Below are positions 1 to 57,081 of a stretch of DNA of 57,081 nt, piece by piece. Numbering within the stretch: position 1 is the stretch's first letter; each line of letters opens with the position of its first letter. The DNA is from Chloroflexota bacterium. GTDB taxonomy: Bacteria > Chloroflexota > Dehalococcoidia > DSTF01 > RBG-16-68-14. The DNA is taken from assembly GCA_022561355.1 (NCBI GenBank), contig JADFRJ010000001.1, forward strand, positions 1-57,081, given 5' to 3'. The translations under genes were made by a program, and so were the position numbers. The notes under the pieces were generated by a model, which saw only the letters and a program-made list of their open reading frames with translations, did no database searches and was not told where the DNA came from.

Positions 1-1
1 A

Positions 2-1567
2 CTTCACCCCTGGGCGCTTGCCGTCGACGGCGCCGGAGACATTCTCGTAGCGGACCGCGAGAACTGCCGCATCCGGCGCTTCTCCGTTGGTGGTGCGATC
101 GTATCGATCGCCGGGTCTGAAGGCTGCGGCTCGGCGGGAGATGGAGGGCCGGCGACGCAGGCTTCGCTGTTCTGGCCAAGCGACATCACCTTAGGCGGCG
201 ACGGCTCACTCTACATCGCCGACACGGGCAACTGCCTGATCCGGCGCGTTGACGCGGGCGGGGCCATCAGCACCGTGGCTGGCAGCGGCGTTTGCGCGCC
301 CGGCGGCGATGGCGGTCCTGCCACCAGCGGCGGCGCCTGGCACCCGATGGGCATAGCGTTCGGGAAGCAGGGCGAGTGGTACTTCTCAGAACTGGACACG
401 TGCAAGATACGCCGGGTCGACGCCAGCGGCGTCATTGCTACGTATGCGGGGAACGGCATCTGCGGCCACTTGGGCGACGGCGGGCCTGCCACGGAGGCGC
501 GACTAGGTGATTTTCTGGGCGGGCTTGCTTTTGCTGACGACGGCTCGCTCTATATCGCGGAGGGGTTCAACTGCCGCGTCCGCCGAATCACTCCCGAACA
601 GAACATCGAGACCATCGCTGGCACTGGGGTCTGCGGCTTCTCTGGCGATGGTGGCCCGGCCACTGAGGCGAGCCTTGATCTGGTCTTCGATGTCGCCTTG
701 GACGGAGATGGTGGGCTCTACCTGGCCGGCCCGTTCAACTGCCGCGTGCGACGAATCGACTTGGCAACCGGCATCATCGACACTGTCGTTGGCGACGGGT
801 CCTGCAACTACAACGGTGAGGATGTGCCGGCGCTGGAAGCAGGGGTGGAGCCGTGGGGCGTCGCGGTCGGCCCGGACGGAGCGCTCTATCTGGCCGATTC
901 GGGTAACGGCAGGGTGAGGCGAGTGGGCGCGGAGGGGCGTGTCTCCACGGTAGCCGGCGGCAGCGAATTCTGCGAAGCGAACGAGGGTGACGGCCGTCCG
1001 GCGACCGAGGCGCGGCTGCTGGCGCCCTACGACGTGGTGCTGGACACGAGCGGCAATCTTTACGTGACTGATCTGCGAGGCTTCACTGTTCGTAAGGTGG
1101 ATTCCCTGGGGATCATCACCACTGTCGCCGGCGTCGGCATCTCTCGTCCAATCGACAACGGTGGAACTGACCCCTCGAACGGTTTCTTCTGCTCGATACA
1201 CAGCCTGCCGGTACCGGCGCCATCGTATCTGGGCGATGGCGGCCCGTCTGACGAAGCTGGCCTGTACTTCCCCTACAGCATCGCGCTCGATCCCGAAGGA
1301 GATCTCTACATCGCCGATACGTTTGACCATCGAGTGCGCCGCATCGCCTGCGGTGGCGCTGTGCCCTGCGCTGAGCCGGTAGCGTCGGCCGGCGCGACGG
1401 TGAAGGAGACGCCACCCGTGGCGTTGCCGGAGACAGGCGAGCCCAATCAGCCGTATGGCGGGGTCTCGTTGGCAGGGCTGGCAGCCCTGCTTGGCGCGTC
1501 GCTCGTGCTGTTGGCGGCCCTGGTGGGCCTGCGCCGGCGGGGGGACAGTCGAAGCAGGTTCCTATAG
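2..1567 (+). CDS. NHL-repeat cell-surface protein, 5' end cut by the window edge, with a C-terminal LPXTG sortase anchor
   Basis: Frame 2 is open from the window edge. It contains repeated units of the form GDGGPATEA.L..P.G.A.D..G.LYIAD..N.R.RR(I/V), typical of NHL beta-propeller blades. The C-terminus has LPETG (1424-1438), then a hydrophobic stretch, then RRRGDSRSR, which is a sortase sorting signal. Confidence 0.8.
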   Translation, partial: LHPWALAVDGAGDILVADRENCRIRRFSVGGAIVSIAGSEGCGSAGDGGPATQASLFWPSDITLGGDGSLYIADTGNCLIRRVDAGGAISTVAGSGVCAPGGDGGPATSGGAWHPMGIAFGKQGEWYFSELDTCKIRRVDASGVIATYAGNGICGHLGDGGPATEARLGDFLGGLAFADDGSLYIAEGFNCRVRRITPEQNIETIAGTGVCGFSGDGGPATEASLDLVFDVALDGDGGLYLAGPFNCRVRRIDLATGIIDTVVGDGSCNYNGEDVPALEAGVEPWGVAVGPDGALYLADSGNGRVRRVGAEGRVSTVAGGSEFCEANEGDGRPATEARLLAPYDVVLDTSGNLYVTDLRGFTVRKVDSLGIITTVAGVGISRPIDNGGTDPSNGFFCSIHSLPVPAPSYLGDGGPSDEAGLYFPYSIALDPEGDLYIADTFDHRVRRIACGGAVPCAEPVASAGATVKETPPVALPETGEPNQPYGGVSLAGLAALLGASLVLLAALVGLRRRGDSRSRFL

Positions 1568-2770
1568 CTCCTCGGCGGCTCTAAGCGAAACCACCTCGTT
1601 CGTTCCGTCCATAATCTGCAGTAGCTTGGCGTCGCGGTAGAATTTCTCGACCGTGTTCTCCTTGGAGATGCCGTAGCCGCCGAACACCTGCACCATATCG
1701 GCCGTGACCTGCATCGCCATGTCGCTCGCGAAGGTGCGGGCCGCCATGGCCGTGGGCAGGTGCGGCTTACCCGTGTTCAGCAGCCACGAGGACTTCCAGA
1801 GAAGCGCCCGGGCGGCCTCGATCTGCCGGAACGCGTTGAACAGCTTCATCTTAATCACTTGGTGGTCGAAGATCACCTTGTCGCCCTGCACGCGGTCCTT
1901 CGCGTAGACGAGCGCCTCTTCATAGGCGGCTCGCGCTACCCCAACCGCGAGCGTGCCGACGGCGGTGTTCCCGCCGGTCACAATCCGCTCGATCAGCAGC
2001 TTGTAGGCGGGCCCGCCGGGCATCACGAGGAACTCCTTAGGGATGTGGACGTCGTCGAAGAAGACTTCGCTCTGGTTGAGCGTCCGGAGACCCAGCTTAT
2101 TCAGCGGCTTGCCTCGCGACATGCCCGGCAGGTCGCCCGGGATAGCAAAGGTCGCGGTGCCTTCCATGCCATCGGCCCCGCCATCCGCACCGTCCAGCCT
2201 CACCATCAGCAGGAAGGCGTCCGCCATCCAGCCATTGCTGACGAACGCCGACTTCTGGCCGTTCACCACGTAGTGGTCGCCGTCTCTCACAGCGGTCGCG
2301 TCCATATGGATGGCGGGCTGTCCGAACTGGAAAAGGTCGGAACCGTGCTGCGGCTCGGTGATTGCCCACGCGCCGCCATGTTCGCCTTTCGTATCGTTGA
2401 CGAACGCGTCCAGATATTCGCCATAGAACGGGTGCCTGTCCTTAGCCGCCGCCGCGCTGCCCGCAATCATGGGAGCAACCAGCAGATGGCTGGCGATCCC
2501 AGCATCGCCGACCGCAAGCTCCTCCTGCACAATCGTGCTCGTCATGGCGGGCGCTCCCAATCCGCCCACGTCGCTACCGAGGGTCATCTTGTGGAAGCCA
2601 ATCTCGTACGCTCTGGACAGCACGCTCCGCATGGTGTCGCTGGCGTAGGCCTCTTCAGGGTCCTGGATCAGATCGAGTTTCGCGGCTGCTGGACGCAACT
2701 CCTTCTGCGCGAACTCTCGCGTCATGTCGCGGATCTTCTCGACTTCCTCGGGAAGGGCGAAATCTACCAT
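1562..2770 (-). CDS. acyl-CoA dehydrogenase family protein
   Basis: 402 aa with the typical ACAD length and layout. The C-terminal segment is QVFGGYGISKENTVEKFYRDAKLLQIMDGTNEV. An AGGAGG RBS lies upstream of the ATG. Confidence 0.88.
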   Translation of the reverse strand: MVDFALPEEVEKIRDMTREFAQKELRPAAAKLDLIQDPEEAYASDTMRSVLSRAYEIGFHKMTLGSDVGGLGAPAMTSTIVQEELAVGDAGIASHLLVAPMIAGSAAAAKDRHPFYGEYLDAFVNDTKGEHGGAWAITEPQHGSDLFQFGQPAIHMDATAVRDGDHYVVNGQKSAFVSNGWMADAFLLMVRLDGADGGADGMEGTATFAIPGDLPGMSRGKPLNKLGLRTLNQSEVFFDDVHIPKEFLVMPGGPAYKLLIERIVTGGNTAVGTLAVGVARAAYEEALVYAKDRVQGDKVIFDHQVIKMKLFNAFRQIEAARALLWKSSWLLNTGKPHLPTAMAARTFASDMAMQVTADMVQVFGGYGISKENTVEKFYRDAKLLQIMDGTNEVVSLRAAEEL

Positions 2771-2907
2771 CGCTGGCCTCCTTGATGAGCACAGGGTCCG
2801 ACAGGATGTAGGCTACGCTTGTTGTCGCAGGCTACCTAGTGCCAGGGCGCCCTCATTCGAAGGTCAAATGGCCCTGCCATGGAATTGGATAGACACGAAA
2901 AAACGGT

Positions 2908-4422
2908 TTAGACCACGCCCTCGCGAATCCACTCGCCGGCCCGTTCGCCGATCATGACTGAGGTCAGATGGATGTTGGCCCGTGGACAGTTCGGCATCAC
3001 CGAGGCATCCGCTACGAACAGGTTGTCGAATCCGCGCACCCGCAGGTGCTGGTCGACGACGCCCATGGGATCGCCGGCGGGCGCCATCTTGGCGGTGCAA
3101 CTCGGATGAAAGCCGCTCGACGCGAGGCTCCTGCACCAATCCGCCAGCGCATCGTCATCGAGAATAACAGCGGTGTCCGGTGCCTTGACGCCATCCGACA
3201 AGTGTTCGAATTCCGGGTGCGAGCCGATTTCCAGGCCGAGGCGCACGCCCGCAACGAGCCGCCGGACATCTTCATCGGCTTTGAGGAACCGTTCGTCGAT
3301 CCTCGGCGGTACGTGCGGATCGGCCGATTGCAGTGTGAGGCGGCCACGCGACTTCTGCCGGTAGATGACAGTGCCGATCGCATACACCAGCCTGCCCGAT
3401 CGGGTCGCGAGTTGGGAGACGGGCATGAGTTGCATGTCGTTTCGTTCCTGGCCACCGGTCGAGGTGTACCGATACGTCGACTGGACGACTGGATCGTTCC
3501 TCTTCAGCAGTCCATCCTTGGCAGCAAACGTGACACCCAGCATCGGATGGTCGTCAAGGTTCTCGCCCACCCCGGGCAGGTCTGCCACCACGTCAATGTC
3601 CAGTTCTCGCAGGTGCGCCGCCGGGCCGATGCCGGACCGCATCAAGACCGCGGGCGATCCGATCGCCCCGCAAGCCAGCACGATGCGATCGCCTGTGATC
3701 ACCTCTGACCCGCCGCTCGTCTCGACCTCCACGCCGGTCGCCCGAGACCCGTCCGTGACGATTCGCCGAACGAGACACTCTCCCTTGATCGACAGGTTCG
3801 GCCGCTTCCTCGCCGGTTCGACGTAGCAGATGGCGACGCTCATCCGGCGGCCGTCCAGCTTGTTCATCGGATGAAAGCCGAGCCCCGCCGATTGTGGATG
3901 GTTGTTGTCGGGCGTCTCCTCGTAGCCGAGGGCCCGCATTGCCCGGACAAAGGCCGCCTGCACGGGCACGAGCTCTGCTTCGGTATGGCGCCGCACGGGG
4001 ATCGGCCCGTCTTGGCCGTGGAACTCGTTGTCGAAGTCGAGGTCACGCTCCAGGCGGCGAAAGTAGGGGAGCACCTTCTCCCATGACCACTCATCGTTGC
4101 CGAGCGATGCCCATTCGTCGTAGTCTTCGGGCGCGCCGCGCAGAGCGATCGCGGTGTTCACGGCCGACGAACCGCCGACGACCTGGCCGGCCGGCAACGG
4201 CACCACGCGCCCCGCGACGTTCGCCGTCGCTTCGTAGCCCCAGTCATGCGCGAAGTAAGAGTTCTCGTTGCCGTTCAAGAGGTCCGCCGGCGTCTGCGAC
4301 GCCGTCGCATAGTGCGGCCCGGCTTCCAGGAGAAGCACCGATAGGCTGCTATCCTCCGAAGCGCGAACCGCGGTGACGGCCCCGCCTGCTCCCGCGCCGG
4401 CAACGATCACGTCGTAGTGCAA
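2908..4422 (-). CDS. GMC-family FAD oxidoreductase (choline dehydrogenase / cholesterol oxidase-like)
   Basis: N-terminal YDVIVAGAGAGGAV dinucleotide fold. 504 aa. C-terminal GMC signature region HPSCTAKMAPAGDPMGVVDQHLRVRGFDNLFVADASVMP. TTG start preceded by GAGGAGAGG. Confidence 0.88.
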   Translation of the reverse strand: MHYDVIVAGAGAGGAVTAVRASEDSSLSVLLLEAGPHYATASQTPADLLNGNENSYFAHDWGYEATANVAGRVVPLPAGQVVGGSSAVNTAIALRGAPEDYDEWASLGNDEWSWEKVLPYFRRLERDLDFDNEFHGQDGPIPVRRHTEAELVPVQAAFVRAMRALGYEETPDNNHPQSAGLGFHPMNKLDGRRMSVAICYVEPARKRPNLSIKGECLVRRIVTDGSRATGVEVETSGGSEVITGDRIVLACGAIGSPAVLMRSGIGPAAHLRELDIDVVADLPGVGENLDDHPMLGVTFAAKDGLLKRNDPVVQSTYRYTSTGGQERNDMQLMPVSQLATRSGRLVYAIGTVIYRQKSRGRLTLQSADPHVPPRIDERFLKADEDVRRLVAGVRLGLEIGSHPEFEHLSDGVKAPDTAVILDDDALADWCRSLASSGFHPSCTAKMAPAGDPMGVVDQHLRVRGFDNLFVADASVMPNCPRANIHLTSVMIGERAGEWIREGVV

Positions 4423-4557
4423 CTGCCCATCCTCTCCTCAATCAGCATGCCTCTGCCCATCCACAGCGCGCAGCCATCCGGCTCGCTTTGACTAAGAGCG
4501 GGCCGCAGACGGCCTGCACCAAAGGGAGGGGGCCGCCTGCGGCCCAAGTGGCCACGC

Positions 4558-4627
4558 TGTTAAGTTTAGTTCCTGTGATGGAACGTCGCACGTGCCTTAA
4601 AGCCTCGAAAGGACGGGCCATTCGGCC
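4558..4627 (-). promoter_or_regulatory. candidate operator/promoter composite (Box1 GGGCCATTCGGCC at 4615-4627 plus a TAAACTTAAC-type box at 4558-4570), oriented toward the GMC gene
   Basis: Same box order and a shared CTTTAAGGC spacer as the inverted copy at 4860-4907. Box1 recurs in five other intergenic regions of the window. Confidence 0.35.
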
Positions 4628-4859
4628 ATAGTACACAGCGCGTAGTAGACGCAGGCTGGCCCGCACCACTCATCCACGCGCAGCGGCTTGCTCATGGTGG
4701 TTGAATGAACGCCGCCTGGTAGTAGTAGTCGCCGGCTCCCGAGTCTGTACGTCTAGCTGCCAAACATCAGACCACTCTCTGCGCCGCCATTCCGCGCCAC
4801 TTCTTTCACGGAGCCAGTCGCGCATGGTTCCCGCGGGAGGCCCTTCAACCCCCAATGAC

Positions 4860-4907
4860 GTGCCATATGGCCCTTTAAGGCTTAACTTAGCAAGCGCTAG
4901 GTTAAGG
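4860..4907 (+). promoter_or_regulatory. candidate operator/promoter composite upstream of the FAD/SCP2/A1 operon (degenerate Box1 at 4860-4873, Box2 CTTAACTTAGCAAGCGCTAGGTTAAGG at 4881-4907)
   Basis: Box2 aligns by eye with 35181-35209 (CTAACTATGTTAGCGAGCGCTAGAATAGG) and with the reverse complement of 28713-28740. It lies 37 nt upstream of the GTG start at 4945. Confidence 0.4.
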
Positions 4908-4944
4908 GGCGGAAGCCAGGTAGCTATCTGAGAGGGGTCATGCC

Positions 4945-6531
4945 GTGAGCGACGCCACATTCGATGCGGTCATCATCGGGGCAGGCCACAACGGGCTTTC
5001 GTTGGGCACGTACCTATCCAAGTGCGGCTGGGATGTAGCGATATTCGAGAAGCGCACTGAAGAGGGCGGCGGCCTCTGCACGGAAGAGCTGACGCGGCCC
5101 GGCTTCCTCCACAACGTTCACTGCAACTACCACACGCTGGTCGGCGTCTGTCCGGTGTACGAGGATCTGGATCTGTACGACCACGGCCTGGAATACGTGC
5201 GGCCGGAGGTGCAGATGGGAAGCGTCTTCAAGGACGGCACCGCGATCACCGTGCATACGGACATCGATAAGACGTGCGCTTCGTTCGCGCGATTCTCGGA
5301 GAAGGACGCGGAGACCTTCCGGCGGCTGCACGATGAGGTGAAGGGTTACCTGGACTTGATCCTGAGTACGTTGATGTACTCTCCGCCCATCCCGCTGGTC
5401 GATATCACGAAGGCGCTCGTCGTCTGGAAGATCACCGACAAGGCGGAGTTTCTGAGCGTCCATCTGCGGAACATGACGATCAACGAGTTCCTGGACGAGC
5501 ACTTCGAGAACGACAAGGTGAAGGCGATGCTGGCCTTTCAGGCGGCCATCTCCGGCTACGCGACGGACCTGAGGGGGCTCGCGGTGTCGTTCCCGCTGCT
5601 TGTGGGGAAGATGGACAACTGGCACGTCTGCATTGGCGGTTCTCATCAGCTCGCGCACTCCCTCTGGGAGGCGTTCGCGCATGCGGGCGGGAGCGTGTTC
5701 CTCAACACACCTGTCGCGGCGATTCTGACCGACAACGGCAAAGCGACAGGCGTGCGCCTCTTCGATGGGAGCGAAGTGAAGGCGCGGCACGTCGTCGCCA
5801 GCACGATCGATTTGGAGCAGACTTTCCTGAAGATGCTCCCGCGTGAGAAGTTGGACCCGGACCTGGTGAAGCATGTGGAGGAGTACTCGCACATGGACTG
5901 GTCCTACTACAGCGTGCATCTGGCGATGAGCGAAGCACCGCAGTACGAGGCGGCCTCGTTCGACCCTGACATCCAGCAAGCCTGGGTGCTCAACGCTGGC
6001 TATGAGTCGCTCAATGACCTGACCCAGGATTGGAAGACCGTCCGCGCGGGCAAGCTGGCCGATCCCAAGCCGAACTGCGCCGTGAACTCGCTCTTCGATC
6101 CAACCGATGCGCCCGATGGATCGTTTACGGGTCTCATGCGCCAGTTCGCCCCGATCGAGATCGGGAGCGGCGGTATGGAGGCGTGGGACGAGATGGCCGG
6201 CCCATACGGAGAGCGGTGCATAGACGCTTGGGCGTCTTACGCTCCCAACATCAGAGACGCAACGATCGAATGGCAGCCTTACACGCCGCTCGACATCTCG
6301 CGGCGGATGGTGAACATGGTCCGTGGCGACTGGATGGGCGGCATGATCGACTTGGACAACTTGCTCACGGAGCGGCCGACCCCAGAGCTTTCGCAGTACA
6401 AGACACCGTTCGAGGGTCTGTACTTGTGCGGGGCCACCCAGCATCCGCACGGCTTCATCACGTTCGCGCCGAGCTACAACGCGCTGCAAGTGATCGCAGC
6501 CGATCACGGATTGGATCGATGGTGGCAATGA
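4945..6531 (+). CDS. CrtI/phytoene-desaturase-like NAD(P)/FAD-dependent oxidoreductase (copy 1)
   Basis: N-terminal FDAVIIGAGHNGLSLGTYLSKCGWDVAIFEKRTEEGGG (GxGxxG followed by E..GG). 528 aa. Paralogous to 7048-8661 along its whole length. Confidence 0.85.
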   Translation: MSDATFDAVIIGAGHNGLSLGTYLSKCGWDVAIFEKRTEEGGGLCTEELTRPGFLHNVHCNYHTLVGVCPVYEDLDLYDHGLEYVRPEVQMGSVFKDGTAITVHTDIDKTCASFARFSEKDAETFRRLHDEVKGYLDLILSTLMYSPPIPLVDITKALVVWKITDKAEFLSVHLRNMTINEFLDEHFENDKVKAMLAFQAAISGYATDLRGLAVSFPLLVGKMDNWHVCIGGSHQLAHSLWEAFAHAGGSVFLNTPVAAILTDNGKATGVRLFDGSEVKARHVVASTIDLEQTFLKMLPREKLDPDLVKHVEEYSHMDWSYYSVHLAMSEAPQYEAASFDPDIQQAWVLNAGYESLNDLTQDWKTVRAGKLADPKPNCAVNSLFDPTDAPDGSFTGLMRQFAPIEIGSGGMEAWDEMAGPYGERCIDAWASYAPNIRDATIEWQPYTPLDISRRMVNMVRGDWMGGMIDLDNLLTERPTPELSQYKTPFEGLYLCGATQHPHGFITFAPSYNALQVIAADHGLDRWWQ

Positions 6532-7055
6532 CAGACTCCTTGTCCGCAAACGGGATCGTGCCGGTCAGGGCAGTGGCTGGCGATGAGGCTAGCGGACTGG
6601 CGAACATTATCGCCCAGTATCTGGAGCAGATATTGAACGAATCGGCGGAAAAATGCGCCGAGGCGTTATCGCTCCGAGGCCGGCTCGGCCTGCGTGCGCG
6701 GGAGGGCGACGTCGCCGTGACGATCGTATTCGATGGCGAAGACGTCGCGATCGAGGAGGGCCTGCAGGACCCGGATGCCGTAATCGGCGGAGATATCGAA
6801 TTTCTGATGCACATCATGGCTGGCAGGGCTAACCCGGCGTGGGAGATGCTCAGCCGCAACATAACGATCCAGCCGGGACGGCGGCCGCTGTTTGCCTATC
6901 AGGCCTACAGCCTGATGCGGCTGCCAGGTGTTCACGTATGGAACGGCATGCCGCGCCCGCCAACAGGCCTCCTGGTGGGCGCGGCAGCCGCGTTGGTGGC
7001 CGGGCTATCGATCAGGTATGCCCGGCGCAGAGAAGCAGGAGGTGAGGATGCCTGA
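6519..7055 (+). CDS. SCP2 (sterol carrier protein 2)-like domain protein with a C-terminal hydrophobic tail anchor
   Basis: I trimmed the 341-aa track ORF to the ATG at 6519 (an alternative ATG is at 6528), because the upstream part overlaps the FAD gene out of frame. SCP2-like core: VTIVFDGEDVAIEEGLQDPDAVIGGDIEFLMHIMAGRANPAWEMLSRNITIQ. The C-terminus GLLVGAAAALVAGLSIRYARRRE looks like a tail-anchor helix. Confidence 0.6.
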   Translation: MVAMTDSLSANGIVPVRAVAGDEASGLANIIAQYLEQILNESAEKCAEALSLRGRLGLRAREGDVAVTIVFDGEDVAIEEGLQDPDAVIGGDIEFLMHIMAGRANPAWEMLSRNITIQPGRRPLFAYQAYSLMRLPGVHVWNGMPRPPTGLLVGAAAALVAGLSIRYARRREAGGEDA

Positions 7056-8661
7056 GGCAACGTACGACGCGGTGATCATTGGCGCGGGCCACAACGGCCT
7101 CACCTTGGCTGCGTACCTCGCCAGGTCAGGATTGTCCGTTGGGATCTTCGAACGCCGTCACGAGGATGGTGGCGGCGTGAACACGGAAGAGGCGACCGTC
7201 CCCGGCTTCCACCACAACCTTCATGCCCAGTACATGGAGTTCATCGACTACATGCCGGTCTACCACGACTTCGAGTTGGAGAAGTGGGGCGCCCGGATGA
7301 TCTATCCGGACACGCAGTTGGGCATCACGTTCGCTGATGGCCGGCCGCCGATCGTCATCTACCGGCCCGACCCTGAGCTGGACAAGAAGACCCACAAGAG
7401 CATCTCCGAGTACTCCAGGCACGATGCGGATACATGGCTGGAGCTGAAAAACAAAGTGATGGCGAAAGAGCACCAGATGGCAGCGACGCTCTACAGTCCA
7501 GCGGAGGCCGAGGACAGCGCTGAGGCGTCGGCGGGCATGATGAGCGCGGGTCTCGATCTCTGGCAGGACCTAGGCCTCACGATGAACGACATCGGTAAGG
7601 CGCCGAAGGTGCTGATCGATCGCTTCTTCGAGTCGACCGAGTTGCGGGCGTTGCTGTACCGCCAGTGCATCGAGTGGGGGGCGAACGTGCACTCCGGCAA
7701 CGGATACGGGTTCCTGGTCTCTGTCCTCTGGCTGAGCGCGATCCACAGGATGGTCGTCGGCGGTACGCATTCGCTGGCACACGCCATGGCAAACGCCGCC
7801 ATGAAGGCGGGCGCGTGCATGCGCTTCACAAGCCCGGTGGTCAAGATCCTCCTGGACGACGGTCGCGCGACAGGCATCCAGCTCAAGGATGGCACGAAGA
7901 TCAAGGCGCGCAAGCTGGTCGCCTCGAACGTAGACCCCAAGCAAACGTTTGTGGACTTCATCGGCGAGGAGAACCTGGAGCCGTTCCGCAAGGAGCGGCT
8001 GGCCGGGTGGCACTTCGGTCCGGAGCACGTTCTGGGCACGCCGTCGTTCGCGCTTCACGAAGCGCCGGACTACAAGTCCGCGAAGTGGAACGAGGACATC
8101 AACCGCTGCTTCTACACCCTTGTGGGCTTTGAGTCGGCGGAGCAGATTTCCGATTACATCCTGCAGGCATACGGCGGTCAGATACCGGACCGGCCGGGCG
8201 CGGGCACGTGGGTGAACTCGCTCTGGGACCCCACGCAGGCGCCGGCGGGCAAGCACGCCATGAACGGCTGGTTCTTCTTCCCGAGGGCGTCTTGTCTCAG
8301 TGAAGAAGAGTGGGACGACATCCGTGCTACGTACAACGACAAGTTTCTGAAGCTCTGGGAGGAGTACGCGCCGAACATGACGCGGGACAACGTCATCGCG
8401 GACCGGCTGTACACGGCCTTCGACATCGAGAAGAAGATGGGGATGCCCGAGGGCGACTTCTCCCACGGCCGCTCGGGCGGTATCGGCGTCGGTATGCCGC
8501 GTGGATACCAGTACCGGACGGAGTTTCCGGGTCTGTACCTCTGCGGTGCTTCCGCCGGTGGCGGGGGCGTCAGTGCCGCTCCTGGCTACGGCTCATTCAA
8601 AGTGATCTGCAAAGACCTTGACCTGCCAAAGATCTGGAAGCGGGAATCGCGGGCCTATTAA
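7048..8661 (+). CDS. CrtI/phytoene-desaturase-like NAD(P)/FAD-dependent oxidoreductase (copy 2)
   Basis: The start was moved to the ATG at 7048, which follows AGGAGGTGAGG. N-terminal YDAVIIGAGHNGLTLAAYLARSGLSVGIFERRHEDGGG. Paralog of 4945-6531. Confidence 0.85.
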   Translation: MPEATYDAVIIGAGHNGLTLAAYLARSGLSVGIFERRHEDGGGVNTEEATVPGFHHNLHAQYMEFIDYMPVYHDFELEKWGARMIYPDTQLGITFADGRPPIVIYRPDPELDKKTHKSISEYSRHDADTWLELKNKVMAKEHQMAATLYSPAEAEDSAEASAGMMSAGLDLWQDLGLTMNDIGKAPKVLIDRFFESTELRALLYRQCIEWGANVHSGNGYGFLVSVLWLSAIHRMVVGGTHSLAHAMANAAMKAGACMRFTSPVVKILLDDGRATGIQLKDGTKIKARKLVASNVDPKQTFVDFIGEENLEPFRKERLAGWHFGPEHVLGTPSFALHEAPDYKSAKWNEDINRCFYTLVGFESAEQISDYILQAYGGQIPDRPGAGTWVNSLWDPTQAPAGKHAMNGWFFFPRASCLSEEEWDDIRATYNDKFLKLWEEYAPNMTRDNVIADRLYTAFDIEKKMGMPEGDFSHGRSGGIGVGMPRGYQYRTEFPGLYLCGASAGGGGVSAAPGYGSFKVICKDLDLPKIWKRESRAY

Positions 8662-8671
8662 GGAGTGCGCC

Positions 8672-9142
8672 ATGGCCGAGATCTACACGACCGCCTGGTA
8701 CGACAGCATGAAGGAGATCCTCAACGCGAGCGATGAGGTGACGAAGAGCGCGCCGAAAGGCATCTGGAACATTCTGGCGGAAATCCACGGCGACGGCACT
8801 TCCCCATACATCGCCGTTGATGACGTCAAACGCTTCGCGATCGTGCTCGATAACGGAAAATGCGAGAGCTATCAGGAGCTAACAGAGGCGCCGGCGCGGA
8901 AGGATTTCGAGTTCATCCTGGAGATGCCCGCCAGCCTCTTCGAGCGTGTCGTCGCCAACCAGGCCGACCCGCTTGAGGCCGGGCTCAAGGGCGACGTGAA
9001 GATCGTGGGCGACATGCGTGTGCTGATCCAGAACGCCGAACTGGTGAGCATTCTCGCGGACATCTACCAGCGCGAAATCGAGACGGAATGGCCTAACGGC
9101 GCCCCTCCATACGACGCGGCGCCGGCGGGAGGTGCCTCATGA
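8672..9142 (+). CDS. SCP2 sterol/lipid-binding domain protein (soluble)
   Basis: ATG at 8672 after AAGGAG. The SCP2 hallmark segment is DFEFILEMPASLFERVVANQADPLEAGLKGDVKIVGDMRVLIQ. The stop overlaps the A1 start (ATGA at 9139-9142). Confidence 0.7.
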   Translation: MAEIYTTAWYDSMKEILNASDEVTKSAPKGIWNILAEIHGDGTSPYIAVDDVKRFAIVLDNGKCESYQELTEAPARKDFEFILEMPASLFERVVANQADPLEAGLKGDVKIVGDMRVLIQNAELVSILADIYQREIETEWPNGAPPYDAAPAGGAS

Positions 9143-11919
9143 CGCAAGCAGCCCTTAGGCTGAGCGCTCTTGCGGAGAAGAAGGAGAAAGGCAGCCAGAC
9201 CTATGGCTCCTGGCAGGACATCTATCGCGAGAAGTGGACGTGGGATCGCGTCGTCAAAGGGACGTGCAACCGCGCCGACTGCATCGCTGCCTGCTCGCTA
9301 GACCTGTTCGTCAAGGATGGCATCGTCTGGCGGGAAGAGCAGAACGCTATCTTCGAGCAGACCAACGAGACGGTGCCGGACTTTAACCCGAGGGGCTGCC
9401 AGAAGGGCATCATTTACAGCGACCTGATGTACGACGCTTCCCGCATTAAGTACCCGCTGCGACGGGTCGGCGAGCGTGGCTCAGGCAAGTGGGAGCGGAT
9501 CTCCTGGGACGACGCCTTGACGGAGATCGCCGACAAGGTACTGGACGTCTGCAAGGAAGACGGCCCGGAGAGCGTCATCTACGACTTCGGGACCACGAAC
9601 ATCGACTTCGGACCCGGAACGCCTGCCGAGCAGCATCTCATTCGCCTAATCGGCACGACGTCGCTCGATGAGTGGGCCGGCGTTGGGGACCTGCCCATGG
9701 GCGCCATCCAGACGTGGGGGCTATTCACCGCCGATGGCACCTCCGACGATTGGTTCAACGCTGAGACGATTATCGTCTGGCTGGGCAATCCTGTCTACAC
9801 GCGAGTGCCGGACGTCCACTTCATGTTCGAGGCGCGCTACAACGGCGCTCGGGTCGTCACGATCGCGCCCGACTATAACGCCACGGTGGTGCACTCCGAT
9901 CTCTGGTTGAATCCGCGCGTCGGCACGGACGCCGCCCTGGCGCTCGCGATGTGCAACGTGATCGTGGAGGAGGGGCTGCAGAAGAAGCGCTACGTTCAGG
10001 AACAGACCGACCTGCCATTCCTGCTGCGCGAAGATACCGGCCGCTTCCTCCGTCAGTCTGACCTCGCCAAGGACGGCAAGGATGACATCTTCTACATCTG
10101 GGACCTAGCCACCAAGACGCTGCAAGAGGCGCCGGGGACGAATGGACAGCCGGAAGCGTCGATCGATCTGGGCGATCTCGATCCCGCGATGGAAGGCGAG
10201 TACGAGATAGAGCTGCTGGACGGCCGGAACGTGACCGTACGACCCGCCTTCATGGCGCTCAAGAAGCGGTTAGACGAATACACGCCGGAGCGGGCGGCCG
10301 AGATCACGGGAGTCGGCGCCGGCATGATCCGGCGTTTGGCCCGCCAGGTAGCCGAAAGTCCCGCCACGATGATCTTCTGCTCTTGGGGGTCCTGCAAGCA
10401 CTACCACATGGACTTGGTACAGCGATCCATCATTCTGCTGCTCGCGCTCACCGGCAACACCGGCAAGCGTGGCGCCGGCATGCGCATTGGCGCTTGGTGG
10501 AACATGTCCCTCAGCTACGACAAGGCAGGCGTCGGAGCGCTCGCGGCGGCCGGTGGTGACGCGGAGCGGCCTAAGGTCCGCGATGTTGAGAACATCATGA
10601 AGACGCTGATGAAGGCCAACTCTACGATCAGCCCAACGATGCCGTTTCTCTACAAGCACGACAAGGGCTACGCGAAGCTGGTCAACACGCCGGGGTATCA
10701 CGATCCCGATCTGAAGCGCCCCATCAGCGAGTACATGCAGGAGGCGTTCGACAAGGACTGGATGCCCGTCTACCCCAGGGACGGCAAGACGCCGCGCGTC
10801 TTCCTCTACACAGGCATGAACCCGCTGCGGCGCTGGCCGGCGCCCGACGTCATCCGCGAGAACCTGTGGGCAAATTTTGAGCTGATCGTGACGTGGGAGT
10901 TTCGCATGTCCAGCTCCGCCATGTACTCGGACATTATCTTGCCCGCGGCGGGATGGCACGAGAAGTCCGGCATTAAATTCTGCCAGAGCTACGTGCCGTA
11001 CATCTGTGTCGGTGAACAGGCCGTGGAGCCGCTCTACGAGTCGAAAAACGAGTTCGACATCATGGCCAACTTGGCCGAGACGCTCGAACGGCGGGCAAAG
11101 GAGCGGGAGGAGGCGCCGTACAAGGATGCCTTCGGCAACGAGCACGATCCGCGCGAGATCTTCCGGCTCTGGAGTTTTGACGGTGAGTTCGGCGAAGGCG
11201 ATGCTGAGAAGGCGCTGAGCGTCCAGTTCGAACTTTCGGACCCGGTTGGAGATGCCACGTGGGAAGAGGCGGCTCAGAAGGGGGCCGTGCCCGTTAAGTC
11301 GACCGGAGGCTACGGGCCGATCACCGCCATCACGAACGATTTCAAGGAAGGTGAGACGCTCTATCCGTTCGCGTGGTTCGTTGAGGGCAAGGAGTCTTGG
11401 CCAACGCTCACCGGTCGCCAGCAGTTCTACATCGATCATCCATGGTTCCTGGAGGCCGGCGAAGAGCTGCCGACGCACAAGGAGCCTCCTCCCGCCGGCG
11501 GCGACTACCCACTGCGTATGACAGGTGGACATACGCGATGGAGCATCCACTCCATCTGGAGGAGCAACCGCACGCTCCTGCGGCTCCAGCGCGGAGGTCC
11601 CGTGATGTACATCAGCACACAGGACGCGAAGGAGCGCGGCCTGAAAGACCACGATGAGGCGCGGGTCCGGAATGACGTAGGCGAGTTTAAGGTCAGGGTC
11701 AAGCTGGCGCCCAGCGTTCAGCCCGGCCAGGTGGTGATGTATCACGCCTGGGAGCCCTACCAGTTCGAGCAGTGGTCCAGCCAACAGGCTGTGAACCCCT
11801 CGCCGTTGAACCCGCTTCACCTAGTGGGCGACTACGTCCAGCTCCAGTACCGCTTTGCGCTCGCCCAGCCCAGCAATATCTCCCGGGCGATGACCGTAGA
11901 GCTGACGAAAGTGACGTGA
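9139..11919 (+). CDS. type II DMSO-reductase-family Mo-bisPGD catalytic alpha subunit A1 (NarG/EbdA-like, no signal peptide)
   Basis: 926 aa. N-terminal Fe-S (FS0) region GTCNRADCIAACSLDLFVKDGIVWREEQ...NPRGCQKG. NarG-like GDLPMGAIQTWG segment. C-terminal FYIDHPWFLEAGEELPTHKE. GGGAGGTG RBS. The maximal ORF contains no RR motif. Confidence 0.9.
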   Translation: MTQAALRLSALAEKKEKGSQTYGSWQDIYREKWTWDRVVKGTCNRADCIAACSLDLFVKDGIVWREEQNAIFEQTNETVPDFNPRGCQKGIIYSDLMYDASRIKYPLRRVGERGSGKWERISWDDALTEIADKVLDVCKEDGPESVIYDFGTTNIDFGPGTPAEQHLIRLIGTTSLDEWAGVGDLPMGAIQTWGLFTADGTSDDWFNAETIIVWLGNPVYTRVPDVHFMFEARYNGARVVTIAPDYNATVVHSDLWLNPRVGTDAALALAMCNVIVEEGLQKKRYVQEQTDLPFLLREDTGRFLRQSDLAKDGKDDIFYIWDLATKTLQEAPGTNGQPEASIDLGDLDPAMEGEYEIELLDGRNVTVRPAFMALKKRLDEYTPERAAEITGVGAGMIRRLARQVAESPATMIFCSWGSCKHYHMDLVQRSIILLLALTGNTGKRGAGMRIGAWWNMSLSYDKAGVGALAAAGGDAERPKVRDVENIMKTLMKANSTISPTMPFLYKHDKGYAKLVNTPGYHDPDLKRPISEYMQEAFDKDWMPVYPRDGKTPRVFLYTGMNPLRRWPAPDVIRENLWANFELIVTWEFRMSSSAMYSDIILPAAGWHEKSGIKFCQSYVPYICVGEQAVEPLYESKNEFDIMANLAETLERRAKEREEAPYKDAFGNEHDPREIFRLWSFDGEFGEGDAEKALSVQFELSDPVGDATWEEAAQKGAVPVKSTGGYGPITAITNDFKEGETLYPFAWFVEGKESWPTLTGRQQFYIDHPWFLEAGEELPTHKEPPPAGGDYPLRMTGGHTRWSIHSIWRSNRTLLRLQRGGPVMYISTQDAKERGLKDHDEARVRNDVGEFKVRVKLAPSVQPGQVVMYHAWEPYQFEQWSSQQAVNPSPLNPLHLVGDYVQLQYRFALAQPSNISRAMTVELTKVT

Positions 11920-11935
11920 GAAACGAGGTGCAGTG

Positions 11936-12586
11936 ATGCGTGTAGGCCGAGTGGACGCGAAAGACGAGGAGTTGCTGAGCCCTGACTCGAAGGCTTGGCA
12001 AGAAGCCCCGGTCAACGAGGTCGTGCTGTCGCCGGCGCCGCTCGAAATGCAGCCGACTGAGTACATCCGTGTTGCTCGAAACGGCCGTCCATACGGCGTC
12101 CTTTCGAGCATGAAGGTGAGCGCCTTGCACAACGGCGACAGTGTATTCTTCCACTTGATCTGGCAGGACGGCTCTGAAGACGGACCGATCAAAGACATCA
12201 ACCAGTTCGCCGATGCCGCGGCCGTGATGTTCCCGATGGTCGAGGATGCGCCGCTCATTGGCATGGGAATCAAAGGCAAGCCAGTGAACGTATGGCTGTG
12301 GCGCGCTGACTGGGAGCGGCCGAAAAACGTCGCCGCGGAAGGGATGGGGACGACGGTGCGCCGGGACGATCCGGCACTCTCGTCGGCCGCGCGGCACGCC
12401 AATGGACAATGGGACCTGATCGTCGCTCGATCGCTGAACGGAAAGCGCGCGCCTCAGGGAACCGTCGCGCTGGCGCCCGGAACGGTAACGAAGATCGCAT
12501 TCGCCGTCTGGCAGGGCTCCGAGCAGGAGCGCGCCGGCCTGAAGGCGTTCTCTCCCGACTGGCAAGAGCTAGAGCTTGATGCGTAG
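11936..12586 (+). CDS. EbdC-like heme-b gamma subunit of a type II DMSO-reductase enzyme, lacking a signal peptide
   Basis: Shares the MG...PVN(V/I)W.W(R/K)A and FAVW.G...ER.G.K..S motifs with the gamma at 44049-45041. The ATG at 11936 lies 5 nt after GAGGTG; a GTG at 11933 is also possible. There is no hydrophobic N-terminus. Confidence 0.75.
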   Translation: MRVGRVDAKDEELLSPDSKAWQEAPVNEVVLSPAPLEMQPTEYIRVARNGRPYGVLSSMKVSALHNGDSVFFHLIWQDGSEDGPIKDINQFADAAAVMFPMVEDAPLIGMGIKGKPVNVWLWRADWERPKNVAAEGMGTTVRRDDPALSSAARHANGQWDLIVARSLNGKRAPQGTVALAPGTVTKIAFAVWQGSEQERAGLKAFSPDWQELELDA

Positions 12587-12604
12587 CGGAAAGTAGGACC
12601 CGCC

Positions 12605-13657
12605 ATGAGTGAACGACAACTCGCGTTTGTCTTCGACCTCAACAAGTGTTTGGGCTGCCAGACGTGCACCATTTCGTGCAAGACGCTCTGGACGGACCAG
12701 CCGGGCATGGAATACATGTGGTGGAACATCGTCAATACGATGCCCGGCCGGGGCACGCCGCGCGATCGGGACGAGATGGGCGGCGGCTTCGATGCTGAAG
12801 GGCGCGCGCGGGCCGGCGTGCTGCCGAGCGCAAAGGACTTCGGAGAAGCTTGGGATTTCAACTACGAAGAGGTCTTCTACGAAGGGAAGGGCCAATCGGC
12901 ATACCTCCACCCGCGCAACCCAAGCGCGGACGGCAAGGACGAAGCTCCGGAGTGGGGGCCGAACTGGGACGAGGACCAGGGCGCGGGCGAATACCCCAAT
13001 AGCTACTACTTCTACCTGCCCACGATCTGCATGCACTGCACGGAGCCGGCCTGCCTGGCCGCCTGTCCTCGAACGGCGATCTCCAAGCGCGAAGAGGACG
13101 GCATCGTCCTCATCGATGAGGACCGCTGCGATGGCTATCGCTTCTGCATGGAGGCCTGTCCGTACAAGCGCATCTATTTCAACCCGGACCGCTTCATCTC
13201 ACAGAAGTGTGTCATGTGCTTCGCGAGGCTGGAGGAGGGCGTCGCGCCCGCTTGCGTTCGCCAGTGTCCTGGGCGCGTTCGCCACTTCGGCTATCTGGAC
13301 GACGAGGAGAACGACGTCTTCAAGCTCGTTAAGACCTGGAAAGTGGCGATCCCATTGCACCCCGAATTCGGCACAGAGCCCAACGTGTACTACGTGCCGC
13401 CGCTCGCGCCACCACGCTTCGACGAGAACGGGGAGATCGATGAAGAGAATCCTCGCATCCCCATGGAGTACCTGCGCTCGCTCTTCGGCCCGGCGGTGGA
13501 TCAAGCGCTCGCGACGCTCAAGCTGGAGATGGAGAAGACGCGGCAGGGAGGGAAGTCTGAGCTGATGGACATTCTGATCGCCTACAAGTGGCAGAACATG
13601 TTCATTCCGTTCGTGGAGGACCCGGGAGAATTGAGCCGCCCGGCGCCGAAGTCATGA
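12605..13657 (+). CDS. four-cluster Fe-S beta subunit (NarH/EbdB-like) B1
   Basis: Cys clusters CLGCQTCTISCK, CMHCTEPACLAACP, CDGYRFCMEACP and CVMCFARLEEGVAPACVRQCP. 350 aa. Paralog of 24825-25853. Confidence 0.9.
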   Translation: MSERQLAFVFDLNKCLGCQTCTISCKTLWTDQPGMEYMWWNIVNTMPGRGTPRDRDEMGGGFDAEGRARAGVLPSAKDFGEAWDFNYEEVFYEGKGQSAYLHPRNPSADGKDEAPEWGPNWDEDQGAGEYPNSYYFYLPTICMHCTEPACLAACPRTAISKREEDGIVLIDEDRCDGYRFCMEACPYKRIYFNPDRFISQKCVMCFARLEEGVAPACVRQCPGRVRHFGYLDDEENDVFKLVKTWKVAIPLHPEFGTEPNVYYVPPLAPPRFDENGEIDEENPRIPMEYLRSLFGPAVDQALATLKLEMEKTRQGGKSELMDILIAYKWQNMFIPFVEDPGELSRPAPKS

Positions 13658-14334
13658 TGCGTATCGAGGCGCTCGACACGCCGGAGGGAATCGCGGCGGC
13701 TGGCCACAGCCGTCTCTATCGGCTGCTTGCGGACGGGTTCTCCTACCCGGACGGCGAATCGTTCGACGCGCTCAAGACGGGCGAGTTTCGTAACTACGCG
13801 ATGGCAACGTGCGGGGACTTGCCGTACGACCTGGAGCCCGTCTTCGATGGGCTGGTCGCGTCGGGCACGTACACCGACTTCCAGGCTGAGTACCTGCGCA
13901 TCTTTGAGGTGGGTCTTGGTGTGCCCCCGTGTCCGCTCTACAGCGGGCTCTTCCGGGGTGGGCGAAAGGCTGTGATGGAGGAGCTGGCGCGGTTCTATAG
14001 CTATTTCGGGTTGTCGATTGAACACGGCTCCGGAGAACTGCCCGACCACATCACTACTGAGTTGGAGTTCATGCACTTCCTGGCGTTCAAGGAGTTGGCC
14101 GCGCTCGATCAGCAGAAGGACCCGGAGCCGTACCGGCGTGCCCAGGCGGACTTCCTGGAGCGCCAGCTCACGAACTGGCTGCCCGATCTGGAGAAGCGCT
14201 TGCAAGGCCTGGAACCGCCGCCGTTCTACGCGGCGTTGGCTTGGCTGACGAACACCGCGGCGCGCGCTCACCTCGCCGCGCTCGATGGATCGCTCGATCG
14301 TAACGTCTCGATTTCATTGGAGCAGGTGCGATGA
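13654..14334 (+). CDS. NarJ/TorD-family delta chaperone D1
   Basis: The ATG at 13654 overlaps the beta stop (ATGA). The segments AEYLRIFEVG...PLYSG and LPDHITTELEFMHFLAFKE are shared with the delta at 43289-44071 (PDHISIELEFMHLVTCKE). Confidence 0.8.
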   Translation: MMRIEALDTPEGIAAAGHSRLYRLLADGFSYPDGESFDALKTGEFRNYAMATCGDLPYDLEPVFDGLVASGTYTDFQAEYLRIFEVGLGVPPCPLYSGLFRGGRKAVMEELARFYSYFGLSIEHGSGELPDHITTELEFMHFLAFKELAALDQQKDPEPYRRAQADFLERQLTNWLPDLEKRLQGLEPPPFYAALAWLTNTAARAHLAALDGSLDRNVSISLEQVR

Positions 14335-15455
14335 TCCCGGCAATCTGCGTCGTTGGGCGAAAGAACAGCGGCAAGACCATGCTCATTGAGCGGCTCCTGC
14401 CGGAGCTGCTGGCGCGCGGCCGCAAGGTGGCCACGATCAAGCACGATGCCCACGATTTCGAGATCGACCTGCCGGGGAAGGATACGTGGCGCCACCGCCA
14501 GGCCGGCAGCACGACCACGATCATCTCATCCTCATCGAAGCTCGCCATGGTGCGCCTCACAGATGGCGATTCGCCGCTGGATGACTTGCTGCGCATGGTG
14601 GACCGGTCATACGACCTCGTCCTTATCGAAGGTCTGCGGCGCAGTGCGTGTCCGAAGATCCTTGTGCACCGGCCTGAGGTCGGCGATCCGCCGGGCGTTC
14701 TTGGTGACATCTGGGCCGTCGTCGGCACGCAGATGCCGGACATCGATGGTAATCCGCCGTGCATTCGGCCGGAGAACGTCGGCGCGCTCGCTGACCTCAT
14801 CGAAGAGCGGCTGCTGGGCGGGCCGGTGCAGACGCCGGCCTGGAACCTGCCAGCGCTGCTGGCCGAAGCGGGCCGCCACCACGGCCACATCTGTCCCGGA
14901 CAGGTGCTGGGAGTGCGGATGGCGATCCTGGGATGCGAACGGTTGGGGATCTACGACCCGAAGTCATCGAAGCGCCTGATCACATTTGTTGAAACCGATC
15001 GATGCGGGACGGACGCGGTGCAAACCGTGACGGGATGCACGCTTGGCAAACGGACGTTGAAGTTCGTCGACTACGGCAAGCTTGCCGCCACGTTCCTCGA
15101 TATGGACACGGGCCGCGCTGTGCGCATCGCCGCCAGGGAGAGCGCGCGCGACGCCGCGCTGCGGTTCGCGCCGGATGAGGCGGACGCGCATGCCGCGCAG
15201 TTGCGAGCGTACAAGGCGCTGCCCGCGGACGACCTGTTTAGCGTTCGGGAGGTGCGGGCCACGTTGGCTGAGGCGGAGCTGCCTGGCCGGTCGCGCGCGC
15301 GCGTCGTCTGCACAGCGTGCGGCGAGGGAGTCAGCAACGGCCGCGAGCTGTCAGTCGCGGGAAGAACGGTGTGCCGCGCATGCGCCGGCGTTCCGTACTA
15401 CGACGAAGTCGAAGCTGCAGTCGGAGTTCAAGAGCATCAGGATGGAACTCTCTAG
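14331..15455 (+). CDS. MobB (MGD biosynthesis adapter, P-loop) fused to an FmdE/FwdE-like domain with a C-terminal zinc ribbon
   Basis: The N-terminal part has the P-loop VVGRKNSGKT, IKHDAHDFEIDLPGKDTWRH and LVLIEG. The C-terminal part has HGHICPGQVLGVRMA, ETDRCGTDAVQTVTGCTLGKR and CTACGEG...VCRAC. ATGA overlap with the delta gene. Confidence 0.8.
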   Translation: MIPAICVVGRKNSGKTMLIERLLPELLARGRKVATIKHDAHDFEIDLPGKDTWRHRQAGSTTTIISSSSKLAMVRLTDGDSPLDDLLRMVDRSYDLVLIEGLRRSACPKILVHRPEVGDPPGVLGDIWAVVGTQMPDIDGNPPCIRPENVGALADLIEERLLGGPVQTPAWNLPALLAEAGRHHGHICPGQVLGVRMAILGCERLGIYDPKSSKRLITFVETDRCGTDAVQTVTGCTLGKRTLKFVDYGKLAATFLDMDTGRAVRIAARESARDAALRFAPDEADAHAAQLRAYKALPADDLFSVREVRATLAEAELPGRSRARVVCTACGEGVSNGRELSVAGRTVCRACAGVPYYDEVEAAVGVQEHQDGTL

Positions 15456-15472
15456 GCAAATGGAGGCACATC

Positions 15473-18325
15473 ATGGCCCGCAAAAGCGCATTTGAGAAGG
15501 CAGAAGGCACCGCCGAACGCTATCGGAATCGCTGGCGCTGGGATTCGGTGACCTGGGGCAGCCACTGCGTCGACTGCTATCCCAGCAACTGCCCGCACCG
15601 GGTGTTCGTGCGCGACGGCAAGGTGGTGCGCGAAGAGCAGGCCGGGACATTCCCCGTCATCGAGCAGGGCGTGCCGGATATGAACCCGGCCGGCTGCCAG
15701 AAAGGCGCGATGTGGAGCCAGATGCTCGACGGCGAAGACCGCGTGATCTACCCGATGAAGCGGGTAGGGGAGCGAGGCTCCGGCAAATGGGAGCGCGTAT
15801 CTTGGGATGATGCGCTGACAGACATCGCCGACAAGACGATCGACGCTATCCAGGAGTATGGCTCGGAGTCCCTGGTACGCATCGGCGAGCCGGCCGAAGG
15901 CGGCACCCAGGTGCTGGTCTGCGCGAGCATGCTGGTGAACGTGCTCGGCGGGATCACCACCGACGTGCAGGCCGAGATCAACGACTTCAGCCCCGGCCTC
16001 TACATTACGTATGGCAAGTTCGACCCGGCCGCCAGCGTTGACGACTGGTTCCACTCGGAGCTGATACTCATCTGGCACTGCAACCCGGTCTACACGAACA
16101 TCCCCTGGTACCACTACGTCGCGGAGGCTCGCTACAACGGCGGTGAAGTGGTGCTCTTCGCGCCGGACTACAGCCCGTCCGCGCTCCATACGGACGTGTT
16201 CGCGTCCGTGCGTCCGGGGACCGACGCGGCGCTCGCGCTTGGCATGTGCCAGATCTTAATCGCAGAGGGGCTCTATCACGACGACTTCGTGAAGGAGCAG
16301 ACAGACCTGCCCTTGCTGGTGCGAACGGATAACCGCCACTTCCTGCGCGCGAGCGATGTCGATGGCGGCCGGGACGATCAGTTCTACTGGTACGACAAGG
16401 TGACGAAGAGCGTCGTCGAGGCGCCTCGCGGGACGCTCGCATTAGGCGACGTGAATCCGGCGCTCTCCGGCGAATTTGAGGCGACGCTCGCGGATGGCTC
16501 GAAGGTTGGCGTGACGCCGGTCTTCGCGCTGCTCCGCGAAACGCTCGACCGCGACTACACGCCGGAGAAGGCTTCGGAGATCTGCGGCGTGCATCCGGAC
16601 GTGATGCGCCGCGTGGCGCGCACGGCAGCTCGCAAGCGCACACGGCTGCTCATGGGCTGGAACTCCGGCAAGTACTACCACGGCGACCTCATGGAACGGA
16701 CGATGGCGCTCTTCCTGGGGCTGACCGGCAACTGGGGCCGCAAGGGTACCGGCGCCCGGTCGTGGGCCGTGGGCTGGTACGAGGGGATGTTCGCGCCGCT
16801 GGCGAAGGCGAAGCCGGGCCGCCAGGCCGCTCGAGACATGCAGAAGATGCAGAAGCAGTTCCTGGCTGCCATGAAGGCGGAAGACCCCACCATGACCGAC
16901 GAGATCGCTGTGGTGGAGCAGGAGTATCGCAACGCGCGCATGGGCGGCATGGTGCCGGCGGTGTTCTTCTGGTACTACCACTGCGGCTTCCGGGAGCGAT
17001 GGAACAAGGCGGAGTGGAACGACCCCACCATGAAGCGCACCTTCGACGAGTACATTGAGGAGGGCATCGAAAAGGGCTGGTGGGAGGGCTTCCGCACGCC
17101 GGACGAAAAGACACCCCCACAGGTGATCTTCGAGATCGGCAGCAACGTCCTGCGACGCACGCGAGGCGGCCAAGAACTGTTGTTGAAGGAGTTGTGGCCT
17201 AACACGAAGCTGATCGTCACGTGGGACTGGCGGATCAGCACCACCGGACTCTGCTCGGACTACATCCTGCCGGCGGCGCAACACTACGAGAAGACGAACT
17301 TCTGCTACCAGACGCCACACATCATGAACCTGACGTTCTCGGATAAGGCCGTCGAGCCGCCGGGCGAGGCGAAGTCGGAATGGCAGATCACGCTTGCCTT
17401 GGCGAAGAAGATCGAGGAGCGCGCGAAGGCGCGCGGCTTCACGGAATACGAGACTCGCGGCATCACGCGCCGTCTCGATAATCTCTACAACGATCTGAGC
17501 AAGGACGGCGCGTACGCGGAAGATGAGCGTTTGATGGACGAGATGGTGCGGGATAGCGCCACGTTCGGCGTGCTGCCCAAAGGGACGAACCTCGCGACGA
17601 TGCGAGAGAAGGGATTCGTGCGCTTCACGGACTGGGGCGTTAGTTCGATGACGCTCGCCCAGGCTTCTGAGCTGAAGCCCGACGAGGCCCACGCCCCGTT
17701 CCGTAACCACACGGAGAAGAAGGAGCCGTTCCCGACACTGACGCGCCGCGCGCAGTTCTACATCGACCACGACTGGTTCCTGGAGGCCGGCGAAGAGCTG
17801 CCCGTGCACAAGGAGACACCGATGCAGGGTGGCGACTATCCACTCCTGCTCACGTCGGGCCACCCGAGGCACAGCATCCATTCGATGAACATGACGAGCA
17901 AGCTGATCCTGCAGACGCACCGTGGCCACCCTTCGATGTTCATCAGTCCAGAGGACGCCAAGGCGCGCAAGATCAAGAACAACGAAACAGTGCGGATGTA
18001 CAACGACGTGTCGTCGATCATCATCGACACGAAGGTCTCGGCGCTGGTGAGGCCGGGCCAGGTGATCGTCTATAACGGCTGGGAGCCGTACCAGTTCAAG
18101 GACTGGAAGGGCAGCGAGAACGTGGAGCCGGGCATGGTCAAATGGCTTCACCTGGCTGGAGGCTACGGCCATCTCCGGTATCGCAGTCTCCACTGGCAGC
18201 CCGTGCCGATCGACAGGGCGATCCATGTGGACGTAGAGAAAGTGAAGCCGAAACGCATTGCCAAGGCGAAGGCAGGCGCCAAGCGATCTGGGAGTAGGAA
18301 GCGGAAGACGCTTGCGCGTGCATAA
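15473..18325 (+). CDS. type II DMSO-reductase-family alpha subunit A2 (no signal peptide, basic C-terminal tail)
   Basis: ATG at 15473 after GGAGGCACATC; the track ORF's upstream extension overlaps the MobB-FmdE gene. Motifs: GSHCVDCYPSNCPHRVFVRDGKVVREEQ, NPAGCQKG, NDFSPGLYITYGKF and KWLHLAGGYGHLRYR. The tail is KVKPKRIAKAKAGAKRSGSRKRKTLARA. Confidence 0.9.
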   Translation: MARKSAFEKAEGTAERYRNRWRWDSVTWGSHCVDCYPSNCPHRVFVRDGKVVREEQAGTFPVIEQGVPDMNPAGCQKGAMWSQMLDGEDRVIYPMKRVGERGSGKWERVSWDDALTDIADKTIDAIQEYGSESLVRIGEPAEGGTQVLVCASMLVNVLGGITTDVQAEINDFSPGLYITYGKFDPAASVDDWFHSELILIWHCNPVYTNIPWYHYVAEARYNGGEVVLFAPDYSPSALHTDVFASVRPGTDAALALGMCQILIAEGLYHDDFVKEQTDLPLLVRTDNRHFLRASDVDGGRDDQFYWYDKVTKSVVEAPRGTLALGDVNPALSGEFEATLADGSKVGVTPVFALLRETLDRDYTPEKASEICGVHPDVMRRVARTAARKRTRLLMGWNSGKYYHGDLMERTMALFLGLTGNWGRKGTGARSWAVGWYEGMFAPLAKAKPGRQAARDMQKMQKQFLAAMKAEDPTMTDEIAVVEQEYRNARMGGMVPAVFFWYYHCGFRERWNKAEWNDPTMKRTFDEYIEEGIEKGWWEGFRTPDEKTPPQVIFEIGSNVLRRTRGGQELLLKELWPNTKLIVTWDWRISTTGLCSDYILPAAQHYEKTNFCYQTPHIMNLTFSDKAVEPPGEAKSEWQITLALAKKIEERAKARGFTEYETRGITRRLDNLYNDLSKDGAYAEDERLMDEMVRDSATFGVLPKGTNLATMREKGFVRFTDWGVSSMTLAQASELKPDEAHAPFRNHTEKKEPFPTLTRRAQFYIDHDWFLEAGEELPVHKETPMQGGDYPLLLTSGHPRHSIHSMNMTSKLILQTHRGHPSMFISPEDAKARKIKNNETVRMYNDVSSIIIDTKVSALVRPGQVIVYNGWEPYQFKDWKGSENVEPGMVKWLHLAGGYGHLRYRSLHWQPVPIDRAIHVDVEKVKPKRIAKAKAGAKRSGSRKRKTLARA

Positions 18326-18462
18326 GGAAGAGATGGAGAAGAAAGAACGCGGCGAGCGATCGCAGGTGGTCGGTTCGCGGACTGTACGGAACGGGGACGA
18401 GCCGCTGGGTTGTTGGATGGGTGACCTGGCCACCATTCACTGGCGCTAGCTGCCCGGATCGA

Positions 18463-18476
18463 AGCGGACGTCCGCT
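18463..18476. promoter_or_regulatory. perfect 14-nt palindrome AGCGGACGTCCGCT, 32 nt upstream of the A3 start
   Basis: Read directly from the sequence. It lies in the 182-nt A2-A3 spacer, next to GGCGCTAGC and CAGCGCTAGAGGAGG segments that resemble Box2. Confidence 0.25.
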
Positions 18477-18507
18477 CGCCGGGAGCCTCAGCGCTAGAGG
18501 AGGCGTG

Positions 18508-18657
18508 ATGGCATCTAGGCAAGAGCGGCCGCAGGCGAACGATCCAGGAGACGTGGCGCTCCCACTGCTCGGCCAGCCTGTCACCCGGAGAGGCTTCCTG
18601 AAGGGCGCTTCCGCGGGAGCGGCCGCCCTCTACCTCACGCAGCTCGGTTGCAGCGGC
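18508..18657 (+). other. Tat (twin-arginine) signal region of A3
   Basis: An n-region of about 25 aa is followed by T-R-R-G-F-L-K and an Ala-rich h-region. Confidence 0.75.
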
Positions 18658-21507
18658 GGCGATGATGGCATTCGCCGTGTGGTCGAGCAAGACCAGACCT
18701 TCGGCGATTGGACCGACGTCTACCGAGAGAAGTGGACCTGGGACAAGGTGACGTGGGGAACGCACCTGATCGATTGCTACCCGGGGAGTTGCCTCTTTCG
18801 AGTCTATACCAAAGACGGCATCGTCTGGCGTGAGGAACAGGCCGGCAAGTACCCGGAGGTGGAGCCGGGCGTGCCGGACATGAACCCTCGCGGGTGCCAG
18901 AAAGGCGCTTGCTTCAGCGATGTGATGTACGGGCCGGAGCGCTTGCGCTACCCGCTGCGCCGCGTCGGCGAGCGAGGCGGCGGCAAGTGGGAGCGCATCA
19001 CCTGGGACGAGGCGCTCACTGACGTGGCGGACGGCATCCTGGACGCCATTGATGAGGTGGGGCCGGAGTCGATCATCTACGAGACGGGCCCTGGCAACGG
19101 CGGCATCGTGAACGGGCCGCTGCCTGGCTGGCGCCTGAGCCGCCTGATCGGCGCGACTGTGCTCGACACGAACGGCCTCGTCGGCGATTTCAACGTTGGC
19201 CTATATGAGACGTTCGGCAAGTTCCACTTCGTCTCGTCGGTAGATGACTGGTTCCACTCCGATCTGATCCTGACGTGGCACATGAACCCGGTCTATACGC
19301 GTATTCCCAGCGCGCACTTCATCTACGAGGCGCGCTACCACGGGGCTCGTGTCGTCAACATCGCGCCGGACTACAACGCCTCCAGCGTCCACGCCGATCT
19401 CTGGGTACCCGTGGAGCCGGGGACGGATGCGGCGCTCGCTCTGGCGCTGTGCAAAATCATCATCGATGAAGGGTGGATGAACCGGGACTTCGTCATAGAG
19501 CAGACGGATCTGCCGCTTCTGGTGCGCCTGGACACGAAGCACTTCTTGCGAGCGCCAGATCTGCCGGACGCCGATGCCGGCGCTCGCGATGACCAGTTCT
19601 ACGTCTGGGACGAAGCTACCGGCGCGCTGGCGCCCGCGCCCCGCGACACGCTGCGGCTGAAGACCACGCCAGCACTCGAAGGGCGCTTCGAGGTAGACCT
19701 GGCCGATGGCACACGGATCGAGGTCGTACCCGCGTTCGTGCTGCTGCGGGAGCGCCTGCAGGAGTACACGCCGGAGTACGCCGCATCGGTCACAGGCACA
19801 AAGCCGTCCGTGATCCGGCGGCTTGCTCGGATGGTAGGCGAGGCGAAGCGCGTGCACATCCTGCAAGGCTTCAACATCAACAAGTACTACCACGGCGACC
19901 TGATGGAACGGGCACAGGCGCTGCTGCTGGCGCTGACGGGCAACTTCGGCCGGAAGGGCACAGGGATGCGGGGCTTCAACACGGGTCAGGTCCAGATTGG
20001 CACCGTAGTGAAGGACCGCGCGGGTATGGAGGGCTTCATTCGGCTGGCGGACCGTGCGCTCGACGTCGAAAAGGAGTTGCTCAAAGAGGACCCGACGCTC
20101 ACGGAGGAGATGCGCGCGATCGGCGTCGAACAGGCGGAGGCGGAACGACGCGTGCTTCTGCCGTACGATTCGGGGCCACTCACGGTGCCCGCCGCCTTCT
20201 ACTGGTACTGGCATGCGGGCTACAAGGACGTCTGGAACCGTTCCGACTGGTCGGATCCCAGCATGAAGCGGCCGCTGGGCGAATACTTGGACGAGGCGGT
20301 CGCAAAAGGCTGGTGGGACGGCGTGGCGCTACCGCCACCCGACAAGCCGCCGCGCGTGCTGCTGGAAGTGGCCGCGTCCACGCTGCGCCGCACACGGGGC
20401 GGCTACAAGGTGCTGCGAGAGAAGCTGTGGCCGCAGTTGAAGCTCATCGTCGTGGTCGATCTGCGGATGAGTTCAACAGCGCTTCAGGCCGACATTGTGC
20501 TGCCTGCGGCGGGTTTCTACGAGAAGACGGACTTCCGCTTCCCGACGACACACGTCAACTTCCTCACGTTCACCGAACAGGCTGTGAAGCCGGTGGGCGA
20601 GGCGAAGCCGGAGTGGGAGCTGTTCTCACTGTTGGCGCGCAAGCTCCAAGAGCGGGCGATCGCTCGCGGGATGGAGTCCGTGGTGGACGGCGAGGGTCGT
20701 GAGTTCCCGCTGAACGAGCTGTGGGACCGCTTTTCGATGCGGGGCGCGCTGCGGGAGCGGGACGTCGACGCGCTGGCTGAGGATATCGTTCGCGACACAG
20801 TGCGCGTGGGCGCGTTGCCGGAGCGCACTACACTGAAGACGTTTCGTAAAGAGGGGATCGTTCGCTTCACGGGCATCGGCCAGACGGCGGAGGGGCTCAA
20901 CCTGGCGACGGACATCAAGCCCGACGAGACGGTTTCGCCTCTGCGCTGGCATGTCGAGAAGAAGCTGCCGTACCCTACGCTTACCAGGCGCATCCAGTTC
21001 TACATCGACCACGACTGGTTTCTGGAGGCGGACGAAGCATTGCCGCGCCACAAGCCGAACCCACAGATGGGGGGCTCGCATCCGCTGAAGATGGTGAGCG
21101 GCCATCTGCGCTGGAGCATTCACTCCACCTGGGTGGCGAACAGGCTGATGCTCCAGACGCACCGGGGTGAGCCGTTCTTGATGATGAGCCCTGACGACGC
21201 CTCGTCCCGAGGCATCGCGGATGGCGAGCACGTTCGCGCGTACAACGATGTTGACGAGTTCTTCGTGAAGGTCAAGCTTGGGCCCGCCGTCCGGCCGGGC
21301 GAGGTGATCATCTATCACGCCTGGGAGCCGTATCAGTACAAGAACTGGAAGCCGTACGACAGCGCTATCCCCGGCATGATCAAATGGCTCCACTTGGCGG
21401 GCGGCTACGGCCATCTGAAGTACTGGCGCAACAACTGGCAGCCGCAGCAGGCCGACCGCGCGATCGCCATTGAGGTGGAAAAGATGGCGCCGGAAGGAGA
21501 CGTGTAG
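18508..21507 (+). CDS. type II DMSO-reductase-family alpha subunit A3 with a twin-arginine signal peptide
   Basis: ATG at 18508 after GAGGAGG. Tat motif TRRGFLKGASAGAAALYL. Then GTHLIDCYPGSCLFRVYTKDGIVWREEQ, NPRGCQKG, GDFNVGLYETFGKF and KWLHLAGGYGHLKYW. Confidence 0.87.
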   Translation: MASRQERPQANDPGDVALPLLGQPVTRRGFLKGASAGAAALYLTQLGCSGGDDGIRRVVEQDQTFGDWTDVYREKWTWDKVTWGTHLIDCYPGSCLFRVYTKDGIVWREEQAGKYPEVEPGVPDMNPRGCQKGACFSDVMYGPERLRYPLRRVGERGGGKWERITWDEALTDVADGILDAIDEVGPESIIYETGPGNGGIVNGPLPGWRLSRLIGATVLDTNGLVGDFNVGLYETFGKFHFVSSVDDWFHSDLILTWHMNPVYTRIPSAHFIYEARYHGARVVNIAPDYNASSVHADLWVPVEPGTDAALALALCKIIIDEGWMNRDFVIEQTDLPLLVRLDTKHFLRAPDLPDADAGARDDQFYVWDEATGALAPAPRDTLRLKTTPALEGRFEVDLADGTRIEVVPAFVLLRERLQEYTPEYAASVTGTKPSVIRRLARMVGEAKRVHILQGFNINKYYHGDLMERAQALLLALTGNFGRKGTGMRGFNTGQVQIGTVVKDRAGMEGFIRLADRALDVEKELLKEDPTLTEEMRAIGVEQAEAERRVLLPYDSGPLTVPAAFYWYWHAGYKDVWNRSDWSDPSMKRPLGEYLDEAVAKGWWDGVALPPPDKPPRVLLEVAASTLRRTRGGYKVLREKLWPQLKLIVVVDLRMSSTALQADIVLPAAGFYEKTDFRFPTTHVNFLTFTEQAVKPVGEAKPEWELFSLLARKLQERAIARGMESVVDGEGREFPLNELWDRFSMRGALRERDVDALAEDIVRDTVRVGALPERTTLKTFRKEGIVRFTGIGQTAEGLNLATDIKPDETVSPLRWHVEKKLPYPTLTRRIQFYIDHDWFLEADEALPRHKPNPQMGGSHPLKMVSGHLRWSIHSTWVANRLMLQTHRGEPFLMMSPDDASSRGIADGEHVRAYNDVDEFFVKVKLGPAVRPGEVIIYHAWEPYQYKNWKPYDSAIPGMIKWLHLAGGYGHLKYWRNNWQPQQADRAIAIEVEKMAPEGDV

Positions 21508-22934
21508 TGGTGTTCCTGGATACGGAACGCGCGTCAACGCACGGCCTGCCGTTACGCTTCGACGAACTGGAACGGACGACGGCGGGAGCGCTCCAAGCTC
21601 GTGATCGCCCACTGAACGCGCTGGGCCACTTCGCGATCTGGGCGAACCTTGGCGCGGGGCTCTACCTGATGATCGTCGGCGCCTGGCTGGTCCCGGCACT
21701 CAGCATCCCGCAGGCGGTCGTTGCGGTCCTCATCGGCGCCGCTCTCGGCTCCGCGTTGGTGGCGATCGCGGTCTGGCTGGGCGCGAGCGAGAACCGGCCG
21801 GGCGTCGTGCTGGCGCGAGGCGCGCTCGGCGAATCGGGCGCGAACCTGTATGGCGTGCTGGCCTCATTCCGGCATCTGGCGTGGGGAGCGCTTCAACTCG
21901 CGATTGCCGCGGAGATCGCGGCGGTCACGACTGCCCGCCTTGGGTTGGGAGGCGGCCGGCCGCTGTGGGCGGCCATATTCGGCGCTCTCGTGTTAGGAAT
22001 GGTGCTCATCGGTCCCGCGACCCTGATCCGGCGCTGGCTGGTGCCAAGTGTTGTGATCACAGCGATCATCGCCGTCGTGTTCACGTATTCAGCGTGGTCT
22101 GACTTCGGCGTGCAGACGATGATCCAGCGCGAGCCGGTCGGTGGTTGGCCAGGCATGACCGGCGCCGTCGACCTCGTCGCGGTGCTCGCGCTGATGTGGC
22201 TGCCCGTGGCGATCGACGTCGGCAGGCTGGGCGCGCCGCGCCGCGCGGGGATCAGCGCATTCCTCGGCCTCGGGACGATGACGGTTTGGTTCGTTCTCAT
22301 TGGCGTCCTGTTTGTGCCGGCCGTGGATGGCCGCGATCTGGCCGGCTTCCTGCTGGCGACGCCAGCAGGCAACCTGGCGCTGCTCTTGATCCTGGTGCTG
22401 GAGCTGGACGGCGCTGCTCTCAGCCTCTACTCGCTGGCGTCGACGGCGCGCGGGTGGATTCCGAAGGCGGACGCGGCCGTGCCAGCGACGATCGGCGGGG
22501 CCGCCGTCTTCGCGTTGGGGGCCGCCGTGCTAGACCCGTTCGACTTCGGGGACGCCTTCCTGCTGTTAGGCGCCGCGTTTGCGCCCTTGCTCGGCGCGCT
22601 CCTCGGCGCGCGGTTGGCGCGGAGAATGGTGGCCCGGGCGCGGCCGCCGCTACTGGGCGGCGCGCTGGCCTGGGCGCTGGGCTTCCTGCTCTACAACTGG
22701 GCGGCGCCGCTGGACGTCCCTGTCTGGACAAACGCGATGTCGACCGTATTCAACGGCCTGCTACGCCTGCCGTTCCCGGCTGGCATTCCGGGCTTGAGCG
22801 CTACCGTCTTGAGCTTCGGCGTCGCCTTCCTGCTTACGGGCGCTGCTGTAGTGCTGCCGCGGTGGAGCGTTGGAGCAGGCGCCAAATCAGGCAAGAACAC
22901 TTCTGTGACTGTGGGGGAGGTGGGTACGAGATGA
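21507..22934 (+). CDS. polytopic permease, purine-cytosine/NCS1 (CodB)-like
   Basis: 475 aa with about 12 hydrophobic segments. The N-terminal part LNALGHFAIWANLGAGLYLMIVG...RGALGESGANLYGVL resembles the cytosine/allantoin permease family. The GTG start overlaps the A3 stop by 1 nt. Confidence 0.55.
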   Translation: MVFLDTERASTHGLPLRFDELERTTAGALQARDRPLNALGHFAIWANLGAGLYLMIVGAWLVPALSIPQAVVAVLIGAALGSALVAIAVWLGASENRPGVVLARGALGESGANLYGVLASFRHLAWGALQLAIAAEIAAVTTARLGLGGGRPLWAAIFGALVLGMVLIGPATLIRRWLVPSVVITAIIAVVFTYSAWSDFGVQTMIQREPVGGWPGMTGAVDLVAVLALMWLPVAIDVGRLGAPRRAGISAFLGLGTMTVWFVLIGVLFVPAVDGRDLAGFLLATPAGNLALLLILVLELDGAALSLYSLASTARGWIPKADAAVPATIGGAAVFALGAAVLDPFDFGDAFLLLGAAFAPLLGALLGARLARRMVARARPPLLGGALAWALGFLLYNWAAPLDVPVWTNAMSTVFNGLLRLPFPAGIPGLSATVLSFGVAFLLTGAAVVLPRWSVGAGAKSGKNTSVTVGEVGTR

Positions 22935-23929
22935 CGCGCGTGAACCTGGTGGCCGTACAGGTGCGAGCCGCCTTGGAAGACTACGAGAACGGCGAGACAT
23001 TTCGACGCCGCATGGAAGGGCTGATGGAGAAAGCCGCGGAGACCGTCGACTTCAGCATGCCGTCGATCGTTTGCTTCCCTGAGACGATCGGCCTGTGGCT
23101 GAGCTTCGTTCCGGACATCTACGATAGGATCGAAGATGCCACGACGATCCAGCAGGCCATCATCCGAGGCATACCTCCGAACCTGGGCCGTTTCATACGA
23201 GCGTGCTGGAAACACAAGACCGTTGGAGTCACGACGATCTTCCTGGAGTTGGCCTTGGAGGCCGAAGCGATCTACCGCGAGACGTTCTCGGATCTCGCAA
23301 AGAGGTATGGCTGCTACTTGCAGGCTGGTACGATCTACATCCCCGAAATCGAAGACGAGCCGGTGAAGGGCCGCCATACGGTCGGCAGAAAGGTCTACAA
23401 CGTCGCGTATCTGTTCAACCCAAAGGGCGTCATCCTCCAACGTGTCCCGAAGCGCAACCTCTCGCCGCCGCTGGAGCACAAGTTTCACTTCGCTGCCGGC
23501 GACCGTCTGGACCTCCATCCGGTGAGCACACCGGTGGGCCGCCTGGGTACGCTCATCTGCTACGATGGCTTCCACGAATCGCTCGTGGAACACTACGACA
23601 GCCTTGACGTTGACATCGTCCTCAACCCCTCGCACAGCGACCGCAACTGGGAGCAGCCTGCCGGATTCAACAAGGCGATCACTGTGGGAGAGGCATGGGA
23701 GCGCCACGGCGTAGGCGCGATGATCCAAGGGAGGCCGAACATTAAATATGCCATTGTGTCGATGATGGCGGGCCGCGTGCTCGACCTGGAAGGTCAGGGC
23801 TGCTCGCACATCGTGCGGAACGCGGGAGAGGCGGGCGCGCCCAGCGAGCGTTGGGTTATGGCTCGGGCCTCGTCCCACACGGCTGAAGAGATCGTTTCCG
23901 CCCAGATCGAGATACCAGATAACTGCTAG
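22931..23929 (+). CDS. carbon-nitrogen hydrolase (nitrilase superfamily) protein
   Basis: ATG at 22931 after GGGGGAGGTGG, with an ATGA overlap on the permease stop. Motifs: FPETIG (Glu), K.YNVAYLF and GTLICYDGFHE (catalytic Cys context). Confidence 0.7.
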   Translation: MTRVNLVAVQVRAALEDYENGETFRRRMEGLMEKAAETVDFSMPSIVCFPETIGLWLSFVPDIYDRIEDATTIQQAIIRGIPPNLGRFIRACWKHKTVGVTTIFLELALEAEAIYRETFSDLAKRYGCYLQAGTIYIPEIEDEPVKGRHTVGRKVYNVAYLFNPKGVILQRVPKRNLSPPLEHKFHFAAGDRLDLHPVSTPVGRLGTLICYDGFHESLVEHYDSLDVDIVLNPSHSDRNWEQPAGFNKAITVGEAWERHGVGAMIQGRPNIKYAIVSMMAGRVLDLEGQGCSHIVRNAGEAGAPSERWVMARASSHTAEEIVSAQIEIPDNC

Positions 23930-23935
23930 GAGATC

Positions 23936-24769
23936 ATGACCGAGCCGATCGAGACCGTGGTCGCCGGGTTTCCGGCTCTCTACGCTCAGGGGGAGAATGG
24001 GCGCCGGCGGTTGCCGATCGTCTTCCAACACGGCCTCTGGGGCACGGACCTGCAACTGGCTCCGTTTCTTCGCTTCTTCTCAGCGGCAGGCTTTGACTGC
24101 TACGCGGCCTGCAGGCGAGGGAGGCGGGGAGTTCCACCTGAACGTGCCGGTGGTGTCCGCTTCGACGACTTTCTTGAAGACGCTCTCAGCGTGCTCGATG
24201 CGATCCATCCAGCACCGATCGTGATCGGTTGGAGCCTGGGCGGTCTTGTCGCCCAGAAGATTGCGGAAGCTGGGCGCTGCTGCGCCGCCGTGCTCCTCGC
24301 GCCCGTGGCTCCCGGCGGCATCCATGTCGCCCCCAGGTTGGGTTCTCTCCCAACATACCTGCGTCATTCGCTCGATATCCTGTTCGGCCTCCCGTTCGAG
24401 CTATCGAAGCGAAACGCGACGAACCTGCTGATGAACCGCGTAGAGGAGAGCGAGCGTCAACGACTTTTTGAATCGCTCGTGCCGGACTCCGGTCGCGTGG
24501 CGAGAGACTTCACGCTCGCAGGTGTCGCCGTCGACGAATCGAAGGTACGTTGTCCTGTGTTATGCATCGTTGGAACCGAGGATAACGCCGCGCCGGCGCG
24601 CTCCGTGCGCCGGGTTGCGAGCAAGTACGGCGCGGAGCTGCGCGAGTATCCCGGCCGCGGCCACTGGCTCCACGAGGAGCCCGGCTTCGAGATGATTGCG
24701 GCGGAAATCGTGAGCTGGCTGGAGCAGCACGTTCTGCAGCCGAGCGCGGCTAACGCCTCGCCGGCCTAG
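23936..24769 (+). CDS. alpha/beta-fold hydrolase
   Basis: Nucleophile elbow GWSLGG. HG oxyanion region VFQHGLWG. C-terminal GHWLHEE (His). AGGAG RBS. Confidence 0.75.
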   Translation: MTEPIETVVAGFPALYAQGENGRRRLPIVFQHGLWGTDLQLAPFLRFFSAAGFDCYAACRRGRRGVPPERAGGVRFDDFLEDALSVLDAIHPAPIVIGWSLGGLVAQKIAEAGRCCAAVLLAPVAPGGIHVAPRLGSLPTYLRHSLDILFGLPFELSKRNATNLLMNRVEESERQRLFESLVPDSGRVARDFTLAGVAVDESKVRCPVLCIVGTEDNAAPARSVRRVASKYGAELREYPGRGHWLHEEPGFEMIAAEIVSWLEQHVLQPSAANASPA

Positions 24770-24824
24770 GCAGCGAGGCGTTAGCAAGAACCGTCTGCGG
24801 ACGCAGGACTTGAGGCGGGACGTC

Positions 24825-25853
24825 CTAGTCCCAGACGATGTTAGCGGGGTCGCGGTTCAGGTGGCCCAGCGCTTCGTTCCAGTGGTACATGATCAGCGCG
24901 TCCATCAGCTCAGAGTCGTCACCGCGGCGTTTCTTCTCCAGTTCCACCTTGATCGTATCGAGCGCGCCGTGGACCTGAGGGCCGAAGAGCGACTCCAGGT
25001 ACTCCGGCGGGATGCGTTGCTCTGACTCGTTCAGCGAGCCGTCTTCGTTGATCGGCGCGGGGCTCAGCGGCGGTATGTAGTAGACGTTCGGCTTGGTCTC
25101 AAACTCGGGGTGCAGCGGGAGCGCCACCTCCCACTTGTTGACGAACTTGGAAACCGCACCAGTCTCATCATCCAGAAACCCGATCCACGCGGCCCGGCCC
25201 GGGCATTGGCGCACACAGGCCGGCGCCACGCCTTGCTCGATGCGCGGGAAGCAGCCAATGCATTGCTGGCTGACGTTGCGCTCTGGGTTAAAGTAGATCT
25301 TTTTGTAGGGGCAGGCGGCGGAGCATAGCTGGGCGCCCTTGCAGAGGTCCTCATCCCGCAGCACCAGGCCTTCATCCGTCTTAAAGAGCGCGTCGTTTGG
25401 ACAGGCCTCCAGGCAGCCCGGTTGCGTGCAGTGGTTGCAGAGGCGGGGAAGGTAGAAGAAGTAGGAGTTGGGGAACTCGCCCGCGCCTTCATCCTCGTCC
25501 CAGTTCATGCCCCAGTTCTTGTGGCCCGCGATCTTCTCCAGGTGGACCGCGCGTCCTTTGCCGCCGCGGAGTACCTCGTCGTAGTTGTAGTCCCAGCCGC
25601 CTCCGAAGTCCTCGGGTGTGGGCAGTTTGCCGGGCGTTTGCTTCCCATCCTTATAGCCGCCGCCCATCTCCTCCCAAGCCTTGGGCGTCCCGAGGCCGGG
25701 CTTGGTGTTGACTGTCATCCACCACATCGGTTCCTCGCCCTTTTCCTGGGTCCAGAGGACCTTACAGGCGACCGAGCAGGTCTGGCAGCCGATGCATTTG
25801 TTGAGGTCGAAGACCCACGCAAGCTGTCGTTTGGACTGTGTGATAGTACCCAT
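24825..25853 (-). CDS. four-cluster Fe-S beta subunit B4 (NarH/EbdB-like)
   Basis: Cys clusters CIGCQTCSVACK, CNHCTQPGCLEACP, CKGAQLCSAACP and CIGCFPRIEQGVAPACVRQCP. 342 aa. Collinear with B1. Confidence 0.9.
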   Translation of the reverse strand: MGTITQSKRQLAWVFDLNKCIGCQTCSVACKVLWTQEKGEEPMWWMTVNTKPGLGTPKAWEEMGGGYKDGKQTPGKLPTPEDFGGGWDYNYDEVLRGGKGRAVHLEKIAGHKNWGMNWDEDEGAGEFPNSYFFYLPRLCNHCTQPGCLEACPNDALFKTDEGLVLRDEDLCKGAQLCSAACPYKKIYFNPERNVSQQCIGCFPRIEQGVAPACVRQCPGRAAWIGFLDDETGAVSKFVNKWEVALPLHPEFETKPNVYYIPPLSPAPINEDGSLNESEQRIPPEYLESLFGPQVHGALDTIKVELEKKRRGDDSELMDALIMYHWNEALGHLNRDPANIVWD

Positions 25854-25909
25854 CTAACTAACCTCGATCCCATCTGCTTTGGATAGGCGGAGCGATGCTG
25901 CTGTGCAGC

Positions 25910-28696
25910 TCACGTCGCTTTCTCCACATCGACGTTGACGGCTCGGTCTGCGGGAATCGGCTGCCAGGCGAGCGGCCGGTATTGAAGGTGGCCGTAGCCG
26001 CCAGCCATCCCCAACCACTTGACGATGCCGGGCTCGATATCGGCCTGGCTGTTCCAGCCGCGGTGCATGTATGGCTCGAAGCCGTTGTAGATGATCACCT
26101 GTCCCGGCCGGACGGACGGCGAGATCTTGACGGAGATGAGCATGGAGCCGGCGTCATTGAAGACGCGCACCTCCACGCCGTTCTCCAGCCCCTTGGCGGC
26201 GGCATCCTTGTTGTTCATGAACATGAACGGCTCGCCGCGGTGTGTGTTCAGGATGATGTTGTTCGTCATGTTCATGGAGTGGATGCTCCAGCGGTTGTGT
26301 CCGCTCGTGAGTATGAACTCGCCGTTGCCGCCCTGCGGTGGTGTCTCCTTGTGGACCGGCAACTCCTCGCCGGCCTCTAGGAACCACTCATGGTCGATGT
26401 AATACTGGGCGCGCCGCGTGAGAGTGGGGTAGGGGATCTTGTCCTCCGTGTGCCAGCGGAATGGGTTGTGCACCTCGTCGGGCTTGATCGTGGACGCCTG
26501 GGCCAGGCCGTGTCCCATCACACCCCACGCCGTCCAGCGCACGGCCCCCTTCTGGCGGAGCGTCTCCAGGGTCGTACCTTTCGGAAGCACACCGAAGACG
26601 GCGTTGTCTTGGATATTGTCGTCAAAGGCCGCCTCGTCGTCCTCGAGTTCACCGTCCAGCGTGGCTCTGTCCCACAGTCCTTCGAGGCTCACGGTCTGGC
26701 CGTCGCGGCCGGTGATCTCCGTCATCCCGCGTGCCTTCGCCCGCTCCTCCAACTTCTTGAGCATCGCCAGGCCGATCTGGCGGTCCGACTTGGAATTGCC
26801 CAGCGGCGGGGTAGCGGGTTCAATCAGCACGGTGTTCATGTGGTGGATCGATGGCATGCTGGTGCCGAACTTCTCGTAGTGCTGCGCCGCCGGCAGGATA
26901 TAGTCCGAATAAATTCCCGTGGTCGTGATCCGGTAATCGATGGAGACGATCATCTTGAGCTTCGGCCATAGGTGCTTGAGCAGCATCTCCTGGCCGCCCC
27001 GCTGCCTGCGCAGGATGTTGCCGCCCGCCTCGATGAGGACGCGAGGTTCTGTGTCCTCCCAGATGTTGCCTGCGCCCGAGTCCCACCAGCCCTTCTCCAG
27101 CGCCTCCTCCATGTATTCGCTGAACTCGCGCTTCATCGTGGGATCCTGCCAGTCCTTGTTGTCCCAGCGCTCCTTGTAGCCGAACTGCTTGTACCAGAGG
27201 AACGCCGGGGGACCCATTCTGCCGAGTCCGCCGAGCCGCCCACCGGCAGGCGATGAGGCGGCGCGGTTGACCGCGATCTCGTGGGTCATGGTGGGGTCGT
27301 CAGCCGAGAGGAGCCGGAACATCGATAGGAGTTGGCGGCGGCTCTCCCACGCTGCCCGCGGGCCGGGCCGCTCCTTTGCCGCGGCGCCGCCTCCGGCAGA
27401 CCCGGAGATGCCCCAAGAGCGGGTGCCGGTGCCTTTCTTGCCCCAGTTGCCGCTAAGGCCGAGGAGGAGCGCCATGGAACGCTCCATCAGGTCGCCGTGA
27501 TAGTACTTGCCGGAGTTCCAGCCGATGAAGATCTTCGTCTTGCGCGTCGCGATCTTGTGCGCCAGCTTACGGATTGTGGCGGGGTGTATTTCGCAGATCT
27601 TGGCCGCCTTTTCGGGCGTATAGTCTTCCAGGCGTCGCTTCAGGAACTCAAACGCCGGTTCGACTTCTACCTCCGACCCGTCCGATAGGAGCGCCATTTG
27701 AGAGCCCTCCAGCGTTGGGTCGACGTCGCCCATGGCGAGTGTGCCACGCGGCGCGGGCACGATCTGGTCCGACTTGCTGTCGAGCCAGAAGAACTGATCG
27801 TCGCGCCAGCCTTCCGCGAGATCGTCGCCACGCAGGAAGCGGCCCGTGTCCTTTCGCACCAGGAGCGAAAGGTCGGTCTGCTCTTTCACGAACTGCTTGT
27901 TGTAGATTCCGACGTCGATCATGACCTTGCACATCGACAGCGCGAGCGCGGCGTCGGTGCCGATGCGGACGGGGAGGTGATAGTCGGCGTGGATTGCGGA
28001 AGCGCTGTAGTCGGGCGCGATGGTGACGATTTCGCCGCCGTTGTACCGGGATTCGGCGAGGTAGTGGTACCACTGGATGTTGGTATAGACGGGGTTGGCA
28101 TGCCAGATCAGCGTCAGCTCGGCCAAGAACCAGTCGTCCATAGATGAGATCGGGTTGAACTTGCCCCATGTGATGTGGTAGCCGGGGCTGAAGTCCTGGA
28201 ACTCGGCGTTCCCGTCTGTCGTGAAGGCGCCAATGGCGCCGGCGGCGGCTCGGGCCGGGGCAGCGCCCAGCTCCGGCGTGAAAGGGACGATGATCGACTC
28301 CGCTCCCTGGTCTTCGACGGCGTCCAGCATCGCGTCACAGATGTCTGCCAGCGCTTCGTCCCACGAGACCTCTTCCCACTTGCCTTCGCCGCGTTCGCCC
28401 GCCCGCTTGAGTGGCGTGGTGACCCGGTCCTGGCTGTAGTGGAGGGTGCACCAGGACGCGCCCTTCTGACAGCCCATGGGGTTCATGTCGGGTGTGCTCT
28501 TGTCGATCAGCGGCAGAACGCCGGCTTGCTCTTCGCGAACGATCTTGCCGTCCCTCGTATAGACGCGGAACGGGCAGCCGCCAGGATAGCAGTCTACGGC
28601 GTGGCTACCCCAGGTGACCTTGTCCCATTTCCACCGATCGCGATAGGCATCCGCCCATGCTCCTGAGGTTCCACTGGCTTCCGTTTGCTGCACCAT
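25910..28696 (-). CDS. type II DMSO-reductase-family alpha subunit A4 (no signal peptide)
   Basis: 928 aa. Motifs: GSHAVDCYPGGCPFRVYTRDGKIVREEQ, NPMGCQKG, QDFSPGYHITWGKF and KWLGMAGGYGHLQYR. GGAGGG RBS. The maximal ORF has no RR motif. Confidence 0.9.
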   Translation of the reverse strand: MVQQTEASGTSGAWADAYRDRWKWDKVTWGSHAVDCYPGGCPFRVYTRDGKIVREEQAGVLPLIDKSTPDMNPMGCQKGASWCTLHYSQDRVTTPLKRAGERGEGKWEEVSWDEALADICDAMLDAVEDQGAESIIVPFTPELGAAPARAAAGAIGAFTTDGNAEFQDFSPGYHITWGKFNPISSMDDWFLAELTLIWHANPVYTNIQWYHYLAESRYNGGEIVTIAPDYSASAIHADYHLPVRIGTDAALALSMCKVMIDVGIYNKQFVKEQTDLSLLVRKDTGRFLRGDDLAEGWRDDQFFWLDSKSDQIVPAPRGTLAMGDVDPTLEGSQMALLSDGSEVEVEPAFEFLKRRLEDYTPEKAAKICEIHPATIRKLAHKIATRKTKIFIGWNSGKYYHGDLMERSMALLLGLSGNWGKKGTGTRSWGISGSAGGGAAAKERPGPRAAWESRRQLLSMFRLLSADDPTMTHEIAVNRAASSPAGGRLGGLGRMGPPAFLWYKQFGYKERWDNKDWQDPTMKREFSEYMEEALEKGWWDSGAGNIWEDTEPRVLIEAGGNILRRQRGGQEMLLKHLWPKLKMIVSIDYRITTTGIYSDYILPAAQHYEKFGTSMPSIHHMNTVLIEPATPPLGNSKSDRQIGLAMLKKLEERAKARGMTEITGRDGQTVSLEGLWDRATLDGELEDDEAAFDDNIQDNAVFGVLPKGTTLETLRQKGAVRWTAWGVMGHGLAQASTIKPDEVHNPFRWHTEDKIPYPTLTRRAQYYIDHEWFLEAGEELPVHKETPPQGGNGEFILTSGHNRWSIHSMNMTNNIILNTHRGEPFMFMNNKDAAAKGLENGVEVRVFNDAGSMLISVKISPSVRPGQVIIYNGFEPYMHRGWNSQADIEPGIVKWLGMAGGYGHLQYRPLAWQPIPADRAVNVDVEKAT

Positions 28697-28712
28697 CTAG
28701 ATACCCTCCAGT

Positions 28713-28759
28713 CGCTTAATCTAGCAGACGCTAAAATAGTCACATAGGGCCGAATGGCC
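28713..28759 (-). promoter_or_regulatory. candidate operator/promoter composite upstream of A4 (Box1 at 28747-28759, Box2 at 28713-28740)
   Basis: The reverse complement reads GGCCATTCGGCCCTATGTGACTATTTTAGCGTCTGCTAGATTAAGC. This aligns closely with 35166-35209 upstream of A5. Confidence 0.45.
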
Positions 28760-28791
28760 TGTTGGCCGAGTCCACATGGCGCTGGGAATGG

Positions 28792-29997
28792 TTAGTGAAC
28801 GAGAGGTCGATAGACGCAGGAAGGGTCCTCCGCGAGCGGGTCCTTGCTGATGGCGTACGCTCGCGCCCGGCTGCCCCCGCAGACGTCTCGGAATTCGCAA
28901 CGGCCGCACTTGCCCTTCAGCGCGCCCCGGTCGCGTAGGCGGCGGAAGAGAGGGGCGTTACGGTAGATGTCCACGAGCGATTGGTCTCGCACGTTGCCGG
29001 CGGATACGGGTAGGAAGCCGGACGGACAGACGTCGCCCGTATGCGAGATGAAGCAGAAGCCGTTTCCGTCGTTGACGCCCTTGGCCGGACGCCCCAGGCC
29101 GTCCGCGTAGCGATAGCCCGCGCCCGCGAGTGGGGGTGCCGGCACCTTCCTCGCCGAAGGTTCTTGCTCGGCGCGCTGGCGCTGGATCACGACGCGGCGG
29201 TAGGCAGGGGCCGCCGTGCTCTTGATGTCGAACGATGCGCTCTTGCCTACATCGTACAGCCAGTTGAACACCTGCTCGTGTTCTTCCGGCGAGATCATGT
29301 CCGCGGCGTTGGCCCGCCCGGTCGGGACGAGGAAGAAGAGGCTCCATTGGACGACGTTTGAGTGTCCGACCAGTTCCGCCATCTGGTCCAGCAGTTGGAC
29401 GTTGTAGCGGCTCACTGTTGTATTGATCTGGAGGGAGAGGCCGGCCTTCGCGACGTTCCCAATGATTCCCATCGCGATGTCGAACGAGCCGGAGAATCCG
29501 CGAAAGGCGTCGTGGACCTCAGCCGTTGGCCCGTCGAGGCTGACGGCCACGCGCCGCACGCCTACCTCCTTGACGCGTGCGAGCGCCTTACGTGTGACGA
29601 GGCGCGTTGTTGTGGGCGTGAGCGATGTGCGCAGCCCCCGCTGGACTGCATAGCCGAGGATGTCGTACAGGTCGGGGCGCATCATCGGATCGCCGCCCGT
29701 GATGACAAGGATCGGGTCGCCGAACTCGCGGATCTGGTCGACGAGGCGGAACGCTTCTTCGGTACTCAGCTCGTTGGCGTCTCGTTGCGGCTGAGCTTCA
29801 GCCCGGCAATGCTTGCAGGCGAAGGCGCACGCGCGAGTGAGTTCCCACGCGATCGTGAAGGGGGCGAGGTCAAAGTTCGCGTCTATCAGGCGGCCGTCGT
29901 GCGCCCGCCGTTCCGTCACGGCTCGCCTCGCAGCTTCAGGCATCGATGCGCTAGTCACGGGTTCGCCGTTCCATTCTGTTGAACGGGGACTAGCCAC
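28792..29997 (-). CDS. radical SAM/SPASM-domain protein (NirJ/AhbC/AhbD-like)
   Basis: CAFACKHC (CX3CX2C). C-terminal Cys-rich SPASM-like region GKCGRCEFRDVCGGSRARAY. The start is uncertain: a GTG at 29997 overlaps the upstream gene by 43 nt, and an ATG at 29943 is the alternative. Confidence 0.72.
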   Translation of the reverse strand: MASPRSTEWNGEPVTSASMPEAARRAVTERRAHDGRLIDANFDLAPFTIAWELTRACAFACKHCRAEAQPQRDANELSTEEAFRLVDQIREFGDPILVITGGDPMMRPDLYDILGYAVQRGLRTSLTPTTTRLVTRKALARVKEVGVRRVAVSLDGPTAEVHDAFRGFSGSFDIAMGIIGNVAKAGLSLQINTTVSRYNVQLLDQMAELVGHSNVVQWSLFFLVPTGRANAADMISPEEHEQVFNWLYDVGKSASFDIKSTAAPAYRRVVIQRQRAEQEPSARKVPAPPLAGAGYRYADGLGRPAKGVNDGNGFCFISHTGDVCPSGFLPVSAGNVRDQSLVDIYRNAPLFRRLRDRGALKGKCGRCEFRDVCGGSRARAYAISKDPLAEDPSCVYRPLVH

Positions 29998-31211
29998 TGC
30001 GCCGCCTCTGGCGTCTTAGCTGCGTCCGGCGCCAGACCGATCTCCTCATCCGTGAGATAGCAGGCGGGGTCGGGGGCCATGAAGTCGCCGAAGTAGCGCT
30101 CCGCCCGGATTCTCAGGTTGCCGTTGCAGATATCGAGATAGCGGCACGAGTGGCAGCGCCCCTTCAGCGCGGCCTTCCGGTCCTTGAGCAATGCCATCCT
30201 GGGGTCGCTCGTGTCGGTCCAGATGTGGCTGAACGGGCGCTCTAAGACGTTGCCGAGCGAGTAGTTCCACGAGAACTGGTCCGGGTGGACGTTGCCCTGC
30301 GGATCAATAGAGGCGATGGCGATGCCTGATTGATTGCCGCCGTTCCAGGAGAGCAACTGGTGGACCTCCTCTGCGCGGTCCGGGTCTTCTTCGCGCAGCG
30401 TCATGTAGAGGTAGACGCCGTCAGCGTGGTTGTCGACGGTCAGGATCTCCTTCTCCAAGCCGCGTGCGTGGAAGTCGCGTGCGCGCTTGAAGATGTGGTC
30501 GAGCGCCGCGCGAGTCTCTTGCGGCTCCAGGTCGTAGGCCCGCATCTTGTCACCGCGGCCCGCGTACGCGAGGTGGTAGACGCAGCACCTGGGGATGTCC
30601 TCCTCCTCGAGCAGGTCGAAGATGGCGGAAAGCTGATCGACGTTCTTGCGATGGATGGTGTAGCGGAGGCCTACGCGCGTGCCGGCGTCGCGGCAGTTTC
30701 GAAGTCCGGCCAGCGCCTCATCGTAAGCGCCCTTCCGGCCCCGTACGTTGTCGTGCGCCTCGCCGATCCCATCGAGGCTGATTCCTACGTATGAGAACGC
30801 CGCGTCCTTGATGCGGCGGGCGACATCTTGCGTGATGAAGGTGCCGTTGGTGGAGAGAACGCACCTAAGGCCGGCTTCGCGCGCGTACTCCGCCAGTTCA
30901 AAGAGATCGGGCCGCATAAGCGGTTCGCCGCCGGAGAAGATGACCGTTGGCGCGCCGAACGATGCCAGGTCGTCCAGAAGACGTCGGCCTTCGTCCGTTG
31001 TCAACTCACCGGGGTAGTCGCGGTCGTGCGAATCGGAGTAGCAGTGCATGCAAGAGAGGTTGCACCGGCGCGTGATGTTCCAGACGATGACGGGCTTCTT
31101 GTCGCCGGAATAGTGAAGTAGATGAGCCGGCCCGCGGCCGGACTGCCGCCCGTAACGGAGCGCGTCTTCCGGCCGTACGGTCCCGTTTATCAGCCTGCTA
31201 ACACCGAGCAT
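29955..31211 (-). CDS. radical SAM/SPASM-domain protein (NirJ/AhbC/AhbD-like)
   Basis: VIVWNITRRCNLSCMHCYSDS (CX3CX2C). C-terminal GRCHSCRYLDICNGNLRIRAE. 418 aa. AGGTGAGAG RBS. Confidence 0.78.
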   Translation of the reverse strand: MLGVSRLINGTVRPEDALRYGRQSGRGPAHLLHYSGDKKPVIVWNITRRCNLSCMHCYSDSHDRDYPGELTTDEGRRLLDDLASFGAPTVIFSGGEPLMRPDLFELAEYAREAGLRCVLSTNGTFITQDVARRIKDAAFSYVGISLDGIGEAHDNVRGRKGAYDEALAGLRNCRDAGTRVGLRYTIHRKNVDQLSAIFDLLEEEDIPRCCVYHLAYAGRGDKMRAYDLEPQETRAALDHIFKRARDFHARGLEKEILTVDNHADGVYLYMTLREEDPDRAEEVHQLLSWNGGNQSGIAIASIDPQGNVHPDQFSWNYSLGNVLERPFSHIWTDTSDPRMALLKDRKAALKGRCHSCRYLDICNGNLRIRAERYFGDFMAPDPACYLTDEEIGLAPDAAKTPEAAQWLVPVQQNGTANP

Positions 31212-31230
31212 CTCTCACCTGTGTCCTGTT

Positions 31231-31542
31231 CTACCTGACGGCCACACGCACCACACCACCCTCCACTTCCACGTCGTAGGCGGCCACAGAGTCGTCCGCC
31301 GGCGGCCCTGCCACCTCGCCTGACGTAACGTCAAACATCGCGCCATGCCAAGGACAGGTGATGATCTTGCGATCTAACGCCCCTTCCGCCAGCGGGCCGC
31401 CGGCATGCGAGCATCTGGCGGCGACCGCGTAGATCGCGCCATCAACGTTAGCAAGACATATTTGAGTGCCGTCCACTTCCACTCGCCGCAACTGTCCCGG
31501 CTGTAGCTCGGCCACGTTTACGGCAGTTCTAAACTCGACCAT
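31231..31542 (-). CDS. Rieske [2Fe-2S] ferredoxin
   Basis: CSHAGGPL (C-x-H) and CPWHGAMF (C-x-x-H). 103 aa. GGAGGG RBS. Confidence 0.85.
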   Translation of the reverse strand: MVEFRTAVNVAELQPGQLRRVEVDGTQICLANVDGAIYAVAARCSHAGGPLAEGALDRKIITCPWHGAMFDVTSGEVAGPPADDSVAAYDVEVEGGVVRVAVR

Positions 31543-31596
31543 GATCGCCCTCCTGTCATTGCTTAGCCACGTGAGCGGCAGCCGCCTCGCGGCGGC

Positions 31597-32814
31597 TCAC
31601 GCGGCGAACGTTATGGGGAGGCTCTTCAGACCACGCAGGATGAACGACGGGGCCCACTCCAACGCTCCATTGGCCAGCCGTGGGTCCGGGATGCGTCTGG
31701 CCAGCGTGCTAAACGCGATGTGAGCTTCGAGCCGGGCTAGGGGCTGGCCAAGGCAGGAGTGGATGCCTGACCCGAACGCCACGTGGTGGTTGTTTTGGCG
31801 GCTGATGTCCAGCTCTTCCGGATCACGGAAGTGAGCCGGGTCGCGATTGGCCGCTGCCACCATCGGGAAGACCACTTGGCCCTTCTTGATCGCCTTGTCC
31901 CCAATCGCCAAGTCTTCAGTCGCCACTCGAGCCGTGCACTGGACAGGCCCCGCGTAGCGGAGGAGCTCCTCAACCGCTGACACGACGAGCGACGGGTCGT
32001 CCCAGAGCTTCTCGAGCTGCTCTGGATTCCGCATCAGCGCCAGCATTCCGTTGCCGATGAGATTTCTCGTCGTCTCGTTCCCGGCGATCAGCGCGACGAC
32101 GCACGTGGCCAGAAGCTGGCCTTCGCTGAGGTCATCACCCTGGTCAGCCGCGGCGACGAGGACGCTGACGAGGTCTTCCTTCGGCTCACGGCGCCGGGCC
32201 GCGATGACCTCGCGGAAGTAGTCGGAAATCTCGCCTCCGCTCTGCGCCGCGCGCTCGGCCAGCTCGGGCCGGCCGTATCCGCCGCCCAGCGTCGCGACGA
32301 TGTCGTCCGACCATCGCTTGAACTTGGCGCGGTCTTCCGCCGGGACGCCCATCAGCTCGGCGATGACGATCGTAGGCAAGGGGTACGCGTAATCGAGAAG
32401 GATGTCCATGCGGCCCGGTTCGTCGCAGGCGTCTAACAGCTCATTGGCGATGTCATTGATGTGTGGCCGAAGTTTCTCTACAGCATTGGGCAGGAACGCT
32501 CTGCTAATCAGGAGCCGCAGACGGGTGTGCTCGGGCGGGTCCGAACTGAGCATCGTGTTGGCGCGAGCGGCTGGCTGGCCGTGCTCCTCTGCCGTAGCCA
32601 TCGCTTCCCGCGCGAGGCGGTTCCGCGCCCTCGCCCTGTCAGCCGAGAAGCGCTTGTCGCGCAAGACCGCCACGACGTCGTCGTAGCGCGTGAGCACCCA
32701 CGCGTCGAGGGCCTTGCTCCAATGGACGGGGTCCTCTTCTCTCAGCCGTCTGTAGAGCGGGAACGGATCAGACCGAGCCTCTAGTAATGCAGGATCGTAC
32801 TGTAGAGTAACCAT
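31597..32814 (-). CDS. cytochrome P450
   Basis: Heme-thiolate loop FGSGIHSCLGQPLA. ExxR in EELLRY. I-helix ALIAGNETT. 405 aa. Confidence 0.9.
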   Translation of the reverse strand: MVTLQYDPALLEARSDPFPLYRRLREEDPVHWSKALDAWVLTRYDDVVAVLRDKRFSADRARARNRLAREAMATAEEHGQPAARANTMLSSDPPEHTRLRLLISRAFLPNAVEKLRPHINDIANELLDACDEPGRMDILLDYAYPLPTIVIAELMGVPAEDRAKFKRWSDDIVATLGGGYGRPELAERAAQSGGEISDYFREVIAARRREPKEDLVSVLVAAADQGDDLSEGQLLATCVVALIAGNETTRNLIGNGMLALMRNPEQLEKLWDDPSLVVSAVEELLRYAGPVQCTARVATEDLAIGDKAIKKGQVVFPMVAAANRDPAHFRDPEELDISRQNNHHVAFGSGIHSCLGQPLARLEAHIAFSTLARRIPDPRLANGALEWAPSFILRGLKSLPITFAA

Positions 32815-32849
32815 GCTCAGCCTCCATCCTTACTTCTGTTATGCGGTCC

Positions 32850-32868
32850 CGTGATCAACCCGATCACG
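32850..32868. promoter_or_regulatory. inverted repeat CGTGATC-N5-GATCACG upstream of the P450 gene
   Basis: A 7-bp perfect arm pair read directly from the sequence. It lies in the 106-nt LLM-P450 spacer, about 36 nt upstream of the P450 ATG, and no U-tract follows it. Confidence 0.3.
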
Positions 32869-32920
32869 CCGGGCACTCGATTCCTTGCGACAGCAAGCCC
32901 GGCCTCGGCGAGGCACTCTC

Positions 32921-34009
32921 CTAACCTGCCGTCTTCGCCGTGGCCTGTTCACCCAGGTGGCGCACCTGGGGCATCACTTTGTCCCGCATGAGTTCCATGC
33001 TGCGGAGTACCTTGCTGTGCTCCAGCCCACCGATGCGCGTCCACGCCAGGTAGTGTGTGATACCGCATAGCTCGTGGATTTCGGCGATGCGGTCGGCTAC
33101 GTGGTCCGGTGTGCCGCAGACGACGGCGCCGCTCTCCGCAATCGCGTCCCACTCGAGCGTCTCCAGCCAGTCGCGGGCAGCGGTGTACATCTCGTACGTC
33201 TTGACTGGTGGCTGGCCCTTGGGTGGCGCGATGTATTTGGCGAACGTGCGGTAGTACCAGATGACGGAGTCGCGGAAGTCCGCGAGCGCCTGCTCCTGCG
33301 TGTCCGCGACGTAGGTCATGATCAGCCCGGCGACCTCGTGATCGGCGGGATCGCGTCCGTGGTCGCGCAGCGATTGGCGATACTCTTCGATCTGCGCGGC
33401 GCCCCTGTTGACGTCAAAGCCGAACACGGGTGCGCACATCAGGTTGAACCCATACTGGCCGCAGAGCTTGAACGTTTCCGCTGAGAGCGAAGCCATCCAG
33501 ATCGGCGGATGAGGTTGCTGCAGCGGTTTGGGCCGGACGGAGAGGTCCTGGAACTGGTAGAACTCTCCGTCGTAGCTGAAGCGATCTTGCGTCCAGGCCT
33601 TCTGGATGACCTCTACGGACTCGCGGAACATCTCACGGCTGCGCGTCTGGTCGACACCGTAGCCCGCAAACTCGTGGGGCTGGTACCCACGGCCGACGCC
33701 GAGATCTACCCGGCCTCCGGAGAGGATATCGAGGATGGCGTAATCCTCCGCGATGCGAATTGGATGGTTGAGCGGCAACACGACGACGCCGGTACCGAGG
33801 CGGATCTTCTGGGTGCGCGACGCGAGCGCCGCCAGCGTGAGAGCCGGGGAGGCGCAGTAGCCGTACTCGCTGAAGTGGTGCTCAGCCGGCCACAACGAAT
33901 CGAAGCCGAACTCCTCAGCGCGCGACATGATGTCGAACTGCTCTTCGACGATCTCCTTGTCGGAGCGGTCCATGGGGTTTTCAAAGAGGTGCAGTTGTCC
34001 GAACTTCAT
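32921..34009 (-). CDS. LLM-class (luciferase-like) flavin-dependent oxidoreductase
   Basis: MKFGQLHLFENP...GFDSLWPAEHHFSEYGYC...GTGVVVLPLNHPIRIAEDYAILDILSGGRVDLGVGRGY. 362 aa. Confidence 0.85.
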   Translation of the reverse strand: MKFGQLHLFENPMDRSDKEIVEEQFDIMSRAEEFGFDSLWPAEHHFSEYGYCASPALTLAALASRTQKIRLGTGVVVLPLNHPIRIAEDYAILDILSGGRVDLGVGRGYQPHEFAGYGVDQTRSREMFRESVEVIQKAWTQDRFSYDGEFYQFQDLSVRPKPLQQPHPPIWMASLSAETFKLCGQYGFNLMCAPVFGFDVNRGAAQIEEYRQSLRDHGRDPADHEVAGLIMTYVADTQEQALADFRDSVIWYYRTFAKYIAPPKGQPPVKTYEMYTAARDWLETLEWDAIAESGAVVCGTPDHVADRIAEIHELCGITHYLAWTRIGGLEHSKVLRSMELMRDKVMPQVRHLGEQATAKTAG

Positions 34010-34070
34010 GGCAGCCTTCCTTCACACGAGACGCGCTCACGGCGTGCCGCAGGCGAGGCACGTAGTCAAG

Positions 34071-34117
34071 GCTAAGTTAGCATCGGCGCCGTAGGGGCTG
34101 GAAGGGCCGAACGGCCC
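34071..34117 (-). promoter_or_regulatory. candidate operator composite upstream of the LLM gene (Box1 GGGCCGAACGGCCC at 34104-34117, GCTAAGTTAGC palindrome at 34071-34081)
   Basis: Both boxes were read directly. They occur in the same order, relative to the downstream gene, as at A4, A5 and the FAD operon. Confidence 0.35.
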
Positions 34118-34160
34118 TGAATTCAGGGTCTAGCTTGCGGGCTCAGTCAGGTACCGCTGC

Positions 34161-35088
34161 CTAGACCTTGCCGACGAGACTCTTGAGCAACGCCCGCGTA
34201 CGCGTCATCGACGCATCAGGATCGCCATCCGTCGGGAAAAGGGCAGCGATGAAGTCAGTGGTTCCAGCGGCGGCGATCGCCCGTATCTGGCTCTCGACTT
34301 CCGTCTCGGTGCCAATCACGGCGACGTCCTCGGGTCCCTGCGCGCCTTCGATGTCCAACATCCGGCGATAGTTGGGGAGAAAGCCATACATCTGGAATTC
34401 CTGCGCGGCCTGCTTGCGCGCCGCCGTAGCGTCGTCCGTCACCGCGACGGGTAACGCGACGCCGATGCGTGGTGCAGGGCGTCCGGCCGCCTCGGCGGCC
34501 GCGCTGATGCGCGGGACGATGTGCGTCTCGATCGTTTTGGGCCCCGTCATCCACGTCACGGTGCCGTCCGCCAGTTCGCCGGCGATGCGGCGCGAGGCCG
34601 GCGATGAGGATGGGGAACGGCTGCGCGCCGGGGACCTGAAGCGCTCCTTGAACGCGGAATACGTCGCCGCTGAACGCTACGGTTCCTTCCTCCACTAACG
34701 GCCGCAAGACCGATAGGTACTCTCGCATGTGGCGAGCGGGCTTGTCGTATGAGAGCCCCCACATGCCCTCGATGACGGGCTGGTGGGAGAGGCCGATGCC
34801 GAGCGTCAGCCGTCCGCCGGCGGCTGCCTGTACTGTCAGCGCCTGCTGCGCGAGCACGAACGGATGGCGCGGGTATGTCGGCACGACGCCGGTACCCATC
34901 TCGATGCGCTTGGTCCGCGGCCCGGCCAGCGCGATCACGGTCAGCGCGTCGGCGCCGAAGATCTGGGCGATCCAGATGCTGTCGAAGCCGTCTTCTTCGG
35001 CGGCTACCACCCTCTGGACGTGCTCGTCCACGCTCTGGATCCGCGCCTCGATGGTCGCTACACCGCCGTAGTTCAGTCCGATTCGCAT
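34161..35088 (-). pseudogene. LLM-class F420-dependent oxidoreductase disrupted by a frameshift near 34560-34600
   Basis: The N-terminal ORF (from 35088) reads a normal LLM sequence up to PILIAGLAP and then becomes Arg/Gly-rich out-of-frame sequence. The expected continuation IAGELADGTVTWMTGPKTIETH... lies in another frame (ORF 34161-34559). Confidence 0.65.
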
Positions 35089-35150
35089 GCTCTTCCTCCA
35101 ATCGATGCCGGTAAGCTTGGGCGCGCCCGCGATGAGCGAGCCGCCGTCCC

Positions 35151-35209
35151 ATTAGTTTAGGTGAGACCATTCGGCTCTACCTAACTATGTTAGCGAGCGC
35201 TAGAATAGG
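35151..35209 (+). promoter_or_regulatory. candidate operator/promoter composite in the divergent region between the LLM pseudogene and A5
   Basis: The sequence is ATTAGTTTAGGTGAGACCATTCGGCTCTACCTAACTATGTTAGCGAGCGCTAGAATAGG. The inverted arms TAGTTTAGGT and ACCTAACTA flank a degenerate Box1, and Box2 follows. The A5 ATG is 21 nt downstream. Confidence 0.45.
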
Positions 35210-35230
35210 CGCCAGATCGAGAGGTGTCCA

Positions 35231-38020
35231 ATGTCACAGGAGGAATCACGACGATTGAAATCGGGCAGCATGTCGCAACCATGGGCGGAGGCGTATCGGG
35301 AGAGATGGAAGTGGGACAAGATCGCCTGGGGCACCCATTGTGTCGATTGCTATCCATCAAACTGTCCGTATCGCGTCTATGTGCGGGATGGTAAGGTCGT
35401 TCGCGAGGAGCCAGGCGGCACGTACGAGGTAGTAGAAGAGGGTGTTCCGGACATGAACCCGTCCGGTTGCCAGAAGGGGGCGGCCTGGAGCCAGATGCTG
35501 TACGGCAAGGAACGTCTGCTCCATCCCGTACGGCGCGCGGGTGAGCGTGGCGAGGGCAAATGGGAGCAGGTCTCCTGGGACGAGGCGCTCACCGAAATCG
35601 CCGACGCTATGCTGGACGCGATTCAGGAATCGGGGCCCGAATCGATCGTGCGCATCGGGACGCCGGGGCAGGGCGGCACGCAGAGCATGGTTCTTGGGGG
35701 CGGGGTCCTTTCACGTATTGGCGCTACGCATACGGACGTCCAATCCGAGATCAACGACTTCAATCCGGGCGTCTACACGACGTTCGGGCGGTTCGATCCG
35801 TGCCCGAGCAACGACGACTGGTTTCATTCAAAGTTGCTGCTGATCTGGGCGAATAATCCCGCCTACAGTTCGATCCCGACGTTCCACTACATCGCCGAGG
35901 CGCGCTACAACGGCGGCGAAGTTGTCGTTATCGCGCCCGACTACAGCCCTTCCGCGATCCACGCCGACTATCATCTTGCCGTCCGCATCGGTTCCGATGC
36001 CGCGCTGGCCCTCTCCATGTGTCGCGTCATCATCGACGAGGGCCTGATGGACAAGGCGTTCGTCGCGGAGCAGACCGACCTGGGCCTGCTGGTGCGCGTT
36101 GACAACGGCCGCTTCCTGCGCGAGTCGGATGTCCAAGAGGGCGGCTCTGATGAGGTCTTCCATCTCTACGATACCCGCGGCGGCCAGATTGTCGAAGCGC
36201 CCCGCACGCTCGATTTGGGCGAGATCGAGCCGGCCTTAGCGGGCTCGTACACGGCGACACTCGCGGACGGGACGCAGCTAGAGGTGCAACCGGCGTTCGA
36301 GCGTCTGCGGGAACGCCTGCAGGATTACGCGCCGGACGACGCATCGCTCATCTGCGGCATCCATGCGGATACGATTCGGACCCTAGCGCGCAAGGCGGCG
36401 ACGCGGACCACGCGGATCCTTCTCGGGTGGACGCTGGGCAAGTCCTATCACGGAGATTTGATGGAGCGTTCGCTCTGTCTGCTGCTGGCGCTCACCGGCA
36501 ACTGGGGGAAGAAGGGCGCGGGCATTCGTAGCTGGGCGGTCGGCATGTTCGATGGGCCGTTCCTGCTGGCTTCCAAACCGCGTCCTGGCCAGGACGCGAC
36601 GCGAGAGATGTTCAAGGTCCAGCAGGCGATGATGGACAGCGTGCTCGCGAATGATCCGGCGCTCACTCCGGAAATCCTGATGACGGAGATGGGCTACCAA
36701 GGCGCCGCTGTGGGAGGCGGGATTCCGTCGGCCGTCTTCTGGTACAACCATTGCGGCTATCGTGAGGCCTGGAACACCGCCGAGTGGAACGATCCTTCTA
36801 TGAAGCGTTCGTTTGATGAGTACGTGGATGAAGCGATCAAAAAAGGGTGGTGGCAGGGCGCCGCTCAGCGCTCTCGAGACACGCCACCGCGCGTGATGTT
36901 CGAGATTGGCGGGAACATGCTCCGGCGTCAGCGTGGCGGGCAGCGTATGCTATTGGAGCACCTCTGGCCGAAGCTGAAGATGATCGTCTCGATCGACTGG
37001 CGCATCACGACGACGGGGCTCTACTCCGACATCATCCTGCCGGCGGCACAGCACTACGAGAAGCCGAACTTCCCGTACACGACCCCGGACATCATGACGC
37101 TCACGCTGTCGGACCGGGCCGTCGAGCCGGCAGGGGAGTCCCGCTCGGAGTGGCAAATCGACCAGATGCTTGCGAAGAAGCTAGGCGAACGGGCGAAGGC
37201 GCGCGACTTCGTAGAGATGCCGGTCGAGGGTGGCGGCTCGGTGCGGCTCGACAGGCTCTATGAGGACATCACGATGGATGGCGCGCTCTCGGATGACGAC
37301 GCCGTGATCGACGAGATGATCCGCGATTCCGCCGTGCTCGGTAACATCCCTGCTGACACGACGCTCGAATCGCTGCGGGAGACCGGGTTCGTGCGCTTCA
37401 CGGGCTGGGGACGCTCGCCGATGGCGCTGGCGCAGGCGTCCGATCTTCTGCCGGATGAGACGCACTCGCCATTTCGTTGGCAGACGGAAAAGAAAGAGCC
37501 GTTCCCCACACTGACGCGGCGCGCGCAGTTCTACATCGACCACGAGTGGTTCTTGGAGGCCGGTGAGGAGCTGCCCGCGCACAAAGAGGCGCCCGCCCAC
37601 GGCGGCGGCTATCCGTTGCAGATCACGAGCGGCCACCCACGCTGGAGCGTTAACTCCATGAATAGCACCAGCAATATCATCCTCGGTACGTCACGAGGTG
37701 AACCCGTCGTTCACATCAACGACCGGGATGCTGCTGCGCGCGGCATAGAGAATGGGCAGGACATCCGCGTCTATAACGATTGTTCTTCGCTGACGGTCCA
37801 GGCTCGCGTGACACCGGCCGTCCAGCCCGGCCAGGTGATCAGCTACAACGGCTGGGAGCCGTACCAGTTCAAGGGCTGGCAGGACATCTCCAATCTTGAG
37901 CCTGGCATGGTGAAGTGGCTCCACTTAGCGGGCGGCTACGGACACCTTCGCTATCGAGCCATGCACTGGCAACCCGTGCCTATCGACCGTGGTGTTCGGG
38001 TCGATATCGCCCCGGCATAG
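35231..38020 (+). CDS. type II DMSO-reductase-family alpha subunit A5 (no signal peptide, no adjacent beta)
   Basis: 929 aa. Motifs: GTHCVDCYPSNCPYRVYVRDGKVVREE, NPSGCQKG, NDFNPGVYTTFGRF and KWLHLAGGYGHLRYR. GAGAGGTG RBS. Confidence 0.9.
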   Translation: MSQEESRRLKSGSMSQPWAEAYRERWKWDKIAWGTHCVDCYPSNCPYRVYVRDGKVVREEPGGTYEVVEEGVPDMNPSGCQKGAAWSQMLYGKERLLHPVRRAGERGEGKWEQVSWDEALTEIADAMLDAIQESGPESIVRIGTPGQGGTQSMVLGGGVLSRIGATHTDVQSEINDFNPGVYTTFGRFDPCPSNDDWFHSKLLLIWANNPAYSSIPTFHYIAEARYNGGEVVVIAPDYSPSAIHADYHLAVRIGSDAALALSMCRVIIDEGLMDKAFVAEQTDLGLLVRVDNGRFLRESDVQEGGSDEVFHLYDTRGGQIVEAPRTLDLGEIEPALAGSYTATLADGTQLEVQPAFERLRERLQDYAPDDASLICGIHADTIRTLARKAATRTTRILLGWTLGKSYHGDLMERSLCLLLALTGNWGKKGAGIRSWAVGMFDGPFLLASKPRPGQDATREMFKVQQAMMDSVLANDPALTPEILMTEMGYQGAAVGGGIPSAVFWYNHCGYREAWNTAEWNDPSMKRSFDEYVDEAIKKGWWQGAAQRSRDTPPRVMFEIGGNMLRRQRGGQRMLLEHLWPKLKMIVSIDWRITTTGLYSDIILPAAQHYEKPNFPYTTPDIMTLTLSDRAVEPAGESRSEWQIDQMLAKKLGERAKARDFVEMPVEGGGSVRLDRLYEDITMDGALSDDDAVIDEMIRDSAVLGNIPADTTLESLRETGFVRFTGWGRSPMALAQASDLLPDETHSPFRWQTEKKEPFPTLTRRAQFYIDHEWFLEAGEELPAHKEAPAHGGGYPLQITSGHPRWSVNSMNSTSNIILGTSRGEPVVHINDRDAAARGIENGQDIRVYNDCSSLTVQARVTPAVQPGQVISYNGWEPYQFKGWQDISNLEPGMVKWLHLAGGYGHLRYRAMHWQPVPIDRGVRVDIAPA

Positions 38021-38114
38021 AGTGCGCTGCTTAGGTGGCGCTGCTCTCCAGTGTCGATTGGCATGCTGGTGGGCCGGCATCAGACCACAATGTTGCCTAC
38101 GGCCCGTGGTGAAC

Positions 38115-38128
38115 GGGCCATCCGGCCC
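38115..38128. promoter_or_regulatory. Box1-type palindrome GGGCCATCCGGCCC upstream of the small ORF / A6 operon
   Basis: Read directly. It overlaps a second hairpin, GGCCCGT-N5-ACGGGCC (38101-38119). Confidence 0.3.
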
Positions 38129-38143
38129 TCGCCCCGCACGGCT

Positions 38144-38169
38144 TGCTTTTGCGATAGTGAGCAAAAGCA
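38144..38169 (+). promoter_or_regulatory. 9-bp inverted repeat TGCTTTTGC-N8-GCAAAAGCA, 34 nt upstream of the small-ORF start
   Basis: Perfect arms read directly. It is AT-richer than its surroundings and no U-tract follows, so an operator or 5'-UTR hairpin is more likely than a terminator. Confidence 0.3.
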
Positions 38170-38202
38170 CAAATGGAGCTTACGAGAGGGAGATAGACAA
38201 GC

Positions 38203-38508
38203 ATGGGAAGTGCTGGGGGCCCTAAGCTCACGAAGGATTTCGAGCCTGACGACCCTTTGGAGTTGGTTGGCGTTGGGCTGGCGGAGCCGCCCGATGACGC
38301 GGCATTGGACGAGATGGCGTGCTCGATCGTCGAAGAGTACATGCGCATGGGCTGGACGGGCGAAAACATCATGCGCCTCTTTCGTAACCCGGCGTTTCAC
38401 ATGACGCACAACATCCTGCGTCTCAAAGGCGAGGTATACGTGCAGGGCCTCGTCGCGTCCGTGGATCGGATGCGCAGCGAACTTCAGCGGTCGGGAGATG
38501 GATCATGA
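38203..38508 (+). CDS. small hypothetical protein (101 aa), translationally coupled to A6
   Basis: GAGGGAG RBS. Balanced amino-acid composition with an acidic N-terminal half and a helical-looking C-terminal half. The stop overlaps the A6 ATG (ATGA at 38505-38508). I recognise no family. Confidence 0.5.
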   Translation: MGSAGGPKLTKDFEPDDPLELVGVGLAEPPDDAALDEMACSIVEEYMRMGWTGENIMRLFRNPAFHMTHNILRLKGEVYVQGLVASVDRMRSELQRSGDGS

Positions 38509-38594
38509 AGCCACTAAGCCGTCGTACGTTTCTCAAGCTAGCTGGCGGCGCAACCGCGGCAGGCGTCGCGTTGGGCAGCCCTGCCGTTCTTGCG
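38505..38594 (+). other. Tat signal peptide of A6
   Basis: S-R-R-T-F-L-K, then an Ala/Gly-rich h-region, then a possible VLA cleavage context. Confidence 0.8.
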
Positions 38595-41500
38595 CTGCGC
38601 CGCTTCCAGCCGGTTGCTATCGGCAACCCGCTGGAAGACTACCCGAGCCGCGATTGGGAGACGGTCTATCGCGATCAGTATGGCTACGACGGCAGCTTTA
38701 CGTGGGTCTGCTCTCCCAACGACACGCACGCGTGCCGGCTGCGCGCGTTCACGCGAAACGGCATCGTGACGCGGATTGAGCAGAATTACGATAGCGGCAA
38801 CATCACGGACATCGAGGGTAACAAGGCAACCGCCCACTGGAACCCGCGAGGCTGCGAGAAAGGGCTCTCGATGCACCGGCGCGTCTACGGGCCCTACCGC
38901 CTGCAGCACCCAATGATCCGTCAGGGATGGAAGCAGTGGGCGGACGATGGCTTCCCTGAGCTGACACCGGAGAACCGCGACAAGTATCTGTTCACCGACC
39001 GTGGTCACGATACATTCGCCCGCGTCTCTTGGGATGAGGCGCACGACTATGCCGCCCGTGGCATGATCGCGGTCGCGGAAGCGTACAGCGGCGATGAGGG
39101 CGCGCGCCGGCTGGAGGCCGAAGGCTACCAGCCGGAGATGATCGAGGCGATGCACGGCGCCGGAACACGCACGATCAAACTGCGCGGCGGCATGGGTTTG
39201 CTCGGCGTCATCGGCAAGTACGGCATGTACCGCTTTTCCAATACGCTGGCCTTCCTCGACAGCCACGTACGCGGCATCGATGTCGACGATGCGCTGGGCG
39301 GTCGCAGCTGGTCGAACTACACCTGGCACGGCGACCAGGCACCGGGACAGCCGTTTGTCCACGGCCTGCAGACGTCCGACTGCGACTTCAACGACATGAT
39401 CTACACGAAGCTGCACATCCATGCGGGCGTCAACATGATCGAGAACAAGATGCCCGATACGCACTTCTTCTACAACACAATGGAACGCGGCGGGAAGATC
39501 GTGATCATCTCGCCCGAGTACAGCCCCCAGGCCACCAAAGCGGACTACTGGCTCTCCGTCCGGCCGGGCATCTCTGACACCGCCATCTTTTTAGGTGTGT
39601 CGAAGATCATCATGGACAACGGCTGGCATGATGAGGCCTACGTCAAACAGTTCTCCGACTTCCCTCTGCTCGTGCGAACGGACAACCTGAAGCGTCTGCG
39701 CGCGAGCGAAGTCTTCCCCAACTACCAGTCGAGCCTGTCTCAGGACGGTCCCAGCTTCGCGCTCCAGGGCCTGAAGCAGGAGCAGCATGAGCAGCTCGGC
39801 GACTTCGTCGTGTTCGACAACAACAGCAACAGCCTCAAGGCGCTCACTCGCGACGACCTTGGCGATCGCATGGTGCAGAAGGGCATCGACCCGACGCTGG
39901 AGTATCAGGAGACGATCACGCTCGTGGACGGCAGCGAGGTCGAGGTGATGACGCTGTGGGAGATGTACAAGATCAACCTGCGCGACTACGACCTAGACAC
40001 CGTGCATGAGATCTGCGGCGCCCCGAAGGACCTCATCGAGCAGCTTGCCAAGGACATCGCGACGATCAAGCCCGTCGCGATTCACGTCGGCGAAGGCATC
40101 CAGCACTGGTTCCACGCCACGCTGCACAACCGGGCGACCTACCTGCCGTTGATCCTGACCGGGAACATTGGAATGAAGGGCGCGGGGTGCCACCAGTGGG
40201 CCGGGAACTACAAGGCTGCGCTCTTCCAGGCTTCTCCGTGGACAGGCCCGGGCTTCAAGGGCTGGATCGCCGAGGACCCGCTCCGGCCGAACCTGGACCC
40301 GAACGCGTCGGGCTCGGACATTCTGGTGAAGAACCACGCCAAGGACGAGGAGCCGGCCTACTGGAACCACGGCGACCAGGCGCTGATCGTGGACACACCC
40401 TCGCAGGGACGCAAGAACTTCACCGGTGAAACTCACATGCCGACGCCCACGAAGGTGATGTGGTTCAACAACGTGAACATCATCAACAACGCCAAGTGGG
40501 CCTACCACATGATCAAGAACGTCAACCCGAAGGTCGACATGATCGTCAACCAGGACATCGAGATGACGGCTACGGGCGAGTACTCGGACATCTTGCTTCC
40601 AGCCAACTCCTGGATGGAGTTCCAGCAGTTGGAAGTAACGGCGTCCTGTTCGAATCCCTTCCTCCAGATCTGGGGCAAGGGAGGCATCAAGCCGCTCTAC
40701 GACTCGGAAGACGACATCACGATTATCGCCAACATGGCGGCCAAGCTCGCCGACCTGCTAGACGACTCACGGATCAGGGACTACTGGAAGTTTGCCCTAG
40801 AGGGGCGGCCGGAAGTCTACCTGCAGCGCTTGTTGGACGCTTCCACCACTACCAAGGGATACAAGGTCGACGACATCATGGCCGGCAAGTATGGGGAGCC
40901 GGGCGCGGCCCTGATGCTCTTCCGTACGTACCCGCGCGTTCCCTTCTACGAGCAGATGGTAGATAACGTTCCCTTCTATACGGACACGGGGAGACTCAAC
41001 TCATACTGCGATATCCCGGAAGCAATCGAGTACGGCGAGAACTTCATCGTCCACCGGGAAGGACCGGAGGCGACGCCGTATCTGCCAAACGTCATCGTCA
41101 GCACGAACCCATACATCCGGCCGGAGAACTACGGCATCACTCCGGAGATGCTCCAGAGCGAGGTGCTCGACGGCGAGTTGCGGACGATCGCGAACAACAA
41201 GATGTCCTGGGAAGAGGTGAAGAACACGAAGAATACGCTCTGGGAGAAGGGCTTCAGCTTCTACTGTCTGACGCCCAAGACCCGCCACCGCGTGCACTCG
41301 CAGTGGGGCAACGTCGACTGGCACCAGATATGGGACTCCAACTTCACCGACCCATATCGGCGGGACACACGAATGCCCGGCGTCGGCGAGCATCAGGTCC
41401 ACATCAACCCAGAAGCGGCCAAGGACCTCGGCATCGAGGACGGCGACTACGTGTACGTCGACGCGAACCCGGCCGACCGGCCCTACGTGGGCTGGTCGGA

Positions 41501-41981
41501 GGACGATCCGTTCTACAAGGTTGCGCGCCTGATGCTGCGCGCCCGGTACAACCCGTCGTATCCGTACAACGTCATCATGATGAAACACGCGACCAGCATG
41601 GCGACGGAACGAACGGTGCGCGCGCATGAGACGCGGCCGGACGGCCGGGCCCTGTCCGAGGACACCGGCTATCAGGCGAACCTGCGCTATGGCTCCCAGC
41701 AGAGCCTCACGCGCGACTGGGCGATGCCCATGCACCAGACGGACACGCTGTTCCACAAGGCGAAGGTGGCCACGGCCTTTATCTTCGGCGGCGAGGCCGA
41801 CAACCACGCGATCAATACCGTGCCGAAGGAAACGCTGGTGCGGGTGACGAAAGCAGAGCCGGGAGGACTCGGGGGCAGGGGCGTCTGGACACCCGGCACA
41901 AGCGGCAAGACCCCGGCGGCAGAGGATGCTGACATGAACAAGTACCTGGCCGGCGGCTTCATTCAGACGCGTGAAAGCTAG
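38505..41981 (+). CDS. Tat-exported NxrA/NarG-like type II DMSO-reductase-family alpha subunit A6 (periplasmic NXR type)
   Basis: 1158 aa. Tat signal MKPLSRRTFLKLAGGATAAGVALGSPAVLA. FS0 region WVCSPNDTHACRLRAFTRNGIV...NPRGCEKG. Mo-ligand region WHGDQAPGQPFVHGLQTSD. It is followed by an NxrB-like beta gene. Confidence 0.88.
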   Translation: MKPLSRRTFLKLAGGATAAGVALGSPAVLALRRFQPVAIGNPLEDYPSRDWETVYRDQYGYDGSFTWVCSPNDTHACRLRAFTRNGIVTRIEQNYDSGNITDIEGNKATAHWNPRGCEKGLSMHRRVYGPYRLQHPMIRQGWKQWADDGFPELTPENRDKYLFTDRGHDTFARVSWDEAHDYAARGMIAVAEAYSGDEGARRLEAEGYQPEMIEAMHGAGTRTIKLRGGMGLLGVIGKYGMYRFSNTLAFLDSHVRGIDVDDALGGRSWSNYTWHGDQAPGQPFVHGLQTSDCDFNDMIYTKLHIHAGVNMIENKMPDTHFFYNTMERGGKIVIISPEYSPQATKADYWLSVRPGISDTAIFLGVSKIIMDNGWHDEAYVKQFSDFPLLVRTDNLKRLRASEVFPNYQSSLSQDGPSFALQGLKQEQHEQLGDFVVFDNNSNSLKALTRDDLGDRMVQKGIDPTLEYQETITLVDGSEVEVMTLWEMYKINLRDYDLDTVHEICGAPKDLIEQLAKDIATIKPVAIHVGEGIQHWFHATLHNRATYLPLILTGNIGMKGAGCHQWAGNYKAALFQASPWTGPGFKGWIAEDPLRPNLDPNASGSDILVKNHAKDEEPAYWNHGDQALIVDTPSQGRKNFTGETHMPTPTKVMWFNNVNIINNAKWAYHMIKNVNPKVDMIVNQDIEMTATGEYSDILLPANSWMEFQQLEVTASCSNPFLQIWGKGGIKPLYDSEDDITIIANMAAKLADLLDDSRIRDYWKFALEGRPEVYLQRLLDASTTTKGYKVDDIMAGKYGEPGAALMLFRTYPRVPFYEQMVDNVPFYTDTGRLNSYCDIPEAIEYGENFIVHREGPEATPYLPNVIVSTNPYIRPENYGITPEMLQSEVLDGELRTIANNKMSWEEVKNTKNTLWEKGFSFYCLTPKTRHRVHSQWGNVDWHQIWDSNFTDPYRRDTRMPGVGEHQVHINPEAAKDLGIEDGDYVYVDANPADRPYVGWSEDDPFYKVARLMLRARYNPSYPYNVIMMKHATSMATERTVRAHETRPDGRALSEDTGYQANLRYGSQQSLTRDWAMPMHQTDTLFHKAKVATAFIFGGEADNHAINTVPKETLVRVTKAEPGGLGGRGVWTPGTSGKTPAAEDADMNKYLAGGFIQTRES

Positions 41982-42007
41982 CTCCCGGAAGGCTGGAGGT
42001 CGTAATA

Positions 42008-43273
42008 ATGGCTAAGGTTCACAACTGGCAGCTAGGGCGGGAGATGGACTACCGCTTCCCGGAGGTCCATCCAGACCGGCAGTTCGTCGCCGTGTTCAAC
42101 ATCAACAGGTGTATCGCGTGTCAGACCTGCACGTTCGCTTGCAAGTCAACGTGGACGTACAGCCGCGGCCAGGAGTTGATGTGGTGGAACAACGTCGAGA
42201 CCAAGCCGTATGGGGGCTACCCGCACCACTGGGACATCAAGCTCCTCCAGCTGCTGAACGACGCCAATCCAGGCGGCCAGACATGGGACGCATCTACGCA
42301 GAGCGACGACGCGCCGTACGGCGAGTTCAAGGGCATGACGATCTTCGAGGCCGGCGCCGCGGAGGGGAAAGACAGCGCTATCGGCTACCTCCCGACCGAG
42401 GAGGACTGGACGTCTCCGAACTTCTATGAAGACACGGCGAAAGGCAACCCGGGGGTGCCGAACGAGTACCATCCGGAGGGCGCGCAGCTTCCGGAGCACA
42501 ACACGTGGTTCTTCTACCTGCAGCGCATCTGCAACCACTGCACGTACCCCGGTTGCGTATCGGCCTGCCCCCGCAACGCCATCTACAAGCGGCCGGAGGA
42601 TGGCATCGTCCTCATCGATCAGGAGCGCTGCCGCGGCTACCAGAAGTGCGTGGAGCAGTGCCCCTACAAGAAGTCGATGTACCGGCCGAACCAGCAGGTC
42701 AGCGAGAAGTGCATCGGCTGCTATCCGCGAGTTGAGGGAAGCGACCCAATTACGGACGGTGTGCCGATGGAGACGCGTTGTGTGGCGACGTGCGTCGGAA
42801 AGATCCGTCTACAGGGCCTCGTGGACATCCAGGACGGCGAGTGGGTAGAAGCGCCAACCAATCCGCTCTACTACCTGGTGCGGAAGGAGCAGGTGGCGCT
42901 GCCGCTCTACCCCCAGTTTGGCACGGAGCCGAACGTCTACTACATCCCGCCCCGATGGGTTCCGCGTGAGTACCTGCGCCAACTGTTCGGCCCCGGTGTC
43001 GATCAGGCCATCGACCGATACACCAATCCGTCTCGCGAGCTGCAGGCGGTGCTCCAGCTCTTCCGCTCCACGCAGAAGATCATCTTCCGCTACGAGATTG
43101 AGGAGGGCGAGGAGATCATGGATACCGAAGTCAACGGCCGCCGCGTGCAGATCTTCAACGATACGATCATCGGCTTCGACGGCAATGACCAGGAGGCGGT
43201 GCGAATCTCCGTGGAAGAGCCGTTTCACATTCGAAACGGCGAATTCGCGGGACAGTTCCAGAACTCCATCTAG
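42008..43273 (+). CDS. NxrB/NarH-like four-cluster Fe-S beta subunit B6
   Basis: The N-terminus MAKVHNWQLGREMDY...FVAVFNINRCIACQTCTFACKSTWT..GQELMWWNNVETKPYGGYP matches my recollection of Nitrospira/Kuenenia NxrB. Further clusters: CNHCTYPGCVSACP, CRGYQKCVEQCP and CIGCYPRVEG...CVATCVGKIR. Confidence 0.88.
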   Translation: MAKVHNWQLGREMDYRFPEVHPDRQFVAVFNINRCIACQTCTFACKSTWTYSRGQELMWWNNVETKPYGGYPHHWDIKLLQLLNDANPGGQTWDASTQSDDAPYGEFKGMTIFEAGAAEGKDSAIGYLPTEEDWTSPNFYEDTAKGNPGVPNEYHPEGAQLPEHNTWFFYLQRICNHCTYPGCVSACPRNAIYKRPEDGIVLIDQERCRGYQKCVEQCPYKKSMYRPNQQVSEKCIGCYPRVEGSDPITDGVPMETRCVATCVGKIRLQGLVDIQDGEWVEAPTNPLYYLVRKEQVALPLYPQFGTEPNVYYIPPRWVPREYLRQLFGPGVDQAIDRYTNPSRELQAVLQLFRSTQKIIFRYEIEEGEEIMDTEVNGRRVQIFNDTIIGFDGNDQEAVRISVEEPFHIRNGEFAGQFQNSI

Positions 43274-43288
43274 ATCGGAGGACGGGCG

Positions 43289-44071
43289 ATGACAACGCAG
43301 ACGATCGAATTGAGAAAGGAACAGGTGGCCACGTACCACCTGGCCCGTAGCGCGGCCTATCGGCTGTTGTCCCAGGCGACGGTCTATCCCACCGGTGAGG
43401 TCGTCGCCGCGCTGAGCGACGAGGACCTGTCGCAGGCGCAGGCGGCCGCCGCGGTCCTGGGAGCCCCTTTCTCCGAGCGCCTGGGCGTGTTTGAGCGAGA
43501 GCTGCACGCAGCGTCTCCGGAGCAGCTTCAGGACCAGCACCGGCGCATTTTCTCGCACATCCTATCGCTGGACTGTCCGCCCTGCGAGACCGTGTACACC
43601 GCGAGCGAGATCTTCCAAGAGACGGACCACCTGAGCGATATCGCTGGCTTCTTCCGGGCGTTCGGCATGGAGCTGGCCGAGAAGGAGCGTCCGGATCATA
43701 TCAGCATCGAGCTTGAGTTCATGCACCTCGTCACCTGCAAAGAAGCGGTCGCGCAGCTGCGTCATGGACCCGAGAAGGCGCGATTGTGCCGCGTGGTGCA
43801 GCGAAAGTTCATGGAGGACCACCTGGGACGCTGGGGGCAGCAGTTCGCCCGGCAGCTCGAACGCCAGGCGCCCGCAGGCTACTTCCGAGCGGTCGCCAGG
43901 CTCCTCGATGCGTTCCTTGCCGCTGAGGTTAGCTATCTGCGCGCGAAACCCGAGGTCTTGCGAGTGAATTCTGACTGGCGGACGAAGCTTGACGAGGAAG
44001 GCTGTTCGACTACAGATGGGTGCCCACTCGTGGAGTCAGGAGAAGACAATGGAAACCTTATCCAGCTCTAA
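43289..44071 (+). CDS. NarJ/TorD-family delta chaperone D6
   Basis: 260 aa. Contains HRRIFSH...CPPCETVY and RPDHISIELEFMHLVTCKE, parallel to D1. GGAGGA RBS. Confidence 0.8.
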   Translation: MTTQTIELRKEQVATYHLARSAAYRLLSQATVYPTGEVVAALSDEDLSQAQAAAAVLGAPFSERLGVFERELHAASPEQLQDQHRRIFSHILSLDCPPCETVYTASEIFQETDHLSDIAGFFRAFGMELAEKERPDHISIELEFMHLVTCKEAVAQLRHGPEKARLCRVVQRKFMEDHLGRWGQQFARQLERQAPAGYFRAVARLLDAFLAAEVSYLRAKPEVLRVNSDWRTKLDEEGCSTTDGCPLVESGEDNGNLIQL

Positions 44072-45041
44072 GAGGCTCACCGTTATCATCATGGCGTTCG
44101 TGTTCGTCGGCGCCGCGGCGCTGACCCTGTTCGACCTACGACTGGCCTCTTCCCAGACCGTCACGCTTGTGGCCAAGCGCAGCGAAAACGCGATACCACT
44201 CGACGACCCGTCAGCCGACGTCTGGGATAAAGGAGCGCCAATACAGGTGCCCTTGAGCGGCCAGAATACCGTGCCGCCGCGAGGCGGAGGCGAAGGGACC
44301 GTCACCGCGAGGGCGCTTCATTACGATGGGAAGCTCTATATCCGCATGGAGTGGAGCGACGCCACCAAGGACGATTCGACGAGCATGCAGAACGAATTCA
44401 CCGACGCAGCGGCCGTCCAGTTTCCGGTCGAACACGGCGAGAGCGTACCCGCGTTCTGCATGGGCAACCCGGACGCTCCCGTAAATATTTGGCAATGGAA
44501 GGCCGCCTGGCAGACTGGAACGGACGCCTCCGTCCTCGATGTGCAGGAGGCGTACCCGAACATCGCCGTGGACTTCTATCCGTTTGAGGACGAACCGGAG
44601 TTCTACCCGGCGGCTGCCTCCGGAAACATCGTTGTGCGGGCGGACCGCACGAGCGCGGCAGACAATCTGTTAGCCGGGAGCTTTGGCACGCTTACGGCGG
44701 CCGAAGACCAGATGGTCGCCGGAATGGGGGCCTGGGATGACGGCAAGTGGAGAGTCGTGTTCTCCCGCGACCTACAGGTAGGTGCGGAGTACGCGCAGTT
44801 CGCCGAAGGGGACAGCACGAACGTGGCGTTCGCTGTCTGGAACGGAGCGAACGCCGAGCGGGACGGGATGAAGTCCGTCTCGCAGTTTCTCACGCTAGAG
44901 GTCTCGCCGGAGATCGCAACAGGTGGTGGAGGCCTGTCAGGCGGGACAATTGGGCTGTTCGTAGTAGTAGGTTTGGTCGTAGTGGCTGGGCTGGCCACTG
45001 TAGGTAGCTACCTTCTGTACACGCGACGCCAGACGGCCTGA
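44049..45041 (+). CDS. EbdC/NxrC-like heme-b gamma subunit with an N-terminal signal peptide and a C-terminal TM anchor
   Basis: The start was set at the ATG at 44049, giving a 23-nt overlap with the delta gene. Signal: METLSSSKRLTVIIMAFVFVGAAALTL. Motifs: FCMGNPDAPVNIWQWKAAW and FAVWNGANAERDGMKSVS. The C-terminal helix is IGLFVVVGLVVVAGLATVGSYLLY followed by TRRQ. Confidence 0.75.
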   Translation: METLSSSKRLTVIIMAFVFVGAAALTLFDLRLASSQTVTLVAKRSENAIPLDDPSADVWDKGAPIQVPLSGQNTVPPRGGGEGTVTARALHYDGKLYIRMEWSDATKDDSTSMQNEFTDAAAVQFPVEHGESVPAFCMGNPDAPVNIWQWKAAWQTGTDASVLDVQEAYPNIAVDFYPFEDEPEFYPAAASGNIVVRADRTSAADNLLAGSFGTLTAAEDQMVAGMGAWDDGKWRVVFSRDLQVGAEYAQFAEGDSTNVAFAVWNGANAERDGMKSVSQFLTLEVSPEIATGGGGLSGGTIGLFVVVGLVVVAGLATVGSYLLYTRRQTA

Positions 45042-45052
45042 GGCAGCGGTAG

Positions 45053-46087
45053 ATGCTCGTTCCCACGGTCCAGCGTATCTTTTTCAACTACCAGCTTCCG
45101 CGATTGCGGGTCAGCGAGACTCTCTTGCGACAGGTCGTGCAGGGACTCATCGTGGCTGCGCTTCTGGAGATCGTTCTCCTTCGCCTGGCGACACGCATAG
45201 GCGTGCACGTTCCCCGCAGTGAGCTGGCCGCTGATGGCCTGCAGGCCGCATCGTTCGTCGGTTCGCTCGCCTTCAACTCCGCATCGATCCTCGCGATCGG
45301 CTTGACCGTGCTGCTGCTGCTGATGATGACTATGCGCGTGCGAGACAGCGTCGCTCGCTTCGGCCTCGTCTTGATCTCTGGCGCGCTCATGATCAGTCTC
45401 ATGATGAGCCTGGTCACAGGAAGGGCCGCCTGGGACGGCGCGTTCGGCTTGGCCGCTACGTTGTTGGTCCTGCTGCTCGGCGTCACGCTCATGGCCAGGA
45501 AGGACGTTAGTACCGGCCCAAGAGCGGCTGTTGCGCTCATCGTTGGGGCGTATCTTTGCTACCAGTACTACTCGCTCTCCTACATCACGTATCGGCTGCT
45601 CGACTATGCGGCGCTGCCGCCATTGGGCATCGATGTGCTCCGGTGGGGAGAGGTGCTGGTCGTGCTCGCGGGCGGCGCTGTCTTCTGGGCCTGGGGGAGA
45701 CCGCGCTGGCGGCTTGCCGGGCGCTTGGGCATCGCAGCCGTCGTTGGGTTCGTGGTCATCGTAGGCCTCAGCAGCCTTACGCCGTCCTCCACCACATCGA
45801 TCCTCGCCCTCTGGACCACAGGGATGAGCTTCTTCTTACCGTCGCCGGTGTATCTCGTCGCGCTGGCTCTCTACCTGGTGACGGTCGTGGCCTGCTTCCG
45901 CGACAAGGACGCTTTTTGGCTCGGGGCCGGCCTGCTCCTGTTGTTGGTAGCTGGATACATGCCAGAAGCGACCTACCATCATTTGCTGGTCATCCTTGGG
46001 GTTGGGTTTCTGGCAGGCGCCTTTCATGTCGTCGAAGAAGCTACAGAACGAGCGCCTGGGACGATCTCAATGCACACACGACACTGA
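45053..46087 (+). CDS. polytopic integral membrane protein, unknown family
   Basis: 344 aa with about 9-10 hydrophobic segments. It starts 12 nt after the gamma stop on the same strand. No recognisable motif. Confidence 0.55.
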   Translation: MLVPTVQRIFFNYQLPRLRVSETLLRQVVQGLIVAALLEIVLLRLATRIGVHVPRSELAADGLQAASFVGSLAFNSASILAIGLTVLLLLMMTMRVRDSVARFGLVLISGALMISLMMSLVTGRAAWDGAFGLAATLLVLLLGVTLMARKDVSTGPRAAVALIVGAYLCYQYYSLSYITYRLLDYAALPPLGIDVLRWGEVLVVLAGGAVFWAWGRPRWRLAGRLGIAAVVGFVVIVGLSSLTPSSTTSILALWTTGMSFFLPSPVYLVALALYLVTVVACFRDKDAFWLGAGLLLLLVAGYMPEATYHHLLVILGVGFLAGAFHVVEEATERAPGTISMHTRH

Positions 46088-46218
46088 ATATGGGCGGCGG
46101 AGTCAACAAGCGCAAGGTTGGAGATTACCAAAGGGATAGCTGAAGAAGCCGGTCCTGTTACTGCCTGGGAAGCAGATGTTCCTTTACGGAGCTACTCCGG
46201 CGTAGATGCGGATGGTAA

Positions 46219-46692
46219 CTAGCGGTCCGTGCCACTGTTATCGATCCAGTCATTGAGGCTGGCTACATTCCGGGCTGGAATGGGTGAGAACTCAAGGGTC
46301 GTGATGCTTCCACCATCGACGTCTGAGATATGCAGCTCAGCGAACACATCCATGTAGCCACCGAGATCGAGGCGGACGGTTTGCAGCCGCAGGACGCCAT
46401 CGCCGTCCTCGACGAGGACGAGTTCCCATGGCCCTTCTTCGATCTTCCTTTTGATGGCGCCCGCCACCTCCGAAACCGGCTGCTCCGACAGCAACTCGAC
46501 GCGATACGGCAAGAACGAACCTCGGCCGGTGTTCGCTATCTCCGCGGCGTCCGGCAGGGGGAAGTCGTCGGGCAAGGCCTGAAGAACGGTCTGCTGCCCG
46601 AACGGGTCCTGCCTGAACGGCGCATTGTTGCTCACGTACGCGGATAGGAGGTAGCCGGAGGTGAGGCCGATGACCGCAAGCGCCACTCCCAT
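46219..46692 (-). CDS. hypothetical N-terminally anchored protein
   Basis: I trimmed the 187-aa TTG-initiated track ORF to the ATG at 46692 (MGVALAVIGLTSGYLLSAYV...). It has one TM helix followed by a domain of about 130 aa with normal composition. Confidence 0.45.
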   Translation of the reverse strand: MGVALAVIGLTSGYLLSAYVSNNAPFRQDPFGQQTVLQALPDDFPLPDAAEIANTGRGSFLPYRVELLSEQPVSEVAGAIKRKIEEGPWELVLVEDGDGVLRLQTVRLDLGGYMDVFAELHISDVDGGSITTLEFSPIPARNVASLNDWIDNSGTDR

Positions 46693-46739
46693 CGCCAGGA
46701 CCTGCCGCCTCGCCGGCCAGCAGCCGCGTTTCGCCGGCC

Positions 46740-47188
46740 TGCGTTCCAATTGAGGCAGGTACGCCTTCAACCAGGGGGCCAAAGCCCGTGGCGTAGAGTG
46801 CGGCCTGCGGATAGCGCGCCGCTAATTCCAAGACTGCCTGGTAGAAGCCGGGCGCGACGGCGTCATCTGCATGAAGGATGTGGATCAGCTCCCCTCGCGA
46901 TTCACCGAGGCATCGGTTCCAGTTGCCGGCCATGCTCAGGAGTTCCTTCGAGGGGATGACTCGCGCATCTTCGGGTATCGTCACGCTCTCCGTGGCCGCG
47001 AGCGCTTCAGGGCCATTCGGGAAGATGAGCAGTTCGCTTTCCTCAGGCAATTGCATCGCCGCGCTGTCGATAGCGGTCTGAAGTACCTCGGGCGGCTCCA
47101 CGTAGCAGGGGATGCAAACGCTAAGCCGGAGACTCACGGATCGGAGCCCACCAGTTTGTTCGAGCTGAGCGCGAGGCGCTGCGATCAT
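46740..47188 (-). pseudogene. truncated family-2 glycosyltransferase (N-terminal GT-A half only)
   Basis: Contains LSVCIPCYVEPPEVLQTAIDSAAMQ...LIHILHADDAV (DxD-type motif). After about 150 aa the reading frame turns into Arg/Pro/Gly-rich sequence that overlaps the next gene out of frame. Confidence 0.4.
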
Positions 47189-47712
47189 GGCTGGACCTGT
47201 CTCAAGTAGTGGCTCCTGACTCTCGCCGGCCAACGAGTCGCCAGCACCACCACCGTCTAGCCAGTCGTCCTGCGTCCATGCGTTCGCCTCCTGAAACTGC
47301 CAACCGGCCGACGCCTGCAGGCGCAGCCAGAGCCTGGCCTTGCGGCTCCTATCGCGAGGCCAGATACAGTTCTGATACGATTGTCCCCCCAACCTGTTTC
47401 TCAGGCCATAAGAGTTATCCCTAGTATCAGGCGGCTGTGAACCAGCATTTCGAGCGTGTGGGTGGGAGCAAGAGAGGCGCTCAGGCTATCGGCGAGTGCA
47501 CCAATCCGCCGAAGCTGCTTAGCTACAGCAGGCCCACCGGGCATCAGGCGTGGAGCAGGACGTTAACCTGACCAAAGTGGCCAAGAGTTCGGCGGCGCGT
47601 GGACTGGTATAGAATCCAGTCAGCGCTCCTGAAGGAGGAGTGGGGGAGCACCGATGGCAACGCCGGAATCAGCAGCCGGCAAGTCACGCGAAGCTAGGCC
47701 AGTGCATTCAAC

Positions 47713-48888
47713 ATGACTCCAGATCGCCCGCGCACCGTTGTTCTCAAGAAGAACCTTGCGCGCTCTATCCGGCAAGGCCACCCCTGGATCTACCGAGATG
47801 CGCTGGATGTTCGCGTCGTCCCGGACAATGGCGCCCTCGTCGAAATCCACACGCGCGATGGAAGACCCATCGCCAGGGGCTTCTGGGACGAGCGATCGCC
47901 GATCGCCGTGCGGGTGCTGGAATCGGGCGGGCCCGGCTACCGTTTCGCGGACGTGGAATCGCTAGTAGCTGAACGGCTGCAGGCGGCGCTCGATCGCCGG
48001 TTGGAGCGACTCGACCTATCGAAGACCAACGCGTTTCGCTGGCTGCACGGTGAGGGCGATCTGCTACCAGGCGTCCACATCGACTTGTATGCCGACACCG
48101 CCGTCGTTCGTTTCGACGGCGACGGCGCGCGCGCGTTCTACGATCCGTTCGAACCGCGCTTGCGCCTGGCGGCGCGATCGCGTCTGCCGATTCGGGCGGT
48201 GCTGGATCGGTCCTCGCGTAAACCGGGCGCCAAGAAAAACGAGCGAAAGGTCCTGGAGAACGGCGTCCGGTTCGTGGTGGATCTGGCGCACGGACAGAAG
48301 GGAGGCCTCTTTATCGACCAGCGCGAGAACCGGGTACGAGTGGCGGAGCGGGCCCGTGGCAAGTCCGTCCTGAACCTGTTCGGCTATACTGGTGGCTTCG
48401 CGGTGCATGCGGCGGTGGCTGGCGCCCGCAGCACGGACACCGTCGACGTGGCGAAACCCGCGATCGAGGCCGCGTGGCGCAACTTCCAACTGAACGACCT
48501 GCCCATGGACCGCGCGAAGTTTCACGCGCTCGACGTCTTCGCGTTCTTGACGGCCGCGATCGAGCGCGGTGATCGATGGGACATCGTCATCTCCGACCCG
48601 CCTAGCTTCGCGCCTAAGAAAGCTGCGGTGCCCAAGGCGCGCCGGGCCTACGAACGGTTGCATAAGCTGGCGTCGGAGGTTACCACGCGGGGCGGCCTGC
48701 TGTGCGCGTCATCGTGCTCCAGCCACTTCGGGAAGGACGAGTTTCTGGCGAGCATCGAGGCTGGCGTCGCCCAAGCCGGCCGCAGCTGGGCGTTCGAAGC
48801 GCTGTACGGCGCCGCGTTCGACCACCCGGTATTGCCAGCGTTCCCCGAAGGCGACTACCTGAAGTTCGCGATGGGCCGCGTGGGTTAG
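47713..48888 (+). CDS. rlmI: RlmI-like SAM-dependent rRNA (cytosine-C5) methyltransferase (PUA-like N-terminus plus class I MTase)
   Basis: N-terminus VVLKKNLARSIRQGHPWIYRDAL. SAM motif VLNLFGYTGGFAVHAA. Catalytic DPPSF and SSCS. 391 aa. Confidence 0.72.
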   Translation: MTPDRPRTVVLKKNLARSIRQGHPWIYRDALDVRVVPDNGALVEIHTRDGRPIARGFWDERSPIAVRVLESGGPGYRFADVESLVAERLQAALDRRLERLDLSKTNAFRWLHGEGDLLPGVHIDLYADTAVVRFDGDGARAFYDPFEPRLRLAARSRLPIRAVLDRSSRKPGAKKNERKVLENGVRFVVDLAHGQKGGLFIDQRENRVRVAERARGKSVLNLFGYTGGFAVHAAVAGARSTDTVDVAKPAIEAAWRNFQLNDLPMDRAKFHALDVFAFLTAAIERGDRWDIVISDPPSFAPKKAAVPKARRAYERLHKLASEVTTRGGLLCASSCSSHFGKDEFLASIEAGVAQAGRSWAFEALYGAAFDHPVLPAFPEGDYLKFAMGRVG

Positions 48889-48931
48889 GAACACTCTAGA
48901 ATCGCTGGCAAGTGGCGGGCGAGATGGAAGG

Positions 48932-49741
48932 CTAGACCGGCTGGCGGAGCCCCCAGCCTATCGCGTTGTCTACTAAGCGCTGAAATACGGCCTCGTCCCA
49001 AACTCCGCGAAACGATCCGGGGGACATGCCGTCCGGACTGACGCTTACATCCACGATCCGTTGCCCGTCAGTCGCGGGCGAGTGGCAGTGTCCGAGCGCG
49101 ATGTAGGCGACCTCGCCGTCTCCGACCGATTTCGTGTAGCCGAGCACGCGCGTTTTGCCGTCGGCCTGCAGAGATGTGTCTTCGTCGTAGAGGAAGCCGA
49201 ATCCTTCAGGAGATGGGTCTACCGGCAATTCCGTCGTGAGCAGCACGTTGCATTCGCTTGTAAGTTCAATGAGATAAAGCTCATCGGAAACATCGAAGCT
49301 CTCGGGTAATCCTGCGGTGATCGGATGTGATGAATCGACGACCTTGACCTCGAACCGGCGGATTGGTGGGTGGTTCAGGAAGAAGGAGCCGAGAGTCTCA
49401 TGGTGCGCGAGCTTGACCATTTTCCGACGGAAAGAGCCCTCCACGCGCGCGGCTTTCCCGCCACTGGTCCCGTGAAAGCCTAGCCAGCGGCCGCCATTCT
49501 CGAGCCATTCGGTCAACACGCCGTGCTGCTCGTCATCGGGATAGGGTCCGGCTGTGTAGGTAATCAGAAGCTGTGCGTCGTGGAGCCATTTCCCAAGTTC
49601 GCCGAAGTCGCTCGACACGGTCGTCGCGAGTTCGCCTCGCTCACCGAGGTGCGACAGCAACTCCCGGCGTGCGAAGTCCATGTCGTGGCTGGCGCTGGAG
49701 CCGGGTGGAAACCCTCCGACGATCAGATGCGCGCGTTCCAT
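48932..49741 (-). CDS. ThuA-like (trehalose utilisation / class I amidotransferase-like) domain protein
   Basis: Motifs: LIVGG...HD, WLENGGRWLGFHG and SSHPITAGLPESFDVSDELY. 269 aa. GGGAGGGA RBS. Confidence 0.6.
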   Translation of the reverse strand: MERAHLIVGGFPPGSSASHDMDFARRELLSHLGERGELATTVSSDFGELGKWLHDAQLLITYTAGPYPDDEQHGVLTEWLENGGRWLGFHGTSGGKAARVEGSFRRKMVKLAHHETLGSFFLNHPPIRRFEVKVVDSSHPITAGLPESFDVSDELYLIELTSECNVLLTTELPVDPSPEGFGFLYDEDTSLQADGKTRVLGYTKSVGDGEVAYIALGHCHSPATDGQRIVDVSVSPDGMSPGSFRGVWDEAVFQRLVDNAIGWGLRQPV

Positions 49742-49883
49742 GAACTCCCTCCCTCTTGCCAGAATCGGCAGACAGTGAGTCTAGCACAGGCATAGCGGTA
49801 GACGGCGGTTGTGGGTGTTCTGCTTGGGAAGATCAGGGGCTCTTCGGGGCCAGCGAGCCGCTCCGTCGGTCCCATGTGGTTCG

Positions 49884-50777
49884 TTACACGTCCTTCCCCG
49901 CTCTTACTAACAAGGCAATCCTTTCGGCGATCTCCGCCGCGCAATTCTCCTGCAAGAAGTGTTTCCCCTCTACTTGGTGGATTTCCGTTTGAAGATCAAG
50001 TGCGCGCTTCACGTCGGAGCCCATGGACGTGACGGGGAGTTCCGTGTCGTGCTTGCCCCACACAATTTGCGCGGGGAATTCGCGGTCGCGCAGGGGTGGG
50101 AGGATGCGCTCCTCGAACTCGCGAGTCGTCTCGAAGCTGCCCATGATCTTGCGAAACGCACGTCCACCGTCGCCCAACACGAGCAGGTCTCCGTACGCGC
50201 GAATCTCCGCGTAGTTGGGGCCCGCGAGGATACCCTTCCAGCGGAAGAAAGGGAAAATGATGGGCGAGTTCATCTGGAGCACCCATAGGCGCCCCAACAC
50301 CGGCACAGAGAACGGTCGCATCACCAGGGGTTTCGAGAACCGTGATACGTTGACGAGCGTGTTGAGCACGGTGAGGGACAGAATGCGCTGAGGGACGCGT
50401 CGCACGAGGTCGAACCCGATCGGGCCGCCAAGGTCGTGCACGACCAGATGGAATGAGTCGATCTTAGCCGCGGCCAAGGCCTTCTCCAGCCAGGCCGACA
50501 GCCCCGTCCACGTGTAGTCGAAGTCTGCGGGGCGGTCCGCGAAGCCTAGCCCCGGAAAGTCCAGCGCCACGCCTTCCATCCCGCGGCTCGCCAGCTCCGG
50601 GAGAACATTGCGGTAGAGATAGGCCGACGTCGGCACGCCGTGAAGGCATACCACCATGGGGCCAGTACCCTGGCGCCAGATGCGGGTGGAGGCAGTGGTC
50701 GGGATGTCGAGGTTAGAACCCTTAGCGTACCATTCTTGGAGAAGAGCGCTCGGGATGTCCTTACTTTTGAGTTCCAT
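49884..50777 (-). CDS. alpha/beta hydrolase, haloalkane dehalogenase / epoxide hydrolase-like
   Basis: Motifs: VVCLHGVPTSAYLYRNVLP and an Asp nucleophile elbow VVHDLGGPIG. The start was set at the ATG at 50777, 6 nt after GGAGG; the track ORF extends to 50807. Confidence 0.78.
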   Translation of the reverse strand: MELKSKDIPSALLQEWYAKGSNLDIPTTASTRIWRQGTGPMVVCLHGVPTSAYLYRNVLPELASRGMEGVALDFPGLGFADRPADFDYTWTGLSAWLEKALAAAKIDSFHLVVHDLGGPIGFDLVRRVPQRILSLTVLNTLVNVSRFSKPLVMRPFSVPVLGRLWVLQMNSPIIFPFFRWKGILAGPNYAEIRAYGDLLVLGDGGRAFRKIMGSFETTREFEERILPPLRDREFPAQIVWGKHDTELPVTSMGSDVKRALDLQTEIHQVEGKHFLQENCAAEIAERIALLVRAGKDV

Positions 50778-50964
50778 GGAGGCCTCCATTAGATTCAGCG
50801 CTGTCAAGAATTCTCATCCCCGTTAGGACCTTTTGCATAGCGTGAGTCTTACACAGGCTACAAGCTAGAAAGAAGGCGTAGAAGCCCTGCTCAGAAAGCA
50901 GATGGTCGCGGATCACAGCTGGGGAGAGGGCCGGTGAAATGGCGGCCTCTACCATTACAAGGAT

Positions 50965-51056
50965 TGGAGCGGGAGACGAGAGTCGAACTCGCGACCCCTT
51001 CGGCCCAGTATCGAACCAATTGCTGTAGGATAGACTCTACCGCACACGGCCCCCGC
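50965..51056 (-). tRNA. tRNA-Gly-like element with a canonical 3' half (T-arm, acceptor strand, encoded CCA) but a degenerate D/anticodon region; possible pseudogene
   Basis: The minus strand ends in GGGGTCGCGAGTTCGACTCTCGTCTCCCGCTCCA, almost identical to the 3' half of E. coli tRNA-Gly(GCC) as I remember it. The 5' strand GCGGGGG pairs with it. The D and anticodon stems do not fold canonically, and the element is 92 nt long. Confidence 0.4.
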
Positions 51057-51191
51057 AGCGTGACATTGGAGCACGGTCATCGCTGATGGCGTAAGGAGTC
51101 GATCACGAACCGAACTCTCCTCCTCTGTCTCGTTAGTGTTCCTCTACTGATCGCCTGCGTTACGAACCAGGAAAGAGGTAACGACTCGACG

Positions 51192-52040
51192 TTGACGCCG
51201 CTCGGTCCGAACGCAATCCTCAGCGCAGAGGATGCGGAATTCGTCGACCAGATGGCCCTTATCGACTCCGAGATCGTGCGAAAGGAAGACATCCTTAAGG
51301 AGGCTCTGACCCTCGCGGAGCCGGGCCGTGACGAGCATCTAGCAGCTCTGGCCGAAGCGGGTGTGCGCCGGACGTTTGAATTCATGTTGCAGGCGACACA
51401 GCAGCTCCTGCCGCAGCAACTCCAGAGAGATCAACGTGTATACGTGGTTTATCTGCGAGACAGCATTGGCTTCGGTCGGCGCTACGAACAGGCTGTCGAA
51501 CAGAAGGACCTCGTCGCCGCACATCTCGACACGATCGCTCTTCTCGTTGCACGAGCGAAAATGCTGACCAACGTTTCCGCGCTCTTCTGCGAGCGAACAT
51601 TCGCGGCGGATAGCAAGGCGCTTTGTGATTCCTCGGAACCTCCAGGTGGATCCTACGGAGCAGCTCTTCGACCGATCTTCCGCCAGTTGAGCAGCGAGTT
51701 TCTCCCGAACATCGAGTTTTTCCCCAGTCAATATTCGCCCGAAGAGGCTGCTTCGGCCTTCGCCTCACTGCTCGACTCCAGGCTCATCAGCACGGTGCAG
51801 AGAGCATACGAGTCGGTGCAGGCGCTCAATCCACCTGCCCGGTTGCGCCTGGACCACGACCGCATTACTCGCTACCTCGCCGACACTTTGGATGCCGCCC
51901 TCACCATGGGAGCAACAACAGAGAATCAGAATATTTCAGCCGACGTTGACTTCGGCGCATATGCACGGCTCCGGAATGATGCCGCAAACGATCTATCGGC
52001 TGAGGCGAAGGCGATCGCCGCCCCTTACTTCCATGAGTGA
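51192..52040 (+). CDS. hypothetical protein
   Basis: 282-aa ORF with a TTG start; an in-frame ATG at 51252 is an alternative. It looks helical and has no signal peptide or recognisable motif. Confidence 0.4.
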   Translation: MTPLGPNAILSAEDAEFVDQMALIDSEIVRKEDILKEALTLAEPGRDEHLAALAEAGVRRTFEFMLQATQQLLPQQLQRDQRVYVVYLRDSIGFGRRYEQAVEQKDLVAAHLDTIALLVARAKMLTNVSALFCERTFAADSKALCDSSEPPGGSYGAALRPIFRQLSSEFLPNIEFFPSQYSPEEAASAFASLLDSRLISTVQRAYESVQALNPPARLRLDHDRITRYLADTLDAALTMGATTENQNISADVDFGAYARLRNDAANDLSAEAKAIAAPYFHE

Positions 52041-52166
52041 TGATCCCGTCATCCCGCCCGTGTCGACGGAACTCGCCCGCCTCAGAGGTTCGGAAGGCGG
52101 CGGCTTAGCAGCGGCCGAAGCGGCCCCCCGCCGAACGATGAGCGGAGCCCCAAGAGCACAGTCATC

Positions 52167-54236
52167 GTGAGGCGCGCTCTAGGCTTGGCAGGACTGATCG
52201 CATCGCTCGGGCTGGCGGCCTACGGCCAGCACATTATCGATGACGGCGGGACGTTCGGCGCGGGCTGGCCGATCTTGTCGAGATTCGACGAAGAACTAAC
52301 GGCCATCTACGGGGCCCCCCAATCGCTCGCCTACACTATTCCACTCTTCTTCGTCGCTGCTGGATTATTCGTATTGAGCCTTTGGTTGCTGCTCTCATTT
52401 GATGGAGCTCAGGCAGCGTCGTCAGGGGATGAGCTACCTCCACAAGATTGGCTCGATGCTGGAAGGCGAATGCCGCTCGCCGCCGGCCTGGCCTTGCTCG
52501 CCGCTGGCGGCTGGGTCTACCTCATCTACCAATTGGCGGGCGGAGGTAATCAAGCATCCAACTGGTGGCTCTTCTGGGGATCGCTTGCCTGCGCCTTGTT
52601 CGCCCTCCTGCTCGTCGACCGAAAACGTGGCGCTGGGGTGCTGGCAACGCTTCGCTGGCATCCGCTGGAGTATGTTCTGCTTCTGGCAATCGTCGCAATA
52701 TTCTTCGGGCTGATGGTTCAAGACCTTACGAGCTGGAAGTACGCCCTCATCGGCGACGAAGGGGTGTTCTTCGAATACAGCCGAAGAATTGCGGAAGGAA
52801 ACCACGACTACAACTACTTCACGTTCCGTGGTCCGTATGGCATTCATCCTGTGCTTAGCTCTGTCTACCAGGGGATGGTCATGCGTGTGGCAGGAGTGAA
52901 CATCTTTGGTTGGAAGCTGTCCAGCACGCTCGCTATTGCCGCATCGCTCCCGATGTTCTACTGGCTGGTGCGAACCCAATTCGGCGTCCGACCGGCGATC
53001 TACGGGACGGTGATCCTGGGTTCAAGTCATACCCTGTTCGCAGCCGCGCACACCAGCTATATCAATATGCATGCCATCTTCCCCACGATTCTCGCGTTCG
53101 CCCTCTTCTCAGCAGGTCTGCGCCACCGCAGTACGCTCTTGTTCTTCGGCTCCGGGGTTGCGGCTGGTTTCGGGTTCTACACGTTCTATTCGGCTCGCAC
53201 AGCCATCCTAATCCTCGCCCTCGCCATGATGTTCGTGGCCCTCGGCGCGTGGCGGCGAGGGGAGTTGTTCCGCTGGACCAGGGACGTGCCGCTGCCGATC
53301 GCGACCGGCTTCCTGATGGCCGTCATGCCGATCTTCGCTGTCGATGGATGGTTCGTGATTGAGGTCATGCAGCGACAGTCGCTGTTCAGGGACCGAACCT
53401 TCACGGAGGGTCTCGGTTTCGTCGTCGACAACGTGCCGCGCGCCTTCATGGCGTTCAATTTCCAGCGTGCAAGACACCACTATGTCACCGGCTCACTTCT
53501 TGACGAGGTGTCAGCCGTCCTAGCGATTCTCGGACTGGCCTACGCTCTCTACCGGCTCCGCGACCCCGGCCACCGTTTCATTGTCATCTGGGCGATCGTA
53601 GCAATCGTCGTTACTGGGGTCCTTCACCCGCGGGCCTCGACCGAACTCCCCAGCCGCATGCACTTCGCGGTGCCGCCGATGGCCGCACTCGCCGGCATCG
53701 GCCTCGACCGGATCGTGGCTGGCTTCGCGAGTCTCTCATCGACCAGGCGGATGGAACTCGCCCTGAGCGTCGTGGCCTTCGCCCTTGTCGTTCCCGCAGT
53801 GCTGGGATTTAACATTCACCGCTTCTGGTGGGAGACACCAAGCATCCATCAGATCTCTGGCACCACGGTTATCTACCGGGAAGCGACGAGCGACAATTGC
53901 GACATCGAAGGGCGCCGTACCGTCGTATTCAGCGGGGCTGGAGGGTTCGGCAGCTTCTCTTCCGTGTTCCTCTACTACCGGCTGGAGGATGAGAGCCCCC
54001 TCTACCTACCCTATGAAGGCCCTCAGGACTTGTACGAAGACTTGATCGCCGTGAGCCGGGTAAGCTGCATTCTCTTTGTGAATCCTGATCTCGAAGTGGC
54101 GGAGGCGGTGATCCCGCGTTATACGAATCCCGCCGCCGAATTTGGCGCGTATCCATTCATTGCAACAGATATCTCAGGTAAATCGAAGGTCATGGTGCTG
54201 GAATGGCGAGGCGCAGCACCTGAGACCGACGACTAG
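52167..54236 (+). CDS. GT39/ArnT/PMT-like polytopic membrane glycosyltransferase
   Basis: 689 aa with more than 10 TM segments. An early loop, GDEGVFFEYSRRIAEG, carries a DE-type motif as in GT-C enzymes. The C-terminal domain of about 130 aa looks soluble. Confidence 0.55.
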   Translation: MRRALGLAGLIASLGLAAYGQHIIDDGGTFGAGWPILSRFDEELTAIYGAPQSLAYTIPLFFVAAGLFVLSLWLLLSFDGAQAASSGDELPPQDWLDAGRRMPLAAGLALLAAGGWVYLIYQLAGGGNQASNWWLFWGSLACALFALLLVDRKRGAGVLATLRWHPLEYVLLLAIVAIFFGLMVQDLTSWKYALIGDEGVFFEYSRRIAEGNHDYNYFTFRGPYGIHPVLSSVYQGMVMRVAGVNIFGWKLSSTLAIAASLPMFYWLVRTQFGVRPAIYGTVILGSSHTLFAAAHTSYINMHAIFPTILAFALFSAGLRHRSTLLFFGSGVAAGFGFYTFYSARTAILILALAMMFVALGAWRRGELFRWTRDVPLPIATGFLMAVMPIFAVDGWFVIEVMQRQSLFRDRTFTEGLGFVVDNVPRAFMAFNFQRARHHYVTGSLLDEVSAVLAILGLAYALYRLRDPGHRFIVIWAIVAIVVTGVLHPRASTELPSRMHFAVPPMAALAGIGLDRIVAGFASLSSTRRMELALSVVAFALVVPAVLGFNIHRFWWETPSIHQISGTTVIYREATSDNCDIEGRRTVVFSGAGGFGSFSSVFLYYRLEDESPLYLPYEGPQDLYEDLIAVSRVSCILFVNPDLEVAEAVIPRYTNPAAEFGAYPFIATDISGKSKVMVLEWRGAAPETDD

Positions 54237-54355
54237 GGATGCGGAGGTGGGCCGCAGTGCGACTGGAGATGTCCTGTTGCTAGGTCAATTCGGTCGTGTG
54301 TCTGGCGCACGGTACGCAGCCCGTGAGGGCGGTCTCCACCATTACATGTTGGGGC

Positions 54356-54454
54356 TGTAGCGTGAGTCGAGACTCGAACTTGCGACCCCTTCGGCTCCGC
54401 TAAAGAGAAGCCTCTGCTTGGTAGGCAGATGCTCTACCACTGAGCTACTCCCGC
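54356..54454 (-). tRNA. tRNA-Gly-like element with a canonical 5' half, an ACC anticodon, an insert of about 24 nt before the variable loop, a mismatched T/acceptor 3' half and ACA in place of CCA
   Basis: The minus strand reads GCGGGAG TA GCTC AGTGGTA GAGC A TCTGC CTACCAA GCAGA, then GGCTTCTCTTTAGCGGAGCCGAAG, then GGGTC GCAAG TTCGAGT CTCGA CTCACGC T ACA. The T-stem has two mismatches and the acceptor stem has one. Confidence 0.4.
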
Positions 54455-54557
54455 TCGCGTCGCCGATCGCGTAGCGGCCTCGCGTGGCGTTTGACCGCCG
54501 CGACGGCCGTCCATAACATGGGTGTACAGTCCCCGACGCGCAGCCAGGAGCGATGCG

Positions 54558-54802
54558 ATGCCAGAGTACGGCGCCCCACCACAGGTCACGCCCAAGCGGC
54601 TAGGCGACTACCTGGAGGTAATGAGCAAAGCGGTGTTTCAGTCCGGTATGTCCTGGCAGGTGGTGAACAAGAAGTGGGATGGCATCCGCGACGCCTTCCG
54701 CTCCGCCCCCTCCTGCGGCGGACAGGCAGGCCAACCCGCTGCTGGGACGACAACATCACCCGCGAATCGATCAGCGTGACGGGCGGTAGGGAGATGGGGT
54801 GA
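54558..54802 (+). pseudogene. remnant of a DNA-3-methyladenine glycosylase I (Tag)-like gene
   Basis: The N-terminal part LGDYLEVMSKAVFQSGMSWQVVNKKWDGIRDAF looks Tag-like. The expected continuation is scattered over other frames (ANPLL.. and ..WDDNITRES), and the region ends after about 80 codons. Confidence 0.35.
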
Positions 54803-54846
54803 GGAACTTCCTGAGGCGAGTGCCGCCCATTAGCTAAGAGGTGATC

Positions 54847-57081
54847 ATGGCTGGAACAGAGATTGTAGTAACGATAGGCGGCCTGGTTTCGATAGCCCTC
54901 TTGGTCTGGTTCTTTTTCGGTCCGAAGACAGCACGAACGGCGGAGTTAAGAGCTGGGGTCCAGGAGATCAAGATCACCGTCAAGGGCGGGTACTCACCGG
55001 ACACTATTCGCGTAAGGCAGGGGGTTCCACTCCGGCTGGTGTTCGACCGCCAGGAGAATAGCGACTGCAGCGCCAGGGTCGTGTTCCCAGACTTCCAGGC
55101 CGGCAAGAGTCTCAAACCGTTCGGAACAACGGTCCTCGAGTTCACCCCCGACAAATCAGGGGAGTTCGGCTTTGCCTGCGGCATGAATATGCTCCACGGC
55201 ACCCTCATTGTGGAAAGCGGCGCGGCCGCGGAGACGCCGGCCGAAGCGGAAGAGGTCCATGTCGGTCACGGGGTGCACGCAGAGGCGGTCGGCGTTGGGC
55301 CGCAGCTGAAGGTCAACGTACCATCTCAAGTGGAGTTTGCCATCTTTGGCAGTGGCGTCACCTGCCCCACCTGCGTCACCAGCATCGAGGCGTTCGTCAA
55401 TGAACTACCCGGCGTCGACGAAGTGCACGTCAACTTCGCCGCCGAGCGCGTGACAGTAGCCTATGATCCTGCCCAGGTTTCTCTAGAGCAGCTTCAGAAG
55501 GCCATCTCCGACTCTGGCTACAAAGCGGAGCCGCGCGGCGAGGCCGCCGTCTCTCCGGACGAAGACTGGGAGGCGCAGGCCCGCCAGCAGGAGATGCGCG
55601 ACCTGACGCGCAGGGTGGCTGCAGGCGCGATCTTGTCGCTGCCCGTGCTCTACGCCGTCATGGTCGGCGACTTGGGGAGCAAAGACTGGGTTCCCGACTT
55701 CCTGGAGAGGAGCTGGGTGCAGTTGGCACTCATCGCGCCGGTTATGGTTTACACCGGCTGGCCGATCCACCGTGCCGGCTGGCTGACGCTCCGGCACCGC
55801 ACCGCCGATATGAACACTCTCGTTACCGTGGGCACCACCGCCGCTTTCGTCTATAGTCTGCTGGTCACCGTCGCGCCGGACCTCTTTCCAGAAGAGTTGC
55901 AGGAGGTCTACTACGAGGCGGTAGGGATTATCCTCACACTCATCCTCCTGGGAAGGCTGATTGAGGCGCGGGCGAAGGCCGGAACCGGGGAGGCCATCCG
56001 GAAGCTGATCGGCCTCCTGCCCAAGACTGCCCGTGTCGTCCGCGGCGGCACAGAGCAGGATGTCCCTGTGGAGCAGGTCCTCCTGGGTGACATCATCATT
56101 GTGCGCCCCGGAGAGAAGGTCCCCGTGGATGGCGAGATTATCGAGGGGAGGTCAACCCTGGATGAGTCGATGGTCACCGGCGAGAGCTTGCCTGTATCCA
56201 AAGGCGAAGGCGACATCGTAGTAGGCGCGACCGTAAACCAGACTGGGGCCTTTCGGATTAGGGCGACCAGGGTGGGCAAGGACACCATGCTCTCCCAGAT
56301 AATCCGGCTGGTGGAGCAGGCTCAGGCCTCCAAGGCCCCGATTCAGGGCCTGGCGGACCTTGTGGCGAGCTACTTCGTGCCCGCAGTGCTCTTTATTGCC
56401 ATAGGGACATTCGTCGTCTGGTTCAACTTCGGGCCTGAGGGCGCCCTAACATTCGCGTTGGTGACTTCAGTGACGGTTCTCGTCATCGCCTGCCCCTGCG
56501 CGCTGGGCCTTGCTACCCCTCTGTCTATCATGGTGGCCACAGGGAAGGGGGCAGAGAACGGTATCCTCATCCGGTCGGCCGAGGCCCTGGAGACCGCTCA
56601 CAAGATGAACGCCATCATTCTGGACAAGACGGGGACAATCACGGAGGGCAAGCCTTCCTTGACCGACCTCCAGAGCAATGGCGTTGTACCCGAAGATGAG
56701 TTGTTGCGCCTGGTAGCTTCAGCGGAACGCTCGTCCGAGCATCCTCTTGGCCAGGCCATCGTGGAAGAAGCTCAGCGGCGCGGTCTGAACCTATCGGAAG
56801 TCGCCGAGTTCCAATCTGTAACGGGCAAGGGCATCCAAACGACCGTAGACGGTAGGCGCGTACTTGTGGGCAACGCGCGGTTGCTCGCTGACGCCGGGAT
56901 ATCGACCGAAGATCTCGAGCAAACAGCGACCTCTCTCGCCGCGCAAGGCAAGACGCCAATGCTTGTCGCTTTAGATTCGAGTCCGGCTGGCGTCATTGCC
57001 GTGGCCGACACCGTGAAGGAGACTTCTCGCGCTGCTATCGCCACCCTGAAACGGCTTGGGATAGCGGTGGTGATGATTACC
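54847..57081 (+). CDS. copA: copper-translocating P1B-type ATPase with an N-terminal TM-anchored cupredoxin-like domain, 3' end cut by the window edge
   Basis: This ORF is absent from the track because it has no stop within the window. I read it from the ATG at 54847 (AGAGG RBS). Order of elements: TM helix, cupredoxin-like [20 protein letters not shown]...[17 protein letters not shown] domain with [15 protein letters not shown] (IACPCALG) and DKTGT. Confidence 0.88.

Follow-up and report, generated by a model that had tools for sequence, protein, structure and literature searches.

A conserved cassette of paired flavoenzyme and SCP2-fold genes in uncultured bacteria, abutting a molybdenum hydroxylase gene in some of them, with a possible role in oxygen-independent isoprenoid lipid oxidation

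Introduction

What is the function of an operon in which two related flavoenzyme genes are each followed by a gene for a small SCP2-fold protein, and in which the last of these four genes overlaps the gene for the catalytic subunit of a molybdenum (Mo) hydroxylase? The question arises from a 57,081-nucleotide stretch of DNA from an uncultured Chloroflexi bacterium (contig JADFRJ010000001.1), referred to here as the window. The operon looks like a self-contained kit for the O2-free attack on very water-insoluble isoprenoid lipids. The initial annotation had proposed that a hydrophobic substrate is shuttled between desaturase-type flavoenzymes and an O2-independent hydroxylase of the ethylbenzene dehydrogenase (EBDH) type, and had not recognized the gene combination as a described pathway. 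The proposal fits the evidence presented below, although the flavoenzyme family had to be corrected and the combination does have a forerunner. In Sterolibacterium denitrificans, a flavin-dependent delta-24 desaturase of steroids (delta-24-SD) makes the substrate of the Mo-dependent S26DH2, as shown biochemically, and the succession of a CtmAB-like flavin desaturase and a Mo-dependent C26 hydroxylase has been known since 2024 (Zhan et al., J Biol Chem 2024, PMC11061730).

The window resembles this system in tying a flavoenzyme to an alpha-beta-gamma Mo hydroxylase of the EBDH/S25DH type, a tie that is functional in Sterolibacterium. A further likeness, to Sterolibacterium in general and to its S25DH enzymes in particular, is a genome with several to many alpha paralogues that have beta and gamma subunits in common. 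However, the window goes past the Sterolibacterium precedent in its SCP2 partners, in the coupling of the genes in an operon, and in an alpha subunit without a Tat signal. There, the two desaturase genes are reported to be adjacent (locus tags 21262/21263) and SCP2 is unmentioned, whereas here an SCP2 gene follows each of the flavoenzyme genes FAD1 and FAD2, and flavoenzyme and Mo enzyme genes lie within a single overlapping operon. The hosts also differ, being a denitrifying betaproteobacterium in one case and an uncultured Chloroflexi bacterium in the other. We found no description of a dedicated SCP2 gene behind each flavoenzyme gene with the pairing kept under permuted gene order, nor of the direct operon link to a Mo enzyme, the Tat-less alpha subunit, or the occurrence of such a cassette in six or more uncultured lineages.

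Organization of the cassette

The order of the five genes on the forward strand, with their overlapping or abutting starts and stops, was read from the sequence and is as first annotated: FAD1 (4945-6531), SCP2a (6519-7055), FAD2 (7048-8661), SCP2b (8672-9142), and the Mo enzyme gene A1 (9139-11919). FAD1 starts with GTG at 4945 and stops with TGA at 6529-6531, overlapping by 13 nt with SCP2a, which starts with ATG at 6519; an alternative ATG at 6528 would reduce the junction to an ATGA overlap. The SCP2a stop (TGA, 7053-7055) overlaps by 8 nt with FAD2, whose ATG at 7048 is preceded by AGGAGG 7 nt upstream. The only gap, of 10 nt, separates the FAD2 stop (TAA, 8659-8661) from the SCP2b start (ATG, 8672), which is preceded by AAGGAG, a junction that the initial annotation had left unspecified, and the SCP2b stop (TGA, 9140-9142) shares an ATGA with the A1 start (ATG, 9139).

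Upstream, a divergent intergenic region (4423-4944) between FAD1 and a gene on the reverse strand is, from the map of open reading frames, the presumed promoter or regulatory region of the operon, and no sigma-70-like site was found in it. Between positions 4300 and 22000 there are no plus-strand terminator-like sites, which fits a single long co-directional transcription unit and, together with the start and stop overlaps, co-expression of the genes.

Family and flavin motif of FAD1 and FAD2

FAD1 (528 aa; Pfam Amino_oxidase, NAD_binding_8, and DAO) and FAD2 (537 aa) are paralogues, as previously proposed, being 34% identical in an alignment of 549 columns (E = 1e-82), and are encoded in one operon with an SCP2 gene between them. 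"FAD" in the gene names is a label only, as the characterized relative carries covalent FMN. Homologues of FAD1 are numerous (n = 1895), and the closest, 60-88% identical, come from uncultured lineages.

Both proteins align over their full length with the alpha (WP_067170564) and beta (WP_067170561) subunits of delta-24-SD, the sequences of which were taken from the supplement of PMC11061730. FAD1 is 30.2% identical to alpha (E = 3e-62) and 31.5% to beta (E = 1e-70), and FAD2 is 29.2% and 28.6% identical, respectively (E = 7e-48 and 4e-47). The likeness to delta-24-SD comprises two paralogous subunits (~55-63 kDa), adjacent genes, 29-32% full-length homology, and a histidine in G-F-x-x-N-x-H. 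In delta-24-SD, FMN is borne by His57 (alpha) and His58 (beta), and the published family consensus around the flavin-linked histidine is G-F-L/R-X-N/S-T/L-H-A (PMC11061730). FAD1 has G53-F-L-H-N-V-H59-C, and FAD2 has G53-F-H-H-N-L-H59-A, which departs from the consensus at the third position alone (His for Leu/Arg); H59 aligns with the two FMN-bearing residues. G53, F54, N57, and H59 are invariant among FAD1, FAD2, both delta-24-SD subunits, and 12 cassette homologues.

On these sequence criteria, FAD1 and FAD2 are assigned to the family of limonene dehydrogenase (CtmAB) and delta-24-SD, in which CtmAB is placed via the description in PMC11061730. The nearest characterized flavoenzymes have lipid substrates (sterol side chains and limonene), in contrast to the clade with a known non-lipid substrate that would have spoken against the initial annotation. 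In a neighbor-joining tree without support values, FAD1 and FAD2 form clades of their own, apart from alpha and from the beta clade, which contains proteins of four other loci (L013, L015, L020, and L022; 39-41% identical to beta). Accordingly placed outside both subunit clades, FAD1 and FAD2 appear not to be orthologues of delta-24-SD alpha and beta, and, since identity is also only ~30%, neither the reaction type nor the substrate can be transferred to them.

The initial annotation had called both proteins CrtI-like, which stands for the broad superfamily but not for the family. CrtI and CrtO share with FAD1 and FAD2 the flavoprotein superfamily (Pfam Amino_oxidase, COG1233) and isoprenoid oxidation beside double bonds. 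However, they bind FAD non-covalently and are not encoded as paralogue pairs with SCP2 genes. Membership of the CrtI family (TIGR02734, crtI_fam) was rejected at 86.9 bits for FAD1 and 60.8 for FAD2 against a cutoff of 238.1, as was that of the CrtO family (NF045689) at 244.1 and 166.1 against 1000. CrtO-like and proteobacterial paired enzymes, the outgroup in the tree, have Cys or another residue in place of the flavin-linking histidine. Judged by family models and motif, the CrtI-like label is only superficial.

The SCP2-fold partners

The two small proteins had been taken for SCP2 domains, and profile and structural comparisons agree. SCP2b (156 aa), which ends in a highly conserved W-P-x-G-x-P-P-Y motif, matches Pfam SCP2 (PF02036) at 27.3 bits (cutoff 21.3), as do 12 of 12 members of its family, and the NCBI record for the exact protein reads [quoted passage not shown]. 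SCP2a (178 aa) falls just short of the cutoff (21.1-21.2 bits), with matches in 8 of 11 family members (E <= 0.1); many of its homologues have a precomputed PF02036 match, and its family profile matches PDB 1wfr and 2cx7. Foldseek searches with the AlphaFold2 models returned TT1886 and UbiJ-SCP2 for SCP2a (pLDDT 76, E = 1e-6) and 2cx7 (TM 0.69/0.81) and 1wfr for SCP2b (pLDDT 79, E = 1e-9). The top of both lists consists solely of SCP2-fold proteins (TT1886, 2cx7, UbiJ-SCP2, and human and yeast SCP2; E = 1e-9 to 1e-4), and at E <= 1e-3 the matches of both models are SCP2, UbiJ-SCP2, and the C-terminal domain of alkylsulfatases. By these models, each of the two proteins has the SCP2 alpha/beta fold.

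UbiJ offers a functional parallel. Its SCP2 domain belongs to the E. coli metabolon for ubiquinone biosynthesis, which is soluble, and would there present a lipid of the polyisoprenoid kind to soluble flavoprotein oxidoreductases; the hydroxylases that it serves are biosynthetic and O2-dependent. UbiJ-SCP2 (PDB 6h6n/6h6o/6h6p) ranks near the top of the structures that match SCP2a, with a TM-score up to 0.73 on the target, and the likeness is one of function and fold, with no sequence relationship past the fold.

SCP2a and SCP2b differ at their C-termini, as the initial annotation had noted. Residues 149-165 of SCP2a are hydrophobic (17-residue Kyte-Doolittle mean 2.02) and are followed by RRRE, and the model has a helix at 149-173; by the same test, a hydrophobic C-terminal stretch is found in 39 of 46 aligned family members. 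In SCP2b, where the Kyte-Doolittle maximum is 1.15, such a segment is lacking, and the protein looks soluble. The SCP2a helix is probably a membrane anchor. The Arg-rich segment behind it is a poor fit to a simple tail-anchor topology.

Compared pairwise, the SCP2a and SCP2b sequences are not significantly similar (BLAST E = 8.7; hhalign E = 0.002, probability 14%), so that the "tandem duplicated pairs" of the initial annotation are proven for the flavoenzymes only, and for the SCP2 proteins a common fold is what stands. No fusion of a flavoenzyme with an SCP2 domain occurred among 128 matches (E <= 0.001) from a profile search of 1.84 billion representatives.

The molybdenum enzyme

A1 (926 aa; Pfam Molybdopterin and Molydop_binding) is a Mo-bis-PGD catalytic subunit of an EBDH/S25DH-type hydroxylase of the class II DMSO reductase family. 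It scores 956.8 bits against TIGR03479, just below the cutoff of 984.75, and its best PDB matches are PcrA and EBDH alpha. It is followed on the same strand by genes for an EBDH-type heme b gamma subunit (11933-12586, 217 aa; Pfam EB_dh; TIGR03477, 174.8 bits, cutoff 169.85), an Fe-S beta subunit (12605-13657, 350 aa; Fer4_11; TIGR03478, 516 bits, cutoff 480.7), and a NarJ/EbdD/SdhD-like delta chaperone (13654-14334, 226 aa; Nitrate_red_del; TIGR03482, 168.5 bits, cutoff 152.3), which completes an EBDH/S25DH-type set. The delta start is given as called in public records (L001 and L002), and GTG at 13588 is an alternative. Overlapping the delta stop, a MobB-FmdE fusion gene (14331-15455, forward strand; Pfam MobB and FmdE) encodes a zinc-ribbon protein that is an accessory factor of the Mo cofactor (guanylylation).

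The alpha-beta-gamma complex, the delta chaperone, and the predicted water-based C-H hydroxylation are shared with S25DH1-4 and ethylbenzene dehydrogenase (PMC6016249; PDB 2ivf), and the gamma-then-beta order resembles that in Sterolibacterium, whose gamma3 and beta3 were amplified as a unit and are listed in this order (PMC6016249). Unlike in S25DH and EBDH, the MobB-FmdE fusion is built into the operon, and A1 falls under the EbdA equivalog cutoff (629 vs 2000 bits). In contrast to S25DH alpha1, which has a Tat signal, A1 lacks an RR motif, and since no start codon lies between its ATG and the preceding in-frame stop, the reading frame cannot be extended upstream. Tat signals are carried by A3 and by the A1 orthologue of locus L030.

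Conservation across lineages

The initial annotation had made its reading depend on conserved synteny, and the synteny is kept across phyla. Among 92 fetched loci, homologues of SCP2a and SCP2b adjoin genes of the FAD1 and FAD2 clades exclusively. In Chloroflexota, Binataceae, Abyssobacteria, Lindowbacteria, and "delta proteobacterium" MAGs, SCP2a comes after FAD1 and SCP2b after FAD2. The Actinomycetota have the whole units swapped (FAD2-SCP2b-FAD1-SCP2a), and each flavoenzyme keeps its own SCP2 gene. The cassette is spread over at least six uncultured lineages.

In the window and in L023, L030, L015, and L091, a Mo alpha gene begins no more than 3 nt from the stop that ends the cassette; in L018, L024, and L007, one lies within 4 kb of the cassette. 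Chloroflexota, Actinomycetota, and a "Deltaproteobacteria" MAG, which are three distinct lineages, show the abutting arrangement. The cassette-adjacent subunit is an A1 orthologue, directly behind the cassette, in L023 (89%) and L030 (49%) only; elsewhere it is a paralogue resembling A2-A5. Because the A1 orthologue of L030 carries a Tat signal, an obligate physical complex of cassette and Mo enzyme in all lineages is unlikely.

A working model and its alternatives

The reading that we favor, with modest confidence, is that FAD1, SCP2a, FAD2, and SCP2b together specify a single heteromeric flavoenzyme of the limonene dehydrogenase/delta-24-SD type, which would oxidize C-H bonds of an isoprenoid lipid independently of O2, with the SCP2 proteins handling the substrate and A1 following. 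From the layout and the precedents we infer the physical pairing of each flavoenzyme with its SCP2 protein, the order of the reactions, the class of the substrate, and the electron acceptors. FAD1 and FAD2, each with flavin attached covalently to His59 and with its own SCP2-fold partner, would act on a very water-insoluble isoprenoid-type lipid picked up by SCP2a, which may sit at the cytoplasmic membrane by its C-terminal helix. A sterol-like side chain has the best precedent, and hopanoid, carotenoid, or polyprenyl chains are other options. The flavoenzymes would oxidize a C-H bond next to a double bond without O2, either by introducing a double bond to give a conjugated or allylic system, like delta-24-SD, or by allylic hydroxylation, like CtmAB. 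Soluble SCP2b might then hold the product in solution and pass it on to the co-translated A1-gamma-beta enzyme, which, matured by the delta chaperone and MobB-FmdE, would hydroxylate it with water, comparable to S26DH2 after delta-24-SD. Substrates of the Sterolibacterium enzymes have to be solubilized with 6% cyclodextrin in vitro (PMC11061730), which makes a natural lipid-handling factor plausible.

It is also possible, but rather unlikely, that the cassette is self-sufficient, with FAD1/FAD2 and the SCP2 proteins oxidizing a hydrophobic substrate alone, for example by CtmAB-type allylic hydroxylation, and the A1 adjacency reflecting clustering of related steps or operon packing. No Mo enzyme lies within 5-9 kb of the cassette in L008, L090, L011, and L092, and the non-orthology of the adjoining alpha subunits between lineages and the Tat export of the L030 protein point the same way. 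Moreover, CtmAB of Castellaniella defragrans, a heteromeric phytoene-dehydrogenase-like flavoprotein pair with covalent flavin, oxidizes an allylic C-H bond without O2, hydroxylating an allylic methyl group without a Mo enzyme (PMC4109377; Puentes-Cala et al. 2018 as cited in PMC11061730). However, with abutting Mo alpha genes in three lineages and others within 4 kb in three further loci, the association is seen more often than chance clustering suggests, and a flavoenzyme feeding a Mo hydroxylase has the 2024 biochemical precedent (PMC11061730). That the cassette is a true limonene or monoterpene dehydrogenase, orthologous to CtmAB and acting on small volatile terpenes, is very improbable, even though PMC11061730 gives CtmAB the same family and flavin-linking motif and the ctm operon likewise carries, behind ctmAB, the two small uncharacterized genes ctmC and ctmD (PMC4109377). 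The Ctm system, whose substrate is a C10 hydrocarbon and which has no Mo partner, uses CtmEF (ferredoxin and ferredoxin reductase), absent from the window; the presence of two SCP2 proteins, one of them membrane-anchored, suggests larger lipids that reside in the membrane, and the multi-paralogue S25DH-like setting is nearer a sterol degrader than Castellaniella.

A role in carotenoid or pigment biosynthesis, with FAD1/FAD2 as CrtO-type ketolases or CrtI-type desaturases and the SCP2 proteins as carotenoid carriers, seems equally far-fetched. Among NCBIfam models, that of the CrtO ketolase is indeed the one that matches best, along its whole length (244 and 166 bits), and the best PDB sequence matches are the CrtI-type desaturases 4rep and 4dgk, but the scores are far under the curated cutoffs given above (244 vs 1000; crtI_fam 86.9 vs 238.1), cyanobacterial CrtO-like proteins form an outgroup with Cys at the position of the flavin-linking histidine, genes of the crtB, crtE, and crtY type are absent from the window, and the gene context is catabolic and redox.

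The favored two-step reading could be carried further, though only tentatively: the SCP2 proteins may be obligate, subunit-specific delivery parts, with FAD1+SCP2a/FAD2+SCP2b as a membrane-tethered flavoenzyme that joins the cytoplasmic, Tat-less Mo hydroxylase in a channeling assembly for O2-independent activation of membrane isoprenoids (sterols, hopanoids, or polyprenyl chains). Such an assembly, if real, would parallel the UbiJ metabolon on the catabolic side. Persistent lipid biomarkers could then be turned over under anoxia by a major unrecognized route, provided that the assembly operates in the abundant uncultured lineages of sediment and soil (Chloroflexota, Binatota, Actinomycetota, and others).

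Gene neighborhood

The gene divergent from FAD1 (2908-4422, reverse strand) encodes a choline-dehydrogenase-like GMC flavin oxidoreductase (GMC_oxred_N and GMC_oxred_C; 386.2 bits against the MftG model, cutoff 387.45), a candidate alcohol dehydrogenase that may act on the hydroxylated product. Its neighborhood is kept solely in the near-identical contigs L001-L006. No sterol ring-degradation genes are present in the window. The surrounding genes are catabolic and redox genes, including those for an acyl-CoA dehydrogenase and five Mo hydroxylase alpha subunits, and L001 adds a thiolase and a CoA-transferase.

Organization of the cassette

The cassette of two paralogous flavoenzymes, FAD1 and FAD2, and two SCP2-fold proteins, SCP2a and SCP2b, is a real feature. 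Its plus-strand ORFs run in the order FAD1 (4945-6531, 528 aa), SCP2a (6519-7055, 178 aa), FAD2 (7048-8661, 537 aa) and SCP2b (8672-9142, 156 aa). They are followed on the same strand by the Mo alpha subunit A1 (9139-11919, 926 aa), heme b gamma (11933-12586, 217 aa), Fe-S beta (12605-13657, 350 aa), a delta chaperone (13654-14334, 226 aa) and a MobB-FmdE fusion (14331-15455, 374 aa), downstream of which the ORF map places the alpha paralogs A2 and A3. Read base by base, FAD1 and SCP2a overlap by 13 nt (an ATGA overlap if the second ATG is the start), SCP2a and FAD2 overlap by 8 nt, FAD2 and SCP2b are separated by 10 nt with AAGGAG ahead of the SCP2b start, and SCP2b and A1 meet in an ATGA overlap. 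This reading confirms the gene order and the overlapping or adjacent starts and stops described in the initial annotation; the sole coordinate to mend is the SCP2b start, at 8672. Promoter and terminator scans found no plus-strand terminator-like site at 4300-22000 and no usable promoter.

Among the contigs read from public assemblies, 12 carry the exact FAD1 protein. The exact SCP2b protein bears the NCBI source label of a Chloroflexi MAG, and the nearest species-representative locus among the matches listed (L023) belongs to a Dehalococcoidia MAG.

Family assignment of the flavoenzymes

FAD1 and FAD2 had been called CrtI-like, an assignment that does not hold. Their Pfam matches are to generic domains only (Amino_oxidase, NAD_binding_8 and DAO). 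The top NCBIfam model for both is the CrtO ketolase (244 and 166 bits; cutoff 1000), and the crtI_fam model reaches 86.9 against 238.1. Because these scores lie below both model cutoffs, the proteins fall outside the CrtI and CrtO families; cutoffs, motif and context together rule out either identity.

A closer relative is the delta-24 steroid desaturase (abbreviated delta-24-SD) of Sterolibacterium denitrificans, whose two paralogous subunits are related to limonene dehydrogenase CtmAB (Zhan et al., 2024; PMC11061730). In direct comparison with the full alpha and beta sequences (supplement of PMC11061730), FAD1 is 30.2% identical to alpha (E = 3e-62) and 31.5% to beta (E = 1e-70), and FAD2 is 29.2% and 28.6% identical, respectively. 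The delta-24-SD subunits carry FMN covalently on a histidine in the motif G-F-L/R-X-N/S-T/L-H-A (PMC11061730). In a four-way alignment, G53-F-L-H-N-V-H59 of FAD1 and G53-F-H-H-N-L-H59 of FAD2 align with His57 (alpha) and His58 (beta), and the G, F, N and H of the motif are invariant across 12 cassette homologs from several phyla. Cyanobacterial CrtO-like proteins and Haliea-type proteobacterial paired enzymes have Cys or another residue in place of this histidine and form the outgroup in a neighbour-joining tree built without support values. Among the histidine-bearing proteins of this tree, FAD1 and FAD2 form their own orthogroups, separate from delta-24-SD alpha and beta. Paired enzymes of proteobacteria (Haliea, Woeseiaceae, Kiloniella and others) were also considered as the delta-24-SD relatives meant by Zhan et al. 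(2024), and were rejected for their missing histidine, their lack of SCP2 neighbours and their outgroup position.

Judged by sequence, FAD1 and FAD2 belong to the CtmAB/delta-24-SD family without being orthologous to its characterised enzymes; the cassette flavoenzymes define two new, well-conserved subfamilies. To our knowledge, the family has so far had two characterised members only. The identity of about 30% to these enzymes is a weak point of the predicted function.

The SCP2 proteins

SCP2b exceeds the Pfam SCP2 cutoff (27.3 against 21.3), and 12 of 12 members of its family match; SCP2a falls 0.1-0.2 bits short, with 8 of 11 family members matching. Direct PDB sequence searches with either protein gave marginal matches only (E = 0.01-0.06), and profiles and structure prediction were therefore needed. 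The SCP2a family profile matches the Thermus SCP2 structures 1wfr and 2cx7; nanobody matches of the SCP2b family profile among PDB sequences were disregarded as spurious. From alignments of database homologs, AlphaFold2 gave models with pLDDT values of 76 (SCP2a) and 79 (SCP2b). At E <= 1e-3, Foldseek matches both models to TT1886, 2cx7, UbiJ-SCP2, eukaryotic SCP2 and the SCP2-like domain of alkylsulfatases, and every match at this threshold is an SCP2 protein or SCP2-like domain. These structural matches bear out the view of both small proteins as SCP2 in fold.

The hydrophobic helix and basic tail attributed to SCP2a are also found: residues 149-173 are predicted as a helix, whose hydrophobic core (149-165; Kyte-Doolittle 2.02) precedes RRRE. 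Of 46 homologs, 39 have a C-terminal hydrophobic stretch, which the Binataceae and 'delta' versions lack; the usual layout of the tail is P-R-P-P, the hydrophobic stretch and an R-rich segment. The membrane anchor is a prediction, and the Arg-rich segment after the helix is a weak point for its topology. SCP2b has no hydrophobic segment in its sequence and looks soluble, as first described. Its C-terminal motif W-P-x-G-x-P-P-Y is strikingly invariant in the family alignment and, for a lipid carrier, looks more like a protein-docking surface.

SCP2a and SCP2b have no detectable sequence similarity, and hhalign gives a weak match between their families (E = 0.002, probability 14%). In the proposal of duplicated pairs, the flavoenzymes are indeed paralogs; a common origin of the SCP2 genes through duplication of a FAD-SCP2 pair is unproven on this comparison.

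Conservation and pairing

In a family-profile search of 92 fetched loci, SCP2a and SCP2b homologs occur only beside FAD1/FAD2-clade genes. The order FAD1-SCP2a-FAD2-SCP2b recurs in Dehalococcoidia (L023, L024), Binataceae (L007, L010), Abyssobacteria (L008, L090), Lindowbacteria (L092) and 'delta proteobacterium' MAGs (L011, L018, L030). Actinomycetota (L012-L015, L091) have the order FAD2-SCP2b-FAD1-SCP2a, in which each flavoenzyme retains its own SCP2. Synteny is thus conserved in relatives. Its rearrangement by whole flavoenzyme-SCP2 units is, of the genomic evidence, the best argument that FAD1 pairs specifically with SCP2a and FAD2 with SCP2b. The pattern is broken in L009, with both flavoenzyme genes and no SCP2 genes, and in L016, from which SCP2a is absent. 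None of the 128 matches (E <= 0.001) of the SCP2b profile to 1.84 billion representatives is a FAD-SCP2 fusion, a weak point of the pairing reading; all strong matches are stand-alone proteins of about 150 aa.

Immediately upstream of the cassette, the Actinomycetota loci encode a delta-24-SD-like alpha/beta pair (39-41% identity to the beta subunit). This pair, the permuted cassette and a Mo alpha form one tight cluster in L015 (2218-12945) and L091 (3698-14425), followed in both by a two-component regulator; L013 (1844-10180) has the pair and the permuted cassette and ends shortly after SCP2a. In the Abyssobacteria locus L008, an APH-family phosphotransferase gene (13525-14535) follows the cassette in place of a Mo enzyme. 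The anaerobic cholesterol pathway has a 25-hydroxysteroid kinase that is likewise described as a phosphotransferase (PMC8449060), a likeness by description.

The molybdenum enzyme

A Mo alpha gene starts at, or no more than 3 nt from, the cassette end in the window and in L023, L030, L015 and L091, lies within 4 kb of it in L018, L024 and L007, and is not found near it in L008, L090, L011 and L092. A1 orthologs stand beside the cassette only in L023 (89%) and L030 (49%), the remaining nearby alphas being A2-A5-like paralogs. Cassettes without a Mo enzyme and non-orthologous partner alphas across lineages are a weak point of the coupling reading.

All four proteins (A1, gamma, beta and delta) have matches among the type II DMSO reductase models, the latter three above their cutoffs and A1 below (956.8 against 984.75); in the PDB, A1 comes closest to perchlorate reductase PcrA and to the alpha subunit of ethylbenzene dehydrogenase. 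A1 lacks a twin-arginine motif, in-frame upstream extension is impossible, and the protein appears to stay in the cytoplasm. Tat signals are present in A3, in a separate Nar-like alpha and in the A1 ortholog of L030, a 'Deltaproteobacteria' MAG in which the gene (about 4300-7189) abuts the cassette and encodes a clear signal (MNRREFLSGSAALVL). The enzyme thus seems to be exported in one lineage and to remain cytoplasmic in another; the export in L030 speaks against a physical complex shared by all lineages.

Besides A1, the EBDH/S25DH-like alphas of the window are A2 (about 15473-18325), A3 (about 18505-21507), A4 (25910-28696, minus strand) and A5 (35231-38020); among the five, only A3 has a Tat signal (TRRGFLK). 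A1 is the outlier, with 38-43% identity to the others, as against 62% between A2 and A5. Only two beta subunits (12605-13657 and, on the minus strand, 24825-25853), a single EBDH-type gamma and a single delta chaperone go with these five alphas across 9139-38020. Sterolibacterium presents a similar picture, with eight alpha paralogs and with gamma3 and beta3 named and amplified together, in that order. The fusion gene between the delta chaperone and A2 joins MobB (molybdopterin-guanine dinucleotide synthesis), FmdE and a C4 zinc ribbon; L024 has a MobB-like gene near its Mo alpha gene.

A possible route for isoprenoid lipids

UbiJ, among the top structural matches of SCP2a, is an SCP2 protein that serves soluble flavoprotein hydroxylases in ubiquinone synthesis, and is a functional analogue for the proposed role of the cassette SCP2 proteins. 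In the likeliest scheme, SCP2a, tethered to the membrane through its C-terminal helix, would take out a membrane-resident isoprenoid-type lipid. A FAD1/FAD2 heteromer would then oxidise an allylic C-H without O2, by desaturation as in delta-24-SD or hydroxylation as in CtmAB; family membership and the flavin-linking motif are visible in the protein sequences, and the activity is suggested by analogy. SCP2b would hold the product in solution and hand it on to A1-gamma-beta, which would hydroxylate it with water. Here the gene coupling is observed, and the order of reactions would follow that known for delta-24-SD, in which the Mo-dependent S26DH2 goes on to hydroxylate the diene product with water (PMC11061730). 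More speculatively, the divergent GMC oxidoreductase and a nearby acyl-CoA dehydrogenase could carry the alcohol towards beta-oxidation. That the window lacks genes for sterol-ring degradation is a weak point of the scheme.

In vitro, the enzymes of Sterolibacterium depend on 6% cyclodextrin, their substrates being insoluble (PMC11061730), and a built-in lipid handler is therefore biochemically sensible. One SCP2 per flavoenzyme subunit, together with a Mo hydroxylase, points to a possible cellular answer to this insolubility, and the SCP2 proteins are concrete additives for hard in vitro assays. Sterols, hopanoids and other isoprenoid lipids, which serve as biomarkers, are long-lived in anoxic sediments. 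The sole oxygen-independent route for their side chains that we know of comes from one cultured betaproteobacterium; the cassette offers candidate enzymes for such reactions in several uncultured phyla of high abundance, with a seemingly cytoplasmic Mo hydroxylase.

The initial annotation did not recognise the gene combination as a described pathway. The enzyme families and the logic of a flavoenzyme followed by a Mo hydroxylase are already known (2014-2024). The SCP2-flavoenzyme-Mo combination is absent from the literature found: searches for C25 dehydrogenase with SCP2 and related combinations returned no description, and, as far as we found, none exists of subunit-specific SCP2 partners, an operon overlapping with a Mo enzyme, a Tat-less alpha, or the two new flavoenzyme subfamilies and their spread in uncultured phyla. 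In the ctm operon, the small uncharacterised genes ctmC and ctmD directly follow ctmAB (PMC4109377) and might be counterparts of the SCP2 genes. A 50-kDa 'phytoene dehydrogenase' was co-enriched with the 25-hydroxysteroid kinase from Sterolibacterium (PMC8449060).

Other genes in the window

The GMC oxidoreductase (2908-4422, minus strand), divergent from FAD1, scores 386.2 bits with the mycofactocin dehydrogenase MftG model (cutoff 387.45); the radical SAM genes of the window are more Ahb-like than MftC-like. Two radical SAM/SPASM genes (28792-31211, minus strand) adjoin A4, one AhbD-like (TIGR04053, 482 bits, above the cutoff of 395) and one AhbC/NirJ1-like (573 bits, cutoff 650), which suggests that siroheme-dependent heme b synthesis is encoded beside heme-b-containing Mo enzymes. 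Between these genes and A5 lie a CYP119-like cytochrome P450 and two luciferase-like (FMN/F420 LLM) oxidoreductases (31597-35088, minus strand), which would place oxygen-dependent beside oxygen-independent oxidation genes. A separate Tat-dependent Nar/Nxr-like complex (38505-45041) comprises an alpha of 1158 aa (signal SRRTFLK; about 25% identity to A1-A5, a distant relationship), a beta of 421 aa, a delta chaperone and an EB_dh-type gamma of 350 aa with an N-terminal hydrophobic segment.

Follow-up and report, generated by a model that had tools for sequence, protein, structure and literature searches.

The molybdoenzyme genes of the locus

The window analysed is the whole 57,081-bp contig of a MAG of an uncultured Chloroflexota (Dehalococcoidia), and all subunit counts cover that one contig. 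It encodes the following type II DMSO-reductase subunits:

9139-11919, forward: A1, EBDH/PcrA-like alpha, divergent; lacks a Tat signal; Cys-Asn replaces the FS0 His
11936-12586, forward: G1, haem b gamma subunit (Pfam EB_dh; TIGR03477, 174.8 bits, above the cut-off of 169.85)
12605-13657, forward: B1, four-cluster Fe-S beta (Pfam Fer4_11; TIGR03478, 516 bits, above the cut-off of 480.7)
13654-14334, forward: D1, NarJ/EbdD-type assembly chaperone (delta), 226 aa, start taken from orthologues (Pfam Nitrate_red_del)
15473-18325, forward: A2, orphan alpha; no Tat signal
18508-21507, forward: A3, the sole EBDH-type alpha with a Tat signal (VTRRGFLKG; Pfam TAT_signal); possible lipobox LTQLGC
24825-25853, reverse: B4, Fe-S beta after A4 (Pfam Fer4_11; TIGR03478, 469.8 bits, cut-off 480.7)
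25910-28696, reverse: A4, alpha without Tat signal, part of an alpha-beta module that is widely conserved (EbdA, 724 bits)
35231-38020, forward: A5, orphan alpha; no Tat signal
38505-41981, forward: A6, NxrA of the periplasmic Kuenenia/Nitrospira type; Tat signal (Pfam TAT_signal)
42008-43273, forward: B6, NxrB (Pfam Fer4_11; 7b04_A, 599.7 bits)
43289-44071, forward: D6, NarJ-type chaperone (delta) of the NXR operon (Pfam Nitrate_red_del)
44049-45041, forward: G6, NxrC-like haem subunit carrying a signal/TM segment at the N-terminus and a TM anchor at the C-terminus (Pfam EB_dh; 7b04_C, 103 bits)

Pfam Molybdopterin was found in all six alphas, with Molydop_binding additionally in A1-A5; the genes listed are the only ones in the window to match Fer4_11 (three betas), EB_dh (two gammas) and Nitrate_red_del (two deltas), and a tblastn search with all beta, gamma and delta proteins recovered no additional intact copy from the window. 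The six alphas against three beta, two gamma and two delta genes counted in the preliminary description are upheld by both methods, and so is their distribution, beta genes being found with A1, A4 and A6 only, gamma and delta genes with A1 and A6 only. The starts of A2 (15473; 950 aa, with a GGAGG ribosome-binding site) and A3 (18508; 999 aa) were corrected, both lengths being in agreement with those of orthologues.

A6 had been called NXR-like, and it does match 7b04_B over its full length (1785 bits). A6, B6, D6 and G6 are a self-contained 1:1:1:1 NXR operon, separate from the A1-A5 set and unrelated in function to the island beside which it lies. The earlier treatment of the six alphas as one set thus has to be abandoned, for A6 belongs to an independent operon which is non-syntenic in a close relative. 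Once this operon is set apart, the puzzle is that of five EBDH/S25DH-type alphas against two betas, one gamma and one chaperone.

Alpha subunits, cofactor ligands and export signals

At 38-62% identity, A1-A5 are paralogs of ancient origin, and for each of them there are separate orthologues. A2-A5 are 47-62% identical among themselves, and A1, correctly described as their divergent relative, is 38-43% identical to them, scoring 588 bits with PcrA and 579 bits with EbdA; A3 exceeds the TIGR03479 cut-off (1005 bits against 984.75). The sequence and ligand comparisons of A1-A5 took in EbdA, PcrA and NarG. Among the motifs at first ascribed to A2-A5, (S/T)H..DCYP..C..RV(F/Y) is present in all four and NP.GCQKG in A1 as well; WFLEAGEELP.HKE occurs in A2, A4, A5 and also A1 but is absent from A3, and KWLHLAGGYGHL.Y occurs in A2, A3 and A5 but is absent from A4. 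The Asp noted in the NarG Mo-ligand region is indeed kept by all six alphas and aligns with EbdA Asp223. The His/Cys ligands of FS0 are kept in A2-A5, A1 having Cys-Asn at the His site, and the presence of this cluster implies a downstream Fe-S partner. As to the partners themselves, G1 aligns end to end with 2ivf_C and retains the EbdC ligands Met108 and Lys201, and B4 is 56% identical to B1.

Among A1-A5 a Tat signal is found in A3 only, where it aligns with that of EbdA; the longest possible ORFs of A1, A4 and A5 begin about 50 residues past the EbdA signal, and of about 100 related alphas only 4 have a strict Tat motif. A1, A2, A4 and A5 are therefore predicted to be cytoplasmic, whereas EbdA, CmdA and S25dA are periplasmic. 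G1 aligns with the whole 214-aa EbdC chain, which indicates that EbdC itself lacks a signal peptide and makes export of the gamma subunit by hitchhiking plausible for A3. In the window there is no evident candidate for a cytoplasmic acceptor of electrons from a high-potential haem b.

A beta fossil and selection on the orphan alphas

Between A2 and A3 lies the remnant of a further beta gene, which was overlooked in the first reading and is the third EBDH-type beta and the fourth beta overall:

18288-18476, forward: beta fossil, 3' end of a deleted gene, about 190 nt

With tblastn over the whole window, the fossil is hit by residues 280-342 of the beta adjacent to A2 in a related locus, L079 (39.7% identity over 63 aa, E = 6.7e-6); it contains an internal stop, and the C-terminus of B4 matches the same site. 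The A2 orthologue in L079 has its own beta directly after it, and in RBG_16_68_14 the gene order is A2-beta-A3, with an intact beta exactly at the place of the fossil, from which it follows that a dedicated beta was lost while A2 stayed functional; purifying selection on A2 has continued after this loss. Measured against the orthologues in a second species, OFTM331, each of A1-A5 is under purifying selection (dN/dS 0.085-0.13); the values of the orphans A2, A3 and A5 (0.13, 0.085 and 0.089) are on a par with that of A4 (0.10), an alpha accompanied by a beta (B4, 0.069).

Alpha surplus in related genomes

OFTM331 keeps the layout of five alphas, two betas, one gamma and one delta at about 88-91% amino-acid identity and a dS of 0.5-0.8. 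Summed over 37 fully flanked related loci of 22 kb each, 62 alpha genes stand beside 33 beta, 6 gamma and 4 delta genes. Operons of the alpha-beta-alpha and gamma-beta-alpha-alpha-delta types occur in related genomes, and in OFTM284 two gamma-beta-delta sets precede two alphas. The surplus of alphas is hence not peculiar to the window but a family-wide habit, seen in MAGs of Dehalococcoidia, Binatia and Myxococcota. Elsewhere, most modules of the A4-B4 type lack both gamma and delta genes within 10 kb, so the gamma subunit may not be universal in enzymes of the A1-A5 type.

Neighbouring genes and possible substrates

The alphas are accompanied by the following genes:

4945-6531, forward: FAD1, COG1233/CrtI-CrtO-family flavoprotein, first of a tandem pair (Pfam DAO/Amino_oxidase)
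6519-7055, forward: small SCP2-like protein, 178 aa, between the flavoprotein genes (SCP2, E = 4e-4, 21.1 bits, cut-off 21.3)
7048-8661, forward: FAD2, second COG1233-family flavoprotein, 537 aa, start taken from the 537-aa orthologue in L081/L082
8672-9142, forward: SCP2 lipid-carrier protein, 156 aa, stop overlapping the A1 start (Pfam SCP2, 27.3 bits, cut-off 21.3)
14331-15455, forward: MobB-FmdE fusion with zinc ribbon (Pfam MobB, FmdE, zf-dskA_traR; NCBIfam mobB)
21507-22934, forward: X3, 12-TM NCS1/CytX-like permease, translationally coupled to A3 (ncs1; CytX, 105.7 bits, cut-off 309.85)
22931-23929, forward: nitrilase-superfamily (CN_hydrolase) enzyme, start overlapping the X3 stop (332-aa orthologue)
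23936-24769, forward: alpha/beta-hydrolase
28792-29958, reverse: AhbD-like radical SAM/SPASM protein of the haem b synthase family (TIGR04053, 481.9 bits, above the cut-off of 395; AhbD, 375 bits, cut-off 500)
29955-31211, reverse: AhbC/NirJ1-like radical SAM/SPASM protein (TIGR04546, 573.3 bits, cut-off 650)

The tandem flavoprotein pair, in which FAD1 is 34% identical to FAD2, has a CtmA/B- or delta24-desaturase-like architecture; FAD1 scores 244 bits with NCBIfam CrtO (cut-off 1000) and is also matched by crtI_fam. CtmAB is itself a tandem COG1233 pair (PMC4109377). The SCP2 lipid-carrier gene is kept upstream of A1 in L081, L082 and L083, the small SCP2-like ORF is called as a gene in the latter two, and a permease of the X3 type follows A3-type alphas in L079, L080, L081 and L013. 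The MobB-FmdE fusion serves maturation of the Mo-bisPGD cofactor; together with the SCP2 pair, the CtmAB-like pair and the AhbCD-like genes, it points to hydrophobic, isoprenoid-like substrates (PMC4109377, PMC11061730). The island also holds a Rieske ferredoxin gene (31231-31542), and a luciferase-like gene beside A5 is frameshifted.

Probable sharing of partner subunits

A design with shared partners is already known from a cholesterol-degrading bacterium, Sterolibacterium denitrificans, whose eight alphas are accompanied by fewer beta and gamma genes, and whose alpha1, alpha2 and alpha3 are each active with beta3-gamma3 (PMC6016249, PMC6153880). Here it would appear in a new lineage and in a mostly intracellular form; the difference in lineage and topology from Sterolibacterium that had been claimed holds, the host being a Chloroflexota and four of the five alphas lacking a Tat signal (PMC6016249, PMC10100899). 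As five alphas face only two Fe-S subunits and a single haem subunit, these subunits probably each serve more than one alpha, and such sharing is the best reading. There is roughly an even chance that the island as a whole is an oxygen-independent Mo-bisPGD hydroxylase set of the EBDH/S25DH subfamily with shared partner subunits. The earlier idea of plug-in alphas on a common chassis gains from the beta fossil, the selection on A2, the OFTM331 layout and the alpha surplus in relatives, yet it does not extend to the NXR operon. Identity is 72-82% among the Sterolibacterium alphas shown to have common partners, and 99% among the beta/gamma pairs of these (PMC6016249), whereas A1-A5 are 38-62% and B1 and B4 56% identical; given this far greater divergence, cross-compatibility with the same beta is an assumption.

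Beside the gene content, cofactor ligands, missing signal peptides, selection on the orphans, beta fossil and cross-genome conservation, all of them observed, I infer the pairing of alphas with betas and gammas, the substrates and the electron acceptor. Each of A1-A5 would bind Mo via the conserved Asp, carry an FS0 cluster and most likely hydroxylate, using water, a C-H bond in a hydrophobic substrate of its own, probably an isoprenoid, steroid-side-chain or alkyl compound, the two electrons passing from FS0 to an Fe-S beta and on to a haem b gamma subunit. As a full gamma-beta-delta set accompanies only A1, and an own beta only A4, A2, A3 and A5 most likely borrow B1 or B4, with G1 as the putative common haem exit and D1 as the putative common cofactor-insertion chaperone. 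Cofactors may be supplied from within the island, Mo-bisPGD through MobB-FmdE and haem b through the AhbC/AhbD-like proteins. A1, A2, A4 and A5, having no export signal, would work in the cytoplasm, where the SCP2-like carriers and CtmAB-like flavoproteins encoded upstream of A1 could deliver and pre-activate lipids; A3, whose gene is coupled with those of two hydrolases and an NCS1-type permease, would be exported by Tat with beta and gamma as hitchhikers, as in EBDH. A single pool of partners would then serve both cytoplasmic and exported enzymes, which speaks against sharing.

Alternative explanations

That one-to-one partners are encoded elsewhere in the genome, the surplus being an artefact of a single contig, is unlikely, although the window is one 57,081-bp MAG contig outside which further beta, gamma and delta genes could lie, the content of such genes varies among related genomes (a beta after A2 in L079, two gamma-beta-delta sets in L080), and S. 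denitrificans alpha1 is encoded apart from its beta3-gamma3 partners (PMC6016249). The former beta of A2 was deleted rather than moved, its 3' end being still in place; the same deficit is retained over roughly 45 kb of a 230-kb contig in OFTM331, and the 62 alphas, 33 betas and 6 gammas of the 37 loci would require systematic distant encoding in many genomes. Somewhat less probable still is that the orphans work without EbdB/EbdC-type partners, using another carrier, such as the Rieske ferredoxin encoded in the island, or catalysing a non-redox hydration, as the non-redox enzyme acetylene hydratase (2e7z), a distant match of the alphas in the same superfamily, might suggest. Within 22 kb there is no beta in 12 of the 37 related loci and no gamma in 32, but none of the orphans has lost the N-terminal W.WDK segment of type II enzymes or the four FS0 ligands, features shared by EbdA, PcrA and NarG, all obligate alpha-beta enzymes, and OFTM331 has orphans but no Rieske-P450 pair. 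Stand-alone type II alphas are not known.

A single system of all six alphas, NXR included, in which the exported A3 uses the B6/G6 chassis, is very improbable. A3 and A6 are, it is true, the only Tat-bearing alphas, no gamma other than G6 has a signal and membrane anchor of its own, and one Binatia locus (L069) has an NXR-like set close to an A4-B4 pair; yet A6 is only 23-27% identical to A1-A5 and B6 36-39% to B1 and B4, full-length matches link A6, B6 and G6 to Kuenenia NxrA, NxrB and NxrC, with a stoichiometry of 1:1:1:1, A5 is not adjoined by an NXR operon in OFTM331, and the A3-type alphas in L013 and L080 adjoin betas and deltas of the EBDH type, not of the NXR type. It is hardly credible that the orphans are decaying, functionless leftovers of former operons, even if the beta adjacent to A2 is already a fossil and the luciferase-like gene beside A5 is frameshifted: selection refutes it (dN/dS 0.085-0.13 over a dS of 0.64-0.84, no different from A4 and B4), the orphan ORFs are intact and full-length with all cofactor ligands present, and their orthologues are conserved in several species.

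Gene inventory and the NXR operon

The window, a complete contig of 57,081 bp in the MAG of an uncultured member of the Chloroflexi, with a GC content of about 63% along its entire length, holds six ORFs with a Molybdopterin domain (the alpha subunits A1-A6, with Molydop_binding additionally in A1-A5), three Fer4_11 betas, two EB_dh gammas and two NarJ-type deltas. A tblastn of every beta, gamma and delta protein against the window revealed no further intact copies and, together with the domain searches, bears out the inventory given in the preliminary description. The starts of A2 (now 15473), A3 (now 18508), G1 and D1 (the gamma and delta accompanying A1), G6 (the gamma of the A6 operon), FAD2 (a flavoprotein upstream of A1) and the SCP2 gene were revised on the basis of ribosome-binding sites and the lengths of orthologues. 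In protein searches the closest relatives of the alphas are from Dehalococcoidia/Chloroflexota, followed by MAGs of Binatia and 'Deltaproteobacteria'/Myxococcota; A1 is also found on a 47-kb ENA scaffold.

One alpha stands apart from the others, together with the genes that follow it:

38505-46087: NXR operon and downstream membrane gene (A6 with Tat signal, NxrB, NarJ-like chaperone, G6)

A6, its beta B6 and G6 match NxrA, NxrB and NxrC of Kuenenia stuttgartiensis from end to end (1785, 600 and 103 bits; PDB 7B04). With this similarity, the Tat signal of its NxrA and its NarJ-type chaperone, the operon has the features of a periplasmic NXR. A6 shares only 23-27% identity with A1-A5. Moreover, beyond A5 the close relative OFTM331 (GCA_029262675.1) carries unrelated genes (VIT1, guanylate cyclase, cupredoxin), with no NXR synteny. 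Owing to its own Nxr matches, its own chaperone, the low identity and its absence next to A5 of OFTM331, the NXR is set apart from A1-A5: it is a complete 1:1:1:1 operon that merely adjoins the island in the genome at hand. Counting the six alphas as one set was therefore correct as to numbers and mistaken as to A6, and the stoichiometry puzzle is confined to A1-A5, that is five alphas, two betas (B1 and B4, next to A1 and A4), one gamma (G1) and one delta (D1).

The full-length matches and the Tat signal on the alpha are shared with the NxrABC of Kuenenia and Nitrospira (PDB 7B04); the operon differs from these in its Chloroflexota host, in the C-terminal TM anchor of the NxrC-like G6 and in its polytopic neighbour. 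The neighbour, a 344-aa polytopic membrane protein without family match encoded after G6, could be a membrane partner of the NXR. Reports of NXR genes in Chloroflexi from sediment go back to 2013 (PMC3971608).

Relationships of A1-A5

Pairwise identity is 47-62% among A2-A5 and 38-43% between A1 and A2-A5. The ethylbenzene dehydrogenase EBDH of Aromatoleum aromaticum is a periplasmic enzyme encoded 1:1:1:1 in the gene order alpha-beta-gamma-delta, and PcrA, of the perchlorate reductase PcrAB, is a periplasmic oxyanion reductase. Among solved structures, A2-A5 match EbdA best (PDB 2IVF; A4 end to end, with 724 bits), and A1 matches PcrA (PDB 4YDD) and EbdA equally well (588 versus 579 bits). 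As close to PcrA as it is, A1 differs from PcrAB in lacking a Tat signal, in being accompanied by an EbdC-type gamma and in lying in a lipid-handling context.

Common to the island and EBDH are the Mo-ligand Asp (the EbdA Asp223/NarG Asp222 column), kept in all of A1-A6 in the alignment, the His/Cys FS0 motif, which in A2-A5 reads H-x3-C-x4-C plus NPxGC, the gamma residues Met108 and Lys201, and a Tat signal in A3. The His position of FS0 is Cys-Asn in A1, and A6 has an FS0 variant of its own. The island departs from EBDH in an identity to EbdA of 41-47% over the N-terminal third, in the scores of A1-A5 on the EbdA equivalog NF042978 (629-868 bits, the model requiring at least 2000) and in EbdA His192, which is not conserved in the window alphas. 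On the broader NCBIfam model TIGR03479 (cut-off 984.75 bits), A3 scores above the threshold (1005) and A1, A2, A5 and A4 just under it (957, 944, 911 and 867), with roughly the first 13-42 model positions unmatched in these four; A6 reaches 345 bits.

An NJ tree was built, without bootstrapping, from the N-terminal 345 residues, its characterised references being fragments of EbdA and PcrA reconstructed from alignments to PDB entries. In it, EbdA is sister to a clade of the A3, A2/A5 and A4 groups, and the A1 group splits off deeper, at a position between EbdA and PcrA. Each window paralog clusters with its own orthologues from other genomes; therefore, the paralogs are old and not recent duplicates. 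Two relatives (P0094 and P0302) are annotated by JGI, via KEGG, as 'steroid C-25 hydroxylase alpha subunit', the sole hint of a tie to the S25dA clade.

Evidence on the proposed sharing of subunits

The gene order of the island is kept in OFTM331, namely FAD-SCP2-A1-G1-B1-D1-MobB/FmdE-A2-A3-X3-CN hydrolase-alpha/beta hydrolase-(B4-A4-AhbD-AhbC)-LLM-A5 (X3 being a permease and LLM a luciferase-like monooxygenase), with amino-acid identities of 83-92% between syntenic proteins. The alpha surplus of 5:2:1:1 (alpha:beta:gamma:delta) is found both on the contig and in the syntenic region of OFTM331, the counts covering these two stretches. A complete gene-level alpha-beta-gamma set exists only for A1 (B1, and G1 with its Met/Lys ligands), and a partial one for A4 (B4). 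Selection on the orphans A2, A3 and A5 is just as purifying as on genes that have a partner: dN/dS against the OFTM331 orthologues is 0.13 for A2, 0.085 for A3 and 0.089 for A5, as against 0.10 for A4 and 0.069 for B4 (dS 0.5-0.84).

A case in point concerns the boundary between A2 and A3. The relative RBG_16_68_14 has the order A1-gamma-beta-delta-FmdE-MobA-A2-beta-A3-X3, its extra A2-adjacent beta being 63% identical to B4 and 58% to B1. At the corresponding place the window retains a remnant:

18288-18476: beta fossil in the 183-nt A2-A3 spacer and the end of A2 (63 residues, internal stop)

The fossil is 39.7% identical to the C-terminus of the extra beta of RBG_16_68_14 (tblastn, E 6.7e-6 for the whole window). 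OFTM331 likewise has no beta between A2 and A3; therefore, the dedicated beta was deleted before the two lineages split, and to judge from the sequences A2 and A3 have been maintained since. The fossil may be regarded as a natural experiment, which indicates that an alpha can outlast the loss of its dedicated beta. Fossils of beta, gamma or delta were also sought after A5 and after B4, and none was found there.

A surplus of alphas is seen across the family. The 37 loci of A4-type alphas from GTDB species representatives with full 10-kb flanks comprise 62 alphas as against 33 betas, 6 gammas and 4 deltas. In 22 of these loci a beta follows the focal alpha; within 22 kb, 12 are devoid of a beta and 32 of a gamma. 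As many as six or seven distinct loci may come from one MAG. OFTM284, another relative, has two gamma-beta-delta sets ahead of two alphas, so that the number of partners differs between genomes. In some 'delta'/Myxococcota MAGs alpha-beta-alpha and gamma-beta-alpha-alpha-delta operons occur. Four loci from Myxococcota/'Deltaproteobacteria' MAGs (L025, L036, L050 and L065) have a recurrent gamma, beta, alpha, alpha' operon, with a downstream delta seen in L036 and L050; its tandem alphas share 42-50% identity with A3 and A1, in L025 the A1-like one bears a Tat motif, and the operons adjoin A4-B4(-A4') modules.

A precedent is provided by Sterolibacterium denitrificans, which has eight alphas, fewer beta and gamma genes and two chaperones, and in which beta3-gamma3 gives an active enzyme with each of alpha1, alpha2 and alpha3 (PMC6016249, PMC6153880). 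Synteny, selection, the beta fossil, the family-wide surplus of alphas and this precedent, taken together, make shared beta, gamma and delta subunits appear the most economical reading of A1-A5. The plug-in system initially proposed, in which several alphas draw on common partners, is thus supported in part, for A1-A5, by the fossil, the selection and the conserved surplus; it does not extend to A6, and the alphas concerned (38-62% identical) are far more diverged than the partner-sharing ones of S. denitrificans, which are 72-82% identical (PMC6016249).

Predicted topology

A3 is the only EBDH-type alpha of the window with a Tat signal (VTRRGFLKG), which aligns with that of EbdA. The maximal ORFs of A1, A2, A4 and A5 are devoid of one: those of A1, A4 and A5 begin some 50 residues downstream of the EbdA start, and that of A2 is extended into the preceding gene by a stretch that does not resemble a Tat signal. 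A strict Tat motif is present in 4 of about 100 related alphas (78 loci), and a looser one in at least one more, in locus L013. EbdA, CmdA and S25dA, all the characterised hydroxylases of the subfamily, are listed as periplasmic (PMC10100899), and S25DH alpha1 bears a Tat signal (PMC6016249). Because they have no such signal, unlike these periplasmic enzymes, A1, A2, A4 and A5 are predicted to be cytoplasmic, which would be a real difference from the characterised members.

The absence of a signal peptide from G1 might be taken as a further sign of a cytoplasmic complex. This argument is rejected, for the alignment of G1 with EbdC spans all 214 aa of the latter, with the haem ligands Met108 and Lys201 kept, and EbdC has no signal peptide either. 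G1 is for this reason compatible with either compartment and could be the companion of a cytoplasmic alpha or, by hitchhiking, of the exported A3. In the N-terminus of A3 (18508-18670), the signal peptide ends after the Tat motif in LTQLGC(S/R)GG; the lipobox-like Cys is kept in the close orthologues of loci L079 and L081, with LTRLGF instead in L080 and L013. LTQLGC is a possible lipobox, by which the exported enzyme would be tethered to a monoderm cell.

Gene context

Upstream of A1, in overlapping frames, lie a COG1233/CrtI-CrtO flavoprotein (FAD1, 528 aa), a small SCP2-like protein, a second flavoprotein (FAD2, 537 aa) and an SCP2 protein, the stop of which overlaps the start of A1. FAD1 and FAD2 both belong to the CrtI/CrtO family and share 34% identity; that is, they are two adjacent, divergent COG1233 flavoproteins of about 60 kDa, as in CtmAB and the delta24-steroid desaturase. 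The limonene dehydrogenase CtmAB is such a tandem pair, with CtmA and CtmB 27% identical (PMC4109377), and the steroid delta24-desaturase of Sterolibacterium has the same architecture and acts with the Mo enzyme S26DH2 (PMC11061730). By architecture, FAD1/FAD2 would be similar to either. Cofactors may also be supplied from within the island, Mo-bisPGD by a MobB-FmdE fusion and haem b by a radical SAM pair directly upstream of A4-B4:

28792-31211 (-): AhbD-like and AhbC/NirJ1-like radical SAM/SPASM genes

The AhbD-like protein passes the TIGR04053 cut-off, the pair is kept in OFTM331, and one such gene is present in RBG_16_68_14, which suggests that siroheme-dependent haem b synthesis may be encoded within the hydroxylase island. 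A role of the pair as peptide or Mo maturases was rejected, the family models identifying both as AhbC/AhbD-like.

The stop codon of A3 overlaps the start codon of X3, an NCS1/CytX-like permease (435-481 aa across genomes), and X3 is followed by a nitrilase-superfamily hydrolase and an alpha/beta-hydrolase (A3 block, 21507-24769). The pairing of an A3-type alpha with the permease recurs in four other genomes (L079, L080, L081 and L013). X3 was considered as the missing membrane subunit and rejected, being a permease of this family. The arrangement suggests a separate route for A3, namely extracellular hydroxylation followed by uptake. Permease and CN-hydrolase recall hydantoin/pyrimidine utilisation clusters, odd company for an EBDH-type enzyme.

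Rieske proteins, cytochromes P450 and LLMs are oxygen-dependent hydroxylase types. Genes for a Rieske ferredoxin, a P450 and an LLM lie between the AhbC-like gene and A5 (31231-34009, minus strand) and are missing from this position in OFTM331; owing to this insertion, oxygen-dependent and oxygen-independent hydroxylases are adjacent in the window. The LLM next to A5 (34164-35088, minus strand) is split over two frames (aa 1-167 and aa 172-316), its OFTM331 orthologue being intact (316 aa); the split reflects a pseudogene with a frameshift or else an error in the assembly. As a whole, the gene context would fit hydrophobic isoprenoid, sterol or alkyl substrates.

Comparison with known systems and significance

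The A1-A5 island looks in mechanism like the steroid C25/C26 dehydrogenases (S25DH1-4, S26DH) of Sterolibacterium, the likeness being drawn from published descriptions: both have type II DMSO-reductase hydroxylases, one or two chaperones and more alpha paralogs, probably substrate-specific ones in the island too, than beta or gamma genes. A gamma-before-beta order is suggested there by the fact that 'gamma3beta3' was cloned in one piece (PMC6016249), which resembles A1-G1-B1, and the CtmAB-like delta24-desaturase partner there (PMC11061730) has its counterpart in the tandem pair upstream of A1. On the other hand, the Sterolibacterium enzymes are Tat-signalled and periplasmic (PMC6016249, PMC10100899), whereas four of the five window alphas are without signal; their host is a betaproteobacterium and not one of the Chloroflexota; and a gamma-less alpha-beta module is frequent in loci related to the window. 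That lineage and topology would differ from the known example had been expected from the outset, and the Chloroflexota host and the missing Tat signals agree with it.

AhyA is a putative alkane C2-methylene hydroxylase of Desulfococcus oleovorans Hxd3, its function being itself hypothetical. Several 'ahyA' genes, with a mean of 1.44 copies per genome, were reported from Chloroflexota MAGs in a 2026 survey (PMC13170169). As matched by description, the 'ahyA' genes of such surveys are probably of the same protein family as A1-A5. Signal peptides, gene context and the stoichiometry of subunits are not treated in those surveys.

To hydroxylate unactivated C-H bonds without oxygen is a rare chemistry of biotechnological use, for instance in the synthesis of 25-hydroxyvitamin D3 by S25DH and, to our knowledge, all characterised enzymes of the EBDH/S25DH type come from a few Proteobacteria and are periplasmic. 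It is conceivable, though we hold it rather doubtful, that A1, A2, A4 and A5 belong to a large, uncharacterised radiation of EBDH/S25DH-type hydroxylases that lack a Tat signal, work in the cytoplasm and occur in Dehalococcoidia, Binatia and Myxococcota, in which promiscuous, sub-stoichiometric beta, gamma and delta subunits would serve alphas of 38-62% identity acting on SCP2-delivered lipids. If so, uncultured subsurface bacteria would possess an intracellular toolbox for the oxygen-independent C-H hydroxylation of isoprenoid, sterol or alkyl compounds, which would require a cytoplasmic electron sink. Should the Tat-less enzymes of Chloroflexota, Binatia and Myxococcota indeed work in the cytoplasm with shared partners, the pool of catalysts would be much larger, their bioenergetics would be changed because substrate uptake and a different electron sink are needed, and the attack on recalcitrant lipids by abundant subsurface and deep-sea Chloroflexota would be easier to explain. 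The best new starting points in the matter are the beta fossil and the Tat-less topology.

Other features of the window

A GMC oxidoreductase (2908-4422, minus strand), adjoining an acyl-CoA dehydrogenase gene, scores 386.2 bits on the model of the mycofactocin dehydrogenase MftG (cut-off 387.45); no further gene of the mycofactocin system was noticed in the window. A Moco riboswitch was not found, the only Rfam match in the window being a tRNA-like sequence of 96 nt (54359-54454, minus strand; 44.4 bits), for which ARAGORN makes no call and which, by eye, combines a long extra arm with a G-A mismatch in its acceptor stem and an anticodon, ACC, that is unusual.

Follow-up and report, generated by a model that had tools for sequence, protein, structure and literature searches.

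A Tat-less S25DH/EBDH-type molybdenum enzyme module in Chloroflexota, probably retained in the cytoplasm

The window, meaning the whole stretch of 57,081 nucleotides analysed, includes five alphas (A1–A5), of which A3 is predicted to be exported, and one soluble gamma (gamma-1). A1 is located in a tight operon reaching from 4945 to 22934, together with two flavoprotein and two SCP2 genes. The genes concerned are the following:

4945–6531, + strand: FAD1, leaderless flavoprotein of the CtmAB (limonene dehydrogenase)/delta-24-steroid desaturase type (Pfam Amino_oxidase, DAO, NAD_binding_8)
6519–7055, + strand: SCP2-like small protein of 178 aa between FAD1 and FAD2 (weak SCP2 Pfam match on the longer ORF)
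7048–8661, + strand: FAD2, 537 aa, second CtmAB/delta-24-desaturase-type flavoprotein subunit, leaderless (Pfam; start MPEATYDAVIIGAGHNG)
8672–9142, + strand: SCP2 sterol/lipid-carrier-like protein of 156 aa (Pfam SCP2, E 6e-06)
9139–11919, + strand: A1, Mo-bisPGD catalytic subunit of DMSO-reductase type II, Tat-less (Pfam PF00384, PF01568)
11936–12586, + strand: gamma-1, EbdC-type heme-b subunit, leaderless (Pfam EB_dh; TIGR03477)
12605–13657, + strand: beta-1, iron-sulfur subunit with four cysteine groups in the translation (TIGR03478; Pfam Fer4_11)
13654–14334, + strand: delta-1, NarJ/EbdD-type assembly chaperone of 226 aa (TIGR03482; Pfam Nitrate_red_del)
14331–15455, + strand: MobB-FmdE-zinc-finger fusion, probably a cofactor-insertion accessory (Pfam MobB, FmdE, zf-dskA_traR)
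15473–18325, + strand: A2, second Tat-less alpha of the A1 operon, 950 aa (TIGR03479 from profile position 47)
18508–21507, + strand: A3, Tat-bearing alpha of the A1 operon, 999 aa (TRRGFLKGASAGAAALYLTQLGC; TIGR03479 1005 from position 1)
25910–28696, − strand: A4, Tat-less alpha (TIGR03479 from profile position 43)
35231–38020, + strand: A5, Tat-less alpha standing alone (TIGR03479 from profile position 43)

In the module the genes follow one another as alpha-gamma-beta-delta, and the junctions are +16, +18 and −4 nt. All partners upstream of A1 (FAD1, FAD2 and the two SCP2 proteins) are leaderless. The gene of the 178-aa protein has a 13-nt overlap with the FAD1 stop and was called as a gene in loci L001 and L083, and the 156-aa SCP2 gene, translationally coupled to A1, is kept upstream of A1 orthologues. 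The MobB-FmdE fusion gene adjoins gamma, beta and delta genes in 17 Chloroflexota loci. A4 is followed by beta-4 (24825-25853) with no gamma, an alpha-beta arrangement present also in the Myxococcota locus L055.

The molybdenum ligand of A1 is Asp184 and its FS0 motif is C43-x4-C48-x3-C52. The FS0 of subfamily II enzymes normally has a histidine at the place of Cys43, which also distinguishes A1 from the S25DH/S26DH enzymes of Sterolibacterium denitrificans. A1 scored 956.8 bits with the type II alpha model TIGR03479, and beta-1 and delta-1 both passed the cutoffs of their models (TIGR03478, 516 vs 480.7; TIGR03482, 168.9 vs 152.3).

The start of A1, ATG 9139, is preceded by a GGGAGG Shine-Dalgarno sequence 7–12 nt upstream and shares 4 nt (ATGA) with the SCP2 stop. 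Going upstream, the first in-frame stop is TAA 9094-9096, and the 14 codons between include no ATG, GTG or TTG, so that no alternative upstream start can give A1 a leader. Gamma-1 starts with GTG 11933 or ATG 11936, downstream of an in-frame TGA at 11912-11914. The leader test was rule-based, using the longest uncharged run from the upstream stop to residue +70, where a Tat or Sec h-region has about 13 residues or more. The longest runs were 9 aa in A1, 8 in gamma-1, 12 in beta-1 and 8 in delta-1, and the maximal ORFs of these four had no twin-arginine motif, hydrophobic stretch or room for a leader. The sequence-only reading, which had denied A1 and gamma-1 any N-terminal extension, RR motif or hydrophobic leader, was thus borne out. 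The same is true for A4 and A5, which it had also described as leaderless, with stops immediately 5' of A4 (28697-28699) and 9 codons upstream of A5, and runs of 9 aa each. Also its claim that the sole possible extension of A2 overlaps the MobB-FmdE gene and lacks an h-region held in the maximal ORF (longest run 8 aa); this extension includes RR pairs, and the true start is ATG 15473. Positive controls within the window were the Tat signal of A3, ending in LTQLGC, the Tat signal of A6 (SRRTFLKLAGGATAAGVALGSPAVLAL) and the membrane-anchored gamma-6. In the profile test, A3 was covered from the first position of TIGR03479 and A1 from position 35, the first 34 positions being present in A3 and missing in A1.

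A miscalled start, frameshift or assembly error could conceal a genuine Tat leader, and the gamma gene is indeed broken in L001, a public assembly of the same population, but this break is a 100-N scaffold gap. Furthermore, the sequence between A1 and the in-frame stop 14 codons 5' of it belongs to the 3' end of SCP2, the A1 protein is identical in two other assemblies, 3 of 2781 bases distinguish its DNA from that of L001, and independent gene calls gave 922–927 aa in most of the closest clusters. Such an artefact is effectively refuted. The absence of the leader is not due to chance or a miscalled start, because each of the 46 full-length clusters that share 60% identity or more with A1 is without the Tat signal. 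Relatives with at most 59% identity are nearly all Tat-positive.

The A1 lineage is restricted to Chloroflexota, and the 11 genomic A1-type alphas formed one Chloroflexota clade nested among Tat-positive alphas. In deeper members of the lineage LRRLAP is left as a vestige, with no hydrophobic core, and A1 itself reads ALRLSAL. The alpha tree includes two separate Tat-less clades, with A2 in a large Tat-less clade and A3 in a Tat-positive one, and the second Tat-less lineage shares the order alpha-gamma-beta-delta. Nine of the nearest full-length representatives of 50% clusters, 33 in all, have no Tat signal. The soluble cytoplasmic topology, earlier called unusual, is therefore not rare. Also delta-alpha fusion proteins occur, with a NarJ-like domain at the N-terminus and no twin-arginine leader; their export by a Tat signal of their own is therefore unlikely. 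Tat-less alphas are common in databases, and we found none described in the literature.

Gamma-1 passed the TIGR03477 cutoff (174.8 vs 169.85) and aligned from its own residue 1 to positions 1–211 of the NCBIfam EbdC equivalog model, which has 214 positions. The deposited EbdC chain (214 residues) aligns with gamma-1 from EbdC residue 2, the match to 2IVF_C being full-length (E 1.6e-35). The structure model of gamma-1 (pLDDT 90.5; TM 0.87 to 2IVF_C) has a strand at residues 2-5, with pLDDT 97 for the N-terminal strand. Both axial heme ligands were confirmed by alignment to EbdC, Met111 and Lys204 (GTG numbering) corresponding to EbdC Met108 and Lys201, and both are invariant among 22 gamma homologues. 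By these comparisons gamma-1 is a complete EbdC. The gamma homologues of 80 genomic loci share the same mature N-terminus, with no leader on the plausible reading, and 65 of the 112 alphas in these loci are Tat-bearing (screen corrected manually). Leaderless gammas adjoin Tat-positive alphas in many phyla, which points to assembly of the complex in the cytoplasm. Judged from sequence, the EbdC-type gamma of the EBDH/S25DH branch never has a signal of its own, and the premise that it carries a Sec signal is wrong for this branch. Since a leaderless gamma is the norm and exits with a Tat-bearing alpha, it is uninformative on location; the informative feature is the Tat loss on the alpha. Nor is the gene order unusual, as had been supposed: gamma-beta order is published for S25DH (gamma3-beta3; PMC6016249) and was found in nearly all the 80 loci.

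The operon most resembles known systems in different respects. S25DH1-4 and S26DH1-3 likewise have a type II alpha, a beta, an EbdC-type heme-b gamma and a delta chaperone, the gamma-beta order, and several paralogous alphas with few beta/gamma sets (PMC6016249). Their alphas bear Tat signals, on which the periplasmic placement rests (PMC7411048), whereas A1 has none, and their host is a denitrifying betaproteobacterium, that of A1 a Chloroflexota MAG. In EbdABCD (PDB 2IVF) gamma is also without a leader, but the order is alpha-beta-gamma-delta and the enzyme is Tat-exported, soluble and periplasmic and passes its electrons to cytochrome c (PMC8840923). With 629 bits in the EbdA equivalog model, against a cutoff of 2000, A1 is no EBDH orthologue; this moderate identity to characterised enzymes was counted against the cytoplasmic hydroxylase proposed below. 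NarG shares the Asp ligand, the type II alpha and the cytoplasmic location, and what is left of its Tat signal is bound by the NarJ chaperone (PMC10609526, citing Ize et al. 2009). A similarly decayed twin-arginine N-terminus and a NarJ-type delta are found in the A1 lineage. In contrast, NarGH sits on the membrane di-heme NarI and receives quinol electrons, while the A1 operon has a soluble EbdC-type gamma and no NarI, and similarity of NarG to A1 is much lower (narG model 320 bits). The best-scoring solved structure for A1 is PcrAB (PDB 4YDD), PcrA Asp170 aligning with Asp184. PcrA is periplasmic, oxyanion-reducing and deposited with PcrB only, with no EbdC-type gamma, and differs from A1, whose gene context is lipid/isoprenoid catabolism.

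The Rossmann motif of FAD1 begins at residue 7, and this protein has a weak PDB match to CrtI-type desaturases. Both GFLHNVHC in FAD1 and GFHHNLHA in FAD2 fit the covalent-FMN consensus G-F-L/R-x-N/S-T/L-H-A of the two-subunit delta-24 desaturase to which S25DH/S26DH are functionally linked; in Sterolibacterium the product of the delta-24-SD/CtmAB-type enzyme is hydroxylated by the Mo-dependent S26DH (PMC11061730). Elsewhere A1-type alphas neighbour genes for thiolase, DUF35, acyl-CoA dehydrogenase, MaoC hydratase and CoA-transferase, a setting of cytoplasmic CoA chemistry.

A1, gamma-1, beta-1 and delta-1 probably constitute an S25DH/EBDH-type molybdenum hydroxylase staying in the cytoplasm. 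A1 has no export signal and therefore most likely works inside the cell. To our knowledge, the studied EBDH/steroid-hydroxylase-type relatives all work outside the membrane. Alpha, beta and heme-b gamma would always be assembled in the cytoplasm with the aid of the NarJ-like delta, and the Tat peptide on alpha alone would decide whether the finished complex leaves. Within the A1 lineage this peptide has decayed, and the residual about 20 N-terminal residues of A1 are a probable docking site for delta-1, comparable to the NarG remnant and NarJ. From gene context only, the complex is best read as hydroxylating isoprenoid or sterol side chains independently of oxygen: two flavoproteins would prepare the substrate, two SCP2 carriers hand it over, and an allylic or tertiary carbon would probably be hydroxylated with water and not O2.

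An oxyanion reductase (e.g. of chlorate, perchlorate, selenate or nitrate) in the cytoplasm is improbable. The type II family is a mix of reductases and hydroxylases and the top PDB match is PcrA, though narrowly (2.3e-175 vs 1.7e-172 for EbdA). Against this stand the flavoprotein and SCP2 partners, the beta-oxidation contexts of A1-type genes, and P0332, a Tat-positive relative 55% identical to A1 and labelled 'steroid C-25 hydroxylase alpha subunit' by its source database; neither chlorite dismutase nor oxyanion transport genes were found in the window. Export of A1-beta-gamma in a higher-order complex by a Tat-bearing partner such as A3 is very improbable. A3 is encoded in the same operon, beta and gamma of Tat-positive relatives leave by hitch-hiking, and the related NXR forms higher-order assemblies (PMC8387239), but published accounts give the characterised EBDH and S25DH as alpha-beta-gamma complexes (PMC8840923, PMC6016249), the 46 clusters stably lack the Tat signal and show the motif in progressive decay, A1-type genes are also found where no Tat-positive alpha is near, and the neighbouring pathway enzymes are all leaderless users of CoA esters.

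It is also unlikely, if less so, that gamma-1, beta-1 and delta-1 mainly serve the exported A3, leaving A1 in the cytoplasm as alpha-beta or alpha alone; no cytoplasmic EbdC-containing complex would then exist. L007 keeps SCP2-gamma-beta-delta without A1, in L084 neither a beta nor a gamma lies within 9 kb of the A1-type alpha, A4 and its relatives in Myxococcota form alpha-beta pairs lacking gamma, and in Dehalococcoidia loci with two gamma-beta-delta sets the two alphas that follow are one Tat-less, the other Tat-positive. The pairing of A1 with gamma-1 is thus a candidate one, and L007, L084 and the single soluble gamma for five alphas were counted against the cytoplasmic hydroxylase. On the other hand, A1 and gamma-1 are only 16 nt apart in one operon, the order is kept in L003, L004 and L006, in L086 a Tat-less alpha overlaps the gamma start by 4 nt on a 12-kb contig without a Tat-positive alpha, and solved relatives pass electrons from the beta FS4 cluster to the gamma heme.

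Of the cytoplasmic module proposed from the sequence alone, the Tat-less A1 stood, as did the economy of the reading and the question of the acceptor; the gamma Sec premise, the unusual order and the rare topology did not. The Tat-less type would be a known kind of enzyme in a non-exported form, and its acceptor inside the cell is the resulting question. No obvious cytoplasmic electron partner was conserved among the loci compared, which was counted against a cytoplasmic hydroxylase. The electrons would leave Mo by way of FS0, cross the beta clusters and arrive at heme b; their final acceptor may be a membrane partner facing the cytoplasm or a soluble carrier of high potential, for example the Rieske ferredoxin at 31231-31542. 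Heme b with Met/Lys ligation is of high potential (+254 mV in EBDH, where cytochrome c accepts the electrons; PMC8840923), a property also counted against the cytoplasmic placement.

Plus strand 4945-22934 is occupied by a single tightly packed operon, in which neighbouring genes overlap by 1-13 nt or lie no more than 18 nt apart, the exception being the 182 nt before A3. The operon and the further type II Mo catalytic subunits (alphas) are as follows:

4945-22934, plus strand: in order, FAD1 (flavoprotein), an SCP2-like (lipid-carrier-like) gene, FAD2 (flavoprotein), a second SCP2 gene, the alpha A1, its neighbours gamma-1, beta-1 and delta-1, MobB-FmdE, the alphas A2 and A3, and a 475-aa membrane protein
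25910-28696: A4, a further type II alpha, with beta-4
35231-38020: A5, a further type II alpha
38505-45041: NXR/pNar-like set with a membrane-anchored gamma

The A1 protein was found as an exact copy also in two ENA assemblies. The closest genome was Chloroflexota OFTM331, and other near relatives carried the Dehalococcoidia label. The gene 14331-15455 fuses MobB, FmdE and a DksA/TraR-type zinc finger, and this fusion is conserved beside the gamma, beta and delta genes in 17 Chloroflexota loci, while in locus L084 a lone A1-type alpha is flanked by a separate FmdE gene and a MobA-like gene.

A1 starts at ATG 9139, with a GGGAGG ribosome-binding site ahead of it and a 4-nt overlap with the SCP2 stop. 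An in-frame TAA (9094-9096) lies 14 codons upstream, with no ATG, GTG or TTG in the interval, and gamma-1 has an in-frame stop six codons before its start. Under the rule-based Tat test, a leader had to show a twin arginine near the N-terminus and, behind it, an h-region of at least about 13 uncharged residues. From the upstream stop to residue 70, A1 contained no twin arginine and no uncharged run longer than 9 aa, and gamma-1, beta-1 and delta-1 were likewise negative by this rule over the same range. The longest uncharged runs up to residue +70 were 8, 12 and 8 aa in gamma-1, beta-1 and delta-1, and 8, 9 and 9 aa in A2, A4 and A5, respectively. A3 (TRRGFLKGASAGAAALYLTQLGC), A6 and gamma-6 served as positive controls within the window. 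An ATA codon (9109-9111) was rejected as an alternative A1 start: the resulting peptide has RR and no uncharged stretch of 13 residues or more, and its coding stretch falls within the SCP2 gene and the ribosome-binding site of A1.

The alignment to TIGR03479 started at profile position 1 in A3, and at positions 35, 47, 43 and 43 in A1, A2, A4 and A5, all four of which scored slightly below the curated cutoff of 984.75 bits (A1 956.8; A3 1005.3). The shortfall of A1 fits the absence of the signal region. The sequence-only reading had described 9139-14334 as an apparently cytoplasmic EBDH-like (ethylbenzene dehydrogenase-like) alpha-gamma-beta-delta module with no export signal on any subunit. 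Its observation was borne out by the ORF limits, the uncharged-run test and the profile start; its interpretation stood only in part, since the premises of a Sec signal on the gamma and of an unusual gene order did not hold.

A1 has the Mo-bisPGD domains PF00384 (9.6e-41) and PF01568 (3e-19), and its Asp184 (GVGDLP) aligned with Asp170 of the perchlorate reductase alpha PcrA, which we take to be the Mo ligand. The Asp ligand of Mo is universally conserved in DMSO reductase type II alphas (PMC8840923). With the EbdA equivalog model NF042978, A1 reached 629 bits, where the cutoff is 2000, and it is therefore not an orthologue of EBDH. The FS0 motif of A1 is C43-x4-C48-x3-C52, whereas a His with three Cys has been described as conserved throughout subfamily II (PMC8840923), and Tat-positive relatives carry that His (KGTH.RANC) at the position of Cys43. 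Over this stretch A1 has KGTCNRADCIAAC against KGTH.RANCIAAC in the Tat-positive relatives. The Cys (window 9265-9294, A1 residues 43-52) is present in A1 and in all 46 clusters of its own Tat-less clade, so that the loss of the Tat signal and the change from His to Cys go together in the A1 clade. Also anammox NXR has Cys in the first FS0 position (PMC8387239). Judged from these residues, the FS0 cluster site is present in A1 with a variant ligand set.

The neighbour-joining tree of 90 alphas placed the Tat-less sequences in two clades. A1 and ten other Chloroflexota genes made up one of them, which lay inside a group of Tat-positive alphas from Myxococcota, Deltaproteobacteria, Gammaproteobacteria and Methylomirabilia. 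The second, larger clade included A2, A4, A5, many Chloroflexota genes and three genes of Myxococcota or deltaproteobacteria, and the A3 clade, which is Tat-positive, was its sister group. In the search of 5.8 billion proteins for A1 homologues, every one of the 46 full-length clusters sharing 60% identity or more with A1 lacked the signal, and nearly all clusters of 59% identity or less had it. The deeper A1-type members have a remnant "LRRLAP" or "LRRLAS" without the hydrophobic core, where A1 has "ALRLSAL", and one more group without the signal (P0372, P0375, P0376 and P0385) retains "PLRRLAPLD". The Tat signal of the A1 lineage thus looks to have decayed stepwise to a remnant, by analogy with NarG, in which the remnant Tat signal binds NarJ (PMC10609526). 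The lineage would then offer a graded natural series, with the signal decaying to a probable chaperone-docking remnant.

Nine of the 33 nearest full-length representatives of the 50%-identity clusters were Tat-less, and the Tat-less alpha-gamma-beta-delta order recurred in the near relatives L003, L004 and L006 and in the independent lineage L086. On these grounds this branch has non-exported type II alphas that are, as far as leaders can be read from sequence, widespread in the data. Two of the nine (P0131 and P0147) are fusion proteins in which a NarJ-like delta domain precedes the alpha and the N-terminus shows no twin-arginine leader; in P0131, residues 13-209 share 38% identity with delta-1 (E 2e-32). 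The gamma gene of locus L001 seemed broken, the cause being a scaffold gap of 100 N, and deletion was ruled out.

The neighbours of A1 score above the curated cutoffs of their families. Beta-1 scored 516.1 with TIGR03478 (cutoff 480.7) and delta-1 168.9 with TIGR03482 (cutoff 152.3). Gamma-1 scored 174.8 with TIGR03477 (cutoff 169.85; residues 3-214 covered) and matched PF09459 (6e-29). It aligned with the deposited EbdC chain, the gamma of EBDH, over residues 2-211 of 214 (E 1.6e-35) and covered positions 1-211 of the 214 of the EbdC equivalog model. The AlphaFold2 model (pLDDT 90.5), in which the first residues form a well-defined strand, was matched by Foldseek to 2IVF_C with TM 0.87/0.88, rmsd 2.5 A and E 1.4e-20. 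In the alignment to EbdC that the sequence-only reading had proposed, Met111 and Lys204 of gamma-1 (GTG numbering) stood opposite Met108 and Lys201, the heme ligands of EbdC, and both columns were unchanged in all 22 gamma homologues (37-82% identity). The heme of EBDH is ligated by Met and Lys (PMC8840923). Gamma-1 is thus, by alignment and model, a complete EbdC-type protein and a predicted heme-b binder.

The gammas share one mature N-terminus (120 homologue clusters; 80 genomic loci from many phyla), and canonical Tat signals were present on 65 of the 112 alphas in the 80 loci. The regex Tat calls were corrected by eye, those behind this count for false negatives (L043_6913 and L069_13573) and a false positive (L035_13973), and those of the protein search for false negatives (P0359, P0367, P0378 and P0384) and false positives (P0308 and P0314). 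Because gamma-1 matches the 214-position EbdC model from position 1, and because gammas beside many Tat-positive alphas also start at the mature N-terminus, a leaderless gamma is nothing unusual in the EBDH/S25DH branch (S25DH and S26DH being Sterolibacterium steroid dehydrogenases), and the expectation of a Sec signal on EbdC-type gammas fails there. The same locus counts suggest that in this branch beta and gamma are exported via the signal of the alpha. Nor is the gamma-beta order unusual: it holds almost throughout the 80 loci and has been published for S25DH as gamma3-beta3 (PMC6016249). The L086 gamma (4031-4693) keeps the Met ligand and lacks the conserved ALHNG histidine; since it also has Ala at the Lys position (ERAGLAS vs ERAGLKA), its heme ligation may be different or lost.

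The flavoproteins FAD1 and FAD2 are paralogous, have no leader and each carry a covalent-FMN motif; only an SCP2-like gene lies between their genes. The consensus G-F-L/R-x-N/S-T/L-H-A is known from the limonene dehydrogenase CtmAB and the delta-24-steroid desaturase (PMC11061730). FAD1 (GFLHNVHC) keeps the flavinylated His with two deviations (V for T/L, C for A) and FAD2 (GFHHNLHA) with one (H for L/R); as paralogues lying close together with the N-terminal motif they resemble CtmAB and the delta-24 desaturase, an assignment made by motif. An SCP2-type carrier gene follows each flavoprotein gene, and the second is translationally coupled to A1. This set (window 4945-9142) is conserved upstream of the A1 orthologues in L003, L004, L006 and L083, and is kept in L007, which lacks A1, immediately before gamma-beta-delta. 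In Sterolibacterium, the product of the delta-24 desaturase is hydroxylated by the Mo-dependent S26DH (PMC11061730). Elsewhere the neighbours of A1-type alphas include thiolase, DUF35, acyl-CoA dehydrogenase, MaoC hydratase and CoA-transferase genes. Given the flavoproteins, the SCP2 carriers and these CoA-gene neighbourhoods, A1 would use water to hydroxylate an isoprenoid or sterol-type side chain in the cytoplasm, and the product would feed beta-oxidation. P0332, a Tat-positive protein 55% identical to A1, is labelled a steroid C-25 hydroxylase by its source, and it is this label together with the gene context that points to a relation of A1 to S25DH and S26DH.

The A1 module is Tat-less and, judging by sequence and context, most likely a cytoplasmic variant of the S25DH/EBDH-type hydroxylases. 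All characterised members of the group are regarded as periplasmic enzymes that pass their electrons to cytochrome c (PMC8840923, PMC7411048, PMC10100899), in contrast to A1 with its missing export signal, and in the steroid pathway this means that the substrate has to move back and forth between steps in the periplasm and steps in the cytoplasm (PMC7411048). In the full-text literature we found no description of Tat-less or cytoplasmic enzymes of this type, an earlier mention being possible, and no joint mention of ethylbenzene dehydrogenase with SAR202 or Dehalococcoidia. AhyABC of Desulfococcus oleovorans was rejected as a known cytoplasmic case, the literature examined being silent on its localisation. 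The Tat-less variant is conserved, widespread in metagenomes and, as far as the literature search went, uncharacterised.

The heme b of EBDH, with a potential of +254 mV, passes its electrons to cytochrome c (PMC8840923). When the ORFs of 23 Chloroflexota loci and the window were clustered, no conserved cytoplasmic electron acceptor was found; the recurrent clusters were only alpha, beta, gamma, delta, MobB-FmdE, flavoproteins and SCP2, in a clustering made noisy by shadow ORFs in the high-GC DNA. A small soluble Rieske-type [2Fe-2S] ferredoxin gene adjoins a cytochrome P450 gene on the minus strand (31231-32814), its product being 37% identical to the Rieske domain of a membrane-protein fusion in L031. 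This free ferredoxin (31231-31542) is only a candidate acceptor of the A1 complex.

The main rival explanation is that gamma-1 serves the exported A3 and A1 works without heme, because L007 retains gamma-beta-delta without A1, L084 has its A1-type alpha alone, and five alphas, of which one is exported, have no soluble gamma other than gamma-1. With gamma-1 next to A1 as its putative partner, we regard this as unlikely. That A1 is an oxyanion reductase seems improbable beside the flavoprotein and carrier genes in its operon, and export of its complex by piggy-backing, as beta and gamma may do on Tat-positive alphas, is about equally improbable for an alpha leaderless throughout its clade. With the gene start bounded by an in-frame stop, an artefact behind the missing Tat leader is close to negligible. 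Returning to the cytoplasmic hydroxylase, a wider proposal is offered tentatively, as one possibility: Chloroflexota and some other phyla would have a class of cytoplasmic heme-b Mo hydroxylases using water to attack isoprenoid or sterol side chains and passing high-potential electrons to a cytoplasmic or inner-face acceptor, with one leaderless beta/gamma module serving A1 and A2 as well as the exported, possibly lipid-anchored A3, and hence both sides of the membrane.

A stable, clade-wide Tat-less form would bring O2-independent C-H hydroxylation into the cytoplasm itself, with flavin desaturases, SCP2 carriers and CoA-dependent beta-oxidation close by, in uncultured Chloroflexota that are abundant. 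The main interest lies in the link to isoprenoid or sterol catabolism in these Chloroflexota and in the electron acceptor, where a testable bioenergetic question is raised: what re-oxidises an intracellular Met/Lys heme b, and whether energy is conserved. Leaderless enzymes may also express more readily for selective hydroxylations, e.g. chemistry of the 25-hydroxyvitamin D3 type.

The Tat signal of A3 ends in a lipobox-like LTQLGC, and many Tat-positive homologues have Cys right after the h-region. The polytopic 475-aa membrane protein, with no Pfam match, overlaps the A3 end by 1 nt (18508-22934); it is conserved after A3-type alphas and Rieske-fused in L031 (13977-15785).

A4 and beta-4 (24825-28696, minus strand) form a Tat-less alpha-beta pair without a gamma gene. 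As this arrangement is repeated in the Myxococcota locus L055 (4278-8135), the A4-type clade may be able to work without an EbdC subunit. Beside the pair lie two radical SAM/SPASM genes (28792-31211, minus strand), one near AhbC/NirJ1 (573 bits, under the cutoff of 650) and the other above the TIGR04053 cutoff and related to the heme b synthase AhbD, which hints at siroheme-dependent heme synthesis. A luciferase-like monooxygenase gene (34161-35088, minus strand) is apparently frameshifted, matching only the first 186 profile positions and having an arginine-rich tail after about 180 residues. The Tat-bearing NXR/pNar-like set (38505-46087) includes a 1158-aa alpha, beta, delta and a gamma with a signal-like hydrophobic segment at the N-terminus and a hydrophobic C-terminal tail, and downstream of it comes a polytopic membrane protein of 344 aa that matches no Pfam family.

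Follow-up and report, generated by a model that had tools for sequence, protein, structure and literature searches.

Among the closest described systems, the NXR-ABC (nitrite oxidoreductase) of Kuenenia stuttgartiensis (Kustd1700/1703/1704; PDB 7B04; Chicano et al. 2021, PMC8387239) occurs in soluble form within the anammoxosome and assembles into tubules together with NXR-T. Its genes lie in a cluster of 15 that holds many cytochrome c genes, and two unannotated ORFs, kustd1701 and kustd1702, separate nxrA from nxrB (PMC6423088). Crystallography has confirmed an Asp at FS0 of its NxrA (C67/D71/C75/C115, together with N70 and D275; PMC8387239), and the enzyme is described as bidirectional (PMC10732223). 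The NxrA of Nitrospira and Nitrospina is reported (PMC8387239) to be about 60% identical to that of Kuenenia, as is the subunit described here. Nitrite oxidisers and anammox bacteria share the enzyme clade with organisms proven to reduce nitrate (PMC10732223, PMC9306079, PMC10839748). Operons called 'nxr-like' have also been published from heterotrophic Chloroflexi, Armatimonadetes and Planctomycetota MAGs (CFX1 in PMC9306079; RBG_16_64_32), and for MAGs such as CFX1 the literature reports no carbon-fixation pathway and leaves the direction of catalysis undecided.

The window analysed here is a stretch of 57,081 nt from an uncultured Chloroflexota bacterium (GCA_022561355.1, JADFRJ010000001.1:1-57081). 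It carries a six-gene operon (38203-46087) in the order S-nxrA-nxrB-nxrD-nxrC-M (Table 1), which codes for an exported molybdenum enzyme of the anammox type that interconverts nitrite and nitrate. The core of this enzyme is well known and similar genes in Chloroflexi MAGs are already in print; S and M add to it two further conserved operon genes without assigned function. The original prediction described an alpha-beta-delta-gamma module, and all four genes are present as described, but the unit is larger and includes S and M. The stop of S overlaps the start of nxrA, the delta and gamma genes overlap, and the remaining gaps are 11-26 nt. A convergent gene follows the operon, and the genes downstream bear no relation to it; neither an NXR-T gene nor any cytochrome c gene is linked to it here.

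Table 1. Features of the NXR operon and its upstream region, in window positions.
Feature	Position	Strand	Description	Basis
Box1	38115..38128	.	palindrome GGGCCATCCGGCCC	in 182-nt gap 5' of operon
S	38203..38508	+	101-aa cytoplasmic helical protein, unnamed family	translationally coupled to nxrA (ATGA overlap)
nxrA (A6)	38505..41981	+	Tat-exported Mo-bisPGD catalytic subunit, 1158 aa	Kuenenia NxrA match, Tat motif, ligands
nxrB (B6)	42008..43273	+	Fe-S subunit, 421 aa, no signal peptide	Kuenenia NxrB match, Cys pattern
nxrD (delta)	43289..44071	+	cytoplasmic NarJ/TorD-family assembly chaperone, 260 aa	PF02613, TIGR03482
nxrC (gamma)	44049..45041	+	exported haem-b subunit, 330 aa from ATG	PF09459, TIGR03477, Kuenenia NxrC match
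M	45053..46087	+	344-aa polytopic membrane protein (about 8-10 helices), unnamed family, last operon gene	11 nt after gamma

Family placement and subunits of the enzyme

The predicted size and Tat signal of A6 both stand: the N-terminus MKPLSRRTFLK contains the motif S5-R-R-T-F-L-K, TIGR01409 scores 17.4 bits (cut-off 16.7) and Pfam TAT_signal 20.9, slightly below its cut-off of 22.7. The proposed likeness to Kuenenia NxrA and NxrB is borne out by alignment, A6 matching 7B04_B over its full length with 1785 bits (E=0; 63% identity across 960 aa in BLASTP) and B6 matching 7B04_A with 600 bits over residues 2-410. The FS0 positions VCSPNDTHAC are residues 68-77 of A6, with ligands C69, D73 and C77 and a fourth ligand C117; the Asp, named in the original prediction as a described peculiarity of such enzymes, is indeed in print for Kuenenia and crystallographically confirmed (PMC8387239). 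The substrate Asn (N72) and the Mo-ligand Asp (D277) are conserved. The nearest relatives of A6 are found in Chloroflexota MAGs at 94% and 91% identity. In the tree, Kuenenia NxrA nests inside the tight family of A6, at a great distance from the window's five hydroxylase-like paralogues A1-A5, which, like a second enzyme type (L105), are reached through long branches. A placement in the chlorate, selenate or DMS dehydrogenase clades, named beforehand as one that would speak against an NXR, was checked for and not found. Homology, kept ligands and tree all agree on an NXR or reverse-acting nitrate reductase of the anammox type. From the subunit scores against Kuenenia NXR, the conserved cofactor ligands and substrate Asn, and the nesting in the tree, it is highly likely that the enzyme is a member of this family acting on nitrite or nitrate.

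B6 has 15 Cys in the pattern 4+4+3+4, as expected for three [4Fe-4S] and one [3Fe-4S] cluster, and is also matched by TIGR03478 and Fer4_11. The delta protein matches PF02613 (2.8e-18) and the type II DMSO-reductase chaperone family TIGR03482 (1.6e-20), with a weak PDB match to NarJ 8JZD. The gamma ORF spans 43989-45041, and an AGGAGAA ribosome-binding site precedes the ATG at 44049, the likely start as judged from the sequence. Gamma matches PF09459 (EB_dh) at 1.7e-38, TIGR03477 at 8.4e-49 and Kuenenia NxrC (PDB 7B04) with 103 bits, and its M138 and K275 align both with the haem ligands of EBDH (M108 and K201) and with those reported for Kuenenia (Met155 and Lys305). The N-terminus and a stretch around residues 301-320 are hydrophobic and provide the predicted signal and C-terminal TM helix, so that the earlier description of gamma holds in all its parts.

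The S and M proteins

Homologues of S occur in 67 of 80 NxrA-anchored loci. The usual place of the gene is between nxrA and nxrB, and in the clade of this organism it lies upstream of nxrA; three members picked independently of NxrA were each found between a Mo subunit of 1154-1156 aa and an Fe-S subunit. The profile search collected 935 proteins, and among the 120 matches listed every source name shown was 'hypothetical' or 'uncharacterized'. S had no Pfam match and no PDB sequence match, and its AF2 model (pLDDT 88, four helices) had no fold match in PDB. Residues D17, P18, E45, G50, F60 and G76 are invariant in the S alignment.

M likewise had no match in Pfam or NCBIfam, and its family comprises 362 representatives at 50% identity. 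In the closest clade it is 45-85% identical and always directly 3' of gamma. Iterated profile searches placed M beside NXR genes in 39 loci, where it comes immediately after gamma or immediately before nxrA. The label is Chloroflexota or Actinomycetota for 35 of these loci, and no NXR locus from Planctomycetota, Verrucomicrobiota or Acidobacteriota has M. E39, R44, R48, E200, W254 and Y267 are conserved and the alignment has no conserved His or Cys; lacking cofactor ligands, M is unlikely to carry electrons itself. Both genes are single copy in this genome. S and M probably belong to the NXR system, and the roles proposed for them below follow from gene linkage alone.

Gamma anchor and cell envelope

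The C-terminal membrane anchor of gamma tracks single-membrane lineages. It is present in 36/37 Chloroflexota, 8/8 Actinomycetota and two archaeal loci (one just under the score threshold), and in 0/7 Planctomycetota, 0/2 Verrucomicrobiota and 0/2 Acidobacteriota. Of seven phylogenetically independent contrasts between anchor and envelope, six went the same way, none the opposite way and one showed no difference (p=0.03).

The organism itself appears to have a single membrane. The LPXTG protein from which this had been suspected is confirmed in the ORF 2-1567, which ends with LPETG, a hydrophobic stretch and RRR, and a sortase was found in 6/6 genomes of the clade. BamA was absent from five of the six, this genome included, and gave weak partial hits only in the sixth; it is present in three diderm carriers. 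The enzyme had been called periplasmic, which is right in that it is exported, but in an apparently single-membraned organism the term is to be read as extracytoplasmic: given sortases and no BamA, it stands for attachment to the cell membrane on its outer side. That the enzyme faces outward and is anchored by gamma is very probable.

Genome physiology and upstream element

The MAG is 77.6% complete, so the gene absences given here are provisional. One A-type (aa3) haem-copper oxidase operon with CtaA/CtaB is present, as is an aa3 oxidase in five relatives, and the genome has a bc-type complex that includes a cytochrome c-cupredoxin fusion of 694 aa. No cytochrome bd and no second haem-copper oxidase match were found in this genome, and no RuBisCO, ACS or ACL in this genome or the five relatives. 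With these absences and an aa3 oxidase, the organism is no canonical autotrophic nitrite oxidiser, as judged from RuBisCO, ACL and ACS, markers outside which the reversed oxidative TCA cycle lies. Neither NirK nor any ORF with more than two CxxCH motifs was found in the genome. Besides A6, its Mo-bisPGD enzymes comprise two NuoG/Fdh-like proteins and seven that are EBDH-like, namely C40, C239 and the five of the window, with no NarG, NapA or NasA among them, which leaves A6 as the sole candidate nitrate reductase.

Box1, a candidate operator or promoter element, is common to the NXR operon and the hydroxylase operons in the window. The pattern GGGCC-N4-GGCCC has just two exact matches in the window, both intergenic; with one mismatch allowed there are 10 sites against 6.2 expected, not above chance. 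The site and its flanks (CACAATGTTGCCTA...GGGCCA-N3-GGC...GATAGTG) are kept 5' of the same operon in three relatives (L001, L002 and L009). The 'Box2' element of the hydroxylase operons (TTAGC..GCTAG) is absent upstream of the NXR operon, where Box1 is followed instead by a different inverted repeat, TGCTTTTGC-N9-GCAAAAGCA.

Proposed mechanism and direction of catalysis

By homology, NxrA carries Mo-bisPGD and a 3Cys/1Asp FS0, and NxrB the four clusters given above. Both subunits would be loaded with cofactors in the cytoplasm, aided by the NarJ-like delta and probably by S, and would then leave jointly via Tat, the signal-less NxrB hitch-hiking on NxrA. Gamma, with its Met/Lys haem b, would be exported separately and its C-terminal helix would keep the complex attached to the outside of the monoderm cell's single membrane, where M is probably a docking or assembly partner. 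Outside, the enzyme may swap electrons with membrane-tethered high-potential carriers, the genome encoding the cytochrome c-cupredoxin fusion in its bc-type complex operon as well as an aa3 oxidase. In a non-autotrophic, mainly aerobic heterotroph it would chiefly be a respiratory nitrate reductase when oxygen is short, with electrons passing from quinol through the bc complex, c/cupredoxin, gamma and beta to alpha and nitrate. The chemistry is reversible, and the enzyme could run backwards from nitrite via aa3 to O2.

That sequence does not decide the direction of catalysis, as originally held, agrees with the literature (PMC10732223, PMC9306079, PMC10839748). Nitrate reduction as the main direction is put at even odds, with a slight lean towards it over supplementary nitrite oxidation. 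The lean comes from A6 being the only candidate nitrate reductase of the genome and from the position of the operon in an island of O2-independent Mo hydroxylases with which it shares Box1. Characterised relatives of these hydroxylases work in denitrifiers. The lean comes further from Methanoperedens and Thermogutta, members of the same clade that are proven to reduce nitrate (PMC10732223, PMC7327174). Against it, aa3 is a low-affinity type that marks an aerobe and nitrite oxidation via aa3 would be equally easy; nitrite would accumulate since no downstream nitrite reductase was found; no FNR, NarXL or NsrR type regulator lies among the neighbouring genes; Box1 with one mismatch is not enriched and Box2 is not shared. 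The same enzyme and topology could instead be mainly oxidative, a heterotroph supplementing its metabolism with nitrite (lithoheterotrophy) and no CO2 fixation, with electrons going from gamma to the tethered cytochrome c/cupredoxin and the aa3 oxidase. This is a real but somewhat less likely prospect, favoured by published trees in which nitrite oxidisers and anammox bacteria dominate the family, by the identity of A6 to a demonstrated NXR (PMC8387239), and by an aa3 oxidase with no high-affinity oxidase and no downstream denitrification enzymes found. The authors of PMC10732223 favour NxrA for the cluster because its carriers have oxygen reductases, and non-autotrophic nitrite oxidation is raised for such MAGs in PMC9306079. 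However, no autotrophy genes were found, so nitrite could be no more than a supplement; placing a nitrite oxidase beside O2-independent hydroxylases, with a shared upstream element, makes no obvious sense; true nitrate reducers stand in the same clade (PMC10732223), and the sequence holds nothing that favours the oxidative direction.

Two further readings concern what the enzyme does at all. The type II DMSO-reductase family varies in substrate, five hydroxylase-like paralogues adjoin A6 and the NCBIfam family hits are all sub-threshold, so that A6 might act on chlorate, perchlorate, selenate, a hydrocarbon or a sterol and resemble NXR by ancestry only. This is very improbable given scores to PcrA (198 bits), EbdA (130 bits) and NarG (about 100 bits) that are about one tenth of the NXR score, the retention of the substrate-coordinating Asn (Ile in EbdA), the Mo-ligand Asp and the Asp-type FS0, and only 24-31% identity to the window paralogues across branches of about 1.5 substitutions per site. 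It is just as implausible that the NXR beta and gamma also serve the hydroxylase paralogue A3 (18421-21507), supposed to have no beta or gamma of its own and matching residues 3-143 of A6 in the Tat region: B6 and gamma (G6) are of the NXR type, A3 and A6 share only about 25% identity, and no A5-type paralogue match lies within 8 kb of the operon in the relatives L001 and L002.

Comparison with known systems

Ethylbenzene dehydrogenase/steroid C25 dehydrogenase, PcrAB and NarGHI share with this operon the type II or NarG-like Mo-bisPGD alpha/beta/(haem-b) gamma architecture and a NarJ-like chaperone, but reach just 100-200 bits against its enzyme. FS0 is His-ligated in NarG and EbdA, and NarGHI, unlike this enzyme, faces the cytoplasm and uses NarI. 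Nitrospira and Nitrospina NxrABC belong to the same enzyme clade by published trees, their placement relative to A6 being taken from the literature, and share Tat export and periplasmic orientation with it. Those two organisms, canonical nitrite oxidisers with a periplasmic NXR, are diderm chemolithoautotrophs with an rTCA cycle, whereas this genome and its five relatives have no RuBisCO, ACL or ACS and this organism is apparently monoderm. Ca. Methanoperedens and Thermogutta terrifontis have nitrate reductases of the NXR type that published trees put in the same clade (PMC10732223, PMC7327174), evidence that nitrate respiration can use such an enzyme facing outward. Methanoperedens is single-membraned like this organism. 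Both of these enzymes come from other phyla and work with other electron donors (methane or organics) and other partner proteins.

The published MAG operons are closer, with the same operon core and 67% (CFX1, locus L028) and 82% (RBG_16_64_32, L004) identity to A6; the available parts of those reports cover nxrA/B(/C) and make no mention of S, M or the link between gamma anchor and envelope. With Kuenenia NXR the three structural subunits align full-length and have in common the Tat signal, the 3Cys/1Asp FS0, the substrate Asn, the Mo-ligand Asp, the Fe-S cysteine pattern and the Met/Lys haem b. Unlike in Kuenenia, gamma here has a C-terminal membrane anchor and is followed by the polytopic M.

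Identity of the enzyme

The NXR-type operon of the window was found to hold six genes (Table). The original prediction of an alpha-beta-delta-gamma module was right for these four genes and their positions, for A6 (NxrA) as a Tat-signal protein of the length predicted and for the quoted N-terminus of B6 (NxrB), but the unit also includes the genes of a small protein, S, and a membrane protein, M.

NXR-operon genes within the window and respiratory operons on other contigs of the source genome
Feature	Location	Strand	Remarks
S	38203-38508	+	101 aa; stop overlaps the nxrA start (ATGA)
A6 (nxrA)	38505-41981	+	1158 aa; N-terminus MKPLSRRTFLK
B6 (nxrB)	42008-43273	+	600 bits to 7B04_A (Kuenenia NxrB)
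Delta (nxrD)	43289-44071	+	NarJ/TorD-family chaperone; PF02613, TIGR03482
Gamma (nxrC)	likely start ATG 44049, behind AGGAGAA, rather than TTG 43989	+	EB_dh-type haem-b protein; PF09459, 1.7e-38
M	45053-46087	+	344 aa; about 8-10 helices; no Pfam family; 11 bases after gamma
aa3 oxidase operon	contig C31		CoxB, CoxC and haem A synthesis genes alongside
bc-type complex operon	contig C123:8921-13538		cytochrome b6-like, subunit IV-like, Rieske and 694-aa cytochrome c fusion; subunits assigned from sequence motifs, not family search

In a sequence search of the PDB, A6 scored 1785 bits to NxrA of Kuenenia stuttgartiensis (7B04_B), its residues 4-1154 aligning on 3-1145, and the runners-up were PcrA (198 bits), ethylbenzene dehydrogenase (130 bits, 2IVF_A) and NarG (about 100 bits), the scores to PcrA and EbdA being some 10 times below that to Kuenenia NxrA. 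BLASTP against part of the Kuenenia sequence gave 63% identity over 960 aa. Kuenenia NxrA holds FS0 on C67, D71, C75 and C115, binds Mo by D275 and has N70, an Ile at the EbdA equivalent, placed for substrate coordination (PMC8387239). All of these are kept in A6, where the FS0 ligands are C69, D73, C77 and C117 (the first three within VCSPNDTHAC, residues 68-77), the Mo ligand is D277 in WHGDQAPG and the substrate-coordinating Asn is N72. The Asp in FS0, named in the original prediction as a trait of the Nitrospira/Kuenenia type to be checked, is thus the D71 of the crystal-structure paper (PMC8387239), and the NXR-like identity assigned to A6 agrees with both the score and the conserved ligands. 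An ethylbenzene/steroid dehydrogenase-type hydroxylase was rejected, A6 reaching 145 bits with NF042978, whose cut-off is 2000, and only the above score to 2IVF_A; that type has a His-type FS0 and a non-Asn substrate position, whereas FS0 of A6 is of the Cys/Asp type and the Asn is kept.

The Tat motif SRRTFLK (A6 residues 5-11) scored above the cut-off of TIGR01409 (NCBIfam) and slightly under that of Pfam TAT_signal. No N-terminal hydrophobic segment is present in B6, and NxrB therefore has no signal of its own. The likeness of B6 to NxrB noted in the original prediction was borne out by its match to the Kuenenia subunit. B6 has exactly 15 Cys, each aligned to a Cys of Kuenenia NxrB, and their 4+4+3+4 arrangement is the one expected where three clusters are [4Fe-4S] and one is [3Fe-4S]. 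Gamma scored 103 bits to Kuenenia NxrC (7B04_C), and M138 and K275 align with the haem ligands, the haem b of Kuenenia NXR having Met/Lys ligands (PMC8387239). The signal, haem-b motifs and C-terminal anchor foreseen for gamma are all present, as a hydrophobic N-terminal signal, the PF09459 match with these two residues, and a C-terminal transmembrane helix.

Phylogeny and distribution

In the NxrA tree, built without Nitrospira and Nitrospina references, Kuenenia NxrA nests within the family of A6, which has 71 members (SH-aLRT 100), and long branches set apart A1-A5, the five EBDH-like paralogues in the window, and L105, a second Tat-bearing NXR-like alpha. This tree and the PDB scores above place A6, as predicted, with characterised NXR (Kuenenia) rather than with the Pcr, Clr, Ser, Ddh or Ebd enzymes; its relation to Nitrospira and Nitrospina is taken from the literature. 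The closest NxrA sequences are all from Chloroflexota MAGs: OFTM331 (94%), B45T1L10 (91%) and RBG_16_64_32 (82%), the OFTM prefix denoting MAGs from Oslofjord subsea-tunnel biofilms (PMC10732223). A contaminant contig was considered and rejected, as the GC of the 57-kb contig is that of the genome and the same operon is 91-94% identical in relatives that are Chloroflexota MAGs. Carriers of the A6 family are found among Chloroflexota, Acidimicrobiia, Planctomycetota, Verrucomicrobiota, Acidobacteriota and others. Published trees group Chloroflexi sequences including CFX1 (our locus L028) with NOB/anammox (PMC9306079), and the nitrate reducers Methanoperedens and Thermogutta fall in the same NXR group (PMC10732223; PMC7327174).

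Several single loci deserve mention. L105 (contig C4:5805-9260 of G006, the genome of the 'Nitrospinae' locus L064) is 43% identical to A6 and possibly of the Nitrotoga/Hydrogenobaculum-like type; a search of the phylum of L064, which in GTDB has only two genomes, gave no Nitrospina sequences. L022 ('Kiloniellales') nests among Acidimicrobiia and has a gamma anchor and M gene like theirs, and L036 ('Saprospiraceae') is almost identical to the Dehalococcoidia locus L051; in both cases an error of binning or labelling is more probable than gene transfer. On the JGI contig that carries P0240 lies a diderm-type NXR cluster whose gamma, 577 aa long, includes two fused cytochrome c domains. The neighbours of this cluster, an Rrf2-family regulator and NnrS, hint at nitrogen-oxide-responsive control in some carriers.

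The accessory proteins S and M

By tblastn a homologue of S was found in 67 of the 80 NxrA-anchored loci, and 3 further genomes have S outside the fetched locus. Six genomes with NXR gave no S homologue, namely those of L064, L011 and L033, a Schekmanbacteria MAG and two Hydrothermarchaeota MAGs. The gene lies nearly always between nxrA and nxrB, and 5′ of nxrA in the closest clade. Three of three members chosen independently of NxrA likewise sit between a Mo subunit of 1154-1156 aa and an Fe-S subunit. The family is unnamed, helical and about 90-100 aa long, and in many phyla it shows tight linkage with NXR-type operons. Its members begin with the motif E-x-DDP-x-E-L-V in the N-terminal part and have (F/V)-x-E-E-(Y/F)-x-x-x-G-W as their core; six residues are invariant in alignment A1 (D17, P18, E45, G50, F60 and G76). 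The family comprises 935 database proteins, 'hypothetical' or 'uncharacterized' for every source name shown among the 120 matches listed. S gave no Pfam match even at E up to 5 and no significant PDB sequence match in a profile search; its AF2 model shows four helices (pLDDT 88), for which the best PDB hit had E=4.5, with no structural neighbour.

M was recovered by plain tblastn in the closest clade only; with a profile search followed by jackhmmer it was found to adjoin NXR genes in 39 loci, directly 3′ of gamma or directly 5′ of nxrA. The family is unnamed, polytopic and about 320-350 aa long, has 362 representatives at 50% identity among 1.84 billion proteins, and stands beside NXR, with few exceptions, in loci that carry a Chloroflexota or Actinomycetota label. 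Ten diverse members gave no Pfam match, and the AF2 model from 7 sequences is of low confidence (pLDDT 55). The conserved positions are E39, R44, R48, E200, W254 and Y267. A NarI-like cytochrome b was ruled out for M because no His or Cys is conserved. S and M are each single copy in the source genome; from gene linkage, S may be an assembly helper and M a docking or haem-delivery partner.

The genes after M are unrelated (glycosyltransferase, methyltransferase, hydrolases, Cu-ATPase), the next one being convergent. No promoter was found in a sigma-70 scan of 37900-46400 and no convincing terminator 3′ of M. Two other loci have an extra unannotated ORF of 288-302 aa between the chaperone and gamma genes (L109:9409-10317 and L112:9461-10327), with no counterpart in the window.

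Membrane topology

The source organism is represented by a 2.3-Mb Chloroflexota MAG with a completeness of 77.6% and a contamination rating of 3.5%. Its monoderm look, noted in the original prediction, is reinforced by an LPETG surface protein at 2-1567 of the window, by sortases in the source genome and five relatives (two side by side on contig C206:8800-10834), and by Omp85/BamA, which is absent in 5 of the 6 clade genomes, the source included, and gives weak partial matches only in the sixth. BamA is present in three Planctomycetota/Verrucomicrobiota carriers of the same enzyme. The C-terminal anchor of gamma occurs in 36/37 Chloroflexota, 8/8 Actinomycetota and two archaeal loci (one barely under the score threshold) and is missing from every locus of Planctomycetota, Verrucomicrobiota and Acidobacteriota; M is restricted in the same way. 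Independent contrasts of gamma anchor and envelope on the NxrA tree agreed in 6 of 7 cases, with 0 opposite (p=0.03). On our reading, gamma would tether the enzyme to the cytoplasmic membrane, because a cell without an outer membrane would otherwise lose it. The term 'periplasmic' holds in so far as the enzyme is predicted to be exported and outward-facing, but here refers to the cytoplasmic membrane's outer face.

Genomic setting and direction of catalysis

An A-type haem-copper oxidase scored above the family cut-off in the source genome and 4 of the 5 relatives searched, and its aa3 operon would provide a terminal oxidase for electrons from nitrite. Cytochrome bd is absent in 5/6 genomes. 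Of the CO2-fixation pathways, the CBB cycle (RuBisCO large subunit), the Wood-Ljungdahl pathway (CdhC/ACS) and the rTCA cycle (citrate-binding domain of ACL) were searched for by these three markers, all of which were absent or under cut-off in the source, a MAG 77.6% complete, and in five close relatives. The organism does not qualify as a canonical autotrophic nitrite oxidiser. The fusion protein of the bc-type operon is membrane-anchored, its N-terminal monohaem c domain (CRLCH) being joined through a long linker to a cupredoxin-like domain (C-x4-H-x4-M) at the C-terminus, and is plausible as a tethered electron shuttle for a cell without a periplasm. Contig C209:312-1950 encodes two class I cytochromes c like proteobacterial c4/c5, with classic Gram-negative signal peptides; such proteins are unexpected in a bin of Chloroflexota and may be contaminants.

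No ORF of the source genome has more than two CxxCH motifs, which makes Nrf, Hao and NapC-type proteins unlikely, and NirK was not found there. The Mo-bisPGD enzymes of the source genome are A1-A6, two further EBDH-like and two NuoG/Fdh-like genes only. By this census, the recovered genome has no Mo enzyme other than A6 that would act on nitrate or nitrite.

That direction cannot be read from the sequence, as the original prediction held, stands, the same clade holding nitrite oxidisers, anammox organisms and nitrate reducers. Used reductively, the enzyme would receive electrons from quinol through the bc complex and c/cupredoxin and pass them to nitrate; used oxidatively, it would pass those of nitrite to c/cupredoxin, aa3 and O2. 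We give nitrate reduction an even chance of being the main use. A6 is the only candidate nitrate reductase in the recovered genome, and the operon lies within an island of O2-independent hydroxylases, Mo enzymes whose studied relatives operate in denitrifiers. The palindrome Box1 (GGGCC-N4-GGCCC) is common to the NXR operon (38040-38210) and the hydroxylase operons (4860, 28747, 34104 and 35165) and is kept 5′ of NXR in the related loci L001, L002 and L009. With one mismatch allowed it showed no enrichment over chance, so the argument of a shared regulator carries little weight, and Box1 is weak evidence on direction. Box2 (TTAGC..GCTAG), which trails Box1 at the hydroxylase operons, is not common to the NXR operon and is replaced there by the inverted repeat TGCTTTTGC-N9-GCAAAAGCA.

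Chief use of the same enzyme for nitrite oxidation is a real but lesser possibility. It is favoured by the aa3 oxidase, the only one found and of the low-affinity type, by the lack of a detectable downstream nitrite reductase in the recovered genome and by the dominance of oxidisers in the NXR family; against it stand the points just listed for nitrate reduction. Any use other than these two is very improbable. The position of NXR within the hydroxylase island suggests a possible link of water-insoluble lipid degradation to nitrate respiration.

Implications and relation to known systems

To our knowledge, any nxrA from this clade is counted under 'nitrite oxidation' in marker-gene surveys. 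The operon is one of a widespread set in carriers other than autotrophic nitrifiers, and because its carrier is not an autotrophic nitrifier it shows this inference from nxrA to be unreliable. The matter is of some weight, since nitrite oxidoreductase is reported to be the source of virtually all nitrate in nature (PMC8387239). S, which is small and cytoplasmic, and M could serve as handles on the assembly of exported NXR and on its membrane attachment and wiring. It is conceivable, if unlikely, that anchored gamma, M and S make up a distinct NXR version for single-membrane cells, in which M would be the long-sought membrane partner linking the outward-facing enzyme with the respiratory chain, or would supply the exported gamma with haem b, and that heterotrophic Chloroflexota and Acidimicrobiia form a large unrecognised guild oxidising nitrite for supplementary energy without CO2 fixation.

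The available text of the literature on such operons yielded no description of the S family, the M family or the link of gamma anchor and envelope, all three being drawn from gene linkage and comparative counts. The 'nxr-like' genes of heterotrophic Chloroflexi were already published, with direction undecided (PMC9306079). The Asp at FS0 is likewise a published signature and nothing new, and, judged by all the sequence-level defining features tested, the core enzyme is an ordinary member of the periplasmic (anammox/Nitrospira/Nitrospina-type) NXR family.
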